From Schmidtea polychroa (taxonomy: Eukaryota): a stretch of DNA of 64,000 nucleotides. The notes beneath the pieces are model-generated. The model was given only the letters and a program-made list of their open reading frames with translations. It did not search any database and was not told where the DNA came from. The position numbers were made by a program, and so were the translations under genes. Shown piece after piece: positions 1 to 64,000 of the stretch (its first letter is position 1; every line of letters starts with the position of its first letter). The stretch is taken from the NCBI GenBank assembly GCA_044892525.1, contig CM097885.1, positions 29,948,001 through 30,012,000 of the forward strand, written 5' to 3'.

Positions 1-294
1 ATTTCTGTAGCTGATGGTTTCTTAACTGAAATAGTTTCATTATCTTATACTTCTAAAAAGAAAAGTTTATATAGAGAAGTTTGTTTATCAATAGAATTAG
101 GAATCTCTAAATTATTTTTATTTCAATTAAAAGCTTTGGAAGATGGAATCCTAACAGACGAAGAAATAATGAAATCAAATCAAATAATACAAGATATTAA
201 AAATGAGGTTATAAGATTAAAAAGTGCTAATGTTATAAGTAATGAATATTCTAAAAATATTAAACGAGAGAAGTGGCTAAAGAATCATACATAA
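1..294 (+). CDS. 3' part of a small Polinton-associated ORF (open at window edge)
   Basis: Frame +1 is open from base 1 to TAA at 292-294 (ISVADGFLTEIV...LKALEDGILTDEEIMKS...NHT*). It converges on PolB; KALEDGILTDEE resembles a motif I recall from small Polinton/adintovirus proteins. Confidence 0.4.
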   Translation: MSVADGFLTEIVSLSYTSKKKSLYREVCLSIELGISKLFLFQLKALEDGILTDEEIMKSNQIIQDIKNEVIRLKSANVISNEYSKNIKREKWLKNHT

Positions 295-454
295 AAAAAT
301 TTATTGCCCTTCAAAAGGTTGATGTTGTCACTCTTAAATTAATTGTTGACATTTTTAAAAGAAAAAAATCATTTGATAGAATCTGATGTTAACTTTTCGA
401 AATTAGTTTTTAGAACCTCTTTATGATCTTTAAATTCTTTATCATTTAGACCTT

Positions 455-3400
455 TTATATATTCAGGATCAGTATTAATTTAAGTTCTAAACATATAGGA
501 TTAAAAACTTGAGAATATAAAGGTTTCTCAATTCTCTCAGGATAAATGATTTCAACATTATAAATATCAAGATCAGTAATCTTTGTACCATATAACTGAT
601 TCAATCTATCAAGATTTTTTATTATCGGTATTAAATTATTTCCTATAGGAAGAGTTGTCTTTAAATCACTTAGTATGAATATTTTGTCATCATAATTTGA
701 TAATGATACTTTTTGGGATTCTATCAAGTAAATATCATGCTTTTCACTTTTAAGTTGATGTATTTCATCAATTTTATCTTTATGATTTGGATTCAATGTA
801 TCTATATAATCTTGATGAGAAAGATTCTTTGCTACACATCTCTGAATTCCTTTACATCTGTTATCCTTTACAGGTTTTTCTCCCTGTCCGTCAGGTCCTT
901 TAGGGAATATAGGATATCTATGTGTAATGCTTTCTTCTGTTTCTGGGGTTTTAAATATAAATGTATGTTCTTCAAATTTAGGATTTGTAAATGTTTCATA
1001 TGAATATTGTTTAGCACGAATAAATATTCCATTTTCTATAGGAGTAAAAGGTTTTTCATCTTTAAACGAAAATAATTCTCCAGATGAATTTATTAAATTT
1101 GAAAGTATAGGATTTTCAGAGATATCACTTTGTAAATCGTGAGTTCTTATTGCTAAAAACATTGAATCTGTATCCATTGCATGCATTGCTATATTCGATC
1201 CATATATAGGTTGTAAGATGTTATAATATGTTTCATACATTTGTAATTTTGAAAGTTCTAAAATTGCAAAGCCAATAAATATTGGTTTATTATATGTTTT
1301 CTCATAATTCTTTAGTTCTACTGCAGTAAGACTTTCAGAAAATACTTGTGCGTTTTTAAATGTAGGCTTTCCTAGCATACGATTATAACGGGCTATATCT
1401 TTCGGGGTATTTGTTAGGAGTTCAATATGAGTATATTTATCAACATTCTCCATTGTCTTCCCAAAGACTGAATTGTTTAAAAGTTTATAATTATTGTCTT
1501 TTAAAAGGTTACCTTCTCTTTTTGCAATGTTTCGACACCTAATGTTCTCCTCGATAAAAGTCTTCATGAATGCTGCTTGTTTAAATCTTATGACACTATG
1601 AACTTTTTTTAAAATCATTCCTTGTGAAAGATAAAACTGGAGGAGTCTATAGTGACAAAGATAATAAGTTCGATCTGTTTGATCACAAAGAAATTTCATT
1701 GTTGGAGGTTTATCTTGTGAGATTTGCCAGAGTGAAAGTTCGTTGATATCAATCTTTCTTCTTATAGGAGCTAAAGGGAAATGTCTTGTTCTTGATTTTA
1801 TATCATCTGGGTAGTCGAGGTCACATTCTACAAAGTATCCTATTGGAGAATCTTTAGGAGTTGAAAGTATTTCATTCATAAGAGTCTTTAAATATTCTTC
1901 TGGAGGGCATTCTATTTCTGGAAGTCCTTCAGAGGAGTATATTTCTTGAAAGTCACTCATTGGTAAATATTGAGTCATAATTCCTGAATATAAAGCTGTT
2001 GCATCTATATAAAGTATAAATAGAAGATTTTTCATTCCTTCTAATACTTCTTTTAGTTCCTCATTGTTAAGTTTTATATATGGATCAGGGTGTTTAGAGA
2101 TTCTTCGGCTAGTAGTTATTGCATTTCTAGCTTTTATTTCTCTATTCCCCATTACTGAAGATACTCCTCCTCTAATGTTTGTTTTAATTTGATTAAACAT
2201 ATCTTGGTCGGTTAAAAGATCTATAATTTTATCAGATTCTGGAAGATCTGAAGTCCAAATGGTATATAACATAGTATCCCAAGCTAAAGAAGGAGCTGTT
2301 ATATAATTATAAGGTTTAAGAACAAAAGACTTTGTAAATTCTTCAAAGCAATCTGCTAGAATATAAACATCTAGGGATAAGTACATACTTGTATATTCTC
2401 CTAAAGTTTTACAGTTGAAAAGATCCCACATTTTATTTGCTCGAGAATATTCTTGATTTGTAATATGAGATGTTTGAAGTTGGGAATAGAAATCTTCTTT
2501 CTCTGGTAATTTTGTTTCATTATATTTTTCAAATGAATCAACATAGTCATAGGGATATATTCCTTTTGCTAAGCATGTAGGATATTCTTCTGGGGGGATA
2601 TTATTTTTTTCCAAGAATTCTCGAGTGATTTTAAAATTTTCTGCTTTCATTGTTTTAGCTATTCCATCTAGAGACATTTGGAGAAAGTTTAACGAGTCTA
2701 TAAATTTTAATTTTCCATATTCAACTGATTTATATTTTTCCTTTGTAAGTCCTATAACTTTGAAAGAGTTTTTAGCATTTTCTGCTAAATGTTTAATAAA
2801 TAGATGTATGTCATAACCAAAAAGATTATGAAATATAACTGGTACAAATTTAGGAGTATGACAATTAAGATTACAATTTCTATGGGCTGCTCCTCGATAA
2901 TTATTTTCCTTTTTTAAATGATCGTGATCTATAACTTTATCATCAGGAAGAATGTCTTGTTTACACATCCAACAGTTGGAAGTATTTTCATATTCTTGTT
3001 GTTGTTGATTAGAAATTTTTTGAGGATACTTTGTTTTTAATATTTTAAATATTTCATGTTCTAGATCATTTATACGTTTAGTAAAATGATTTAAAACATC
3101 TTCTGAAGTTCCTTGAAATGCATATTCTCTAGATTCTATGAGTTCAGGATAATTACTTTTAAATAATAATTTATAAGCAGATGGTAATTGTTTAGTTTTT
3201 TTAACACTATTAGGTTTATTTCTTTTTCTTAGAAAGGCTTTCATCCTCTCTGGTTTCATCTTCTGTTTAGAGGCTTTCCATTCATCCATGAGTTTATATT
3301 TTTCTATTATTTTTAAATATTGCATAATTATATCTTGTTTACGATTTATAGATTCAAAGTCTCCATAGACAACTCCTAATGTTTGTAATAAATTTGAAAA

Positions 3401-4702
3401 GTTTTTAAAATACATCCTGGGATCTGTAGGCATTCTAATTAAAGCTGGATCAACTTTTTCACAAAATCTTGCATGTTTAATCATAGAGTTTTTAGTTGTT
3501 GAATAATGAAGACATCTTTTACATGTTCCTCCTCCACTAGTTGGATTCTCTGCTGATGTAAAAGCTTGAAAGTCTTTTATTAAAACATAATGTTGATTAT
3601 TTCCTTCTTCCAAGATTAAAAGATATATCTCCTTCGTGCTATCACTATCAGAAATATAAATTGGAATAATATCTTTCCTTCCATGTCCACATCCTTTAAC
3701 ATGTTCATAAATATTAAGTTTAAGATTATTTAGTTTTTCAAATTCTGGAATGTCTTCTAGTTTCATTGGGTGTGTGAATCCCTTGGGAAATATTAATTCA
3801 TTTTCATATTGTTTGTATTTTGAAACTCTTTGAGGGTTTTCAGCTTGAGGATGTAAATATGCAAGTATTGACCACATGAAACATTTGTTATCCTTATTCT
3901 GTACATTTATAACAACCCTAGATCTAAAGGGTGTTTGAATATAAGATTTAGGATTAGGTGGTAATCCTCTCCAATAATCAATCACTAAAGTTTGGAAAGA
4001 GTTGAATACTAAGTTTGAATCTCCTAATTCATTTTCAACCTCTTCTTGTTTTGCTTCTACTGCTTGAATTATTTCTTTGATGCTTTTATTAAATCCTCTA
4101 GTTGAAAATAAATATTTAAAAGGTATTCCAATTTCAACATCTAAAGGAGTTGTCTTTTCTTCTGGTCCTCTCCAATATTTTGCTTTGATTGTAATTTTAT
4201 ATTTTATAACATTATACCTTGTTGGTTTATAATTTTTTAAAGCTTCAGTGAAAGAATTTTTAATATTTTTTTTATTTCTCCTTATATATTCTCCAGGGGT
4301 TGCAGGTCCATTAATTTTTAATTGAAATTCATCTATATGATTAAAATCATCCCAGTTGTATTTTTCTCTTTCAACATGATCAGGTTCTCCTTCTGAATGA
4401 CATTCTTCAACGTCAGAATTTTGTTTTTTATTTTTACATTCTTTTAAATGTCTTAAATAATAGAAATTTAGTTTTGTTGAAAAGTTACAATGAGGACATG
4501 TAAATATTTCTCTATTTTTCCCGATACAATTTTCAAAATGTTTATTATATCCAGAATGTAGAAATCTTCCTTTACATTTAGTACAAAGTTTTGAATTTGT
4601 ATCATTAAGATTATTTTCTTTTAATAAATGAGCTTTCGATTTTAAGTGAGAAATTAATCCAGTTTTATTTTTAAAAACTTTATTGCAAATATTACAATTC
4701 AT
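455..4702 (-). CDS. polB: Protein-primed family B DNA polymerase (Polinton/Maverick type) with N-terminal C2H2 fingers and endonuclease VII-like insert; intact
   Basis: 1415-aa ORF. Exo motifs YGDFES, VIFHNLFGYDIH, FIDS; Pol motifs LYIDATALYS, YKLLNNSVFGKT, MDTDS; CWMC..DHDH..YRGAAHRNCN; N-terminal CNIC..HLKSKAH fingers. Confidence 0.95.
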   Translation of the reverse strand: MNCNICNKVFKNKTGLISHLKSKAHLLKENNLNDTNSKLCTKCKGRFLHSGYNKHFENCIGKNREIFTCPHCNFSTKLNFYYLRHLKECKNKKQNSDVEECHSEGEPDHVEREKYNWDDFNHIDEFQLKINGPATPGEYIRRNKKNIKNSFTEALKNYKPTRYNVIKYKITIKAKYWRGPEEKTTPLDVEIGIPFKYLFSTRGFNKSIKEIIQAVEAKQEEVENELGDSNLVFNSFQTLVIDYWRGLPPNPKSYIQTPFRSRVVINVQNKDNKCFMWSILAYLHPQAENPQRVSKYKQYENELIFPKGFTHPMKLEDIPEFEKLNNLKLNIYEHVKGCGHGRKDIIPIYISDSDSTKEIYLLILEEGNNQHYVLIKDFQAFTSAENPTSGGGTCKRCLHYSTTKNSMIKHARFCEKVDPALIRMPTDPRMYFKNFSNLLQTLGVVYGDFESINRKQDIIMQYLKIIEKYKLMDEWKASKQKMKPERMKAFLRKRNKPNSVKKTKQLPSAYKLLFKSNYPELIESREYAFQGTSEDVLNHFTKRINDLEHEIFKILKTKYPQKISNQQQQEYENTSNCWMCKQDILPDDKVIDHDHLKKENNYRGAAHRNCNLNCHTPKFVPVIFHNLFGYDIHLFIKHLAENAKNSFKVIGLTKEKYKSVEYGKLKFIDSLNFLQMSLDGIAKTMKAENFKITREFLEKNNIPPEEYPTCLAKGIYPYDYVDSFEKYNETKLPEKEDFYSQLQTSHITNQEYSRANKMWDLFNCKTLGEYTSMYLSLDVYILADCFEEFTKSFVLKPYNYITAPSLAWDTMLYTIWTSDLPESDKIIDLLTDQDMFNQIKTNIRGGVSSVMGNREIKARNAITTSRRISKHPDPYIKLNNEELKEVLEGMKNLLFILYIDATALYSGIMTQYLPMSDFQEIYSSEGLPEIECPPEEYLKTLMNEILSTPKDSPIGYFVECDLDYPDDIKSRTRHFPLAPIRRKIDINELSLWQISQDKPPTMKFLCDQTDRTYYLCHYRLLQFYLSQGMILKKVHSVIRFKQAAFMKTFIEENIRCRNIAKREGNLLKDNNYKLLNNSVFGKTMENVDKYTHIELLTNTPKDIARYNRMLGKPTFKNAQVFSESLTAVELKNYEKTYNKPIFIGFAILELSKLQMYETYYNILQPIYGSNIAMHAMDTDSMFLAIRTHDLQSDISENPILSNLINSSGELFSFKDEKPFTPIENGIFIRAKQYSYETFTNPKFEEHTFIFKTPETEESITHRYPIFPKGPDGQGEKPVKDNRCKGIQRCVAKNLSHQDYIDTLNPNHKDKIDEIHQLKSEKHDIYLIESQKVSLSNYDDKIFILSDLKTTLPIGNNLIPIIKNLDRLNQLYGTKITDLDIYNVEIIYPERIEKPLYSQVFNPICLELKLILILNI

Positions 4703-4854
4703 TTTTAGAAAAAATTTTTTTTCTGGATACGTTGTTTTTAAATTTTAAATTTTTATATATTTATTTTTATTTTTATTTTTTTTTATTTTTATTTTTTTTA
4801 TTTTTTTATTTTTATTTTTATTTTTTTTTTATTTTTTTTATATTTATATTCTAG

Positions 4855-5005
4855 CAGCTTGCCAAGCTATCGACCTGCCAAGCTGTCGACTTACCAAGCT
4901 GTCGACTTGCCAAGACCGCAGCGATTGCATCATCGACTTGACAAACTATCGACTTGATAAACTGGCGACTTGATAAACTGGCGACTTGATAAACTGGCGA
5001 CCTGC
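4855..5005. repeat. Subterminal ~16-bp tandem repeat (CGACTTGATAAACTGG / CGACTTGCCAAGCTGT variants)
   Basis: About nine diverging units read directly from the sequence. Confidence 0.85.
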
Positions 5006-5006
5006 A

Positions 5007-5312
5007 AGTAGTGTGTATCTATCCCTAACGACCGCAAGCCGACAAACGTTTTTCATAGTTTTATCAGTATTTTTTTCCCTGTTTTATTAACATTTTGTGT
5101 TGTTTTTTTAATATTTTTGTTGTTTTTTAAGTTTTTATTTTGAAAGCAAAATGTCTTCGGAATAAAGAAATTAAAAGATATAGGTTTTTAAGGTTTTAAG
5201 TGTTTTTCTTTACGTTTATGGGGGAAAAATAGGTATAAAACGGGAAAAAATAGGTATAAAACATGAAAACAGTTGGGAGGCTTGTGGTCGTTAGGGATAG
5301 ATACACACTACT
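5007..5312. repeat. 306-bp inverted-repeat module with AGTAGT ends
   Basis: AGTAGTGTGTATCTATCCCTAACGACCGCAAGCC (5007-5040) is inverted at 5279-5312 with one mismatch; degenerate symmetry continues inward. Confidence 0.9.
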
Positions 5313-6050
5313 TTCAACAAAAAGAAATATATTTGCGGAATCATTGACCACTATAGTAAATACATCTCATTAACGGCCATAAACAAGCAAGACGAAAAAA
5401 CAATTAGTGAGACGTTATTAAATAAATGGATATTAAAGTTTGGAGCTCCAAAAGAACTTCATGTAGATTGTGGGAAGAACTTTGAAGCAAGAAGTATAAA
5501 AGAACTAGCAAAGGCAGCTGGCATTGAATTAATTTTCTCAAGCCCATATCACCATAACACGAATGGTATTATTTAAAGACAATTCAGAACAATCAGAGAG
5601 TATATTAACGCGTCATTGAATGAAGGAGGAAGGAAAAACTGGGCTGATATAGTGCCAGAAATAGAATATACGTTAAATGCAACAGTTCAAAAAACAACGG
5701 GAGTAAGCCCAGCAGAGATTATATTTGGGAGGAAAATCGACAGAATGAAATGGTACTCGAATAAAGAAATAAATAGAGAAGATATGGAAAAAAGAATAGA
5801 GGATAAAACACTAAAACCAAAAATAAGCAAAACAGTGAGAGATTTTGAAATGGAAGATGTGGTCTTGATAAAACAAGAAATTCGAAATAAAGACGATGCA
5901 AGGTGGGAAAGGCCGTACAAAGTGAAAAAGAAAATACATGAACGGAGCTACTTACTTAAAGATCAAAATGGGAAGATGGTAGTCAGAAATGTTGAGAAGA
6001 TCAAACATTTTAAAAAAGGGGGATGTGAGGAGTTAAAATTAAAATACTAA
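5313..6050 (+). pseudogene. Ty3/Gypsy integrase fragment
   Basis: GIIDHYSKY..KFGAPKELHVDCGKNF..SSPYHHNTNGII*R (TAA 5574-5576), then LNATVQKTTGVSPAEIIFGR and a GPY-like 'RPYKV' region. Confidence 0.9.
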
Positions 6051-6340
6051 ATTAAATTAGTTCATGATTAAAATTTGTAAAATTTAAATTGAAACTTAAA
6101 TTATTTTAAGATATTAAAATTGAAATGATAATTGAAATTTTAAAATAAAATAATTTTTAATAAAATTGAAATTCAAGTATGAATGCGATGGTATGTTGAT
6201 ATTTGGTTGAAATTAAAATTTAGAAAATGTCCCAAGAATATTTGTTTATATAATCAGATTTAATGAAATATAATTTTGGATTTAATAGTCTTAGTTATTT
6301 ATTTTGATGACCGAAGAATTAAATGTTATAGCTTCTAACA
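6024..6340 (+). mobile_element. Probable 3' LTR of the Gypsy element
   Basis: Polypurine tract AAAAAAGGGGGA (6012-6023) followed by TGT; ends ...AACA where the block repeat resumes. Right end approximate. Confidence 0.55.
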
Positions 6341-9073
6341 AGTTATATAAATAAATTTTTTTAATTTAACTAATTCAATGAAAAAGTATTTTAAAACAAT
6401 GAAAATTTCGACATTCAGAACAATTCAGAACCTCGTCCAAATGAAATTGGAAAAAGCCCTAAATAACTTTCCACCAGCATCCAAGGTGAAAAACAACGAT
6501 AACTAAATGTCAATAATTAGTAAAATAAATAATTTACAGTTTAATCAATAACTTATATATAATTAAAAATAAATAAAAAAATTAAAAAAATTAAATCATT
6601 AAATTATATTATATTTCTGATTATTCTTGAATGAAGAGTTTGAACTTTTTGAATTCTATGATTGTTGAGTTCTCAGTTTCTGGTTGTTTGGTAGTTGAAA
6701 TCTCTCTGTCTTTGGCGGCCAATGCGTTCATATTTTCTTTTGAAATTTTGTTTTCGGTATTTCATATCTGGGAAAGGTTGGCAGAGGTTTTTATTATTTT
6801 CTTTATGTTCTTTGAGGTTTTATATGAAATATATTTATCATTTATTTGTTCTTTGATAAAATTTTATAATTTTTGATAAAATTCGATTTCAAAGGTTTAT
6901 TTTCGTCAAAATATTTTGTTATTAAAATTTTATCACTTCATAATAAAATTTTATTGTTTTTGTAACGACTCCTGACAATTTTATCAAAATCAAATGAAAA
7001 TTTATTATTTCCATCTGTAACTTTAAAATTATTATCAAATATAAGCAATTTTTAGTAAAACATCAATGAAAAATCAAAATTCAGAACAATTCAGAACCTC
7101 GTCCAAATAAAATTGGAAAAACCCCTTGTAAACCTTCCACCAGTATCCAAGATAAAGTACAACAAAAACGAAATGCCAAATAATAGTAAAATAATCAATT
7201 AACAGTTTAATATATATATATATATATTTCATTTCTTATTCCTTGTGATCTCCAATGCTTCGAATTGAAACAGTTTTTTTTGTATGTCTTGTGATGACGT
7301 TTAGATAAAAACGTTCATTTCTTGGAATCTGGATGTTAGTGGGCTGATAATATCTGGTTGGTAATTGGTTGTTATTATCTAGTTATTATCTAGTTATATT
7401 CGATAACTAACAGCTTCTACAAAATCCAAAGAATCTACTAGGTCATCCAGGAAGACTAATCCGAGAAATTGATAACGTCTTTAGTCTTTTATCAAAAGGT
7501 GAATGCATTTTAAATTAGGACAGGATATGTTATCAGATTACACAAAAATCCATCATAATTTAATATCAAATAAAATAAGTAGATTATTTAACAAAATTAA
7601 ATTATTTTTAGATATAAAAATACCAATCGAAACAAGAAGAAAATATGTCGTTTGAATTATGTTTTGAGTATGATTTAATTATTTGAGATTCAATAATAAT
7701 AAAAATTAAGATTTAATTAATTGTTGAAATATTAAATTTATCACAGAAAATATCTCGATGTTAGAGGATATGGGTCTTTTATTAGAAAGTTACTTTATTA
7801 ATAAAAATAATTTAAAATATACAAAAAACAAATAAAATATAAATATATCTATTGCCTAAGATAAATATCTCAAAATTAGAGTATATGGGTCTTTTATTAG
7901 AAAGTTAATTTATTATTAAAAATAATTTAAAATATACAAAAATCAAATAAAATATAAAAATATCTATTGGCTAAGATAAACATTTTTAGAAATTAAAATG
8001 TAACCAATAATTATTTAAAATTGAAAGTTCAAATATTGAATTAAAAAAATTTTTTTTTGGCAGAATGGGTTTATTTAATTATAGTTGAATTATTTGTATT
8101 TTTTTAAAGTTAAAAATGTAAGTGTGTATGTAAGTCATAAATATCATAAGAAAATTTAAATGATAAAAATTAATTTATTATTAAAAATATTTGAAAATAT
8201 ACAAAAAACAAATCAAATTTAAAAATATCAATAAAAATATTTAGAAATAAAAGTTAAAACAATTTTTAAAATTTAATATTTTTTTAAAAATGGAAGGTCA
8301 AATATCGAATTTAAAAATATTTTATTCCAAATTTAGAAAAAACATTTAATTATAATAATAATATTGAAATTTTAGATCAAGTTGATATTAAAAAATTAGA
8401 ATGTTACAATTATATTTATGAAAAATATATCTAAAATATCAAACTTTAAAGAAAATTATATCAGAATATGATTTTAAAGATAAAAAATATATTAAAATTT
8501 CAAAAATATTTTAACAAAAAATATTGAAGTACCAACATATTTATAATAACTCTAACAGTTATATAAATAAATTTTTTTAGTTTAACTAATTCAATGAAAA
8601 AGAATTTTCAAACAATGAAAAATTGGAAATTCAGAACCTCGTCCAAATAAAATTGGAAAAAGCCCTAAATAACTTTCCACCAGCATCCAAGATGAAAAAC
8701 AACGATAACTAAATGCCAATTAATAGTAAAATAATTAATTAACAGTTTAATCAATAACTTATATATAATTAAAAATAAATAAAAAAATTAAATAAATTAA
8801 ATCATTAAATTATATTATATTTCTGATTATTCTTGAATGAAGAGTTTGAACTTTTTGAATTCTATGATTGTTGAGTTCTCAGTTTCTGGTTGTTTGGTAG
8901 TTGAAATCTCTCTGTCTTTGGCGGCCAATGCGTTCATATTTTCTTTTGAAATTTTGTTTTCGGTATTTCATATCTGGGAAAGGTTGGCAGAGGTTTTTAT
9001 TATTTTCTTTATGTTCTTTGAGGTTTTATATGAAATATATTTATCATTTATTTGTTCTTTGATAAAATTTTAT
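6341..9073. repeat. AT-rich block repeat, ~2.2-kb unit (one full plus one partial copy)
   Basis: Sequence near 6341-6870 recurs near 8555-9073 (ORF starts 6631 and 8837, period 2206 bp). Confidence 0.9.
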
Positions 9074-10105
9074 GATTTGGTAATCACTGTCATTGAGGAG
9101 CCTACAGATTTCACAAGAGACTTAGACGCTGTAGAGCTGTCAAATCCAATAGAACTCACAACTATCGAGCAACCATGTAGAAGCATGGAAAATAATGAGA
9201 CCGCAATCTCTACAGTAAACAACAAAAATATAGAAATTGACGGAACAAGTCGGGGAATAATAATAAACCCCATTGCACCTGTACTCAAAGAAAATATATC
9301 AAATAACGAAACAAGAAGGCAATCAAGACAAGATAAAAATATCAGATCCAAGAGTCAGAAGAAAAAAAGACAAATAAATGACTCCGATAGCCATAGATAC
9401 CACAAAACAAAACAAAAAAATACGTACCGGTGGAGGACCATCAACGGCAAATACTCTAAAAATTCATCAAAAACCAAACATGAAGATCAACTGTGATCTG
9501 AAAATTCAGTTTATATGCAACAAAAAAGTACACCTATTCTACAGATATTAATGCTGCTAAACAGTATGAAGAGTCGCATCCACCTGTTGAGAGGCAGATG
9601 GTGGAATGTGAACAATGCAACACAACCATCACACTCAAAGAGGCAATAGAGCACATAAAAGTACATAAAGAGAATAGAGCCAGAGAAAGAAGCGAACAGC
9701 AGCCCGCCGCCAAGCCAACAAAGGAAGACATCCCTACGGAGATCAGCTGACTATCACAGACAGCAATCGAATATTACATGGATTTTCTATCAGGTAATAA
9801 AGCTACTACCCAGATCATTAAACTTGAGAAAAATCATTCCATACATAAGAAGATCACCAATCAATACTGAAATTCCGATACCTTCCGGGAACATCATCCC
9901 TATAACACCGGAATCTCAACCAATCGAAACAAACAGAAAGAGAAGAAAGGCCGTCTCAACGAGTGATGAAGAACAAAATCTACCAAAAAAGACAAATATT
10001 CATAAAGATCAATCCCTATTCGATCAAGCGGAAAAACTGATTGAAGGAGGACCTAGTCAGGCTATTACAAATGATGATGAAAATTTCCAGATTCACATTA
10101 CAAAT
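9074..10105 (+). mobile_element. Two stacked fragments of NeSL-clade ORF1 (lineage A1, then a diverged A2-like piece)
   Basis: RTGGGP, C2H2-like CEQC..EHIKVH and IS*LSQTAIEYYMDFL; ~9822-10105 is a diverged copy of ~10871-11145. Confidence 0.75.
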
Positions 10106-13100
10106 ATTTTATATTCCAAATCGACTACAATTGCAAATGAAAAAATCCTTGGAAAATCAGAGAACAATTTCCAGATGAGTAGCAGTGCGGGGTCCTCCGT
10201 GGAAACTCGTTCTCCTGCGGAGAACATTCAGAATGTTGACATGGACTCAACCCAACAACCAAATGAAAATGATGATGGATTCGAATATACCAGGAAACAA
10301 AAAAGGGCTATGAGATCATACTATGCCAAAACGCTCAAGACCAATATTGATAACATCGAAATACCTGAAATATCATCAAAAGCAAAGTCAGCAAAAAATT
10401 TCGTAAATAAAATCAACAAAAAACTAGATTCAAAAGAGAAATGGCAAAGAGACCCTTACTAACAAAAAAACGCTTATGAAAACCTGACAAAAACTGAAAT
10501 ATCTCAGAATGATTTCTCGAACATTCGAAGAGTTTTCATGGTTAATAATCTATTTGAGTATGAATCTGAACAGGATCATGCAATTGCAGCAGCCCTCTCA
10601 CAAAGTATTCTGCGAAAATCATCAGAAAACTTGAAGAACATCAACTGGAAAAATATAAGCAATTATTTCACGGTGCTGGATACATGGCTCAAAAAACTTA
10701 AACATAACCCAAGGATACCAGAATTAAGAAAGGAAGATGGAAATCTTCTAGATCTCATTGAAGGAACTCTAAAAACTTACCAATTCAAAACTCCATCGGA
10801 TCAACACAATGCCATAACGTTTTTCAACTTTCTGGTTAGGAGAACTATCGTTGGAGTACCAAGAACACTAAACCTAAGAAAAATAATACCATATATAAGA
10901 AAATCAACCAACACTGAAATCCAGACTTGCTCTGAGAATATCAACTCTACAACACCGAACTCAATACCTGTAGATTCAAACAGAAAGAGAAGAAAAGCAA
11001 TCTCAACAAGTGATGAAGAGCAAAATCTTCCAAAAAAGACTAATAAAGAGCAATCTATATTCGACCAACCGGAAAAATTGATTGGAGGAGGTCCAAATGA
11101 CACCATCACCAATGATGATGAGAACTTCCAGATCCATATTACAAATGAACTAACCTACAAATGTGTTCTGATTGGATTCCAATCCAAATCTGAATCACTA
11201 GCCGGGATTAAACAGCATGTATCAAGAACCCATAAAATCAAGACAACACATGCTAAATGCCATCAATGCCCAAACAATATTCAACAGCATGAAATTGACG
11301 AACATGTCAAATATCATAGAGAATTGACAAATAAATATAAAGATGCCTAAATGGATGTCATAATTCCAACAAAAAATGACATTCCTTCAAACATCGCATG
11401 ACTATCACAGTCAGCTATCGAGGCTCAAATAAGATCCATGATAAAAAAGCCCAATAACAAAGATAGCATAATTTGTTACCTAAATCCCCAATGTGCTAAT
11501 GAACTAATATCAAACAACAGGACTGGCCTCTTTAAAAAGTTAAAAATGGATGCCCTTGTTGGATGGGAGCTTACTATTTGGCTAATCCATTGGAATAAAA
11601 ATCATTGGACTGTATACCTTGCAGAAAGGAAAAACAAAACATCAGTGATTATGGACCCTGACAATCAAATGTCTCAAGAACTTAAAATTTCCATCAAAAA
11701 GAAAATGGATGATATACTGAGAATAACTTCCTCCGATCAAGACAATGAAATGCAATTAATGAACAAAAATCTAAAACCACAGAGAAAACATAAATAGAAA
11801 GGTTACACAATTACCAAATGCTCCTACCAGATACAGAGAATATTCATGGTGGCACCTGGTAGGGCAGTCAAAGAGATAGACAAAATCCTGGCACCAGCTA
11901 CTGATCTTACAACAGCAGTAATGGACCAATACTTCGAAAGATCCACCCCTTCTAAAATGAGAGAAAAACCAGCACCCATTAAAAGTGCTCCAGAATGGGA
12001 AACAAATAAACCAATAACCAGGGCAGACATCGATGAAGCAATAAGAAACAGCAAAGATGCTGCACCTGGTATGGACCAAATCCCACTTCGACAATGGAGG
12101 GAGTGGATGGCATTTGATCCACTAACACCAATCTTCAACAAAATCCTGGAGACGCATCAAATTCCCGAAGTATGGAGAAAATATTCAACAAAACTAATAA
12201 TAAAGCCAGGGAAAGGTAACCAACCGGAGAACCCATCAAATTGGAGACCTATAGCCGTTATGCCAACAAGCTATAGGATCTTCATGAAAGTATTAAATCA
12301 AAGAGTATTGAAATGGGTACACCAAAACAAGTTAATCTCCGGTTGGCAGAAAGCTGTAAACAGAGCGAATGGCTGCGATGAACATAGCTATATCATACAA
12401 GTTCAGAGGGAAAAATGCAATAGAGCCAGATACAAAAACCAGCAGTGCCACCTGGTATTCCTCGACCTTGCAGATGCTTTCGGAAGCGTCCCTTATGAAG
12501 TAATTTGGCACACACTGCAAAAGATGGGTATGAACAAAAGCACCATCCATCTGCTGCAGGAGTGCTATAGGGACTGCTTCACCATTTACGAAAGTGGAAC
12601 TACAAAATCTAGCGAAATAAAGCAGACCAAAGGAGTAAAGCAGGGATGCCCCCTGTCTATGACTCTTTTCAGTCTGTGTATAGAATACCTTATACAAACA
12701 GCGATAGACTGCCACAGAGGTGTAAACATAGCGGGGGAAAACATCAGCATCCTTGCTTATGCTGATGACCTAGTGTTAATGGCTCCTCAACACCACCAAA
12801 TGCAAGAAATGTTAAACATAGTAGTTGAGAAAGCCAAATTAGCTGGGCTCGCATTCAAGCCTGAAAAATGTGGCTACTACAGAAACAAAAATGATGACTT
12901 GGGATGGCAAAACATCATCACCATAAACGGCCAGAATATCAGACACATAAATGAAGATAACCTATACACTTACCTGGGAGTAAGGGTTGGGCAAAAAAAG
13001 AAGTGCGACTTGGGCGAAGTCTTCAAAGAGGTCGAGTCAAAAGCCACCAACATATTCAACTCCCTCCTAAGAGCCCACCAGAAGATCGAGGCCTACAACA

Positions 13101-14645
13101 CGTTTTGCCATTCCAAGTTCATATTCCCATTACAAGCAGAGGAAATATCGAAAACCCATTCAGACAAATTCGATGATACAATAAGAAAAATGATAAAAGA
13201 CAAGAACGTCCTTGATCTGCCAAATAAAAGCCCTCTTATGGACGCTGTCATCTATTCGCCAAAAGAGAGGGGAGGGCTTGGAATCACAAAAGTTAGTGAC
13301 GAATATCTAATCCAAGCCCTCAACAGATTCATAAAACTCATGAACAGCGGCCACCTCCCCATTGTCAAAATCTTGAGAGAAGAGCTAATATATGTCGCAC
13401 AAACAAGAACAGAAGTGGATATCCAGAACATCAGAGATGCCTGCAAGTGGTTGGAAGGAAGCTACGAGCACAAAAGTCAGAAAAATGCAAAGAAGTCGTG
13501 GCTGGACAAAACAAGAGAATCAATTAAAGCCCTAAAGACAACCCAGGGAATCGAGATAACATTCATTTATAAAGTAGACTCCGTGGGTTGCTCAATAAAA
13601 TGTAGCACAGACAATAAGCCAGATTGGATCCTACCTCCAAACTTAGATGATATATCAAAAACCCTCCACTGGATGATAAAGGACGCATATTTCAAAATAT
13701 GGTTGGCTGTAAAATGCCAAGGTTATATTATAAGTCTTCCGACATCCGACGAAATGGAATGGAAAATGCCCCGGGTCCTTAAAGACCCAGAATGGAAATT
13801 CATTATAAAGGTCCGGGCAAACATGCTGGATGTCGGAATGAAGCAGTCCAACCAAGGAGGTAGGATCGCTCCAACCAATTGCAGGCATTGTGATTGCCCA
13901 CAGGAATCAGCATCACATGTGATAAACATGTGCAGAAAGGGTAATAGGTCAAAGACGGCCAAACATAACGAAATAAAAAAAGGCCCTAGTAGAAATATTA
14001 AAGATCAAGAACATGAACTTCGAAGTAGAGACAATTCCAACAGAAGCGAAAGAGACCCTAAAACCAGATGTGGTAGTCCGCACCAACAAACAGATATTCA
14101 TAATAGACATCAAGTGCCCCTTCGACAGCACGGAAACCATAGAATTGGCAAGGACGGCAAATATGAACAAATATAGACAGCTGGCAATGGACATAAATGA
14201 GCAGACTGCAATACATACCACCGTCGAAACCTTCATAGTCTGCTCCTTAGGCACATGGGTCAAGGACAACAACTCCATATTCAGGAAGCTTGGGATTAAA
14301 TATACAGACTACAAACAGACCAAAGAAAGAATGATTGAGAAAGTTATCAGAGGGTCAAGGAAAACATACGAGCTACACAGAGGGTACCACACATGAGCAC
14401 AAGAGCCAGGACCAGGATGATTGCACCAGCATCTATAAAAGGGTGCACTTGATGTCTATTTCTAGTCATGAAAGAACCTCCAACAGTTTGCCCATGCCTG
14501 TTTGATGTACTTAAATGTGCACTTGTTTAACATTTTTAATAAAATAAATTTTGCCCACCCAGAAAGTTTAACCATGCCTGTGTGTTACACATTAATTGTA
14601 TACAAGATTGTTATTACAAGATTGCTTGTTTTTATTAATAAATTT
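10106..14645 (+). mobile_element. Near-full-length degenerate NeSL-clade RLE non-LTR retrotransposon (A2)
   Basis: ORF1 from about 10174 (frameshift and stop) with C2H2 fingers, Ulp1-like IHWNKNHWTVYL..MDPD, RT, CCHC, PD..D nuclease, then a 3' UTR with AATAAA. Ends approximate. Confidence 0.9.
11846..14396 (+). pseudogene. RT, CCHC and restriction-like endonuclease; frameshift near 13980
   Basis: APGMDQI, NWRPIA, FLDLADAFGSV, GVKQGCPLS, LAYADDL, GGLG, CRHC..HVINMC, KHN; second frame gives LKPDVV..IIDIKCPFD. Confidence 0.95.
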
Positions 14646-15312
14646 TTGACTCTGACACCTCATGCTGGTGTTCCTCATATGGGAAAAGTTTGCTGACTTA
14701 TCTAATATTTTTTAATTTTTAATTGAGCTTAATTCTGAATTTATTTCTTTTTGTAATTTTTCTATTGGTTTAAAAATATTTTAAATTGATTTTAAATTTT
14801 TTAAATGATTTTTATTATTACTTTTAAAATTTCTTGGATTATTTTTATTATTTTTTGTATTTTTAATATTTAAATTTAAATCATGGGTATTTCCTTGAAA
14901 GTTTTTAAATTTTCTTGGATATTTATTTGAAAATTTAATTTCATGTTTAAATTTTTATTGTTTTCTTGAAATATTTTATTATTCTTTGAAATTAATTTTT
15001 CTTGTATTTTCAATAATAAAATTCATGTTTTTATCCAAATTTAACATTATTTCCAAGCTTTTTTCTTGATAAATAAATTTGTCTTGGATATTTTCTTGAA
15101 GATTTGACATATTGTGTATCACTTTTATTATTTCCATCTGTAATTTTCAAATTGAAGTTTTGTTTTTGGTATTTTTTATCTGGGAAAGGTTTAAAAAAAT
15201 ATCGAAAATATTAAAACAATACCATTTAATATTTATAATTTTATTGAAAATTTAGATCAAGATGATATTAAAAAAACTAGAATGTAAAAATTATATTTAT
15301 AGAAAATTTATC

Positions 15313-17198
15313 TAAAAATTTATATAAGAATTTTGATAAAAAATAAATGATTAAACTACAAATGCTTAAAAATTATATATAACATTAAAAATATATCTAA
15401 GCATTTAAACTTTAAAGAAATATATATTAAAATATAATTTTAAAGATAAAAAATCTTTAAATTTAAAAGATATATGTTACCAAAGAATATTGAACTATCA
15501 ACAGAAAATAATAAAAACTCTGAATGATAATTGAATAATAATTTTTAAAATGTTACTTATTCAATTAAAAACAAAAAACGAATCCAGATAATATTCAGGA
15601 AAGCAATAACAATGCCAAAAAACCAAGATCCAATAATGAAAAACGCAGCAACTCTGCCCAAAAAAATGAAATCAAAAATTCAGAGACTCCCATAAAACCA
15701 TTAAACTTTGACAATAATGTCAAATCTAATGATATAAATATATTTCTATTCCATGAAAATACCAGATTATCAAAAACATATAGAAATAGAATATTATAAG
15801 AAGAAATTTGTAAAAATCTGTCAAAAATGATAAAAAATAGTGAATGTTCTAAAAACGATAAATTTGTCGTTTAAATTATCGTTTTAATTGCAGTTTTAAT
15901 TTTTAATGTTTTGAGTATGATTTAATTATTTCAAGATTCATTAATAATAAAAATCAAGATTTAATTAATTTTTGAAATATTAAATTTATCACAGAAAATA
16001 TCTCAAAGTTAGAGGATATGGGTCTTTTATTAGAAATAAAATATATAAATATCTATTGAATAAAATAAGCATTTTTAGAAATAAAAATGTAAACAATTTT
16101 AAAAATTCAATATTTATTTAAAATTTGGAAGTTCAAATATTGAATTAAAATAATTTTTTTTTGGCAGAATGGGTTTATTTAATTATAGTAGAATTATTTT
16201 TATTTTTTTAAAGTTAAAAATGTAAGTGTGTATAATATTATTGAAATAAATAAAAAAAATATCAAAAGAAAATTTAAATGATAAAAATTAATTTTTTATT
16301 AAAAATAATTAAAAATATACAAAAAACAAATCAAATTTAAAAATATCAATAAAAATATTTAGAAATAAAAGTTAAAACAATTTTTAAAATTTAATATTTT
16401 TTTTTAAAAATGGAAGGTCAAATATCCAATTTAAAAATATTTTAATCCAAATTTAAAAAAAACATTTAATTATAATAAAAATATTGAAATTTTAGATCAA
16501 GTTGATATTAAAAAATTAGAATGTTACAATTATATTTATGAAAAATATATCTAAAATATCAAACTTTAAAGAAAATTATATCAGAATATGATTTTAAAGA
16601 TAAAAAATACATTAAAATTTCAAAAATATTTTAACAAAAAATATTGAAGTACCAACAGATTTATAATAACTCTAACAGTTATATAAATAATTTTTTTAAT
16701 TTAGTTTAACTAATTCAATGAAAAAGAATTTTCAAACAATGAAAAATTGGAAATTCAGAACAATTCAGAACCTCGTCCAAATGAAATTGGAAAAAGCCCT
16801 AAATAACTTTCCACCAGCATCCAAGATGAAAAACAACGATAACAAAATGCCAATTAATAGTAAAAAAAATAATTAACAGTTTAATCAATAACTTATATAT
16901 AATTAAAAATAAATAAAAAAATTAAATCATTAAATTATATTATATTTCTGATTATTCTTGAATGAAGAGTTTGAACTTTTTGAATTCTATGATTGTTGAG
17001 TTCTCAGTTTCTGGTTGTTTAGTAGTTGAAATCTCTCTGGCTTTGGCCGCCAATGCGTTCATATGTTCTTTTGAAATTTTGTTTTCGGTATTTCTTATCT
17101 GGGAAAGGTTGGCAGAGGTTTTTATTATTTTCTTTATGTTCTTTGGGGTTTTATATAAAATATATTTATCATTTATTTGTTCTTTGATAAAATTTTAT
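15313..17198. repeat. AT-rich block repeat, variant unit
   Basis: Near-identical to ~21215-23105; its right half is shared with the 2.2-kb unit. Confidence 0.85.
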
Positions 17199-20100
17199 GG
17201 TTTGGTAACCACTATCTTTGAGGAGACTACAGATGTCACAAGAGACTCAGACACTGTAGAGCTGTCAAATCCAATAGAACTCACAACTATCGAGCAACCA
17301 TGTAGAAGCATGGAAAATAATGAGACCGCAATCTCTACAGTAAATAACAAAAACATAGAAATGAACGTAACAAGTCGGGGAATAATAATAAAACCCATTG
17401 CACCTGTACTCAAAGAAAATATATCAAATAACGAAACAAGAAGGCAATCAAGACAAGATAAAAATATCAGATCCAAGAGTCAGAAGAAAGAAAGACAACA
17501 AAATGACCTCGATAGCCATAGATACGACAAAACAAAACAAAAAACTACGTACCGGTGGAGGACCATCAACGGCAAATACTCAAAAAATTCATCAAAAACC
17601 AAACATGAAGATCAACTGTGATCTGAAAATTCAGTGTATATGCAACAAAAAGTACACCTATTCTACAGATATTAAGGCTGCTAAACAGTATGAAGAGTCG
17701 CATCCACCTGTTGAGAGGCTGATGGTGGAATGTGATCAATGCAACACAACCATCACACTCAAAGAGGCAATAGAGCACATAAAAGTACATAAAGAGAATA
17801 GAGCCAGAGAAAGAAGCGAACAGCAGCCCGCCGCCAAGCCAACAAAGGAAGACATCCTTACGGAGATCAGTTGACTATCACAGACAGCAATCGAATATTA
17901 CATAGATTTTCTATCAGGTAATAAAGCTACACCAAACACCGTGGCCTATATTAAACCAACATGTGCCACGGAAAAGTTAGTGACGAATATCTAATCCAAG
18001 CCCTTAACAGATTCCTAAAACTCATGAACAGCGGCCACCTCCCCACTATCAAAGAAACTCCAACAGAAATTGTACAAGAAATTATAGAAAAAAATCATAC
18101 TACAAAAAAGATTATTACTGAAGATAATACTGCAACAATATACGGTATCTTTAAGGAGCCAAAGATCGATAAAAACACAAAATTAACGAAAAGAGATAGA
18201 ACCAAATCATCTAATGAGGAACAATCTAGTAGTAAAAGGAGACAAACACAATCTCCATCAACTCCAAGAAACAAATTAAAAATAAAAGGAGGAGGAGCAC
18301 CAATTGACCCAAATATACCAGCACCAGAATTCGACTTTACTCTAAATAACGAGTATAATGTTGAATGTAACCGTTGTAAAGAAAAAGATGTATATAAGTC
18401 CAAAAATTATGATGATGCCTGGAAACAAAAAAAACATCAAAAACATCAATTAAAAAATAAATCCCTTCCAATAGTCAAATGTGTAGAATGCGAAAAACCA
18501 TTCAAAGGAAATGAGTGCGAAAACCATGTAAAAATCCACACAGACCGTGATATAAAAAACAACCAAATTGGATCAACAACAGTAGACCACAATGCCATTC
18601 CATCGCAGAACAGCTGACTATCACTGGCTGCAATGGAAACTTACATCAGAATTCTCCTGGAACAAAACCAATCAATGAATAAAACCATCAAATACATAGA
18701 ACCAAGACTGGCAAACCTGCTTATCAATCGAAACTTGAGAACATTTCATAATGAAATCAAGATAGACTCCCTGATTGGATGGGAACTAATAGTCTGGCCT
18801 AGTCACTGGAACAACTGACTTTGGATTGTCTACCTTGCTAATTACGAGGATAAAACCTCTATTATCTTGGACTCAGACAATCAGATGACAACATTGCAAA
18901 AGTGTTATATAAAAGACAGACTAGATAAATTCCTGGAAAATACAGTGGAAGAAAGAACTATCTTTAAATTACTTGAAAACAGATTAATTCCTCAACAATC
19001 AAATGACTATGATTGTGGAACATACATCCTACAATTCATAGAGGACTTTATAAAAGATCCTGAACGACAAAATTGTCAGACTCCAAACTCAATTAAAATT
19101 AGGAACATAATCGGAAAACAGATTATGGAAGAATTAAAAGATGCCAAAATGAATACACCAAGGAAGTCAAATAAAGAAATAGATGATTTACTCCTCAAAT
19201 TGAAGCTACTACAGATAGACATCGATTCTGTACTTCAATGGTTCACGAACAAATATAATGAAACAATCCCTAAGCAAAAGAACAAAAGAGGTGGAAAGAT
19301 CAACATCTCCAAATGTTCGTACCAAATTCAGAGGTTATTTGCTATAGCTCCAAAAAGAGCAGTAAAAGAAATATATAAAAACGAGTCAGCTCCAGCAGAC
19401 CTTCCTAAAAACATCTTAGATGTTTACTTCATAAAGGAAATTCCAGATATCCAGGAATGTAGCTGTTGTGGTTGGCGTAGTCCTTTCTGGTAATTTGGCA
19501 ATAGTTGCACCACTTTTCAATTGATCATCTATTTTGTCTATTTCAATTAATATTTTACCTTGTTCAACTTCAGATTTTAAGTTACAGGTTTCCAAAAGAT
19601 CTGATTTGTTCTTGAATAAATTAGACATTGCATTGAAGAAATTTTGTTCGATTTTCTCTAAAACATTTCCAATATAATTCATTATAGAATCGGAATCCGT
19701 GAGTGACGTAAAATTTCTTCCATCGAATTCGACTTTAATTTTTTTACATAATTTATCTACTATAATTCGGCAATTATGACCATTTATTAATAATGCAGCA
19801 AAATGCAAGTTATCATTTCCAAAGTTCTCTACATTGAGATATTTTAGAGAATCCATGCATTCGAATGAATCTTTGGGATAACAATAAGAATTTTTAGCTA
19901 GCGAAAAACAACCCAATTGAGGTTTTTGCATATCGTTTATTTTACTCATAAAAATATTCTGATGAATAAGTCAAATTGCAGGTAAAGATATTTTTAATTT
20001 AAATTACAAAGTTTTTAATTTGAATTACAAAAATTTACAGATCTGAGTAAAACAAAAATATATAATAGAAACTACATAAAAAATGTAAATATAATCAGAC

Positions 20101-21207
20101 CAGATAAACATATTCAACAGCCATTTCTCATTTACAAAATGTTAACTAAAAATAATAATTTCATATAGTCCGATTATTTCTAAAGATTTTACAGCCTGCC
20201 GATTTGTCCATGAACCAATTTGACCATTGTCATTCGCATACAATATTTGAGGAAATGTATATCCTTTGCCGTTCTGATCCTTTTTTGCATTATCACATTG
20301 ATCAGAATTTGTAAAGACGTGTGGTGGTTTGATAAAAAGATCTATTCGGGTTCATATTATTGTTAGGATTTGTTCCGTATTTCGCGAATTGTACTGGATG
20401 AGGGTGTTGGTCTATGAGAGCCAACACTAAAACTATTGGGAGCCGAATACAGTTTATCTTGATAATGATAACATGGCATCGAATTTGCTTTACTCGCCTG
20501 AGATTGATTAATAGCGCCTGATTGATAAGTAGAAGTATTAGCTGATCGCACGAATTTTGATTGACTGTAATTGTGTTCTGCTTGGTCCTTATTCGCTGGT
20601 GACCGCCCATTTATATATATAATATAATATAATATAATATAATATAGTATAATAGGTATATAGATATTGTTAGGGCCGTGTAACGGCTCACTACAGTAGC
20701 ATAACCTATAATCATTACCAGGATTGGATAACTAAGCCAGAAATCAGCATGAAAGAAATAGAAATGGCCCTGAAAAGAATAAACGATTCGGCCCCAGGAG
20801 AGGATAACATCCCTATCAGACAGTGGAAGAAATGGATGGATAGTGGAGTACTCCTAGATATATTCAATTATATAAAGAGGACACATATAATCCCAAAAAT
20901 ATGGAAAGACTTTGGAACAGTACTATTAATCAAACCGGGAAAAGAAAATGAGAGCAATAACCCCGCCAATTGGAGACCGATCGCAATTTTACCTACGAGC
21001 TACCGCTTATTCATGAAGATCATCAATATGAGAATATTGAAATGGGCACATGATGGGAAATTGATTTCGGATTGGCAGAAGGCAGTGGATAAGGCGAATG
21101 GCTGTGATGAGCACAATTACATCATCCAGGCACTGATTGAGAAATCCAACAGAATTAAATACAAACACGAACAATGTCACCTGGCTTTCTTGGACTTGGC
21201 TGATGCA
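17199..21207 (+). mobile_element. Chimeric, 3'-truncated NeSL-clade element (A1-like piece, short A2-like piece, lineage B2 ZnF-Ulp1-RT)
   Basis: Fingers CNRC.. and CVEC..HVKIH; Ulp1 PQQSNDYDCGTYI; RT APGEDNI, NWRPIA, FLDLADA then truncated; interrupted at 19464-20695. Confidence 0.9.
19464..20695 (-). mobile_element. 1232-bp insertion with TG...CA ends and 5-bp TSD (solo-LTR-like)
   Basis: GTAGC at 19459-19463 and 20696-20700. Removing it restores the frame IQECSITYNHYQDWITKPEISMKEI. Confidence 0.85.
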
Positions 21208-21214
21208 TTAAAAC

Positions 21215-24200
21215 TAAAAATTTATATAAGAATTTTGATAAAAAATAAATGATTAAACTACAAATGCTTAAAAATTATATATAACATTAAAAATATATCT
21301 AAACATTTAAACTTTAAAGAAATATATATTAAAATATAATTTTAAAGATAAAAAATCTTTAAATTTAAAAGAAATATGTTACCAAAGAATATTGAACTAT
21401 CAACAGAAAATAATAAAAACTCTGAATGATAATTGAATAATAATTTTTAAAATGTTACTTATTCAATTAAAAACAAAAAACGAATCCAGATAATATTCAG
21501 GGAAGCAATAACAATGCCAAAAAACCAAGATCCAATAATGAAAAACGCAGCAACTCTGCCCAAAAAAATGAAATCAAAAATTCAGAGACTCCCATAAAAC
21601 CATTAAACTTTGACAATAATGTCAAATCTAATGATATAAATATATTTCTATTCCATGAAAATACCAGATTATCAAAAACATATATAGAAATAGAATATTA
21701 TAAGAAGAAATTTGTAAAAATCTGTCAAAAATGATAAAAAATAGTGAATGTTATAAAAACGATAAATTTGTCGTTTAAATTATCGTTTTAATTGCAGTTT
21801 TAATTTTTAATGTTTTGAGTATGATTTAATTATTTCAAGATTCATTAATAATAAAAATCAAGATTTAATTAATTTTTGAAATATTAAATTTATCACAGAA
21901 AATATCTCAAAGTTAGAGGATATGGGTCTTTTATTAGAAATAAAATATAAAAATATCTATTGAATAAAATAAGCATTTTTAGAAATAAAAATGTAAACAA
22001 TTTTAAAAATTCAATATTTATTTAAAATTTGGAAGTTCAAATATTGAATTAAAAAAAATTTTTTTTTGGCAGAATGGTTTTATTTAATTATAGTTGAATT
22101 ATTTTTATTTTTTTAAAGTTAAAAATGTAAGTGTGTATAATATTATTGAAATAAATAAAAAAAATATCATAAAAAATTTAAATGATAAAAATTAATTTAT
22201 TATTAAAAATAATTGAAAATATACAAAAAACAAATCAAATTTAAAAATATCAATAAAAATATTTAGAAATAAAAGTTAAAACAATTTTTAAAATTTAATA
22301 TTTTTTTTTAAAAATGGAAGGTCAAATATCGAATTTAAAAATATTTTAATCCAAATTTAAAAAAAACATTTAATTATAATAATAATATTGAAATTTTAGA
22401 TCAAGATGATAATAAACAATTAGAATGTTACAATGATATTTATGAAAAATATATCTAAAATATCAAACTTTAAAGAAAATTATATCAGAATATGATTTTA
22501 AAGATAAAAAATATATTAAAATTTCAAAAATATTTTAACAAAAAATATTGAAGTACCAACAGATTTATAATAACTCTAACAATTATATAAATAATTTTTT
22601 TTAATTTAACTAATTCAATGAAAAAGAATTTTAAAACAATGAAAAATTCGAAATTCAGAACAATTCAGAACCTCGTCCAAATGAAATTGGAAAAGCCCTA
22701 AATAACTTTCCACCAGCATCCAAGATGAAAAACAACGATAACTAAATGCCAATTAATAGTAAAATAATTAATTAACAGTTTAATCAATAACTTATATATA
22801 ATTAAAAATAAAAAAAAAATTAAAAAAATTAAATCATTAAATTATATTATATTTCTGATTATTCTTGAATGAAGAGTTTGAACTTTTTGAATTCTATGAT
22901 TGTTGAGTTCTCAGTTTCTGGTTGTTTGGTAGTGGAAATCTCTCTGGCTTTGGTTACAAATGCGTTCATATTTTCTTTTGAAATTTTCTTTTCGGTATTT
23001 CATATCTGGGAAAGGTTGGCAGAGGTTTTTATTATTTTCTTTATGTTCTTTGAGGTTTTATATGAAATATATTTATCATTTATTTGTTCTTTGATAAAAT
23101 TTTATAATTTTTGATAAAATTCGATTTCAAAGGTTTATTTTCGTCAAAATATTTTGTTATTAAAATTTTATCACTTCATAATAAAATTTTATTGTTTTTG
23201 TAACGACTCCTGACAATTTTATCAAAATCAAATGAAAATTTATTATTTCCATCTGTAACTTTAAAATTGTTATCAAATATAAGCAATTTTTAGTAAAACA
23301 TCAATGAAAAATCAAAATTCAGAACAATTCAGAACCTCGTCCAAATAAAATTGGAAAAACCCCTTATAACCTTCCACCAGTATCCAAAATAAAGTAGAAC
23401 AAAAACGAAATGCCAAATTATAGTAAAATAATCAATTAACAGTTTAATATATATATATATATATATTTCATTTCTTATTCCTTGTGATCTCCAATGCTTC
23501 GAATTGAAACAGTTTTTCTTGTATGTCTTGTGATGACATTTAGATAAAAACTTTCGTTTCTTGGAATCTGGATGTTAGTGGGCTGATAATATCTGGTTGG
23601 TAATTGGTTGTTATTATCTAGTTATTATCTAGTTATATTCGATAACTAACAGCTTCTACAAAATCCAAAGAATCTACTAGGTCATCCTGGAAGACTAATC
23701 CGAGAAATTGATAACGTCTTTAGTCTTTTATCAAAAGGTGAATGCATTTAAAATTAGGACAGGATATGTTATCAGATTACACAAAAATCCATCATAATTT
23801 AATATCAAATAAAATAAGTAGATTATTTAACAAAATTAAATTATTTTTAGATAAAGAAATACCAATCGAAACAAGAAGAAAATATGTCGTTTGCATTATG
23901 TTTTGAGTATGATTAAATTATTTGAGATTCAATAATAATAAAAATTAAGATTTAACTAATTGTTGAAATATTAAATTTATCACAGAAAATATCTCGATGT
24001 TAGAGGATATGGGTCTTTTATTAGAAAGTTAATTTATTAATAAAAATAATTTAAAATATACAAAAAACAAATAAAATATAAAAATATCTAATGGCTAAGA
24101 TAAATATCTCAAAATTAGAGTATATGGGTCTTTTATTTGAAAGTTAATTTATTATTAAAAATAATTTAAAATATACAAAAATCAAATAAAATATAAAAAT

Positions 24201-25010
24201 ATCTTTTGGCTAAGATAAACATTTTTAGAAATTAAAATGTAAATAATAATTATTTAAAATTGAAAGTTCAAATATTGAATTAAAAAAAAATTTTTTTTGG
24301 CAGAATGGGTTTATTTAATTATAGTTGAATTATTTGTATTTTTTTAAAGTTAAAAATGTAAGTGTGTGTGTAAGTCATAAATATCATAAGAAAATTTAAA
24401 TGATAAAAATTAATTTATTATTAAAAATAATTGAAAATATACAAAAAACAAATCAAATTTAAAAATATCAATAAAAATATTTAGAAATAAAAGTTAAAAC
24501 AATTTTTACAAATTTAATATTTTTTTTTAAAAATGGAAGGTCAAATATCGAATTTAAAAATATTTTAATCCAAATTTAAAAAAAACATTTAATTATAATA
24601 ATAATATTGAAATTTTAGATCAAGTTGATATTAAAAAATTAGAATGTTACAATTATATTTATGAAAAATATATCTAAAATATCAAACTTTAAAGAAAATT
24701 ATATCAGAATATGATTTTAAAGATAAAAAATATATTAAAATTTCAAAAATATTTTAACAAAAAATATTGAAGTACCAACAGATTTATAATAACTCTAACA
24801 GTTATATAAATAAATTTTTTTAATTTAACTAATTCAATGAAAAAGAATTTTAAAACAATGAAAAATTCGAAATTCAGAACAATTCAGAACCTCGTCCAAA
24901 TGAAATTGGAAAAAGCCCTAAATAACTTTCCACCAGCATCCAAGATGAAAAACAACGATAACTAAATGCCAATACATAGTAAAAAAAATAATTAACAGTT
25001 TAATCAATAA
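21215..25010. repeat. AT-rich block repeat copies, truncated at the Polinton relic
   Basis: ~22570-24790 matches ~6341-8555, and a further partial copy runs to 25010. Confidence 0.9.
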
Positions 25011-25322
25011 ATATTATGTAGTCTGCAGTCAGCATGTAGCTACATCAAACTATTTATTTATTATGTAATAATTACTCTCTTTAAATGTAGTCTGCATCGA
25101 GCATGCAGCTACATCAAACTTATTTATTTAAAACTATTTAGGTAATAATTACCGTTATAAATATAATTAACAGGCAAATTTTATCCACATTACTGCCAGG
25201 CTTCAACTGGTCACTCAAAATAATGTCACAAAGTGATGAAAATATATTATGGTCGTAAATTTTATGGCATCAAGTACTATATATGCCCAATATGCGAGAC
25301 TTTCCATAGCATTAAATATTAA

Positions 25323-28300
25323 GTGTTTTACAGTATACATAAATCCCATTTAAATCAGTTCTCTTTAAATAAAAAGGATTTATTTAACAAATTGCAAAAT
25401 ACCGCAAAACCTGTAAATACTACAAAACATAAAAAACCTGTAAATAATATTATAAAACCTGCAAATAATATTACAAAACTTGTAATTAAAACTAATGTAA
25501 ATAATACAAAACATACAAAACCTGTAAATTATATTACAAAACCTATAATTAATAACGTTATTAATGTAAATAATAATATAAATAATTTAAAAAGACCTGC
25601 TGTTAGTATTGGGTCTGATGCTCCCTCTAAAATTAATAAATTAGATCAAATGACTGACAATGATGTGGTTAATAATATTCAAGTAGGCGGTTCAGTCGAT
25701 ATTGACGATGAACCTGAAATCGAAATTGAATTTAAGGGGGTTCGAAAAAATCTACGATTTAATGTAGAGAAAGATAACATGTGATATTCCTAAATTCGAG
25801 ATGAAAAATAAGGATTTAAATTTAGCAATAAATGTTTTAACTTATAGAACGACCTCAACTAAGCCTTTTGAAAATATATTTGACGATAATTATATTCCAC
25901 ATCATCCCAAATTGGATATAATTCACCGATCTAAGGTTATAGGTGGTGAACCCTTATACTTACTTTTATTGGAAGATGGTGCTAATTTTCATTACACCGC
26001 AGTTTTTAACTTACAAAGACTAATGAATTGTCGCTCTAACAGTGAATGCGGCGTTAGAATTAAAGTGAATTGGTGCCCCCATTGTCTTAACGGATTTAGA
26101 CTTAAAAATGCATTTGATATTCACGTTGCCTTATGCATTAAAAACCAGATAGGAACAACTCTATACACGCTACCTAAAGATAAAAACCTTATATTTAGTA
26201 ATTTCGCGAAAACCATAACTCCGCCATTCGTGATATATGCAGACTTTGAATCAATTTTACCGGGGGATATAATACACCATCAAAAGCATTTGCCAATAAC
26301 AGCAGGTTTATTATTAATAAATAATTATAATAACACTAGATTTTATTATGAGTTTGTTGGGGATGATTGTATCTTATCTTTCTTGCGTAAGATGGAGAAA
26401 ATTGCTATGACAATTGTCCTGCCATATTACGAAATTAATGGGAAAAACCCATGCAAACCTTGTCTTTCGCTGAAGAGCGGGCCTTTCGTGATTCGAGAAC
26501 CTGTTTTCTTTGTAAAAATATTCATTAGAAATAGAGTTAGGGATCATTGTCACTTCTTAGGTAAGTATCTTGGTGCAGCCTGTATGAAATGTAATGTTTC
26601 GCGACGAATTCAGAAACAGTTACCTGTGGTTTTTCACAATTTGAGGGGCTATGATCTTCATCATATTTTGAAGTATGGGCTAAATAATTTTCCTTCTTGG
26701 GAATTAAATATTATTCCGACCACTACCGAGAAATTCATATCCCTCATCGTGTATATTAACAAACTGTCTGTTCGTTTTATTGACAGCATGCAGTTTGTTA
26801 ATTCATCTTTAGCAAAAGCGGTTAAGACTCTTTCCGATCTGCCTTTAACTTCTGTTTTCGATGGCGCAATTGTTCGAGCCAAAGGTATCTTTCCTTATGA
26901 CTTTGCCACATCTCTTGAGGTTCTGGAATCGACTCTTGAATTGCCTCCTATTTGGGATTCTGTGTCTAATGATGAATATGCATTAGCCCAAGTTATTGGG
27001 ACTCAGCAAAACTGCAACAATATGTTAGATTACATGTTAATCTACCTTAAATTAGACGTGTTTCTCCTCGCAGACTATTTTCAACAATTCCGTGAAAAGG
27101 CCATTGCATATAATGGTCTTGAGCCTCTTAATTTCTACGGAATTCCCGGTATGTCACGGGCCTCTGCGCTTATGACATTAACGAAACCTATAGAACTTTT
27201 GGAGGACATGGAAATGTTTAATTTCTATGAAGGAGGGGTGGGTTAACATTTGTTAACAAACATTATTCTTAAATGTTGAAAGTTCTGAAGACACAGAACT
27301 CTTGTACATTGATATTAATAACTTGTATGGTTGGGCCTTAAGCCAAAATCTGCCTTATGCTGACTTTGAATGGGTGTATGATAATCTTGATTCTGTCTTG
27401 AATGAATGTATGAATGCTGATAACGATAACCTTCCATATGGTTATACTATGGAGGTTGATATTGATATCCCTGATTGTTTGCATGACTTTCTGAATGATT
27501 TTCCTCTTGCTCCTGAAAAGATGTGCCCGCCAAATTCTAAAGTTGAGAAGCTGATGCTCACGCATTGACCGAAGAAGAACCATGTTCTTCATTGGCGACT
27601 TCTCAAGTTGTATATAGAATTGGGGGCTATTATTAAAAATGTACATAGAGCAATTAAATTTAAGCATGCACCCATTTTTAAATCGTACATAGACAAAAAC
27701 ACTAATTTGAGAGCCAATTCTACATGCGAGCTGCACAGAGATCTATACAAATTATTCAATAATAGTCTGTATGGGAAATCCGTAGAAAACCTTAAAAAAC
27801 GGATGAATTTGAGGCTATGCAATTCAGCTGAAAAGAAGATTGTATATGCTTCAAAGCCGACTTTCAAGAAATCTATCAAAATTGATGATGACTTGATTGC
27901 TGCACATCTCAATAAGGATTCTATATGTTTAGACAGGCCTAGCTACATTGGCCAAACGGTGCTAGACCTGTCTAAACTGAGGATGTACCAGTTACAGTAT
28001 ATAGAATTGGCTAAATATAGAAATGAATTTAAATGTGAGATAAATATCGTTGCCGGCGATACTGACTCCTTTTTTCTTGAGGTTAGGCATTGTAAGCTTG
28101 ACACTCTTTTGCCGGCAATGATTCGTGACAATCTTTTAGACACTTCCAACTATGACCCTGCACATCCCTTATACTCTAGAAACCTTGATTCTGTGATAGG
28201 TAAATTTAAAGATGAAAGTAAAGGTCTAGGGTATAAGGAATGGGTTTTCTTAAGACCCAAGTGCTATAGTTTGTTAGGGGCTAAAGATCATTTAAAAGCA

Positions 28301-28708
28301 AAAGGAGTCAGGTTAATAGGTACAGAAATTAGGCACGATTCATATTTAGAATGCTACAATAACAACGTAGTATTTTCTGTGCCACAAAGTAGGATAGGGA
28401 CGCGGAACCATCAATTGTACACATTTAAAAACAATAAAATCGCGTTGTCAAACAACGATGACAAGCGGTTTTGGGTGGGGAAAAATTCCAGTCTCGCATT
28501 TGGTCATTATTTAGCACTATATGACATAAATGATGATCAAATATTTGAAGAAGTTGGGCCACTATTCGGAGGATTAAGTCCAGATTTTGTTTCTGATGAT
28601 GAGGAAGTGGGTCCACTTTTCAATGGTTTAAGTCCAGATTTCGATTCTGTTGATGATCCTAATGATGATGATGAAATAGATATAGATGATATTTTATTGT
28701 CAGACTAA
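25323..28708 (+). pseudogene. polB: Protein-primed PolB pseudogene
   Basis: Consecutive ORF pieces with IYADFES, RDHCH, VVFHNLRGYD, YIDINNLYG, YKLFNNSLYGKS, AGDTDS, KAKGV; several stops and frameshifts. Confidence 0.93.
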
Positions 28709-29196
28709 ACTGTGATAAATGTTAATATATCTTTTTATTTTGAAAAACGTTTCTTCTACATTGTTTTATTATCTAAAATCGTTTATTGAAAACTCGTTAT
28801 AGTTTTCACATTTCTTACAATTGTTAAACACTTGTATAAATATATTTATTAATATTGATAATGTTTTTATAAATCATGTTTAACTATTGAAAGAATTTGG
28901 TAGAAATATTTATTTGAAATGAATGTTGTAGTGAGCACACCACTACATATAAGAGTTGACAATATTTTAAAATTAAGAACTATAAACACCTGTATTAAAA
29001 CTTGTAATAGATAAAAATTTAGTTTGAATGTATATTTAAAGTATAATATTTAGAATTTCGTTGTTAAAGTTTTGCATTGATTATTTTTAGTAGTAACTTT
29101 GTGAACAGTACCCTTGTGACATGTTGAATGTGAGCAGTACCCTGGTGACCAATACCCATAGCAGGACAGAATATTTTGTCGGATAGACTAGGAGTA

Positions 29197-29335
<139 letters not shown>

Positions 29336-29550
29336 TTAAAACTTTGAAAATAACATCTTTCGCGCGGACGTTAATATCTTTCCCAATAATAATAATGATA
29401 ATAATATTTATATATCAGTAGATAGATCTCACACTGGGCTTTAAAATGAGCTATAGATCAATAAAATCTGTTGGTGGGAAAATTAAGTTTTGGGCAAACG
29501 AAAACCAGGTCACCGCTAGACCACTAATAATATTTCAATAATAATAATTT

Positions 29551-29681
29551 ATGAGTCATCGAATGAGTCATCGTTCTAAAAATAATGAGGCATCGATTAT
29601 GTAATAGTTCTAAAAATATGTGGCATCGTTCTAAAAATATGAGGCATCGTTCTAAAAATATGAGGCATCGTTCTTAAAAAT
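29551..29681. repeat. ~21-bp subterminal tandem repeat ATGAGGCATCGTTCTAAAAAT
   Basis: About five variably conserved units. Confidence 0.85.
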
Positions 29682-30381
29682 AAATTCCCCCGGGGGGGGG
29701 GGGGGTTGGAGGGGTATGTGATCCAGCGGGCTCCTGGTCTAGGCAGCCCACATCCTACTACTAAATATTATTAAATAATTCAACCTAAAACGAAAAAAAT
29801 CTCAATTTTAAAGAAATATTAACAAAAAATATTGAAAATCCAATTAATATTTCAAAGAAAAATAAAATATCTCCAGAAAATGATAAAAATAAATTTTGTA
29901 AAAAAAATATATCAAAAAGGTTTATAAAAATTTAAATTTTCAAGAAAATACACATGAAAATTTAAATACAAGAAATAACACAAAAAATTTAAAATTAATA
30001 CATGGAATTTTAAAAATAATAACAATTCAGAGGTATGCAGACGACATAGTATTATGTGATAAAAGCAAAGAAGGACTTCAGTTGTTACTTGACGTAGCAT
30101 TAACCGAGCTGAAGAAGAACGGTTTTTTTTGTATTTCTTAAGAAAATACTACAAATTTAATTATAACAAATGATTGTAATCATGATTTTTGAAGTGATTG
30201 TTTATTAAAATGGATATCAGAAAAACCAACATGACCATTGGATAGAAGAAATATAATATTATTAAAAAATGAAAATTTTGTAATACATTTCATGTCTATC
30301 TTAAGTAAATAGCTACCATGAGTGATCAGCCACCTTGTGATTGACAACAATTATAGAAAATATTGGATAGAAGAAATATAA

Positions 30382-30759
30382 TCTCTCTATATATAAAAAA
30401 GCTAAGGGTTCCCTCCATCCGAATTTTACTTTTTTTTAATTTAATTTAATTTTAATATTTTTTTTTTTATTTTTTTTTTTTATTATTTATTTATTTATTT
30501 TTTATTATTTTTTTTATTATTTTTTATTCTTTTTTATTTTTCACCAACCCCGTTAGAATTTTATCATATGGAAGTGTTCGACTAAATTCGTCAATCATGT
30601 TTAACTTAAAAAACTCTAATAACTTAGTTGTACTATGCTTACGTAACGCCTCCGCTTCGTTCCCTTCTTCAAACGTGATATGATTATCATTTTCCACATA
30701 TTATTTCCAGCATTCTAACGGGGTTGGTAAAGCGAAACGAACAGGGGCGCAGCCCCTAG
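30382..30759 (+). mobile_element. Non-autonomous Helitron-like element
   Basis: 5' A|TCTCTCTATATATAAAA, 3' hairpin AGGGGCGCAGCCCCT overlapping CTAG, no TSD; an empty-site paralog lies at ~30240-30292. Confidence 0.7.
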
Positions 30760-32465
30760 AGTTATTAAAAAAATGAAAGTTTTGTAATACATTTCATAAG
30801 ATTGACAACAACTATAGAAAATATTAAAATTCCAGATGTTTTTGACCTTTTAAGATTTTTGGCAGAATATTATTAGAATATTATTAGCCAATCCTATTGA
30901 TTTAGAATACATATTGGATTGTATCAGATTTAGAAATAGAAATTCACCATTTATTTGGATAAAAGTATTTTTGTCTCATCATTTTGTAATTCTATTACTC
31001 TTAACACATTGATGGACAGTAGAAACAAGTGATATTTGAAAATTGACACTATATGACGGCTATAGACGCAAGTGTCCGTCAACGTGTTAACAAATTCCGT
31101 TTCAGCTTCAGATTATTTAACAAAAATGTACCACATTACAAGGAAATTGATTAATTGTAATATTGATAAACAGTTTTTTGTCTATTGTTTTATAGAAGAT
31201 CAAATATATTTTAAAAACTATTTTTATATAATATTCACTAAAAAATAGTTTATACAATTCAGATTTCAAACATCTTTTTCCCAGATCTAAATTTAGAAAA
31301 CGTTGGTATCATGGATAAAGTATACCTTAACAATGAACCCTCCAGACATTAGAGGAAATGGTGTGGAAAATGGCCAAAATCCTAATTTTATGATGATACA
31401 ATTTAATCAACGAGGTAGAATTTTCTAAATATGAAAGGCAAGACTTGAAACACCAATTATAGTGCCTGCATCCTTAAAATAGCACACTTGACATCTTTAG
31501 CCTAGACATGGAAAGACCAACTCGGTCTGACCATGCATGTCTGAGATATATTGATTATATTTCAATCTTGTTCTTCTGGGAATTGGTCTCGGATTTATTA
31601 GAGATTTTTGAAGTATTAATTTGATTTGATTCTGAATTTTTCTTATTTTTTGATTGGATTAAATAAATTTTCAATTGAATTATTAAAAATTTTAAAAATC
31701 TCCTTGAAATAATTTTTAAAGTTTTTATTATTTTCTTTATGTTCTTCGAGGTTTTTTAATAAAATATCTATAACATTTGAAGATTTTTTATCATTTAAAT
31801 TGTTCTTCGATAAAGTTTTATCATTTTTGATAAAATTCGCTTTCAATTTTAAAGTTTTGTTTTCTTCGCATTCTTTTGTTGATAAAATTTTATTGTTTTC
31901 GTTACGAGTTTTGACAATTTTATGAAAATGAAATGAAAATTTATTATTTCCATCTGGAATTTTAAAATTATTGTTAAATTTAAACGTTTTTTCAATTCTC
32001 TAAAAATTTTAATTAAATTTAATTAGATTTAATTAGATTTAATTAGATTTCGGAAAATTAAATCTTTTGAAGGGTAAAGGTAAAATATATTGAAGGAATA
32101 TAAAGATTTCATTAAATGGATAATTCTTTCAATGATATTTTGCTAAATTACGCTTTGCTAAATATTATTTTTCGTTCATCTAATTGTAATTCGTAATCCA
32201 TTTGACCTACATAAAACTCTAAAAAATTAAGTGAAAAAACATTGCAAATTATGAAAATAAAAAGATTTATTTGACCTACATAAAAGTACTAGCCGTTTTA
32301 GAAAAAAAATATTTACCCCGGAGGAGGGCACTGATCCAACAGTCGCCAATCCATCTTCCTTTTTAAATACTGAAATATCTAATTTTCTAATTAATTTAAA
32401 TAATTTAATATTAAAAATTAAATTTGTTTGAAAAATCACTTTAAAAAGGACTAAAAAAATTGCCC

Positions 32466-33134
32466 ATGCCTCAACAGGAATCAGAAGAAATGGAAATGTT
32501 ATTACGTAACTTATCTGAAGTTATTGAAGAAGAAAAAAGAATAATGGATAAAATATCTATTCAAAAAGATGAAATTAAGAAAACAATAAATTCAATTGAA
32601 CAATACAAACAATGCCATTGTGAACAAAATCAAATGCTTTCTAGAGTAAAATTAATTTCTCAACCTTTTCTATTATTTATATCTAGTTTAAAGAAAACGA
32701 ATTGGACGTGAAACTAAAGAAAAGAAAAATTTTCCAAGGTAATATAAATGTTATAATATTTTTAATATTTTTAGAAATCCGAGATTTGGATGATGAAAGC
32801 AAAATTGCCAAACAAGTCGTAATTGAAGAATCAACAAGTCAATCACAATTTATTGAGATCATTGAGTATGTTTGCATATATATATTATCGATCATTGATT
32901 TGTTAAAGAAATCAGTTCGCGACAAGCCATGATTACCAATCTCAAATGGTTATTGCACACAATGATATTGCAATTGGGCAATTATCAGGCGAATCATTGG
33001 ATGAGATTATTATGTATATTTGTATATATGTGTGTATGTATTATTGATCATCAATATCACTTAGGATTGAATCGCCACCACCTAAAAGAAGAATGTTAAA
33101 TGGCTGTGAAATCATTGATTTAACCGATAGCGGG
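32466..33134 (+). CDS. Spliced host exons, coiled-coil protein of unknown identity
   Basis: MPQQESEEMEMLLRNL...; short GT-AG introns; last exon IESPPPKRRMLNGCEIIDLTDS followed by GT. Confidence 0.5.
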
Positions 33135-33928
33135 TAAATTTTATTTAATTTATTTTAATTTCTTTCAAATTTTATTATTGCAAATATTTTTTACAATTAT
33201 ATTTTACAATTATTATTTATTCTACTAATTTCATCATTTATCATAATCAACAAACTTTTTCAAGTATAAATTATTACAAAAAATGAAATTATTTTCATTT
33301 GTTTCTTTTATGTGAGTTTTATAAGTAGATGAATATGTCCCTTCCACACCACTAACCCCCCCCCCCCGATAGAAATTTTTTTTAACTCGGAATTTTATAA
33401 CTGACATAAAGATATATAGTCTATATATAGAAAATTTCCCAAATTTTAAAAAGTCCGAAAAATTATTTTACTTAAAATTTTAAAAGTCCCAAAATTAAAT
33501 TTTCTCAATTACAAAAATTCCCAAAATTTCAAAAAGAAAAATTTTAAAAAGTTACAAAAAATTAAAATCTAATTTTGTACGCTGCAAAACGGAATTTCAC
33601 GTGTACGCATATGAACCTATTGTTAATAAGGTCTTAATTGAAAACTCGAAATCCAAAAAATAATCACCAAATTTCAGCTTAGGATTGCTTAGTTCTAACT
33701 TCTATGTAATTTTGAATTCATGAAGCAGCAAATTTGAGATTAAATTCAGTCATCAAACAACAGAAAATTTTGAACAAGCATTAGTTTGTTTTCATTGCTT
33801 CAAATGTTTTGATTTATGTATATTTTTCATATTTAAAAGATCAAAAAATTCAAAAATATTGATGTTAAAAATAAATTTTTCTCTCTAATCATCAAATAAT
33901 TTAAAAATCAGTAAAATTAGAAAACATA

Positions 33929-34165
33929 CTCCCTCTATCCAAGATGATAGGTTAGTTGCATTTTAGCCTTTATCCCAAAATGATTGTCAATAGAGAATAT
34001 AAAAAGTTGAACGGTTTTGTATAACCTTTTAAAGTGAAAACACATTAAATAATTTTATTTTATTGATTGAACAAATAACTAAACTGCATTCTAAGTATCA
34101 CTGTTACGTATAAAAGAAATTACAATTTAAAGTCAAACTGGATTATCAATTTTGGACAGAGGGAG
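33929..34165. mobile_element. Tc1/mariner (Stowaway-like) MITE in the left arm
   Basis: TA|CTCCCTCTATCCAA...TTGGACAGAGGGAG|TA. Confidence 0.85.
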
Positions 34166-34344
34166 TATTTGTTTTAACTTATCAACATTTCAAATTTGGA
34201 TAATTTTGTATGATTGAATTTAATATATAGGCTGCCATCTGAAGGTATAATTTATATTGTACCATTGATCAAAATGGCCGGAGTATCAAACAATATATAG
34301 CTCAATAAGATCCTAAATGATTGTAATATTAACACTCGAATAAA

Positions 34345-35010
34345 TAAAAAAAATCATTTACATTATTTGTATTTAGAGTCTCATACAAATCTTCGTCATT
34401 AATAAACTTAATAGATTCAATAATAATCTTTATCACACGCAAGGTATTGGTTTTCATGACATGAGCAACCTTTTGAACATGTACTGAATCCTAAGTATCC
34501 AACCAGCTGTCGTAGTCAATCACCATTGCCAAAGATGCATAACATAAGTCTAATTCTTTGACAAGAATCACTTCGGGAACTGTAGTCACAATGATAACAG
34601 AAGCTACCATTTGATTCCAAAACTTTGACTAAAATTTCAAAGAAAACCTTGGTCATTCTATGGTAAGAAATGTTCCAGATTTATGGACTTCCTCACATAC
34701 TTGTGCTGCAGACTTTAGCAATATCTATCAAACATTGAAATTATCAAATAAAATATTTAATACCTGATGGATTATCTCACAAAACGGCTCACTCATTGGA
34801 TTCTGATGAACACCTTGTGATGAATTAGGTTGTATATCATAGAAAGTTTGAAAACTTTTATTTGTTCGATGAACAAAAAAAATGATACGAAACTTCAAAA
34901 TCTCCAGGTTGATTGCAATAATGTCTGTACATTTAAGACTTTTCAATGCACACAAATTAGCACGATAGTTAATATTCGTAGGGTTTATTGTATGATTTTG
35001 GTCATATATA
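34345..35010 (-). pseudogene. MTAP: Methylthioadenosine phosphorylase pseudogene fragment retaining an intron
   Basis: [64 protein letters not shown]; a GT..AG intron at ~34763-34725; in-frame stops. Confidence 0.88.
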
Positions 35011-35286
35011 TTGACGAGAACACTCGGAAACGTTTTTTGAAAATATCCAATTTGGTCAATCCGATGCAATCAATTATGTAAATCTATTCAAAATGAGTAA
35101 GTAAATATTTCGATTAAAATAATTCAATACCATACTTTAATCGAAATCATTTGTATACAAATCAATTTATGTACAGGTACATAAATACTACTTAAATTTG
35201 TTTAAATTAACCACACATCATCGAACTTTTGCCCAGGGTCTTAGTATTTTAACATCCTGACACACATTGTTGCAATCAACAATATA

Positions 35287-35640
35287 TCTGGAACATTTGT
35301 TACCATAGAATGACCAAGGTTTTCTTTGAAATTTTAGTCAAAGTTTTGGAATCAAATGGTAGCTTCTGTTATCATTGTGACTACAGTTCCCGAAGTGATT
35401 CTTGTCAAAGAATTAGACTTATGTTATGCATCTTTGGCAATGGTGATTGACTACGACAGCTGGTTGGATACTTAGGATTCAGTACATGTTCAAAAGGTTG
35501 CTCATGTCATGAAAACCAATACCTTGCGTGTGATAAAGATTATTATTGAATCTTTTAAGTTTATTAATGATGAAGATTTGTATGAGACTCTAAATACAAA
35601 TAATGTAAATGATTTTTTTTTATTTATTCGAGTGTTTATG
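35287..35640 (+). pseudogene. MTAP: Inverted duplicate of the MTAP 3' half in the right arm
   Basis: SGTFVTIE*PRFS...[28 protein letters not shown], with the same stops as the left-arm copy. Confidence 0.85.
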
Positions 35641-35801
35641 TTACAATAATTTAGGATCTTATTGAGCTATATACTGTTTGATACTCCGGCAATTTCGATC
35701 ATTGGTACAATATAAATTATACCTTCAGATGGCAGCCTATATATTAAATTCAATCATAAAAAATTATCCAAATTTGAAATGTTGATAAGTTAAAACAAAT
35801 A

Positions 35802-36032
35802 CTCCCTCTGTCCAAAAATGATAGTCCAGTTTGACTTTAAATCGTAATTTCTTTTATACGTAACAGTGATACTTAGAGTGCAGTTTAGTTATTTGTTCAA
35901 TCAATAAAATATTTAATGCGTTTTCACTTTAAAAGGTTATACAAAACCGTTCAACTTTTTATATTCTCTATTGACAATCATTTTGGGATAAAGGCTAAAA
36001 TGCAACTAACCTATCATCTTGGATAGAGGGAG
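35802..36032. mobile_element. Mirror copy of the same MITE in the right arm
   Basis: TA|CTCCCTCTGTCCAA...TTGGATAGAGGGAG|TA at the equivalent position. Confidence 0.85.
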
Positions 36033-36829
36033 TATGTTTTCTAATTTTACTGATTTTTAAATTATTTGATGATTAGAGAGAAAAATTTATTTTTAACATC
36101 AATATTTTTGAATTTTTTGATCTTTTAAATATGAAAAATATACATAAATCAAAACATTTGAAGCAATGAAAACAAACTAATGCTTGTTCAAAATTTTCTG
36201 TTGTTTGATGACTGGATTTAATCTCAAATTTTCTGCTTCATGAATTCGAAATTACATTGAAGTTAGAACTAAGCGATCCTAAGCTGAGATTTGAGGATTA
36301 TTTTTCGGATTTCGAGTTTTCAATTAAGACCTTATTAACAATAGGTTCATATGCGTACACGTGAAATTCCGTTTTGCAGCGTACAAAATTAGATTTTAAT
36401 TTTTTGTACCTTTTTAAAACTTTTCTTTGGGAAATTTTGGGACTTTTTTTTTGAGAAAAAATTTGAGAAAAATAAATTTGGGACTTTTTAAAATTTGGGA
36501 AATTTTTAAGTTGGGATTAATGAGTGGTGTGAATGTTGCATGGTGTGGAAGGGACATATCCATCTACTTTTATATGATTTTTTTTTGGTTTTGATTTGTT
36601 AAAATCTGACAAAGTAAATAATTAAGAAATTTCAAAAGATTTGAGTTTGATAATCAACATTTGATATTTTCCCCTAATTGACTTAATAAAGCACTTTTCT
36701 AATGTGTTAGGGTTATTGGCGGGTATGCAGCTTTGTTTAAGGTCAGGATAAATTCTTTGCCACCGATTAAGGTAGCATTTGCACTTCATAATTTTGCTAA
36801 TGCACATAAAAATCAATATTATATTTCCT

Positions 36830-38960
36830 TATAGTGCTATAACTCATCATGATGCGTTATTGTACCACAATATCTTCAGAAATGGATCAATTAATGATCT
36901 TGATCAAAGGATCAATCAAATGCGTTTTGAAAATCAATTTCTAAAAATATATTGCAATATTAAAAATTTTATTTTAGACATAACAATGAGGAATCACAAA
37001 GAATATCGGAAATACACGTCATTGAAGACGGAGTCATCTCGGCCGGTGAGAATGGATACTTGGAACTTCACAAGTGGGATGTAAGTTGTTTTACTGAATA
37101 ATAATTTCTCATCCAATACTTGACAATATAAGGCCAATATCAATGATATTTTACATTGGTAATGAATATCAGTAAATTCGAAACTTTGCACAACTCTGTT
37201 AAAATACAAACCAAATAGTGACCCAGGCGTTAGATAAAAATGTAACCTGCAAAACCTTTCGGATATCTTAAACGGATCTTGTTATAAATATATTTCACTT
37301 GGTTTCCAGTTAACGTTATTTCCTACGACCCTCTCAATTTCCCTATATCCATATCATTTGATTCTTTCTTGAAATTATCACATTTTACCTGATCTCAACA
37401 AATATGAAAGTTTTATATATTTATAAGGCACACTAGATTTCGGTGGCCGGACAAAATATCATGGTATAAATGTTGTTGATAATATACCATTGCGACATGT
37501 TGAGTTTGATCAGTACTTTTGCGACCAATACCCAGTATATTTTGTCCGGTGACATTTTGTCCTAGAACTGATATTTCTTCACAGCATTTAGCAAGTATGT
37601 GTCATAAAAGTTGTTTCAAAATATCATGCACTTTATAAAATGTTTTGATCAAGTTTTACAAATATTAATATGAAAATTATTGAATTAAAAAGGTGAAACC
37701 AAAAATATGATAGTTTTCTTTTATGTATTTTAATTAATAAAACCTTTGATATATTTTATGAAAACAAAATATTTCATCTTATTATTATTAATCATAAAAT
37801 GTACGACCTTAATCTGACACCTTTACAGAACAATAAGGAAGCAATATCTTCAGGGACAACTGAAGATATCTTAGGTTTTCATCTAGTCAAGGGGAGGATC
37901 TTGTTATATACTGGATACAAAATCATTCTCACTGCTAGACCACAAGTAAGGAAACCCAATTGAGAAAGAAATGCAATTTACGACTAATCTAGAATAAATC
38001 ACCCGCGACAATAGTAAAGAGCTTCAAACCTCAGACAATCGTAAATTTCAATAGAAATGACGACAGGTTTGAAATAGCTCTACGAAACGGCGATATATGG
38101 AGTTATGATTTTCCTGAAGGCACTTTTGTGAAAGTTTTCACTTGGAACTTCCAATTGAAATCAATAATCTCAGTTACCAATCAATCGGTTGCACTTTCAT
38201 CGGTAAATTCTTTATTCTCTCTTTTATTTGAATATTTCCCATGTAGAAATCCAAGGTCTATCAATCAAATAATTACAAACATGTTAAGGAAATCAAATCC
38301 TTGGAAGGATGCCAACAAATTTATAGTGATAAATCTTATAAACAGTTTTTAGTAATTTATCCATCATCGATTTACTGGATTAATTGGAAGGTACTTTTTG
38401 TTTTATGTTGTTAGAGGGATTTCATGGTCAGGATCTTCGAATGATGTCATTTATGTAGCAGCCATTAAATGAGCATATTGTGGTAAAATGTACCAAAAGA
38501 CGACCACCAAAAGAATGATGACATATTCAAAGACCCTCGATGTTATTGAGATCATCATCACCTAATAACTATTATATATGAATAATAAATATTTTACATT
38601 TAGAACTGCAACATTGAACATGAAATACGAATAGCGGTTCCTCTGAAAAATTTATATTTTTATTCGTCTTCCTTTGTGACAGTCGACATAGAAAACTCTG
38701 TTACAATATTCAAGGTGAGATTAATTTATTAAATTTATTTATTGTTTCAATATAAAAATTAGAAGAAACCGAAGGGTTCCATAAGGGTGGTTGAGAAATT
38801 TGGAGCGGAAAATGACATAACAGCAATGTCAAACCTTTACTGTCAGAGGGTGAGACCATTTTGTTCAATTGGGGTATAATTTATTGCATTTTAGATTTAT
38901 TTGGCAATTAACAACCAGATTCAGCTGCTCAACCTCAAATTTAAGCTTTCCTCTGTTTAT
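36830..38960 (+). CDS. Spliced host exons, divergent beta-propeller/WD40-like protein
   Basis: Exons such as RISEIHVIEDGVISAGENGYLELHKWD|GT and RFEIALRNGDIWSYDFPEGTFVKVF, bounded by AG/GT. Limits approximate. Confidence 0.45.
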
Positions 38961-40025
38961 TAAATAAACTTTTTAAAATATTTGTAATTTTTTGGTGATA
39001 TTATAACAGTAAATCTTTCAGTTTTCACAATTGAATTTTCTTTTCCATTGACATTATATTTATGAAAAAGCTTAAAGACTATGGAATCAGTAAATATTAC
39101 GATGTTTTTTTGATATTCGCTAATTTTCAGCAATGCATTTTTTCAAGTGATTTTGATCATTATCTTTTGATTTAGGAAAAAGGTTTTAAATGTTTCTGAA
39201 AATAAAGTTAGTTATATACTGATCGTGTTTTTGATCAAGAGTTTTTGCGGTTAATTTTTGTAATGTAATGACATTTTATTAGCTCTAGTTTACTGGGAGA
39301 TATCAGGAAGTTCATCAATATCTTTCAATTAGATGAATTATTTCACGATTGCACAGAACATTCATGCTGAGAAAATAAAATAATAAGCTAAAAAAATTGC
39401 CATATATTTTTAAATAGTCACGAAACGTTATTTGTCCCTCACGGAGTTGTTGAGTTTACACGGTTGTTTTATGTTTTCCATGGAATTTTTATGTCATATT
39501 TAAAACACAGTTCCCACTAGAACGGTATATAAAATAAGTAGGTCATACAGTTTTCGATTTTCTTTTAAACTTATTGAAACAATAATTAAATTAAGCAAGC
39601 GACTTCTCGCCTGAAGGACAAAATCCAATTATTATCTGGATACTGTCAGAAATTGTTAGATCTTCATTATTATTGTGTTTTATTTATTCAATTTATTTAC
39701 TCTGACTCCACGTGTTCCGAAAATTAATAAACACAAACTCCCAACGTTGTTTGCTTATAGCAAATTTACAATTCTCAATAAATAATTACAACTTTTAGTT
39801 AGCCACGATTTTCTCACAATTTCCCATCGAACTCCGCTCTGGAAGGTCTCGAACTTGTACGATTTAAAAATAAGTTTCACCTTTTATTTGATTCCGCTCT
39901 CTGATAAACTCTTTTAATATTCCTTTTCTAAATCTTCAGTTCTTCTTATAATTCCTTTTTTTCTTCTTGATTTTATTCCTCAAAATTCTATTGTCCGTTT
40001 CTTCTTCCCTGCCTAAGGCTACCGC

Positions 40026-40309
40026 CAACGTTCCCTCTAAGCTGCGCGCGTGCGCGCGCGCAGCACCTCCAACTCCTCAGCGCAGCAAAATTATTTTCAA
40101 CGCAGTATTATTTTATTATGTGGTTCATTTTGAATATTTAAATATTTTCAATGTTAATAACCAGATGCATAATAACGGTATATTTCTGTAGTGTCGTTTT
40201 AAAACTCTTACAACGACGTTATAGCATTTTGACGCTCATTTGTATTTAAAAGCTGCTCAGCGCAGCTGACTTTGTGCGCACTGCTGCTTATGGCTTAGAG
40301 GGAACATTG
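40026..40309. mobile_element. hAT MITE, 284 bp
   Basis: TIR CAACGTTCCCTCTAAGC / GCTTAGAGGGAACATTG; perfect 8-bp TSD GCTACCGC (40018-40025 and 40310-40317). Confidence 0.93.
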
Positions 40310-40944
40310 GCTACCGCATATTATTTGAATTTAAAGTTTCCTTATATACTCCCATAATCGTTGTAATTGCCCCATTTTTGACCTAATTGGTTTTGACTTC
40401 CTTTAATTTTCATTTTCTAATTAGCTATTTCTGTTCACCCTCTTCGTAATTCCTTTTCTTTTGTTTATTTTCGTTTATCCGACTGTTTGGATAATTGGCC
40501 TCTGAATTCCCCGTTTGTTTATCCTTCCAAATTTCTGCGCTCAGATTCTCTTCATCACTTGGGTTCTATATTGACTCGGGCTTCCCGTTAGCTCAGGTTT
40601 CTCATTAGATAATTAATTAATTGATATTTTGCGTGTTTTCATATTTGTCCGTTTTACGACCCTTTCTAAACATTTTCTAACAATTTCTTGCTCACTGTCT
40701 TCTTCACCATCCCAAACTCTATCTTTCTCTGGTCTTTTCGCTTCAATTTCGATAACATTTCAGTTTATTGAACTTCCTCAGTTTTGCGCATTTCTCAATT
40801 TCGCGTTTGATTGTGCTCTTTTATAGTTTTGTTTTTACCATCTCTTTCTTTGCCATTACATCTCTTCTTGGCCGCCCCACAATTTCGATTTTCCTTTTTA
40901 TTCTGAACTATATATAATTTAATAATTTACTTTTAAAACTTCAA

Positions 40945-41578
40945 CAGATATATCGGTTTGGTAAACCAGACAGCATTCTTAAAGATAGAGGAAGAATTTT
41001 TGAAGGATCAATGTTTCGTGATAGGATGAAAGAATTTGGCATAAAACAAGAATTTAGTTTACCATACCAACATAAATCAAATGGTTTAGTTGAACGAATG
41101 ATAAGAACAGTTCGGGACATGCTGGCAACATCATTGACAAATAATAGAACAGAGAATAATTGGTGCAACATGGTACCAAAGATTGAATTTAGTTTGAATG
41201 CTACACTTAAAAAAAACTCGATAAATTTTCGGAAAAAAAACTCGAAAAATTGGTCGGAAGATTAATTTGTTTTTTAGATTAGGACATATACAAAAAAGTA
41301 GAGAAGAAACTGTAGATAAAACAAAAACAAATTTAGAGAAAGGATCGACAACAATGAAAAATAGAGATATAGACAAGCGAATATTCATAACGGGAGAGGA
41401 AGTATTTAATCCTTTGGAACCACATAGACAGAAGAATGAGAGAATTCAATATAAGGGACCTTACAAAATTTTAAAATTCTTATCACCAAGACAATTTCCA
41501 AACTCAATGAAATCAAGAAGAATTGAATGGCCGAATAGATGCAAAGAAAATAAAGAAGAGGAGGGTGATGTTCAATGA
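40945..41578 (+). pseudogene. Gypsy integrase fragment ending in a PPT and LTR start
   Basis: RFGKPDSILKDRGRIF, PYQHKSNGLVERMIRT, YKGPYKI; purine tract then TGTT near 41569. Confidence 0.85.
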
Positions 41579-41592
41579 TTAATGTTTATAAA

Positions 41593-43347
41593 AGTAGTAT
41601 GATGTGAGCTCCCTGCCGGATTTTAGTACCCCCCCCCAACTACTCAAAAATTATTCAGAAGTTAACAAATATTTTCATTTATCATTTCCTTTTATTTCAT
41701 TATTTTTATTTTATTAATTAATTATTATAATTTTAAATCTTTATTTTTTTGTTATTTGATTTATTTTAGTGTAAATTTAAATTAATAATTCTTATTTGTT
41801 ACTTATTTATGCAAACTGAGACAAAAATGTTCAAAGTATAAACATGTATTAGTCAAACTTATTATACATTTAATTCTAAAGAAAATCAATAAAAACCAAT
41901 ATTTTAGCAAAGATTTATTTAAACAACATCTGGTATATCTTGAGCTGATTCTTTGAATTGCGAGAATGATGGATCCGGGTCGAATTATTGAACTGCAAAT
42001 GAGTCACCTCCCATATAATGCCCATATGCATAACTTTTATTATTTACTGGATTTAAGGATAATATTTTTAAAGATCACATCGATAACAATACCCAACTTA
42101 GGGCGGAATCGAGTAATGCCTTGGATAAAAATTATTATAAGTTATTAAATAATAGTCTTTACGACAAAACCGTAGAAAATCTGAAAAAAACGTCTGAATT
42201 TGCGGCATTGTAATTTGGCTTCTAGGTTAATTACATATACATCTAAACCAACGTTTAAAATAACTTATGAAATTGACAATGACTTAGTATCATTCTTGCT
42301 AAATGAGGAAGCTATTTGTTTAGATAGACTCAGTTACATTGGTCAAACTGTACTGGATTTATCGAAACTTAGAATGTATCAGCTGCAGTATGAAGAGTTA
42401 CAAAAATATCGTAACGAATTCAACTGTAAAATTAATATCGTTGCAGGCGATACGGATTCAATTTTTCTTGAAGTAATTAATTTTAAACTTGATGTTCTTT
42501 TACCAGCCATGATCCTTGATAATTTACTAGAAACATCTAATTACGAACCTAGTATTCCTTTATATAGTAGGAACTTTGATTCTGTCATTGGAAAGTTCAA
42601 AGACGAGAATAAAAGTCTTAAATATAAGGAGTGGATTTTCCTGAGGCCAAAGTGTTTTAGTTTGTTAAATGATGACGAGACTAAAAAAGCTAAAGGAGTA
42701 ACATTGAAAAGTAATGACATAAAACATCAGTCGTACCAGGATTGTTATAACATTAATCATATTTTTTCTATACCGTAAACTAAAATAACTACCAAAGATC
42801 ACCAGCTATTCACCATAAAATAATGAAATAACTGCATTTATCGACGCAGATGATAAAAGGGTTTGGGTAAGGAAAAATAAAAGTTATGCATATGGGCATT
42901 ATATGGGAGGTGACTCATTTGCTATTCAATAATTCGATATTGATCCATCATTCTCGCAATTCAAGGAATCAGCTGAAGATATACCAGATGTTATTTAAAT
43001 AAATCTTTGCTAAAATATTGGTTTTTATTGATTTTCTTTAGAATTAAATGTATAATAAGTTTGACTAATACATGTTTATACTTTGAACATTTTTGTCTCA
43101 GTTTGTATAAATACGTAAAGAAAAGAATATTTAGAATAACAGATAAAAATTATTAATTTAAATTTACACAAAAATAAATTAAATAACAAAAGAAATAAAG
43201 AAATTAAATTATAATAATTAATTAATTAAATAAAAATAATGAAATAAAAAGAAATGATAAATGAAAATATTTGTTAACTTCTGATTAATTACTAAGTAGT
43301 AAAGGGGGGGATACTGAAATTCGGTAGGGAGCGTACATCATACTACT
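41593..43347 (+). mobile_element. 1755-bp mini-Polinton with ~450-bp inverted arms and a PolB 3' fragment
   Basis: AGTAGTATGATGT ... ACATCATACTACT; flanks TATAAA / TATCAA (5 of 6 match); arms ~41593-42041 and ~42876-43347. Confidence 0.9.
42046..42998 (+). pseudogene. polB: C-terminal pPolB fragment
   Basis: YKLLNNSLYDKTVEN, YIGQTVLDLSKLRMY, VAGDTDS, FLRPKCFS; closely related to 27608-28708. Confidence 0.92.
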
Positions 43348-43499
43348 TATCAATTCTAGTTGTTTTAATAATAGAAAGGACACTTTAGATTATTTAAATA
43401 TATAAATATATTTTATTTGTTAATTGTTACTTATTATTATGATTTGTATAGAAATTATAACTATAATAAATTATAACAGTTAGATATCTTTTTTTTAAT

Positions 43500-44100
43500 A
43501 ATTGGAGTTGGCGATATGATGGGCGAGTTTAAAAAAAGCTGAAGAAAGGATCAAGGATATAGAAGAATGGTTGCTGACAAATGGACAGCGATTGACAAGC
43601 ACTTTCAATGTCTTAATAATGGCAGAAGCAAAGATATTGTGGGGAAACGCTCGAAAAACAGAAACAACAGATTTGAAAGCCAAAGCGTGGTTATTACATA
43701 CGTTCACAATTACAAAATCAATAACTGACAAAATCAGAGAATTGGCAGCTATGGAACAGGAAGAAGATGAAAGGTTTGCAGCTTTTGAGATATGGCTAAG
43801 GAAAGTTTTAGTTGAAGTTGTAAATTCAAGACGATCAGTAGAAGATATTGTTCAAGACCTCATCGCAAATAAAGCATCCGATGCGAGACTGCGAGAGATA
43901 CTAATAACGAAACCAGAAACAAAAATTTAAGAAACGAGATCATTGGCGAAAAATTTTGAAAGTAACATAAATGGAAACAATAAAACGGAATTTATTAAAG
44001 CAATCAGTCAAAGAACATATACTAGCGTAACTGAGGGAGGGCAGATGAGAATTCAAAAGAATACCCAAGATACCATGCCTACATCACCACTAAGAAGACT
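43500..44100 (+). pseudogene. Gag-like relic of an LTR retrotransposon
   Basis: YDG..KAEERIKDIEEW and MEQEEDERFAAF..LR, lying downstream of the interrupted LTR. Confidence 0.5.
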
Positions 44101-44770
44101 ATCAGAAAATTCATTTAGTCACCACAGATCAAATATACTTTATTCGTTTATTGGTATTTCTTATTATGATTCGTGAAAAAATTGTAGCTATAATAAACTA
44201 TTACATTTCTATTTTATATACAGGTCCTAGTTTATTGTGTGTAGGCAAATGTAAATTTGCAGTTGCAAAAGTAATAAATGCAAAAACTTTTAAATTAAAA
44301 TTATTTATTTTTTTAAAAAGTTGAAGAATTTCAGATTCAAGTACCTTTACTTTAAATAAATAGAAACTTTTAAAAATTTTAATAAAATTGGATTAAAAAT
44401 TTTAGGTTTCACTAGGGATATAAATTGTCAGATGCGGAATTATTTATATTTCAAGTTTACTTAAATGAACTGATAATTTCACCGTAAAGCTTAAAATTCA
44501 ACTTTGTTTAAATATTCACAATTTTTTGATAATAAATTGTTATTTGAAATTCAATGTCATACAGACAATTTGACAAGTGATCATATTTTAAATTTATTCA
44601 GATTAATTATTTAATATTTAGGTATTACGAGGTTATTTATAAAGAAATTGTTAATGTATTTAGTATAACTAATTATTTCTTATTTAGAATAGTTTACGTC
44701 AAAATGATAATAACAATAACAGGGGTAGTTTTAACTTATTAACAAATTGTAAATTAAATTTCAATGTTAG

Positions 44771-46017
44771 GCTTAGATCGTAAAATGCCTTTAATTCCAA
44801 ATCAATATGATCCGAGGAGATATATAGAACCTACTAATGAATATAATAGAATGAACTATTCAGAAATGAGAATGCAAAGCGTAATAAATATATTTTTAAC
44901 GGGTTTTTTCAAATTTAATGTAGTTAGATTATTATAATATTTCAAACCAAAGATATAATAGTAATATTTATAACGAAATACGAATAAATGTAAATAATCA
45001 TAACCCAAATCCTCCCAAACCATTTCATGAATATAATCCGCCCGTTCCAATGAATATTGCTCAGCCAATGACAGGAAATCGATATTATAACAGCAACAAA
45101 GCCCCAGAAGCTCCCAAATCAATCGGATACAAACCAGCTCATCGATCCAAACTATTTAATGCAAATGAAAGAACAAATGTGTTAGCAAAGGAGAGAATGT
45201 CACAATTATTACCAAAGGCAAACACAAACAAAGATGAATCAAACCCGCCAGAAAAGAAATTGAAAGTCAATCACGATTCAACAAGCAATGCCGCCTCCCG
45301 ATTGGGCGAGGGATTATCGAGGGAAAATCGACAGTTAAAAGAGTTTGAAAGCCTCGGTAAGGAATCGGCAGAAATGGAGAGAGAATTGAACGGGCTATTA
45401 GCGGATTATCGGCAGCAGAAGGAGGAATCGCTGAGGAAGCTCGATGCGTACCGAGAGCTGAAACGCAAGCATGAATCACTGCTGGAACGCATGAAAACGA
45501 TTGGCAAAGGTAGGAGAAATGGATGGCTATGAATGATTGGATAAATTGTTATTTGGGCGCTTGCATTAAGGTACCGAGAGGGGGCAGGAGCAGGGGGAGC
45601 ATTCCACGCCTGATTTGCCAATTGCCGCTGCTCAGGTGGACTCGATTGACGGGTAAATGTTTTGATTGGTTGGTTTTGATTGGCTGGTTTTGATTGGCTG
45701 GTTTAGGAGTGTCGGATTGGGCGGGGTAAGGGGCAGCAGGATGGCGGTGGCCAGGATTTGCCAACGCCTTTCTCAATCAGCACCAGCATTGAGTGAGAGC
45801 AATGCAGATACCAACTGCTCCCATGCCCAGGTTATCGGATTGCCACAGGGCAAGGCGGCCATAGCAGATCAGCGAGCCCAGGCTGTCAATGGCAACACCA
45901 CCAAGTCCAGTCAGGTCCACAGTGCACCAATGAATATCAAAGAGTCAACACAAATCAATGAGCACAGCAGTGGTCCGATTGCAATAGCAAAACCTGAGCC
46001 TAAAGTCAATATTAAAA
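44771..46017 (+). CDS. Spliced host exons, N/P-rich and coiled-coil; possibly the 5' part of the ZNF106-like gene
   Basis: Exons MPLIPNQYDPRR.. and LDYYNISN..RMKTIGK joined by short GT-AG introns (~44881-44923, ~45510-45570, ~45653-45706). Confidence 0.6.
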
Positions 46018-47000
46018 GTAATTTGTGATCTTATTTCCTCGTGTCAATTAATAATTCAATCAATGACGGAAAATATTATTAAAGGGGGAAAATTGCGTCC
46101 TCATTATTATATGTTCAATCCCTCTATGTTAGCAACTCCCCTGATACTTATATTGATCATTACATAACTGAGTGAATGATTCTTGATATCGTTACGTAAT
46201 AGGGCATTCCTTAGAAATTGTTATTAATACTTATAACAAATGATGGACAAATATTTCTATTCAAATTAGTCAACATCAAAAGGCCATATTACGCAATAGG
46301 AGCCTTTACATACTCACTCACATACCCGGATAATTAAATTTCATTTATTTTTGATTATTTTTTATTTTATTAATTATTTTTATAATCAGTATTTATTAAT
46401 AATATTTGTTATCCACAGAAATAAAATTAATTGCCTATTTTATATTATAATTGCAATAATATATAGATCGATAAAAATGGTATTGATTATTGACAATTTT
46501 TAATATTGTTAGTTAATACTTATTAATTTTTATTAATTTTTTAAAATTACCTTAATTATATTATTTTATTATTAATATTCACTGAAGTCAATTCATTATT
46601 TATAATTGCTATTCATATTCTAACTGCAATAATATATAGATCGGTATCCATTGATAAATATTGATAATTAAATTTCAATTATATAGTTCATTTATTTTTG
46701 ATTATTTTTTATTAATTATTAATTATTTTTATTATCATTATTTATTAGTAATATTTGTTATCCACAGAAATAAAATTAATTGCCTATTTTATATTATAAT
46801 TGCAATAATATATAGATCAGGGGTGGCAAAACTTTCAAGTCTTGCGGGCGACTTTTAACTAAATTAAATCTGACGGATTACCAGAAAAACTATTTTCAAT
46901 TGTTACCTGTAGTTATTCTATTTATTCTATTTAAATACAAAACGAATTAGAAAAAAACTTATAATACTTTACTAGAACGTAAACATATCTTAATATAATA

Positions 47001-49840
47001 TTATTTACTGCTACTACTTGCACCTGATACGTGGCACTGCATCTTATCAGCAAGTTCTTCGTATTTCGGGCAATAGGAGCTTATGGCGATCCGCAAGCAT
47101 GATTCCAAATGATCATCTGTCAAACAAGATCGATGTTTTGTTTTAATGACATTCATTGAAGAAAAGGCTGATTCACAAAGATAGGTGGATCCAAAAAATG
47201 CGGACATATATCCAACTACTCTCCGCAAAATTGGATATTTTTCTTCTGAAATAAGATTCCAAAAATTATCTTCGGTTGTAGCTCTTGATTTTAAGTAAAT
47301 GTCGCTTTTCAACGCTATTATCTCATCTTCTAAGCAAGCTGAATCTGAATCCAGAAATTCATTAATCTGAGTAGCGATCTCCTCTGTATCAATAACATCA
47401 TTAAACGGGAATGACATGAACATAGCAATATTTGCAATTTTAGATAAATCTGCGAAACGTGTGTTAAATTCATTTAAAAGGGTAGTAATTTGATTTGTAT
47501 ATTTATCGTAAAGAATTCCTGGCGCATTTTTGGATTCTTCTTCCATGTTTTTAAAATGTTTCAAATCACCCCGTTCTAGTTGACGCACAAACAAGGACAG
47601 TTTCTCTTTAAACGTCTTTACTGCCGTTATCATGTCAAGAATTGATTTGTGTCTCCCCTGAAGCTGTAAATTTAATTTATTCAGGTGCTCTGTAAAGCAA
47701 GATTTATCAGCCAACTTTTATCCTCCAGTTCGGGATATAATTCTTCTCTTCCAGTCAAAAACTGTTTTATTCCGGGCAAAAGATCTCTAAATCGTTTTAA
47801 AAATGCTGCACGGCTAAGCCATCTTACATCCGTGTGTAACAATAATTCAGTATTTTCAATTTCACATTGTTCAAGCAAAGTTCGAAATTGACGTCGTTGT
47901 AGACTTCTTGCACGTATCGAATTTAGTATTTTAAACGCAATATTCATTACATAGTTAGAGTTCAACACTTTGGAGCATAAGGTTTGCTGGTGGATAATGC
48001 AATGATACGAATGAAAACTGGGAATTTCTTCATCATTTTTGCAAAGTGTTACAAATCCGACATGTTTTCCGATCATAGACGGAGCTCCATCCGTGGTAAT
48101 TGATACCAACTTGTGAATCGGGAAATGGGTGCGACTTATAAAAGACTTGAATAAATTGTAAATATCTTGACCCCTTGTTTGTCCTTTCATTGGAAGAATA
48201 GTCTGTATTCTTCTCTGGTTGACATATCATCAAAAACCATTCGAATGAAGATGCATAGTTGCGCAGTATCAGTGAAATCTGTAGATTCATCAAATATCTT
48301 GCCGCAAAATATCTTCCAAGTTTTTGCTAATGTCCACCATTCTTTGCGTGCTAGTATTGCGCGTCAATGACATATTGTTGATACAATCCATTATTTCGGA
48401 TTTATTTTTAAAATCTTTGAATAACACCTCACCAGCTTCAACAAACGCCTGTTTCCATATTTCGCCATCTCCAAAAGGTTTTTTATGTTTCATCAAAATA
48501 TTAACTACCTTGAATGATGCTAGGGTAGCTGTTTTTGATTTTGAGTTAAATTTCGTAAAAAAAGTTTGTTGTGCGCCTAATTGAGACTTTAACTGCTTGA
48601 CTTTGTCTTTTCGTACCTCGGAATGTAATGGAATGTCAATTTCATACTGTTTGTGCACTGTTCGAAAATGTCGTTCAACGTTAGCTCTTTTAGGTAGTGC
48701 TACGTTTGAATTACAAATGAGATAAACACACTTATCTTTCATCATTATGAAAAAAAATTCCTGTTCCCATTCAGTATTATAATGGTACGTTTTAGTTTTT
48801 TTGGCCGGTTGTGTCATTGGGGCTAAAACAAGAAAATAATAAAATCTTACATCCGTGTGTAACAATAATTCAGTATTTTCAATTTCACATTGTTCAAGCA
48901 AAGTTCGAAATTGACGTCGTTGTAGACTTCTTGCACGTATCGAATTTAGTATTTTAAACGCAATATTCATTACATAGTTAGAGTTCAACACTTTGGAGCA
49001 TAAGGTTTGCTGGTGGATAATGCAATGATACGAATGAAAACTGGGAATTTCTTCATCATTTTTGCAAAGTGTTACAAATCCGACATGTTTTCCGATCATA
49101 GACGGAGCTCCATCCGTGGTAATTGATACCAACTTGTGAATCGGGAAATGGGTGCGACTTATAAAAGACTTGAATAAATTGTAAATATCTTGACCCCTTG
49201 TTTGTCCTTTCATTGGAAGAATAGTCTGTATTCTTCTCTGGTTGACATATCATCAAAAACCATTCGAATGAAGATGCATAGTTGCGCAGTATCAGTGAAA
49301 TCTGTAGATTCATCAAATATCTTGCCGCAAAATATCTTCCAAGTTTTTGCTAATGTCCACCATTCTTTGCGTGCTAGTATTGCGCGTCAATGACATATTG
49401 TTGATACAATCCATTATTTCGGATTTATTTTTAAAATCTTTGAATAACACCTCACCAGCTTCAACAAACGCCTGTTTCCATATTTCGCCATCTCCAAAAG
49501 GTTTTTTATGTTTCATCAAAATATTAACTACCTTGAATGATGCTAGGGTAGCTGTTTTTGATTTTGAGTTAAATTTCGTAAAAAAAGTTTGTTGTGCGCC
49601 TAATTGAGACTTTAACTGCTTGACTTTGTCTTTTCGTACCTCGGAATGTAATGGAATGTCAATTTCATACTGTTTGTGCACTGTTCGAAAATGTCGTTCA
49701 ACGTTAGCTCTTTTAGGTAGTGCTACGTTTGAATTACAAATGAGATAAACACACTTATCTTTCATCATTATGAAAAAAAATTCCTGTTCCCATTCAGTAT
49801 TATAATGGTACGTTTTAGTTTTTTTGGCCGGTTGTGTCAT
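47001..49840 (-). pseudogene. hAT transposase, frameshifted and internally duplicated
   Basis: BED-like LIC..RHFRTVH, DESTD, TTDGAPSM, HCIIHQ, VRWLS, STYLCESAFS. Confidence 0.93.
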
Positions 49841-49866
49841 TGGGGCTAAAACAAGAAAATAATAAA
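47821..49866. repeat. 1023-bp direct tandem duplication inside the hAT element
   Basis: 47821-48843 matches 48844-49866; identical ORFs are offset by 1023. Confidence 0.95.
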
Positions 49867-51556
49867 AGCTTAAATAAATTAAATATGAAAATTAATGTTA
49901 AACACACTTACATACTCAAAAATTAAAAATGTTAACTTTATAAAGAATTTTTTTTAATAAAAAAATTTTGAAATTAATATTATAAGCAGGTATTATTCAA
50001 TACTGAATACTTCAAGCTTTCAAATTTTTCTAACGAAAACAATTTGATTTCAAAATTGAAATAGACAAACACACGTTTGTTGTATTTTATTTTGGTTGTT
50101 TTTTATTTTTTTATTCCTTATCGAAGATTGTAGCGTCAATGTTTTGCTTTTATTTTATGGCCTACTTGTTCAAACACATGAAATTTATTCTGATTATTAG
50201 CTAACTGTATATATTTGAATTTCAAACTCAAAATTTACTACACTCTGAGTGTTATCTGACTAATATTATGTTTCTTATTGGAATTTTTTTGTCATATGAA
50301 TCGAAACTTATTTTAAATATGTTTATAAAGTTAGAAATTCAATAAATAAAAAACTGATTTTTATATGCAATTTTCCATAGTGCAAGCGGGCTACTTTCGA
50401 TAGCTACGCGGTCGACGCTTTTGCCAGCCCTGATATAGATCGATAAAAATCGTAGTGATTAGTATTTTAAATTTATTTAATTTTTTAATTTTTAATTATT
50501 TTTTTTGATTTATTTATCATATTTATTTTTATTAATTAAAATTTTTTATTTTTATTAATAAATTTAATTATTAATTTATAGTTATATTTGTTTATAATAC
50601 ATGTTTTTTTATATTATTAATCATTATTAATTTAAATTTTATTAATTCTTTATTTAATAAAGTTATTTTAATTATATTATTTTATTATTAATATTCACTG
50701 AAATAAATTAATGCTTTAAATATGCTATTCTTATTATAAATGCAATAATATATAGATCGATAAAAATAGTATTATATTATTATAAATTTATTTAATTTTT
50801 GTTATTTTTATTTAGTTATTATTTATGATTTTTTTAAATTTATCATATAATTTTATTAATTATTTTTTTAATTTTTATTATCGTTATTATTATTATTTAG
50901 TACCCCTAAATATGCACAAAATTAAACTGATAATTAATTTAAAAAGTAACAAGAATGATTTTTTATAAATTTAATTAAACATTTTTTAATTATTAATTTT
51001 TTATTATTTTATTAATTTTTTTGGTAATTTTCTTACATTATCCTAATCTAATCAACACGTGCGTTTATTTGCTCGATATATGTAAATAAATAAAATTTAC
51101 GAGATTTGCATCGGCGAACAGATTTATTGTACAAATGAATTTCAATTTATCGACATTAAGGAGAATTTCTAATAATTACTGAAATAATTTATATGCTTAC
51201 AAATGCATTGGGATCTGGCATTTTAGTACTGCACGTTCATAGGCTCGTTACCAAGTCCAAACCTGTCTGCTTTGTTGTTGAAAGGGTTAACAATCTTATA
51301 TTCTCCTCACTCCTTTCCACGACCCATAGCAACCAATGGAACATGACAAATCAGGCAGCGGTTGTTAGCAAATCAATATTATTATAATTTATAAGGCAAA
51401 GTAATAAATAATAATTAAATTAAATTAATGATTATAATAATAATAATAATAAAAATTAATAATAAATAATCAATAAAAAATAAATGCATAAATAATCAAT
51501 AAATAATAATCATTTAATAAATAATAATAATAATAATAATAAATAAATAATAAATT

Positions 51557-51588
<32 letters not shown>

Positions 51589-52889
51589 ATAAATTATAAT
51601 AATAATATTATTAATAATAAATAAATAAATAGTAATAAAATAATAATAATAATAAATAATAAACAATAAATAAATAATAAATAAATAGTCTTCTGATTCA
51701 ATCATATATCAACGCGTATTTAGTTGGTTTGATTTAGTGGCTTGCTCTCCTACATCACAATGCAGTCACAATGCAACAAAATCGTAGAATCCAATCATTA
51801 CTTCGTTATTTGTGTGTTGATTCATGTGAAAAGTCTAGCAGAAACCCAGCGGCATCAAGTGTTGTGTGCCACATGGCCAATCTAATAGAAATGAATATAA
51901 ATGTTCCTCTGATCGGTGCTGGACTGCCTTCATTTTGCAATAAATAAATATCTCCTATAACGGGCGTTTCACCATCAACAAGTCGCAGCAGTTGGAAAAT
52001 GTTGCTAGGGAACCAAATCAGATAAAAATTCTTGTTCATTAACCGCGCTTTTTATACTCTGCTCAATCTTTTCCTTTTGAACGTCTTTAAGTTCCAACAA
52101 ACGTTACGAGAGCAACCATGTCTGTAAAAACTGAAGAAATCTAATTTAAATTGCCCAAATCTTTAAGTAGATTGCAATGAGCAATGACAAAATCTCTTTG
52201 GAAATTTTAGTGTAATGAATTCTGGTCAAATTCTTTCTGTCTCCTTGGAGTCCTTAGTGTTTCCAGTGGTATCAACGCTTTCTATTGACAAATATTGACA
52301 CAGATCAAGTCACAAACAGAATGTTAAATAATAGTCTGTTTTGACATTCAAGTAAGAAAATATAAAATTTTGAACCCGCCTTTTCATTTTGGAGCATTGC
52401 TTCATAACTTTTTGGGGGTGGCGGATCACATTTGATTTTATAAAATTTTCCCGCAGTATCAGAACTAATATATCAATTCCAGTAATTACATTGTTTGTCA
52501 TTGAAAGTAAATAGCAATCTTCCTGATCACTATCGACTGAAGGAATTGATTAATATTAGTAAACACAATTTTTTGAAAAATATATTGAAATGTTGCTTGA
52601 TTTAAACTTTTATAATTTTTAAAATTTGAATTGAAAAAACAGAATCACACCAAACATCATTTTCAAGACAAATCTATCTATGGCCACATCTAGTAAAATA
52701 ATTCAGCAATTCATCTTTGAACTCCAATAAACGAGATATAACCTTACCTCGAGACAACCATCTAATTTCAGTATATCAAAGCAATTTTTCATATTTGGCT
52801 TCCATCGATATATAAATACTTATATCAATATATCAATATATCAATTTAATTGATATCAATACATACAATATACAAAAATTATTTAAAAA

Positions 52890-53330
52890 CATTTAAGTAT
52901 TCACTGCATTCTGCACATTACTTTTCGGATTCAATGATTTTATCAACAACGCCTCACAAATCACACGTTCCCAATAATTATCGAAATTTTTTTATAAAAT
53001 TTTAAAATCAGACATACCTATTTTGCTCTTACAGCTTTTATTGTGCTCACCAATATGGGTCAATGTCTTCGGTTTACAATGTTCTCGAGCTCGAATACAG
53101 AGATAACGGGAAGTCTCTCCAATGTATGTGGCATTACACCCATTACATGTAAACGGATAAACGAGATCGGAACACAATTCGACCGGAGTTTTTGACTTAT
53201 TAATAAACATATTGCTTACTTCCTATGAAGTTGACACTATCCTAATTGCTTTCTTATCTTCACTTTATAATCCTTAAAACCTTCTGAGTACGGCAATACT
53301 AACACAAATTTAGGCTGATCATCCTTGCTC
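52890..53330 (-). pseudogene. Penelope-like element GIY-YIG endonuclease relic
   Basis: LVYPFTCNGCNATYIGETSRYLCIRAREH...FKIL..ICEALLIK. Confidence 0.85.
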
Positions 53331-54209
53331 ACACTATTTAATTTATTAAACTCATCAGACTCGCACTCAACAAAATCACACCCAGAAATTCTCAAACATG
53401 GATCCTTAGGATTTTTAATAAATATGTCAACAGAAGTAAATTATTTGCATATTCATATTATAATTGCAATAATATATAGGTCGATGAAAATGGTTTTGAT
53501 TGATAAATATTTTTATTTTCATTTATCATTCAATGATCCTGCTGATAATAACATCATTTACAAAATTTTCCGTCTACTGAAAACAATTTTACAAATTGAC
53601 AATTCATTAGAGACTCATAACCACCACCTGCGGATCTCGTTATATACCTGCATGTTACGCTGATAAAATTTGCGGTAATTCTATAGTAGCAATTAATTCA
53701 AAGGATCGGACATTTTATGTACTGAAAATTGCATTTGTGAGAATATTATTTGTAAATACGTAATGATTTCAACAGGAAATCGAAATATAACATTACTGCT
53801 TTCCAATTGTTATTCAGGGCCCTGATAATTCTTATAACACTAAATAATTCCGATTTACAAAATTAGGCTTGATAATCTTTATACATTTATACATTAATTT
53901 AATGAATTTAATAAGATTTAGCATTCTCATAGTTTATATCAGTGTTTCTCAACCTTTTTGACTTTCAGTCCCACAATTTTTGTTCGCAAAGATCCCAGGA
54001 CAACTTTCACATTACGACACGATTTTTAAGTCTTACCATCCTCATATAGTTTATATATGACAGTCGTTTAATTTCTAGACTTTATAACTTAATTTCAATT
54101 AATTAAGTCGATTGAAATAAAAATGTAATATTGTCGATTAAAATATGCAATTTATATGTAATCAATAATTGGAAAAATGTATTTATCATATATTTCTCTC
54201 CCTTACAAA

Positions 54210-56787
54210 AATACTCCTACAACAAATCTATAACCGAATACTTTCCAGATACGATTCCCGAATATGACACTAATTTTTTGCCGGGAAACTCTGGAACCAA
54301 TGTGTCCAATAGTTTGCTAGTGATGATGAAAGCAGACGAACAAAATGGGCTATTTGATGCGATTGAACCAAAATTGAACAAAATAATCATCACTGAAAAA
54401 CGTAAAACCTCCATCACAGATATAAAGGTGTTCAACAATCGATTGTTTGTTTGTGCTTCACGCGGGTTACTGAAGCAATACCATTTGGGCACTCATGAGT
54501 GCATTATGGATTATAAAGGCCACCAATCATTGATCCATTGCCTGTTGCCGACAGTTCACCCGGTCGGTGTCAAACGGATTCTAAGCGGGGGGCGCGATAA
54601 TGCGCTATTAGTTCATGATATCGATGTAATTCTTCCTCCATTGCCACCTCATTCTCTCTCATCTCCAATATTTCTTTATAGACTGGCGCAATTTTGCACA
54701 AAATTCAAGAAGACAGCACAATTCGATCGATCTGTGATCTATTGGATTTCGTTTACTACGGCACTGCCAAGGGAAATGTCGCTACGTTCTCATTGGAAAA
54801 GAATAGGCGAATGAGCAGTTTCAAAGCATCCGCTGGGGGGATTACCTGCTTGAGCGCAACAAAGGAAGGCAATGTTCATCTGCTGTTTGTCGGCGCATAT
54901 GTAAATCCATCAATATTGTCTATTTGTTGATGGTTTGTAACGGTTGCCCTTCTAGACAGGTAGTTACAGCGTCTGGGACGCAATCACCTATGTCAAGCTC
55001 AAGACCATTACTCCAGTGTCCCGTAAAGAAATCCCAATCGATTTCACCATTCTCCAGAAGCAGCGGGTGCTGGCATACACTAAAAATCATGTCCATTTCA
55101 TTCCATATGCAGTGAGTATTTATCCCTTATATAATATTGCCATCCGAATATCTTTTATTATCATATCAATAAATATTGAATAAAATCATTATTTAGCGCA
55201 TTCAAAGCAAATTTATCAATAGAACATATTATGTTGTTGATAATAAAAATGTCAGATAATAATATTTATTTATTTACCAATTAAAATATACAAAAAACAT
55301 GTTAATAATTGTGTATTTCATAAATAGCATTGTAACATCTAGAAATGGGGACTCAATTTATACACGATTAATGTCCTTGGTAATTCTTGTTATTCGCATG
55401 TTTGTCCTCAAATTGAATCCCGAAGCACTATGAAATGATGAAGCTGGTGTAGAGTTAGTTGATACTTGTATATTGATTTATCAGTGAAAGGGTTTGAGGG
55501 TGCCTGGGAGCACCAAAATTTGAATTCGTTACAAATTTATGCAACATAACGGTTCCTCAATTCGAGACCGTTATCAATGTGTAATTCTTTTGGTACGATG
55601 CATTAATTAAAAATAACTACATCAAAATTGGTATTATTATTATTATTATTGATATATTAATGATTATTGATTTATTTAATTATTATTATTATTGATGTAT
55701 TGATTCTTTGAATAGATAAATAATTGATATTCTTTTATTATTTTTATATCCCTGGAAATTTTTAGAAATAAAAATGGATTGCAAATTAGGTTGGAAAGTA
55801 GGTGAAAAATTCTAATTTTGATAATAGAGATTTGTAGAAGCAATGGCGTCAGACTCTGTAAAAGGTTTGGGAATACAAAAGTTAGGAAATTATCTGCCAG
55901 AAATATGAAGCAAAATCATTTATTTATTGCATTCAATACAAATTTACAATTTATTAATAAAATCATTATATCAATTAATAATTGATTTATTAAATTAATA
56001 TTATAATTATTAATGTTCGATTTTGAATATATTTGATATTGATAGAATAATAATTAATGTTTTTATTAATTGATATTGGAACTGCTTATACAGGTGGGCT
56101 AGGAACATTGACACATTTAAATTTAAATAAAACCAAATTGAAATAAAAAAATAAAATATAAAATAAAGTATTTTAAAAATAAAAGTACTTGTGTTGCTTG
56201 TAGGGACGGGATCATTTCAGCGAAGCTTAAAATGCACACGGAATGGTCTTAGTAGTTACTTGGCCGTTTTAATGAATATTTCATTTGGGAATCAAAAATT
56301 ATTTATTGATTTTATTTATTTTAATTGGTTTTATATAAATGTCATGCGTGTCAGATCTGTTTGCGCCATCCTGTACAGTGAGGAGTTTCCTATCAGTTTC
56401 TTATTGTAACGTTAAACATTAATTGATTTCCTAGAAAATGAAGTTTACGTCATCATTCAATCATTTCGATTCAATCAGCCGTTTATGCTTGACTAGCAAT
56501 TACATAATCATTGGAGATGCGTGTGGGAAAATTGCGCTGTATAAAATCAAAGTAAAGCTTGCAAACCTTCAGCAAATGATATTATTTGCCATATTTACAG
56601 GGTTCTCATATACAAAAAATACCAAAACGAACAATTGCCAACTCTAATTCTCCCATAGTTTCATTGACATTTTACAACAATACAGTAGGAGCTTCGCGTA
56701 ATTTTGCACTTACCTATTCGCTCTTTTCAGATTATAAGCGGCGATAAAACTGCGACAATTTATTTTAATCGGTTGGTCGAATCGTAA
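54210..56787 (+). CDS. Spliced WD40-repeat gene, ZNF106-like C-terminal propeller
   Basis: Joined exons YKGHQSLIHCL..LSGGRDNALLVHDID|TGAILHKIQED..YYGTAKGNVATFSLEKNRR..ITCLSATKEGNVHLLFVGAY|TGSYSVWDA resemble the ZNF106 WD40 region as I recall it. Later exons at ~56435-56787 end LVES*. The 5' limit is uncertain. Confidence 0.75.
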
Positions 56788-58230
56788 CATTGGGAAATTG
56801 CAAGTTTACAGATTACAGGTTATTTTCTAGAGCTTATGAGAAATTGTAAATAAAATAAATTTTTGTCTTCTTATTGGTTGAATTTTATCAAATTTTGGAT
56901 TATTATTATTGATTATTATTATTTATTATTGTTATTGATTATTAATTATTGATTATTATTATTTATTATTGTTATTGATTATTATTTTTGATATAATTAT
57001 TTGTATTTATTGTTACAATATTTGGATTTGATATTTTCATGACTGCCGTTAGAAGGTGTTATGTATTAACGTTCAATTAAAAAAAAAAAATCAAATTTTA
57101 TTTCAATAAATTGGCGGGCCACTTGGCCAAAAAGGGGAGAACTTCTCACCCTTGGAGTTCTGCAGCTTTTAATCTTTCAACTGCTATTGCCGGAATTGAA
57201 ACTCCCGCAATTGTACGTGGTTACAGACGGGATAAGCGGAGTTGATCGGATTGGTAGTATTGTCGAAGTCTGAGTTAGCGTTGACAATTGAGTTAACCGT
57301 CTCGATCAATTGATTTAGGGCATCATGAGTGAGGTTCTGATTGAAGAGATTAGGTTGCAGATGATGATTTTATCAGAAGTATAATTTTCGGAGATTTCTG
57401 GACAAGATTGGTAGTATTGACGAGTTTTTTCGGTCCGCCAATTGAGAGGAATACCGGATCGTACAGGATAATATCTGAAATAAATAAATGTCGGGGCAGG
57501 AAGGCTCCCTTGCAAAATCTATATAGCGCTTATTATAATACTTATTATATTATATATTGTAAGGAGTTGGTGAAGGTTGGGACAAGTATAGATAGTAGTA
57601 TTAGTTGGTAGTATTAGTGATTATAGTAGTGATAGTATAATAAAGATCATTATAGTATTGATAAGAACAACTAAAAAGACCACCAAATAGGCAGAACCCC
57701 TACAAGGATTCCTACATAAACCCATTTGGTGATTGGCACACGCAGTACATTATTAATAGATAATAATAGATATAATAATAGATATAATAATAATTATAAT
57801 AATAATAATAATGTAATATCAATAATAATAATAATGTGATATTAATAAAAATAATACAAATAATAATAATAATATTATATTAAATACATTAAGAATAATA
57901 ATATTGCAACATTAGGAATATATGGTCAGAGAGAGTTTAGATTTTAATTTTTAAGGTTATTAGTAATTGAGTATTTTAGTTATTTATTGGATTTATTTAC
58001 TGGAAGATATTTATATATTTGATTAATAATAGTTAATAATATAGATAATAGCCATAATACACAAATAGAATAGGATAATGCTCTGAGTACATATTATATA
58101 TCAATATCTGGGTTTCAAGATTGGTTTAACAAGAGACAAAGAAAATTGTAGAAGGGTGATATATAATAACCATAGAATACAAATAAATAAAAGATGCTTT
58201 GGCTACAAAAAGATAAATATATAAGTATAA

Positions 58231-61179
58231 TTAATTTTTATAAATATGTTGACGATATATTTGGTAGCTGCTATTGATTGCAGCTACACAAGCTTTTTTG
58301 GCTAGCTCCTTTATTTCATTATTGGATAGGCCAATAATTTTAAGTATCGAGTCATTATTATATTTGTCCCATGAACCAAGGGTGCCAACTACCAGCGCAT
58401 GTAGAGTGTGTGGGCATTTATGGAGTCTACCTATTTCCTCTCCTAGTTCCTTATATTTATTATAGTTATTTCTCCTAGAGTTGTCGTAGTTTTCTCTGGA
58501 GTCGAAAGGAACCTTAATGTCTAAGATATGGATAGATTTGTTACGCTTAGATTTTAGAAGAAGATCGGGCTTAAGGGTGGAATTGGTACCTTCAGGTATT
58601 TTCTCTATGTCTACTTCATAGTTAATAGATATAAGGAAGTTTGCCACAGTTTCTAGGACATTATCATGCTTATTTCGTCTTGCATTAATACGTGCTTGGC
58701 AATGATTGAAGATGTGTGCAGGTGTTTCTGGGTGGGCATGGCAGTGCCGGCAGAGTATAGATTTATTAGTCTTTAGGCGGTGTGGTGAGTAGTTCAGTTT
58801 TAGAAGGTTGTTGCGTGCGCGAATAAGAAAAAGGAATTAGGCATCAGGAAGGATGTCACTTTTAAAGAAATAGTCGGCGATGTTGCTTTCGCTAATTGCC
58901 TTTGCCATATAGCCCTAGCATTTCATCGCACACCAACGTTCAGCATGAATAAGGCCAATAATAGAGTGTAGTTCAGCTGAGGTTCTATCCACATTACCTA
59001 GGGAGAAGTAATTGATACGACTCTTATATTTTATTTCAAGCTGTAGAAGGTGCTCAAGCATTACAATGGATCTTTTAATACCCTGTTTTATTTGCAGGTC
59101 GAATCCATATTGTTGTATTTCAGAGTTACGAAGGATGTTGCGCGGAGAGTCAAGGATGTTGTGGTTAATGACACAATTTCTAAAAGTAAAGTTCAAGCGG
59201 GAGTGGATGAATACTTTAAAGGCATTAATTTTTTGCGAAGGATGTAGATGAGAGTTGAGAATTTTGTTTGTGTCTGTAATTGCGGAGTCTAGTCTTTCTT
59301 TGATACAGTGTTTAGTTTTATGGGAGAAGTCAACCCCAAGATATCTGTATATATTAGAATCATCAATTTTTGGAAGGGTTTCGCCATAGAGTAAAATAGG
59401 TTGGTAGTTGCAGTCGTGATCAACATGGAAGTATCCAGATTTCGAGGGTTTAAAGCGTAGGTTGACCTTTGTTGCAAGGGAGACAGTGAGAGATAGGGCC
59501 GACTTGATATTGGAGTAGGAATCGGATATAAGCACTATATCATCGGCATACGCAAGAATGCTAATGTTGTGATTATGAAAGAGAAACGGGTGAGTTTGTA
59601 AGACATTGCGGAGTATGAAGTCAATGGATAGACAGAACAGAGTCATGGACAAGGGGCAGCCTTGTTTCACACCTTTATAAATTGGTGTATAATCAGATTT
59701 TTCTCCCTCACATTCAAAGTAAGTTTGTACATTGTTGTACATGTCCTGAAGAAGAGCAATAGTGGTGTTGTGAAGACCCATCTCTGAGAGAGTGTGCCAG
59801 ATGAGTTCATGCGGAATAGATCCGAAGGCATCTGCTATATCTAGCCAAATGATATGTAGGTCATTTTTCTTGCGATAGGAAGAGTCTTTTATGAGATGGA
59901 GGATAAGATTGTGTTCAGCACATCCATCCGGTGCGCAGATAGCTTTTTGGTTAGGTGTTAGGAGATTTCCGTTACTGATCCATTCAAGAAGACGGTTATT
60001 CATTAGTGAGGCAAATATCCTATAGGCAGTGTTCATAATTGAGATCGGTCTCCAGGAGTTAGCCTCGTGGCTTATTTCAGCTTTACCAGATTTAAGAATG
60101 AGTCGGGTACGAAAGGATTTCCAGCATACTGGAGATCTGGAATTACGAAGGATGTTGTTACATAAGGCAAGGATGAGCTCAAAGTCAGGAGATATCTTTC
60201 TCCAATCGCTAAGAGATATTTTATCAGTACCAGGGGCAGTATTGTCAAGTTGGCAGAAGATGCTTTTAATGTCATCAGTGTCAAAGGGAGTGATGGTGAA
60301 GGATTCAGAGAGTGTTGGGTACTGATAGTTAAGGTCAAAGGTGCAATCAGAGGTTTTGCTAGCGAAGAGTTTTAGGATATTATCCATATTTGGTGTGTGA
60401 GTTTTCACTTCATTATTTAAAATTTTGGAGATTTCCTCTTTAGGGGCAAATTTATATTTTTGTCTCTTGGTAAAGACCAGTTCTTTACTAACCTTATAAT
60501 TTTTATGAATTATGTCCGATGCTTTCTTTGTGATGTATTTATGAGGATTAATGCTTCCATTAATTCTCTCAATCTCACTTAAAGCAGCATCGCACTCTAT
60601 TAGATTATTGTTAAGATTAATAATTAGACAATTGATAAATGGTCGGAATTTCCGCACATCATCAATTGGCAATTTGCAATAATTATAATTATTTATAGTA
60701 GTTTTAATATTATTTATCATATTGGGTATATTAGGACAAGTTAATTTTTCACGTTTAATAAGGCATTCGATAAAGTGACATATATAGAAGGCAGAGTCAG
60801 TAGGTATGAAGCAGCGAGGGTATTCAGGGTTTTGAAGTTCAATTTTGACAGGGCTAACAATTTTTTGGAGATCAAGAATGGTTTCGAGAATATTTTGAGC
60901 TAGAAAGAGGTGAGTAGAAAGGCTATCGTCAAGAAGCGGGTCAATGAGGACAGCAAGTCTACGGTGTTTGTCGAGTAGAAAAAAGAACGAGTTGTCCTTA
61001 CCATCAGACATGGGCATGATAATCTCATTCCATTGAGCAAATTCAGAGAATGGAAAGGTGGCAAAGAAAGTTACATAGTTATGCTGGATAAGTGCATTTC
61101 CTATGAAAGGGTCCACAAAGATAGAGGAGTTTTTCAAGGCATTTGAGAAGATGTATGCCTTGATTGCGTGTTGGGACCA
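58231..61179 (-). pseudogene. ORF2 of element C: degenerate Ulp1-like domain, RT, CCHC, RLE; one nonsense codon
   Basis: APGTDKI, WLDIADAFGSI, GVKQGCPLS, LAYADDI; TAG at 58915-58917 where A2 has Gln; then CRHC..HIFNHC and LKPDLL..LDIKVPFD. Confidence 0.93.
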
Positions 61180-63357
61180 TCATGCCGACTCTTTCTCAAC
61201 ATTATTACCGAAAATAAGGGTATCAGGAAGAGGTCGTTTGACAATTTCGCTTTCAGAGAAGGTAGCCTCAAATTCTTGCGACTCAAGTATAGGGCGTAAG
61301 TTGTTCACATTATCGGGGAAACTATCCAGTACTTGGGAGATCACAAGCGGAGTGGGGATATTGCCCGGATACACGTAAGGTTCAGGGTGGTTTTCGAGGA
61401 TATGTTGTCGGACAAGGTGATGAGAGATCCATGATCCACAAAAGCAGTATACCTCCTCGTCAGGATAAAAGATAAGTTTTTTATGCTTGACCTTTATATG
61501 GTTAATAATGGTCATAAGAGGGGTGTCAATGTCAAAGGTGGTTTTACATTTTTTACGATTTTTGCTATAGTTGAAACAGGTAAGGTTATTGGGGGGTGAT
61601 ATCCGTATTTCAGCGCGGCTCATATATTCAAGATCACATTGGTCTATGTGTTGAAAGTGGACAATGTGATTATAGATTTGTTTGAAGGTTATAGGATTTG
61701 GCGCATATTTATTCTCACCGGGGGCTCTACATTGAATGCAATCAATAAGTGTGTTTTCGTCAATTTTTAATCTATGAAAGTCCCACGCGTGTTTAAAGAT
61801 TTTTTTACGATTATGGACAGAAATAGGACTGCATAGGGTTGTCTTGCATTTCAATCTGCATTCAATTTTACCCCTACCATTAAGTTTGAAAAATATTTTG
61901 TTGTCTAGTTCACTCTCATCTGCAGTTTTTGGGATGAAGACATTGCGTGTGTGTTTGGCTAGCGTAATGGGTGTGAGGTAATTAGGAGATGGGACAGGGA
62001 TATTAGTCGCAAACACTTGTATTGTTTTATTTAATACTTCCATTTGTGATTGTATTCTTAATGCCTCTTGGATTTCGTTGCATTCAGATTCAGAAGGAGT
62101 AGGCGCGGTGATTTTTGGGGTGTTGATATGCTCAGTAATGTTGGTAGTATTAGGTTGAATAAATTCAGGCGTATTATGAAGAGAAGCTGTTGTCATTAGG
62201 TGTGGATCAGTGACGTTGTTAGAAGGAGATGACATTGTGGGTTGGAGAGGTGAGTCTTCGTCGTTAGAGGGTATACTGCTGCTCGATAGATTCACATCAT
62301 CTATGTCCGAGTTGAAAAGATCGGTATTTGGCTGGGGATTCGCAGAGGATTGTGGAGGGTTGTTAAGAGTTTGAGAATTAGTTTCATACATAGGAAGGGG
62401 GCCAATCGTGTCATCGAGGTCACAGCTGTAGTGTGAAGTGTCAATGGTGTATTCGGAGCAAGAGGTGGACGAGGAGTTATTAGAGTTTTCAGAATCATTG
62501 TCAGTAGAATCATTTAATGGAGAGCGTTTAATAAGAGGGAGGGCAATACTGGATTCATCAGTATTGATATTGGACAGAGATAGATGAGGTTTATGGGTTT
62601 TCACTTTCTTGTGGTTATTAATAAAAATATTTTCCAAATTATTAGTTTTATTTTTATAAATAGAATATAGGGTTGTGTATTTACCCTTTTGAAAGCTTTT
62701 TTTATCATTAAAAGATTTTATTACTTTATTATTATTAATATCATTAAGAGTTGGAGGAAGGTTTTTAACATCCTTGGGCTTATAGATGAAGTCATTGGGG
62801 ATAGGCTCAGAAAAATGACGTTTCAAGGAGGTTCCAAGGTTTTTATTAGACAGAGTTTGAGGTATAGTGTGAGCATTTGGAGAGTTAGCTAAGTAATTGG
62901 CCGTATTCATAGGAGTAAGAAAGGTATCAGTAGTTTGTGGATTTGGAGTTTGTTCTCCAACTAGATTGTCTAAGGTAGATGAAGAACTAACAAGATTTTC
63001 GCTGAAGGTGACAGTCTTTGAGGAGGCGAGTCGGCCGTAGGCCGGCGAGCTGCGTGTTTTCTCGTGTTCCGAAGGAACACGAGAAAAATTTTTTCTAGAA
63101 AGAGTGTGGTAAGAGAAATTGTGATATTTAAACAAGGAAATATTTTTGTTTAATATCGATAATTTATTTAATTCAATGAAATTAGATATATTAGATAAAA
63201 TAGTGTTAATTAATTCACCAGAAAATCCATTAGCATCAGGGACTTCTGGAGAATTTTCATAATAATTAGTAATAATTTTTTTAATTATATATTTAATTTT
63301 ACGTTTAAAAAATTTTTCATATTTACCATTTTGGTTATTAGTATAATTTGTTATCAT
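61180..63357 (-). CDS. ORF1 of element C: low-complexity region then C2H2-like fingers
   Basis: 725-aa ORF with CRLKC..HAWDFH, CIQC..HIVH, C..C..HIKVKH and CFCG..HILENH; ends at an in-frame TGA. Confidence 0.85.
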   Translation of the reverse strand: MITNYTNNQNGKYEKFFKRKIKYIIKKIITNYYENSPEVPDANGFSGELINTILSNISNFIELNKLSILNKNISLFKYHNFSYHTLSRKNFSRVPSEHEKTRSSPAYGRLASSKTVTFSENLVSSSSTLDNLVGEQTPNPQTTDTFLTPMNTANYLANSPNAHTIPQTLSNKNLGTSLKRHFSEPIPNDFIYKPKDVKNLPPTLNDINNNKVIKSFNDKKSFQKGKYTTLYSIYKNKTNNLENIFINNHKKVKTHKPHLSLSNINTDESSIALPLIKRSPLNDSTDNDSENSNNSSSTSCSEYTIDTSHYSCDLDDTIGPLPMYETNSQTLNNPPQSSANPQPNTDLFNSDIDDVNLSSSSIPSNDEDSPLQPTMSSPSNNVTDPHLMTTASLHNTPEFIQPNTTNITEHINTPKITAPTPSESECNEIQEALRIQSQMEVLNKTIQVFATNIPVPSPNYLTPITLAKHTRNVFIPKTADESELDNKIFFKLNGRGKIECRLKCKTTLCSPISVHNRKKIFKHAWDFHRLKIDENTLIDCIQCRAPGENKYAPNPITFKQIYNHIVHFQHIDQCDLEYMSRAEIRISPPNNLTCFNYSKNRKKCKTTFDIDTPLMTIINHIKVKHKKLIFYPDEEVYCFCGSWISHHLVRQHILENHPEPYVYPGNIPTPLVISQVLDSFPDNVNNLRPILESQEFEATFSESEIVKRPLPDTLIFGNNVEKESA

Positions 63358-64000
63358 TACAAGTTAAATTATCATTATCGTAGGTAGAAGTATTTTTATA
63401 TTTAAAGTTATGAGGAAGGTTAAAAGATTTATTATTTCAATTTATATTATAATTATTATCGCTATTCATAGTATAATTATCATTATTATATATATAAGAT
63501 TTATTTGTATTAAAAATAGAGTTCAGATTAAAATTGTCATATGCAGTATAATTATTAGTAGGTTTAGAATTATTAATATTAAAATCAAAGTTTCCATTAT
63601 TCAAGTTATCATTATTACAATCTAATACACAATTACCATCATTAAGTTTACAGTTATTACTATCATAGTTAAAGCAAATTGGTTTATTATCTTTATAATA
63701 ATTTTGATTATAATTACCATTTTTTAGTATGTGAATCTTTCAAGCTGGGCAAAAGGTTTTCCAAGAGGTTGCATAAATTTCAGATGTTTCATTCGCTTTA
63801 ACATTCTTCACGGAATAATAGCTCTTAGGCATATGGTTCATTTCATTGTTGCAGGTTAGAGAACTTCCATTATTGATCAGCTCCTTGTGAATAAATGTAT
63901 CCTTTATTTTAGTACATGTTGCAGCAAATGTGTCGTATTGCTTGAGGATTATCCTAGCTGGGCAATAAGATCTGATTTTCCTCATTTCATATGGATCAGC

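What the first reader, a model, noticed from the sequence alone, without database searches (positions are those of the whole stretch)
9748..61182. Conserved in-frame UGA(-CUA) at the Ulp1 Trp in every NeSL lineage: candidate programmed stop-codon readthrough in a non-LTR retrotransposon
Seen: five junctions from about four highly diverged lineages have TGA at the same aligned codon, in frame with the downstream protease-like sequence. They are 9748-9750 (IS*LSQTAIEYY), 11399-11401 (IA*LSQSAIEAQ), 17872-17874 (IS*LSQTAIEYY), 18615-18617 (NS*LSLAAMETY) and 61182-61180 on the minus strand (SA*WSQHAIKAY). Four read TGA CTA TCA. Established: this aligns to the Trp of the Ulp1/C48 'WL..IN.Y' motif; UGA-CUA is a known readthrough context (alphaviruses, vertebrate UGA-CUAG genes); Trp is a common near-cognate insertion at UGA. 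Inference: abundant ZnF-bearing ORF1 plus a rare protease-RT-RLE fusion, like gammaretroviral gag-pol. Independent decay at one codon in four lineages is unlikely. TGG-Trp and terminal TGA stops occur normally elsewhere, so a genome-wide code change is not indicated. Note that 9748 and 17872 are duplicates of one lineage.
Basis: partly seen in the sequence, partly recalled or inferred. Interest (0 to 1): 0.93.

Follow-up and report, generated by a model that had tools for sequence, protein, structure and literature searches.

The report
Leaky UGA stop in LINE retrotransposons
A group of jumping genes in a flatworm-like genome, and relatives in other organisms, keeps exactly one in-frame UGA stop in the middle of a 2,000-2,500-codon gene and re-creates it elsewhere when it is lost, so ribosomes most likely read through it now and then to make the reverse transcriptase, a control known from viruses that we did not find described for this class of element.

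Summary
The five TGA junctions are real. They belong to decayed copies of R5/LIN-type (NeSL-clade) non-LTR retrotransposons. In the own genome, 93 of 104 distinct junction sequences have TGA. Sixteen near-intact copies have one internal stop, always TGA, with at least 1,000 open codons on each side. The stop lies at the Ulp1 Trp, inside the predicted protease fold. Two metagenome contigs from other organisms share it (TGA-CTT, TGA-CTAG). 'Every lineage' is wrong. Three own-genome lineages have Arg, Leu or Tyr there. In two of them, and in a third contig, an in-frame UGA-C lies upstream instead (TGA-CAA-CCA, TGA-CGG, TGA-CAA). Codons between the stop and the first AUG (up to 359 codons) are under purifying selection, which argues against AUG reinitiation. 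No shared 3' RNA structure was found. Best reading: programmed, context-driven UGA readthrough (0.85), not shown experimentally. Nine literature searches found no non-LTR readthrough, but the original R5 paper was not available. The scan noted the same TGA in another window of this genome (e1-7879953).

The parts
9748..9750 (+). Junction UGA (TGA CTA TCA) of fragment A; fragment about 9321-9791, cut a few codons after the stop
   Evidence: 75% DNA identity to L080 over 480 nt
11162..11317 (+). Two C2H2-type zinc fingers at the end of ORF1 of element B (11162-11239, 11258-11317); a decay TAA follows at 11348-11350
   Evidence: 92% DNA identity to L070 over 11023-11765
11399..11401 (+). Junction UGA (TGA CTA TCA) of element B
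11402..11794 (+). Ulp1/C48 protease domain of B, His motif intact (11588-11608), C-terminal Cys part deleted
   Evidence: Pfam PF02902 E 0.005, below cut-off
11798..14396 (+). RT (Pfam stretch about 12224-12979, YADD 12758-12769), CCHC knuckle (13880-13933) and restriction-like endonuclease, frameshifted, ending in TGA; from a related but different family than the B junction (67% to L070)
   Evidence: PF00078 E 6e-33
17872..17874 (+). Junction UGA of fragment C, a duplicate of A
18366..18539 (+). Two zinc fingers at the end of ORF1 of element D
18615..18617 (+). Junction UGA (TGA CTA TCA) of element D
18618..19493 (+). Ulp1/C48 protease of D with Asp and QxNxYDCG motifs (18867-18878, 18993-19019); this copy has a second, decay TGA at 18816-18818 and has lost the His there; an RT piece follows at 20698-21209
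   Evidence: PF02902 E 3e-10; 91% DNA identity to L061
61183..63363 (-). Open 3' part of ORF1 of element E: Asn/Ser/Pro-rich low-complexity region, then four zinc-finger-like motifs (61860-61774, 61740-61648, 61578-61483, 61446-61387)
   Evidence: no Pfam family at E up to 0.1
61180..61182 (-). Junction UGA (GCA TGA TGG TCC) of element E
58231..61179 (-). ORF2 of E: protease-like domain lacking catalytic His and Cys, RT (about 60063-59332, YADD 59550-59539), an internal deletion of about 318 nt and a TAG at 58917-58915, CCHC knuckle (58752-58699), endonuclease, terminal TAA
   Evidence: PF00078 E 9e-33

Best explanation
These are R5/LIN-type non-LTR retrotransposons whose single reading frame (about 2,100-2,550 codons) is split by one deliberately leaky UGA. 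Most ribosomes stop there and release a 1,000-1,400-residue, Asn-rich, low-complexity ORF1 protein. A small fraction insert a residue by near-cognate decoding (Trp, Cys or Arg by general knowledge; not determined here) and make the full zinc-finger, protease, RT, endonuclease protein that carries out target-primed reverse transcription. The signal is the local context only: UGA-CUN in most lineages, xxA-UGA-UGG in one clade, and UGA-CAA-CCA, UGA-CGG or UGA-CAA where the stop has moved upstream. Shown: layout, conservation, stop identity, context, relocation, purifying selection on the codons after the stop. Inferred: that ribosomes read through, the rate, the residue, and the purpose (a high ORF1 to polymerase ratio as in gammaretroviral gag-pol, and low levels of a DNA-cutting enzyme).
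For: (1) 16 near-intact copies have exactly one internal stop, TGA, with at least 1,000 open codons on each side. (2) All 21 lineage representatives with a junction stop use TGA, while their terminal stops are TAA 12, TAG 2, TGA 2 of 16 (Fisher p 2e-8). The rows are related, but synonymous sites are saturated: identical Leu codons 0.22-0.24. (3) The stop is inside a domain: the AlphaFold model of L065 read with W (pLDDT 90.7) aligns to yeast Ulp1 431-621 over model residues 46-232, starting 15 residues before the stop (Z 18.9, rmsd 2.9, 181 aligned). A profile with X at the stop keeps the register. (4) Relocation: intact L227/L228 have CGA-CTA at the Trp site and one TGA-CAA-CCA 169 codons upstream. 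Diverged L230 shares the 15 nt GAT TGA CAA CCA CAG exactly, and its Trp site has drifted to CGT-TTA. L140 has CTA there and TGA-CGG 138 codons upstream. Contig L155 has Arg there and TGA-CAA about 20 codons upstream. UGA-CUA/CGG and CAR-YYA are the type II and type I readthrough motifs, and UGA-UGG occurs in one furovirus (PMC3159437, passages). (5) The first in-frame AUG after the stop lies at +6 to +476, not conserved. The AUG-free codons after the stop have pN/pS 0.05-0.17/0.63-0.81 (TGG clade, +1 to +54 window, which includes an AUG at +15 in L083 and L094), 0.18/0.75 (L133 vs L135) and 0.13/0.56 over 345 codons (L227 vs L230, first AUG +359). (6) The same layout occurs in 3 of 3 full-length relatives among 70 metagenome loci, on deep branches of the RT tree.
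Against: No translation data at all. No shared 3' structure: mean folding z -0.5 at +4 to +103 over 20 representatives, only L080 strong (z -6.1). No synonymous-conservation peak after the stop (obs/exp 1.03 and 0.99), although PMC3159437 argues type II sites usually have one. 39 of 93 TGA contexts are UGA-UGG, which lacks the +4 C. CTN after the stop (9 of 9) is not significant by itself against a 77% background. The Tyr lineage (L068, L141, L139, L104) has no visible relocated stop, because all four loci are deleted upstream. The L140 TGA-CGG comes from one amplified array copy (67 hits at 99-100%) and could be CGA decay. Two unnamed database proteins (P0015, P0024) have W at the site, by TGG or by a gene caller's code; I cannot tell which. 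In Tca2, the junction sequence alone gave no readthrough in a yeast reporter (PMC2194720, abstract and passages).
Confidence: 0.85

Rival explanations
1. Termination followed by non-AUG reinitiation, or internal initiation, just after the stop, giving a separate ORF2 protein (as proposed for LINE-1 ORF2 and SART1).
For: Reinitiation is the described route for non-LTR ORF2s (PMC5972666, passages). R2 needs no Met start (PMC13580325, passage). It would also explain selection on the codons after the stop.
Against: It does not require the same frame, a one-codon gap, or UGA rather than UAA (21 of 21 vs 2 of 16). It would cut the first 15 residues off the protease fold and, in most lineages, separate the zinc fingers from the RT. 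AUG position is not conserved.
Confidence: 0.07
2. A-to-I editing turns UGA into UGI (read as Trp) in part of the transcripts.
For: The aligned residue is Trp and one edit gives UGG. Short hairpins that include the stop are predicted in L065, L061 and L145.
Against: A 5' G is a poor ADAR neighbour (recalled). Relocated stops lie in a linker where Trp has no role, yet keep +4 C. No conserved duplex was found.
Confidence: 0.03
3. Readthrough is supplied by a cognate host tRNA, either a UGA suppressor or tRNA-Sec, and not by near-cognate decoding.
For: The own genome has 28 tRNA genes with anticodon TCA that differ from tRNA-Gly(TCC) by one base, with an intact cloverleaf. SUP-TCA genes were predicted in S. 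mediterranea (PMC7962491, passages).
Against: They are 28 of 2,207 units of a tandem array and may be a drifting variant; expression was not tested. No SECIS family matched in the window or 15 loci (Rfam only). The site is not a Cys position. The layout also exists in other organisms.
Confidence: 0.03
4. The stop is decay, a spliced-out micro-intron, or a sign of a genome-wide TGA=Trp code.
For: The window copies are all damaged.
Against: Decay: one stop per 2,100+ codons at one site in 16 copies. Splicing: no in-frame GT-AG of 24-90 nt spans the stop in 7 of 22 representatives, and none is shared. Code change: ORF2s have 12-21 TGG and no other TGA, and TGA ends some ORF2s; the window's 1,430-codon polymerase frame has 10 TGG and 0 TGA.
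Confidence: 0.02

Closest known systems
R5/LIN lineage of the NeSL clade (R5 of Girardia; LIN9_SM and other LIN families of Schmidtea; PMC4640811)
   Same: Zinc fingers, RT and restriction-like endonuclease. Seven loci (L061, L065, L068, L140, L141, L227, L228) end at the antisense 28S site drawn for LIN9_SM in S6 Fig.
   Different: That paper has 0 occurrences of 'stop codon' or 'readthrough'. R5 is recalled as having two ORFs; whether its paper noted an in-frame stop could not be checked (not held).
NeSL-1 and Utopia-1_TSP (nematodes)
   Same: Ulp1-like cysteine protease N-terminal to the RT (PMC4640811).
   Different: Utopia is described as generally one protein, and targets SL1 or U2 genes. 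Here a long ORF1 and one internal UGA are present, and a 12-member clade has lost the catalytic His and Cys.
Type II (UGA-CUA/CGG; alphaviruses, furoviruses) and type I (CAR-YYA; tobamoviruses) readthrough sites (PMC3159437)
   Same: Same local motifs, placed before a polymerase domain.
   Different: No 3' stem-loop or synonymous peak was found. Both motif classes and UGA-UGG occur within one element clade, and the site moves.
gag-stop-pol of MuLV (UAG plus pseudoknot) and Candida Tca2 (gag-UGA-pol)
   Same: An in-frame stop separates an abundant N-terminal protein from protease and RT.
   Different: Those are LTR elements with capsids. Here the element is non-LTR, the stop usually lies inside the protease domain, and no pseudoknot was predicted.
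ORF2 translation of LINE-1 and SART1
   Same: Bicistronic non-LTR RNA with a low-level RT protein.
   Different: They use termination-reinitiation across a spacer or an overlapping stop-start (PMC5972666); no spacer or conserved AUG exists here.

Membership tests
NeSL clade, R5/LIN lineage | RT followed by CCHC knuckle and restriction-like endonuclease | tested here: met
   PF00078; CCHC and PD..D-type motifs read
NeSL clade, R5/LIN lineage | N-terminal C2H2 zinc fingers before the RT | tested here: met
   2-4 motifs per element, read by eye; Pfam support weak
NeSL clade, R5/LIN lineage | Ulp1-like protease domain upstream of the RT | tested here: met
   PF02902 in 11 of 15 members at E up to 0.1, best 2e-17; fold match Z 18.9; catalytic residues lost in one clade
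NeSL clade, R5/LIN lineage | LIN9_SM-type 28S target site | tested here: met
   7 of 11 sequences checked carry the 3' target motif (vs S6 Fig); the window itself does not; the 61182 clade is dispersed
NeSL clade, R5/LIN lineage | RT phylogeny grouping with Repbase R5, LIN, NeSL and Utopia | not testable with these tools
   No reference sequences held; the tree has unnamed relatives only
Type II UGA readthrough site | UGA followed by CUA or CGG | tested here: met
   CTA in 43 of 93 TGA contexts; CGG in L140; not met for the 39 UGA-UGG contexts
Type II UGA readthrough site | Extended 3' stem-loop with synonymous conservation | tested here: not met
   (100-nt windows and 15-codon windows; long-range pairing not tested; synonymous test only in the protease-dead clade)
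Programmed readthrough | Fusion protein made at above-background rate | not testable with these tools
   needs reporter, ribosome profiling or mass spectrometry
Selenoprotein | SECIS element, and UGA aligned to Cys | tested here: not met
   No Rfam SECIS match; column is W in 82 of 92 stretches and never C

The most novel reading that the evidence does not exclude
A whole clade of non-LTR retrotransposons, in this flatworm-like genome and in other unidentified eukaryotes, expresses its reverse transcriptase by programmed UGA readthrough. This would be the first such case among LINE-like elements. The leaky stop behaves as a movable control: when the ancestral UGA at the protease Trp turns into a sense codon, a new in-frame UGA-C arises upstream, drawing on different known readthrough motifs. 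In this host it may even be decoded by an array-borne tRNA-Gly(UCA) suppressor (that last step about 0.05).
Probability: 0.65. Interest if true: 0.85.

Novelty: new variant of a known kind. Interest (0 to 1): 0.78.

Why it matters
How non-LTR retrotransposons make their RT protein is an open question: reinitiation is proposed for L1 and SART1, and initiation is unknown for R2. This adds a third route with a sharp, cheap test. The compensatory relocations are a rare natural experiment showing that the stop itself is selected. In practice, gene callers and repeat libraries cut these elements at the UGA: database relatives start at the first Met after it. Site-specific elements of this clade that are screened as genome-insertion tools would therefore be expressed without their zinc fingers or discarded as broken. 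The roughly 20 diverged junctions also form a ready panel of natural readthrough contexts, including the little-studied xxA-UGA-UGG.

Tried and rejected
RNA evidence: no holder on record as RNA was listed. In a run guessed to be RNA, one 832-nt contig spans the 61182 junction without gaps, and no change at the stop is among the 40 of 517 difference rows shown. Contigs drop minority variants and the run may be DNA, so this says nothing on expression or editing. 3' structure and synonymous conservation: none shared. Word-based protein search: 1 distant hit. Viral contigs: none. Prokaryote genomes: 1 chance pattern match. Of 70 metagenome loci, 66 had no protease-profile match and 1 was a broken fragment. 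AUGA stop-start overlap in the Tyr lineage: seen in L068/L141 but rejected as probably a deletion joint, since the first zinc finger is missing and L139/L104 differ. ARAGORN found no tRNA target in 14 loci. Earlier-findings search with a metagenome relative: nothing. Papers not held: the R5 paper (DOI recalled), an RT review, NeSL-1. Literature searches without a report of non-LTR readthrough: (listings and abstract starts). Term look-ups in PMC4640811, PMC5678591, PMC5972666, PMC13580325, PMC13517186, PMC5035012, PMC3956500, PMC5009743 and PMC7650587 (passages only). Repbase reports and subscription journals were not searchable. Variant counts over the whole tRNA-Gly array could not be obtained; only loci around the TCA copies were read.
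Full report
Observation. The five TGA codons and their flanking peptides are as described. The window (G000:C1:29948001-30012000; 781 Mb, 30% GC in the window) lies at the end of a tandem array of 12-20 kb units full of nested, decayed elements. Junctions 9748 and 17872 are one duplicated fragment. B and D have protease remnants. E (minus strand, about 57,100-63,800) is an 89-91% copy of the near-intact L082 with an internal deletion. The window thus holds four lineages, all damaged.

Genome-wide test. Six protein searches of the own genome (each scores at most 150 candidates) and 80 fetched stretches gave 104 distinct junction contexts, of which 93 have TGA. The next 50 codons hold 27 stops in 5,200. 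Left out before counting: 19 loci truncated at an rDNA boundary, 6 mis-anchored rows, and matches that did not cover the junction. Sixteen near-intact copies have one internal stop with 1,061-1,470 open codons before it and 1,078-1,252 after it. The loci fall into 23 clusters at 80% identity: 20 with TGA as the majority, 1 TAC, 1 CTA, 1 TCA. Protease domains of the two main clades are only 15-20% identical. Among 21 representatives with a junction stop all use TGA, whereas 16 terminal stops are TAA 12, TAG 2, TGA 2. These representatives were chosen for having a stop, so the test concerns which stop is used, not whether one is present.

Position. The codon is the Trp of Ulp1 'RWLNDTII'; 82 of 92 aligned stretches from database relatives have W. 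A model of the L065 region read with W is confident on both sides of the codon and matches Ulp1/SENP structures from 15 residues before it. The alignment used for folding contained cellular Ulp1-like proteins, so the fold is expected; the point is only that ORF1-side residues belong to it. One clade of 12 representatives, including E, has lost the catalytic His and Cys but keeps the stop.

Context. After the TGA: CTA 43, TGG 39, CTC 3, others 8. Seven of nine lineage-level Leu codons are CTA against 24% in ORF2 (p about 0.001). In the TGG clade, 7 of 8 Ala/Thr codons before the stop end in A against 27% (p about 0.001). These p values treat related lineages as independent, which saturation of synonymous sites only partly justifies. 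Neither local folding nor synonymous conservation shows a downstream element. PMC3159437 (passages) lists UGA-CUA/CGG as type II and CAR-YYA as type I, notes UGA-UGG in one furovirus, and reports stimulation by 5' adenines.

Exceptions are the strongest evidence. L227 and L228 are intact 28S insertions with Arg (CGA-CTA) at the Trp site and a single TGA-CAA-CCA 169 codons upstream, before both zinc fingers. L230, about 80% alike downstream, shares the 15 bases around that stop exactly, and its old site reads CGT-TTA: the Leu codon drifted once it no longer followed a stop. L140 has Leu there and TGA-CGG 138 codons upstream. It is a single amplified copy, though an independent 94% protein, P0003, also starts after that point. 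The Tyr lineage is deleted upstream and uninformative. Outside this genome, contigs L153 (TGA-CTT) and L154 (TGA-CTAG) have the stop at the Trp site, and L155 has TGA-CAA about 20 codons earlier; each has one TGA, 15-17 TGG and a TAA/TAG end in frames of 1,164-1,883 codons. Their hosts are unknown. They branch outside both own-genome clades. All three relocated stops are UGA-C (chance about 0.007).

Rivals. AUG reinitiation fails because the first AUG varies from +6 to +476 and the AUG-free codons are conserved as strongly as the RT. In L227 the first AUG comes after both zinc fingers and the whole protease. Non-AUG reinitiation remains possible, but does not explain frame, stop identity or context. 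Splicing has no shared sites. A code change is excluded. Selenocysteine lacks a SECIS match and a Cys column. Editing is not excluded by data (one search is inconclusive). A lead on the decoding tRNA: 28 of 2,207 units of a tRNA-Gly array carry anticodon TCA. It is the only common variant in the loci read (27 vs at most 2), but these loci were centred on it.

Mechanism. Shown: layout, conservation, relocation, selection. Inferred: termination at the UGA gives abundant ORF1 protein (12-19% Asn, no Pfam family in E), and occasional near-cognate decoding gives the zinc-finger, protease, RT, endonuclease fusion. Since the stop can sit before or after the zinc fingers and the residue can be Arg, Leu or Tyr, selection seems to act on the ratio, not on the inserted residue or on free zinc fingers. 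The role of ORF1 (RNP scaffold or condensate, like gag or L1 ORF1p) is a guess.

Known relatives and novelty. Architecture and the 28S target identical to LIN9_SM (PMC4640811 main-text passages and S6 Fig) place the elements in the R5/LIN lineage and suggest a planarian host; a tree with reference elements could not be built. Readthrough is established for viruses and gammaretroviruses and proposed for Tca2. Nine searches and the passages read gave no non-LTR example, and the reinitiation review names only SART1 and LINE-1. R5's two ORFs are recalled from the 2003 abstract; that paper and Repbase entries were not available and may already remark on the in-frame stop. It was read after my analysis and is not independent support; the few lines shown do not mention the relocations or the outside contigs.

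Verdict. Real, strongly supported comparatively, untested biochemically. Readthrough 0.85. New variant of a known kind. Interest 0.78.

Noticed in passing
L227:316-4104, L141, L068:~1010 onward, L065 ORF1: Elements insert antisense into 28S rDNA, and ORF1 begins with an ATG inside the antisense 28S target sequence (MNAWPPQASYPC); diverged copies of this peptide recur inside ORF1 of L065, L068 and L139. The start codon may be borrowed from the target.
   Followed up: partly
G000:C3:73.02-73.07 Mb, C58, C657 (L247-L266): A tandem array of 316-bp units with 2,207 tRNA-Gly-type genes genome-wide, 28 of them with anticodon TCA and an intact cloverleaf: candidate UGA-suppressor tRNA-Gly or a drifting array variant.
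   Followed up: partly
L068/L141 vs L227; L070 vs L080; L140: Frequent module swapping: shared ORF1 starts with different ORF2s, and near-identical RTs with 40%-diverged protease and zinc-finger regions.
   Followed up: partly
L082, L083, L088, L133, L137 and window 61179-60700: A large, dispersed clade keeps a conserved Ulp1-like domain without catalytic His and Cys (pseudo-protease, possibly SUMO-binding), while the 28S-targeted clade keeps the triad.
   Followed up: partly
window 455-4744 (-), 25768-28708 (+), 42185-42778 (+): Protein-primed-type DNA polymerase B frames (Pfam DNA_pol_B_2), one open for 1,429 codons with an N-terminal zinc finger; Maverick/Polinton-like label is recalled, not tested.
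   Followed up: no
window 47001-49891 (-): Transposase-like frames with a Spin-doc zinc finger, with a 1,032-bp tandem duplication at 99.8% identity.
   Followed up: no
window 4858-5001 and 29200-29333; L141:1-1200: 16-bp tandem repeats, an (ATA)45 tract, and a roughly 99-bp satellite upstream of the rDNA fragment in L141.
   Followed up: no
L080:+4 to +103 after the TGA: Strong local hairpins (z -6.1) in this one lineage only.
   Followed up: no
G000:C3:89621047: A 95% copy of family E whose match covers the junction and shows no stop; not fetched.
   Followed up: no
P0010, P0013, P0021: Related RT elements or fragments with two tandem Ulp1-like domains.
   Followed up: no

Follow-up and report, generated by a model that had tools for sequence, protein, structure and literature searches.

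Most Pack-TIRs of animals belong to hAT or mariner and are present as single copies, and only four multicopy cases were counted among 370 of them, in addition to Ssk-FB4 (PMC8277862, main text). Multicopy gene-capturing DNA transposons are therefore a rarity in animals according to the main text of that survey, which names no Polinton: the words "Polinton" and "Maverick" have 0 mentions there. Maverick cargo is already known from complete nematode elements (wasp, krma), in which host-derived, intron-containing genes lie near the terminal inverted repeat (TIR), as described in the available text of bioRxiv 10.1101/2022.07.12.499685. According to the available parts of the respective papers, Mavericks have target site duplications (TSDs) of 6 bp, ends with an AGT motif and TIRs that are 46-1,447 bp long (PMC8097293), and Polintons, whose classification is given in PMC5753468, have TSDs of 5-8 bp and TIRs of 100-1,500 bp (PMC10748475). 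In C. elegans, Polinton TIRs drive the rearrangement of host genes (PMC11414722, available text). The available text of the giant-transposon review PMC6431247 describes no gene capture by Polintons.

The element described here lies in a 64-kb window, that is, the whole stretch of DNA that was analysed. Like the multicopy Pack-TIRs of the survey main text, such as Drosophila Ssk-FB4, it is non-autonomous, contains a near-whole host gene taken up as DNA, is probably represented by several copies and has long TIRs and filler at a breakpoint (PMC8277862); intron-bearing host sequence is located between its TIRs, and a TSD surrounds them. Unlike those hAT, TcMariner and MULE/FB4 elements, it has ends starting with AGTAG and a TSD of 6 bp, its cargo lies within the inverted arms, and its copy number as estimated by depth is 12-20, whereas the TSD of Drosophila Foldback FB4/MULE is 9-10 bp (PMC8277862, main text). 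With the nematode Mavericks it shares the position of an intron-containing host gene close to the TIR. However, those elements are largely complete and carry coding protease or kinase cargo, whereas in the element no Polinton gene is present and a broken housekeeping gene is duplicated in a fold-back (bioRxiv 10.1101/2022.07.12.499685, available text). Vertebrate Mavericks (12.7-24.6 kb) also have 6-bp TSDs and AGT-type ends, and the TIR length of the element falls within their range of 46-1,447 bp; unlike them, the element is 3.2 kb long, lacks core genes and has an AGTAGA end (PMC8097293, available text).

The autonomous Polinton/Maverick gene set (pPolB, integrase, capsid, protease and ATPase) was absent from the element. 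Non-autonomous Polintons were reportedly described by Kapitonov and Jurka in 2006 as short gene-less derivatives with Polinton ends, and the element is similar to these in its shortness, lack of genes and Polinton-type ends. We know of no captured intron-containing host gene in a non-autonomous Polinton. The maize Mu killer is a hairpin-forming inverted duplication, and palindromes with arm-to-arm conversion are also said to have been described. The element is like both in having long transposon-derived inverted arms in a transcription unit and patchy homogenisation, but its arms are only 97.6% alike and hairpin silencing is putative here. Neither a Polinton-type Pack element nor MTAP cargo was found in the literature searched, although one may exist in Repbase, in supplements or in subscription papers. 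A small Polinton-ended family with an amplified housekeeping gene offers a clean system for mapping the uptake of host DNA by Polintons because the donor is known and the breakpoints, introns and nested MITE serve as markers. The virus-like Polintons likely give rise to small derivatives in which host genes are taken up and multiplied.

Ends, cargo and insertion site of the element

The element occupied positions 33324-36568 (3,245 bp). Both strands started with AGTAGA, at 33324 on the plus strand and at 36568 on the minus strand, and these starts belonged to a 28-bp terminal inverted repeat (33324..33351 on the plus strand and 36541..36568 on the minus strand, the latter ending in CTACT) with one mismatch between the two ends; the AGTAG...CTACT termini proposed in the earlier note were thereby confirmed. 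The 28-bp terminus occurred exactly twice in the 64-kb window and was not obtained in any of 100 shuffles. Comparison of the flanks revealed TTTATA at both 33318..33323 and 36569..36574, a perfect 6-bp TSD, as had been claimed, and the chance of 6-mer identity between the local flanks was 0.12-0.15%. The end motif AGTAGA agreed with the published (AGT)2 in 5 of 6 letters, being neither exact (AGT)2 nor (AG)3. Inward of the terminal repeat, as far as the start of the arms, the left and right ends were unlike each other (33352-33430 versus 36507-36540). The left-only subterminal stretch (33352..33430, plus strand), which had no right-end counterpart, contained a run of 12 C (33356-33367); the C-run that had been noted near the ends was therefore found at the left end and not at the right one.

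The only ORF of at least 100 aa inside the element was a piece of MTAP, and no Polinton ORF was found there, in agreement with the earlier observation that Polinton coding sequence was missing. A search of metagenome contigs with the terminal 26-mer gave 0 matches. The terminal 18-mer had five matches among viral contigs, none of which extended (4-5 of the next 10 letters agreed), and these were rejected as chance matches. There were 0 Rfam matches in 32000-38000, and the predicted folding of the termini, the inner junction and the MITE start was unremarkable (z from -0.98 to +0.24).

Two pPolB ORFs were present in the window, at 458-4744 and 25768-28705. Downstream of the second one, an AGTAG/C-run end was located at 29762, and 11 of its first 14 letters were identical to the right end of the element; this end was without the 28-bp repeat of the element, and the likeness faded after approximately 14 letters. 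A second AGTAG-ended fold-back (41593-43347) contained a pPolB piece 70% identical to the pPolB of 25768-28705. Among the viral-collection relatives of the window pPolB, there was a contig in which an integrase-like ORF, identified by eye, followed the polymerase. No polymerase- or integrase-coding element with the same 28-bp terminus was found in the 64-kb window. The element is likely, though not proven, to be a non-autonomous Polinton derivative. As for its designation as a "Pack"-type non-autonomous Polinton, the absence of coding capacity, the multicopy cargo and the similarity of the ends to polymerase-linked ones speak for it, and the motif, with just 5 of 6 letters of (AGT)2, speaks against it.

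The polymerase-linked loci had further features of their own. In the segment 25323-29762, a broken Polinton-type pPolB on the plus strand was followed by a right end with a G-run and CTACTACT; the left part of this Polinton was not found in the window. In the segment 458-5312, a 1,429-aa pPolB ORF on the minus strand, with an N-terminal C2H2 zinc finger, was followed by 16-bp tandem repeats and then by a 306-bp AGTAGT...ACTACT unit (5007-5312) with unmatched flanks. The fold-back 41593-43347 had arms of approximately 460 bp (37 mismatches in 462 columns), a C-run at both ends, a TSD matching in 5 of 6 letters and the pPolB fragment's 3' end in both arms, and a short internal CTACT closed each end.

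The cargo was an MTAP pseudogene on the minus strand (34371..35150), with the ATG at 35150 and an approximate 3' end near 34371. Its protein matched Pfam PNP_UDP_1 with an E value of 1.2e-8 and MTAP of PDB 1cb0 with an E value of 3.1e-33. The cargo started approximately 60 bp upstream of the ATG and ended shortly past the 3' end of the gene. Intron 1 (35084..35135, minus strand; 52 nt, GT-AG), predicted from the sequence, followed a first exon of 5 codons, and intron 2 (34725..34763, minus strand; 39 nt, GT-AG) was spliced out in an X10 contig. The sizes of these introns resemble that of the 36-nt intron (32739-32774) of the flanking host gene. The earlier note had recognized an MTAP pseudogene with an intron, and to this description, which held, the 52-nt second intron and the included start codon can be added. 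Because two introns were retained, MTAP was captured at the DNA level, as had been proposed, and a retrocopy origin was ruled out. The pseudogene was damaged by three stops in the last exon, present in both arms, the loss of approximately 27 codons from exon 2 and a 30-nt loss at 34910. Intact, functional cargo was also ruled out; X10 record 13 likewise ran across the exon-2 deletion with one gap. A protein search with the pseudogene gave four matches of 37-40% identity, and the parent gene was not among them. Comparison of a single MTAP homologue, P0002, with viral contigs gave no pattern match, a weak result since this one protein reaches close relatives only.

The intron of the flanking host gene around the element would extend over 33134..36834 on the plus strand, its boundaries being predicted. 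X10 record 9 joined 32474-32604 to 37024-37140 in a diverged copy of the flanking gene. Because X10 joined host exons from both sides of the element in that copy, the insertion site is likely intronic. The flanking gene (32400-33300 and 36600-37400) occurred in at least three versions, approximately 10% apart and of similar depth, and the insertion was seen in one of them. This suggests paralogues or a polyploid or hybrid genome.

Representation of the element in independent runs

Independent data were provided by contigs of four of the 16 listed runs (X1, X2, X4 and X10). X4 came from a different study than X1 and X2. X10 was presumed to be RNA, which is a guess, as none of the listed runs was recorded as RNA. 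Both junctions of the element were found on window-identical contigs of single-copy depth in X2 (records 15 and 21) and X1 (records 1 and 6) and on near-identical contigs in X4 (record 26). In three of the four runs, a joint of 33309 to 36582, which skipped the element, was detected on a diverged copy of the locus; this element-free joint is in keeping with an insertion but carried 18 other letters at the site and so cannot confirm a single TTTATA. The element is a real insertion.

Contigs of the MTAP region that were approximately 95% like the window had 12-18 times the single-copy depth in X2, 17-20 times in X4 and 13-19 times in X1. In X4 these included record 28 (depth 795.9, 17 differences in 361) and record 27 (depth 885.6). 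It is probable that the MTAP cargo was amplified to 12-20 close copies, a figure obtained by depth alone in the three genomic-type runs compared (three of three), contig depth not being copy number. A depth of approximately 1,000 continued in X2 and X4 to 36382, approximately 190 bp from the end, and the terminal bins reached 4,500-7,600. In the four runs, no family MTAP copy was found on the same contig as a terminus, nor was a second TSD seen. The family MTAP contigs were without the MITE and had 30 letters at 34910 that are missing from the window. At the exon-2 deletion, contigs of family depth had just a 1-letter gap, and the family MTAP contigs appear to share this deletion. They also extended past 35213 into sequence absent from the window (a loose end in X4; 276 letters in X10 record 13).

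One arm per family copy and two could not be told apart by depth. The depth at 34519 and its mirror position matched that of the spacer in X4 (867) and X1 (3,035) and was 2,008, i.e. 2-3 times that of the spacer, in X2. X1 and X4 favour one arm and X2 favours more.

Separate contigs of single depth, with 29 differences in 270 to 50 in 368 (86-89% alike), stopped matching at 34307 and probably represent the host MTAP gene. An X10 contig of depth 191 with 38 differences in 364 looks like the host MTAP gene too. X10 record 12 (depth 39.6, 25 differences in 401) lacked exactly the 39-nt intron; the source of this spliced contig could be either the family or a third copy of the host gene.

The subterminal AT-rich motif at 36435-36516 was observed at very high depth, with many differing loose ends and go-back joints of 43-64 bp. 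Because of these three features, it may be concluded that this motif is common to a much larger set of elements.

Homogenisation of the arms and origin of the element

The left arm (33431..34684, plus strand) consisted of subterminal AT-rich repeats, a non-coding body, the MITE and the MTAP 3' part, and the right arm (35282..36506, minus strand) was an inverted copy of it with the MTAP 3' part on the plus strand. The arms were 94.6% identical by blastn. In their core, 27 mismatches and 7 gap columns were counted in 1,134 aligned columns (97.6% alike), and their length of 1.25 kb bears out the earlier estimate of approximately 1.3 kb. The left arm together with the spacer contained near-whole MTAP; the right arm contained the MTAP 3' part and a 21-bp inner piece. 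This inverted piece (35260..35280, plus strand), identical in 19 of 21 letters to 34908-34928, joined the right arm across a gap of approximately 220 bp. Next to it, the inner junction was occupied by a filler of approximately 45 bp (35214..35259, limits approximate; loose ends at 35213-35259), which had no match elsewhere in the 64-kb window and a bin depth of 41,568 in X2. Apparently, the filler is a piece of a high-copy repeat.

The same MITE insertion was present in both arms, at 33927..34167 in the left arm and at 35800..36034 in the right arm. The nested MITE reported earlier thus exists, but not at a single location. It was 235-241 bp long, with TA at both ends, CTCCCTC termini forming TIRs and a bin depth of 63,000-67,000 in X2 and X4, and is presumably of the Tc1/mariner type. 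Its short length, TIRs, TA duplication and high copy number were accompanied by MITE-empty sites with one TA in the multicopy family (joints 33924 to 34166 in X4 and 35801 to 36037 in X2).

Differences between the arms were unevenly distributed. Identical tracts of 295 and 254 bp adjoined tracts with 9.8% and 10.6% mismatch, the latter having been chosen by eye. Clustering of the mismatches was confirmed by the second-longest gap (P = 1e-4, 20,000 shuffles) and by a two-state model (LR 14.5, a value that none of 60 permutations attained) with fitted rates of 0 and 4.4%; the fitted rate of the high state is therefore 4.4% over the whole arm and not 10%. Two unconverted arms, each approximately 5% from the family, would differ by approximately 10%. 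When the arms were compared with family reads, 40 differences were listed in a tool-chosen subset, with 480 more beyond it. Among the listed differences there were 21 distinct arm sites, at 15 of which both arms were unlike the reads and at 6 of which one arm agreed with them. Private changes, three stops and one MITE insertion were common to both arms, and the MITE and most of the listed shared changes were absent from the MTAP family contigs. The MITE and the changes that both arms share and the family lacks show that homogenisation of the arms took place after the divergence of this copy from the family. Patchy arm-to-arm gene conversion in place is the likely mechanism, and its main rival is that the arms were reset when a diverged donor was transposed. 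Because the MITE and the private changes are found in both arms, the way in which arms of Polinton-derived palindromes stay similar can be tested directly.

Considering the ends, the cargo and the arms together, we favour the view that the element is one degenerate member of a non-autonomous "Pack" family that derives from Polintons. This family would have acquired the host gene in its genomic form, and the polymerase and integrase of autonomous Polintons were likely responsible for its spread; this explanation is reasonably probable. MTAP was taken up as DNA, from approximately 60 bp upstream of the ATG to past the 3' end, boundaries that are visible in the cargo; this may have happened within an element with Polinton ends, through gap repair or a template switch. 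Amplification to approximately 12-20 MTAP-bearing segments, indicated by depth rather than by whole copies, would have followed, and the cargo was presumably already crippled at the time of spread since the segments share the exon-2 deletion. This copy inserted at the locus with the 6-bp TSD seen there, likely into a host intron. Patchy conversion at the locus may have copied the MITE and changes from arm to arm, and template switching or deletion may have built the mosaic centre.

The most serious competitor, to which we give a lesser but appreciable probability, is a family palindromic by nature, with MTAP in both arms (approximately 6-10 elements) and with arms reset at snap-back or panhandle replication; this copy would derive from a diverged MITE-bearing donor and would later have lost its centre. 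The 21-bp MTAP piece in the right junction implies that the right arm once reached further inward, both arms of the second fold-back of the window contain 3' sequence of pPolB, and in X2 one arm site has 2-3 times the depth of the spacer, all of which accords with such a family. However, full resetting predicts evenly spread mismatches and matching outer ends, whereas the mismatches were clustered and 33352-33430 was unmatched at the right. Moreover, window-type letters at 33843 had a depth of 98.8 in X2, approximately twice the single-copy value, so that an identical donor elsewhere is hard to accommodate, a weak argument since rare variants are dropped from contigs. A rather unlikely alternative is that larger Polintons, perhaps autonomous ones, carry the MTAP segments as cargo and that the element is only a deletion and fold-back remnant of one. 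Intron-containing cargo is kept beside the left TIR in nematode Mavericks (bioRxiv 2022.07.12.499685, available text), and the family contigs run past 35213 into non-window sequence, but Polinton coding sequence was found neither within nor adjoining the element, and the onward sequence of the contigs has no tie to pPolB or integrase.

The derivation of the ends from another DNA-transposon superfamily with 6-bp TSDs, which would make the element an ordinary Pack-TIR, has a low probability. It would account for an end motif that agrees with the published one in just 5 of 6 letters and for the fading likeness to polymerase-linked ends after approximately 14 letters, but polymerase-linked ends in the window likewise have the AGTAG start, 6-bp TSD, subterminal C-run and long arms. 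To our knowledge, other superfamilies with 6-bp TSDs do not start with AGT. That the fold-back is an assembly artefact is hardly credible. Although no contig was shown to span the whole element or the inner junction, the arms differ at 27 clustered sites and by indels, runs of two studies yielded independent contigs with both ends and the TSD, one arm agrees with family reads at 6 arm-differing sites, and window-type letters in an identical tract have approximately twice the single-copy depth.

As a tentative and, on balance, doubtful extension of the favoured explanation, palindromic gene-less derivatives ("Pack-Polintons") might constitute their own route of gene duplication, by which whole intron-containing genes enter the arms and are multiplied 12-20 times, with transcription and splicing of some copies. 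A putative intronic hairpin RNA of 1.25 kb might then give rise to small RNAs silencing the family and host MTAP.

Other repeats in the window

Pieces of non-LTR retrotransposons with reverse transcriptase (RT) were found at 11798-14176, 18819-19493 and 58231-63363, and an Ulp1-type protease domain was located near one of them, which we take to be NeSL-like. Blocks at 6334-9806, 15312-17930 and 21214-25010 were duplicated, with 93-97% identity. A hAT transposase remnant (47001-49891) contained a 1,032-bp tandem duplication with 99.8% identity (47821-48852 and 48844-49875), which is either very recent or an assembly duplicate. An insertion of approximately 400 bp (30374-30770), located between direct repeats of 26-30 bp, had a 20-bp internal inverted repeat (30540-30559 and 30712-30731).
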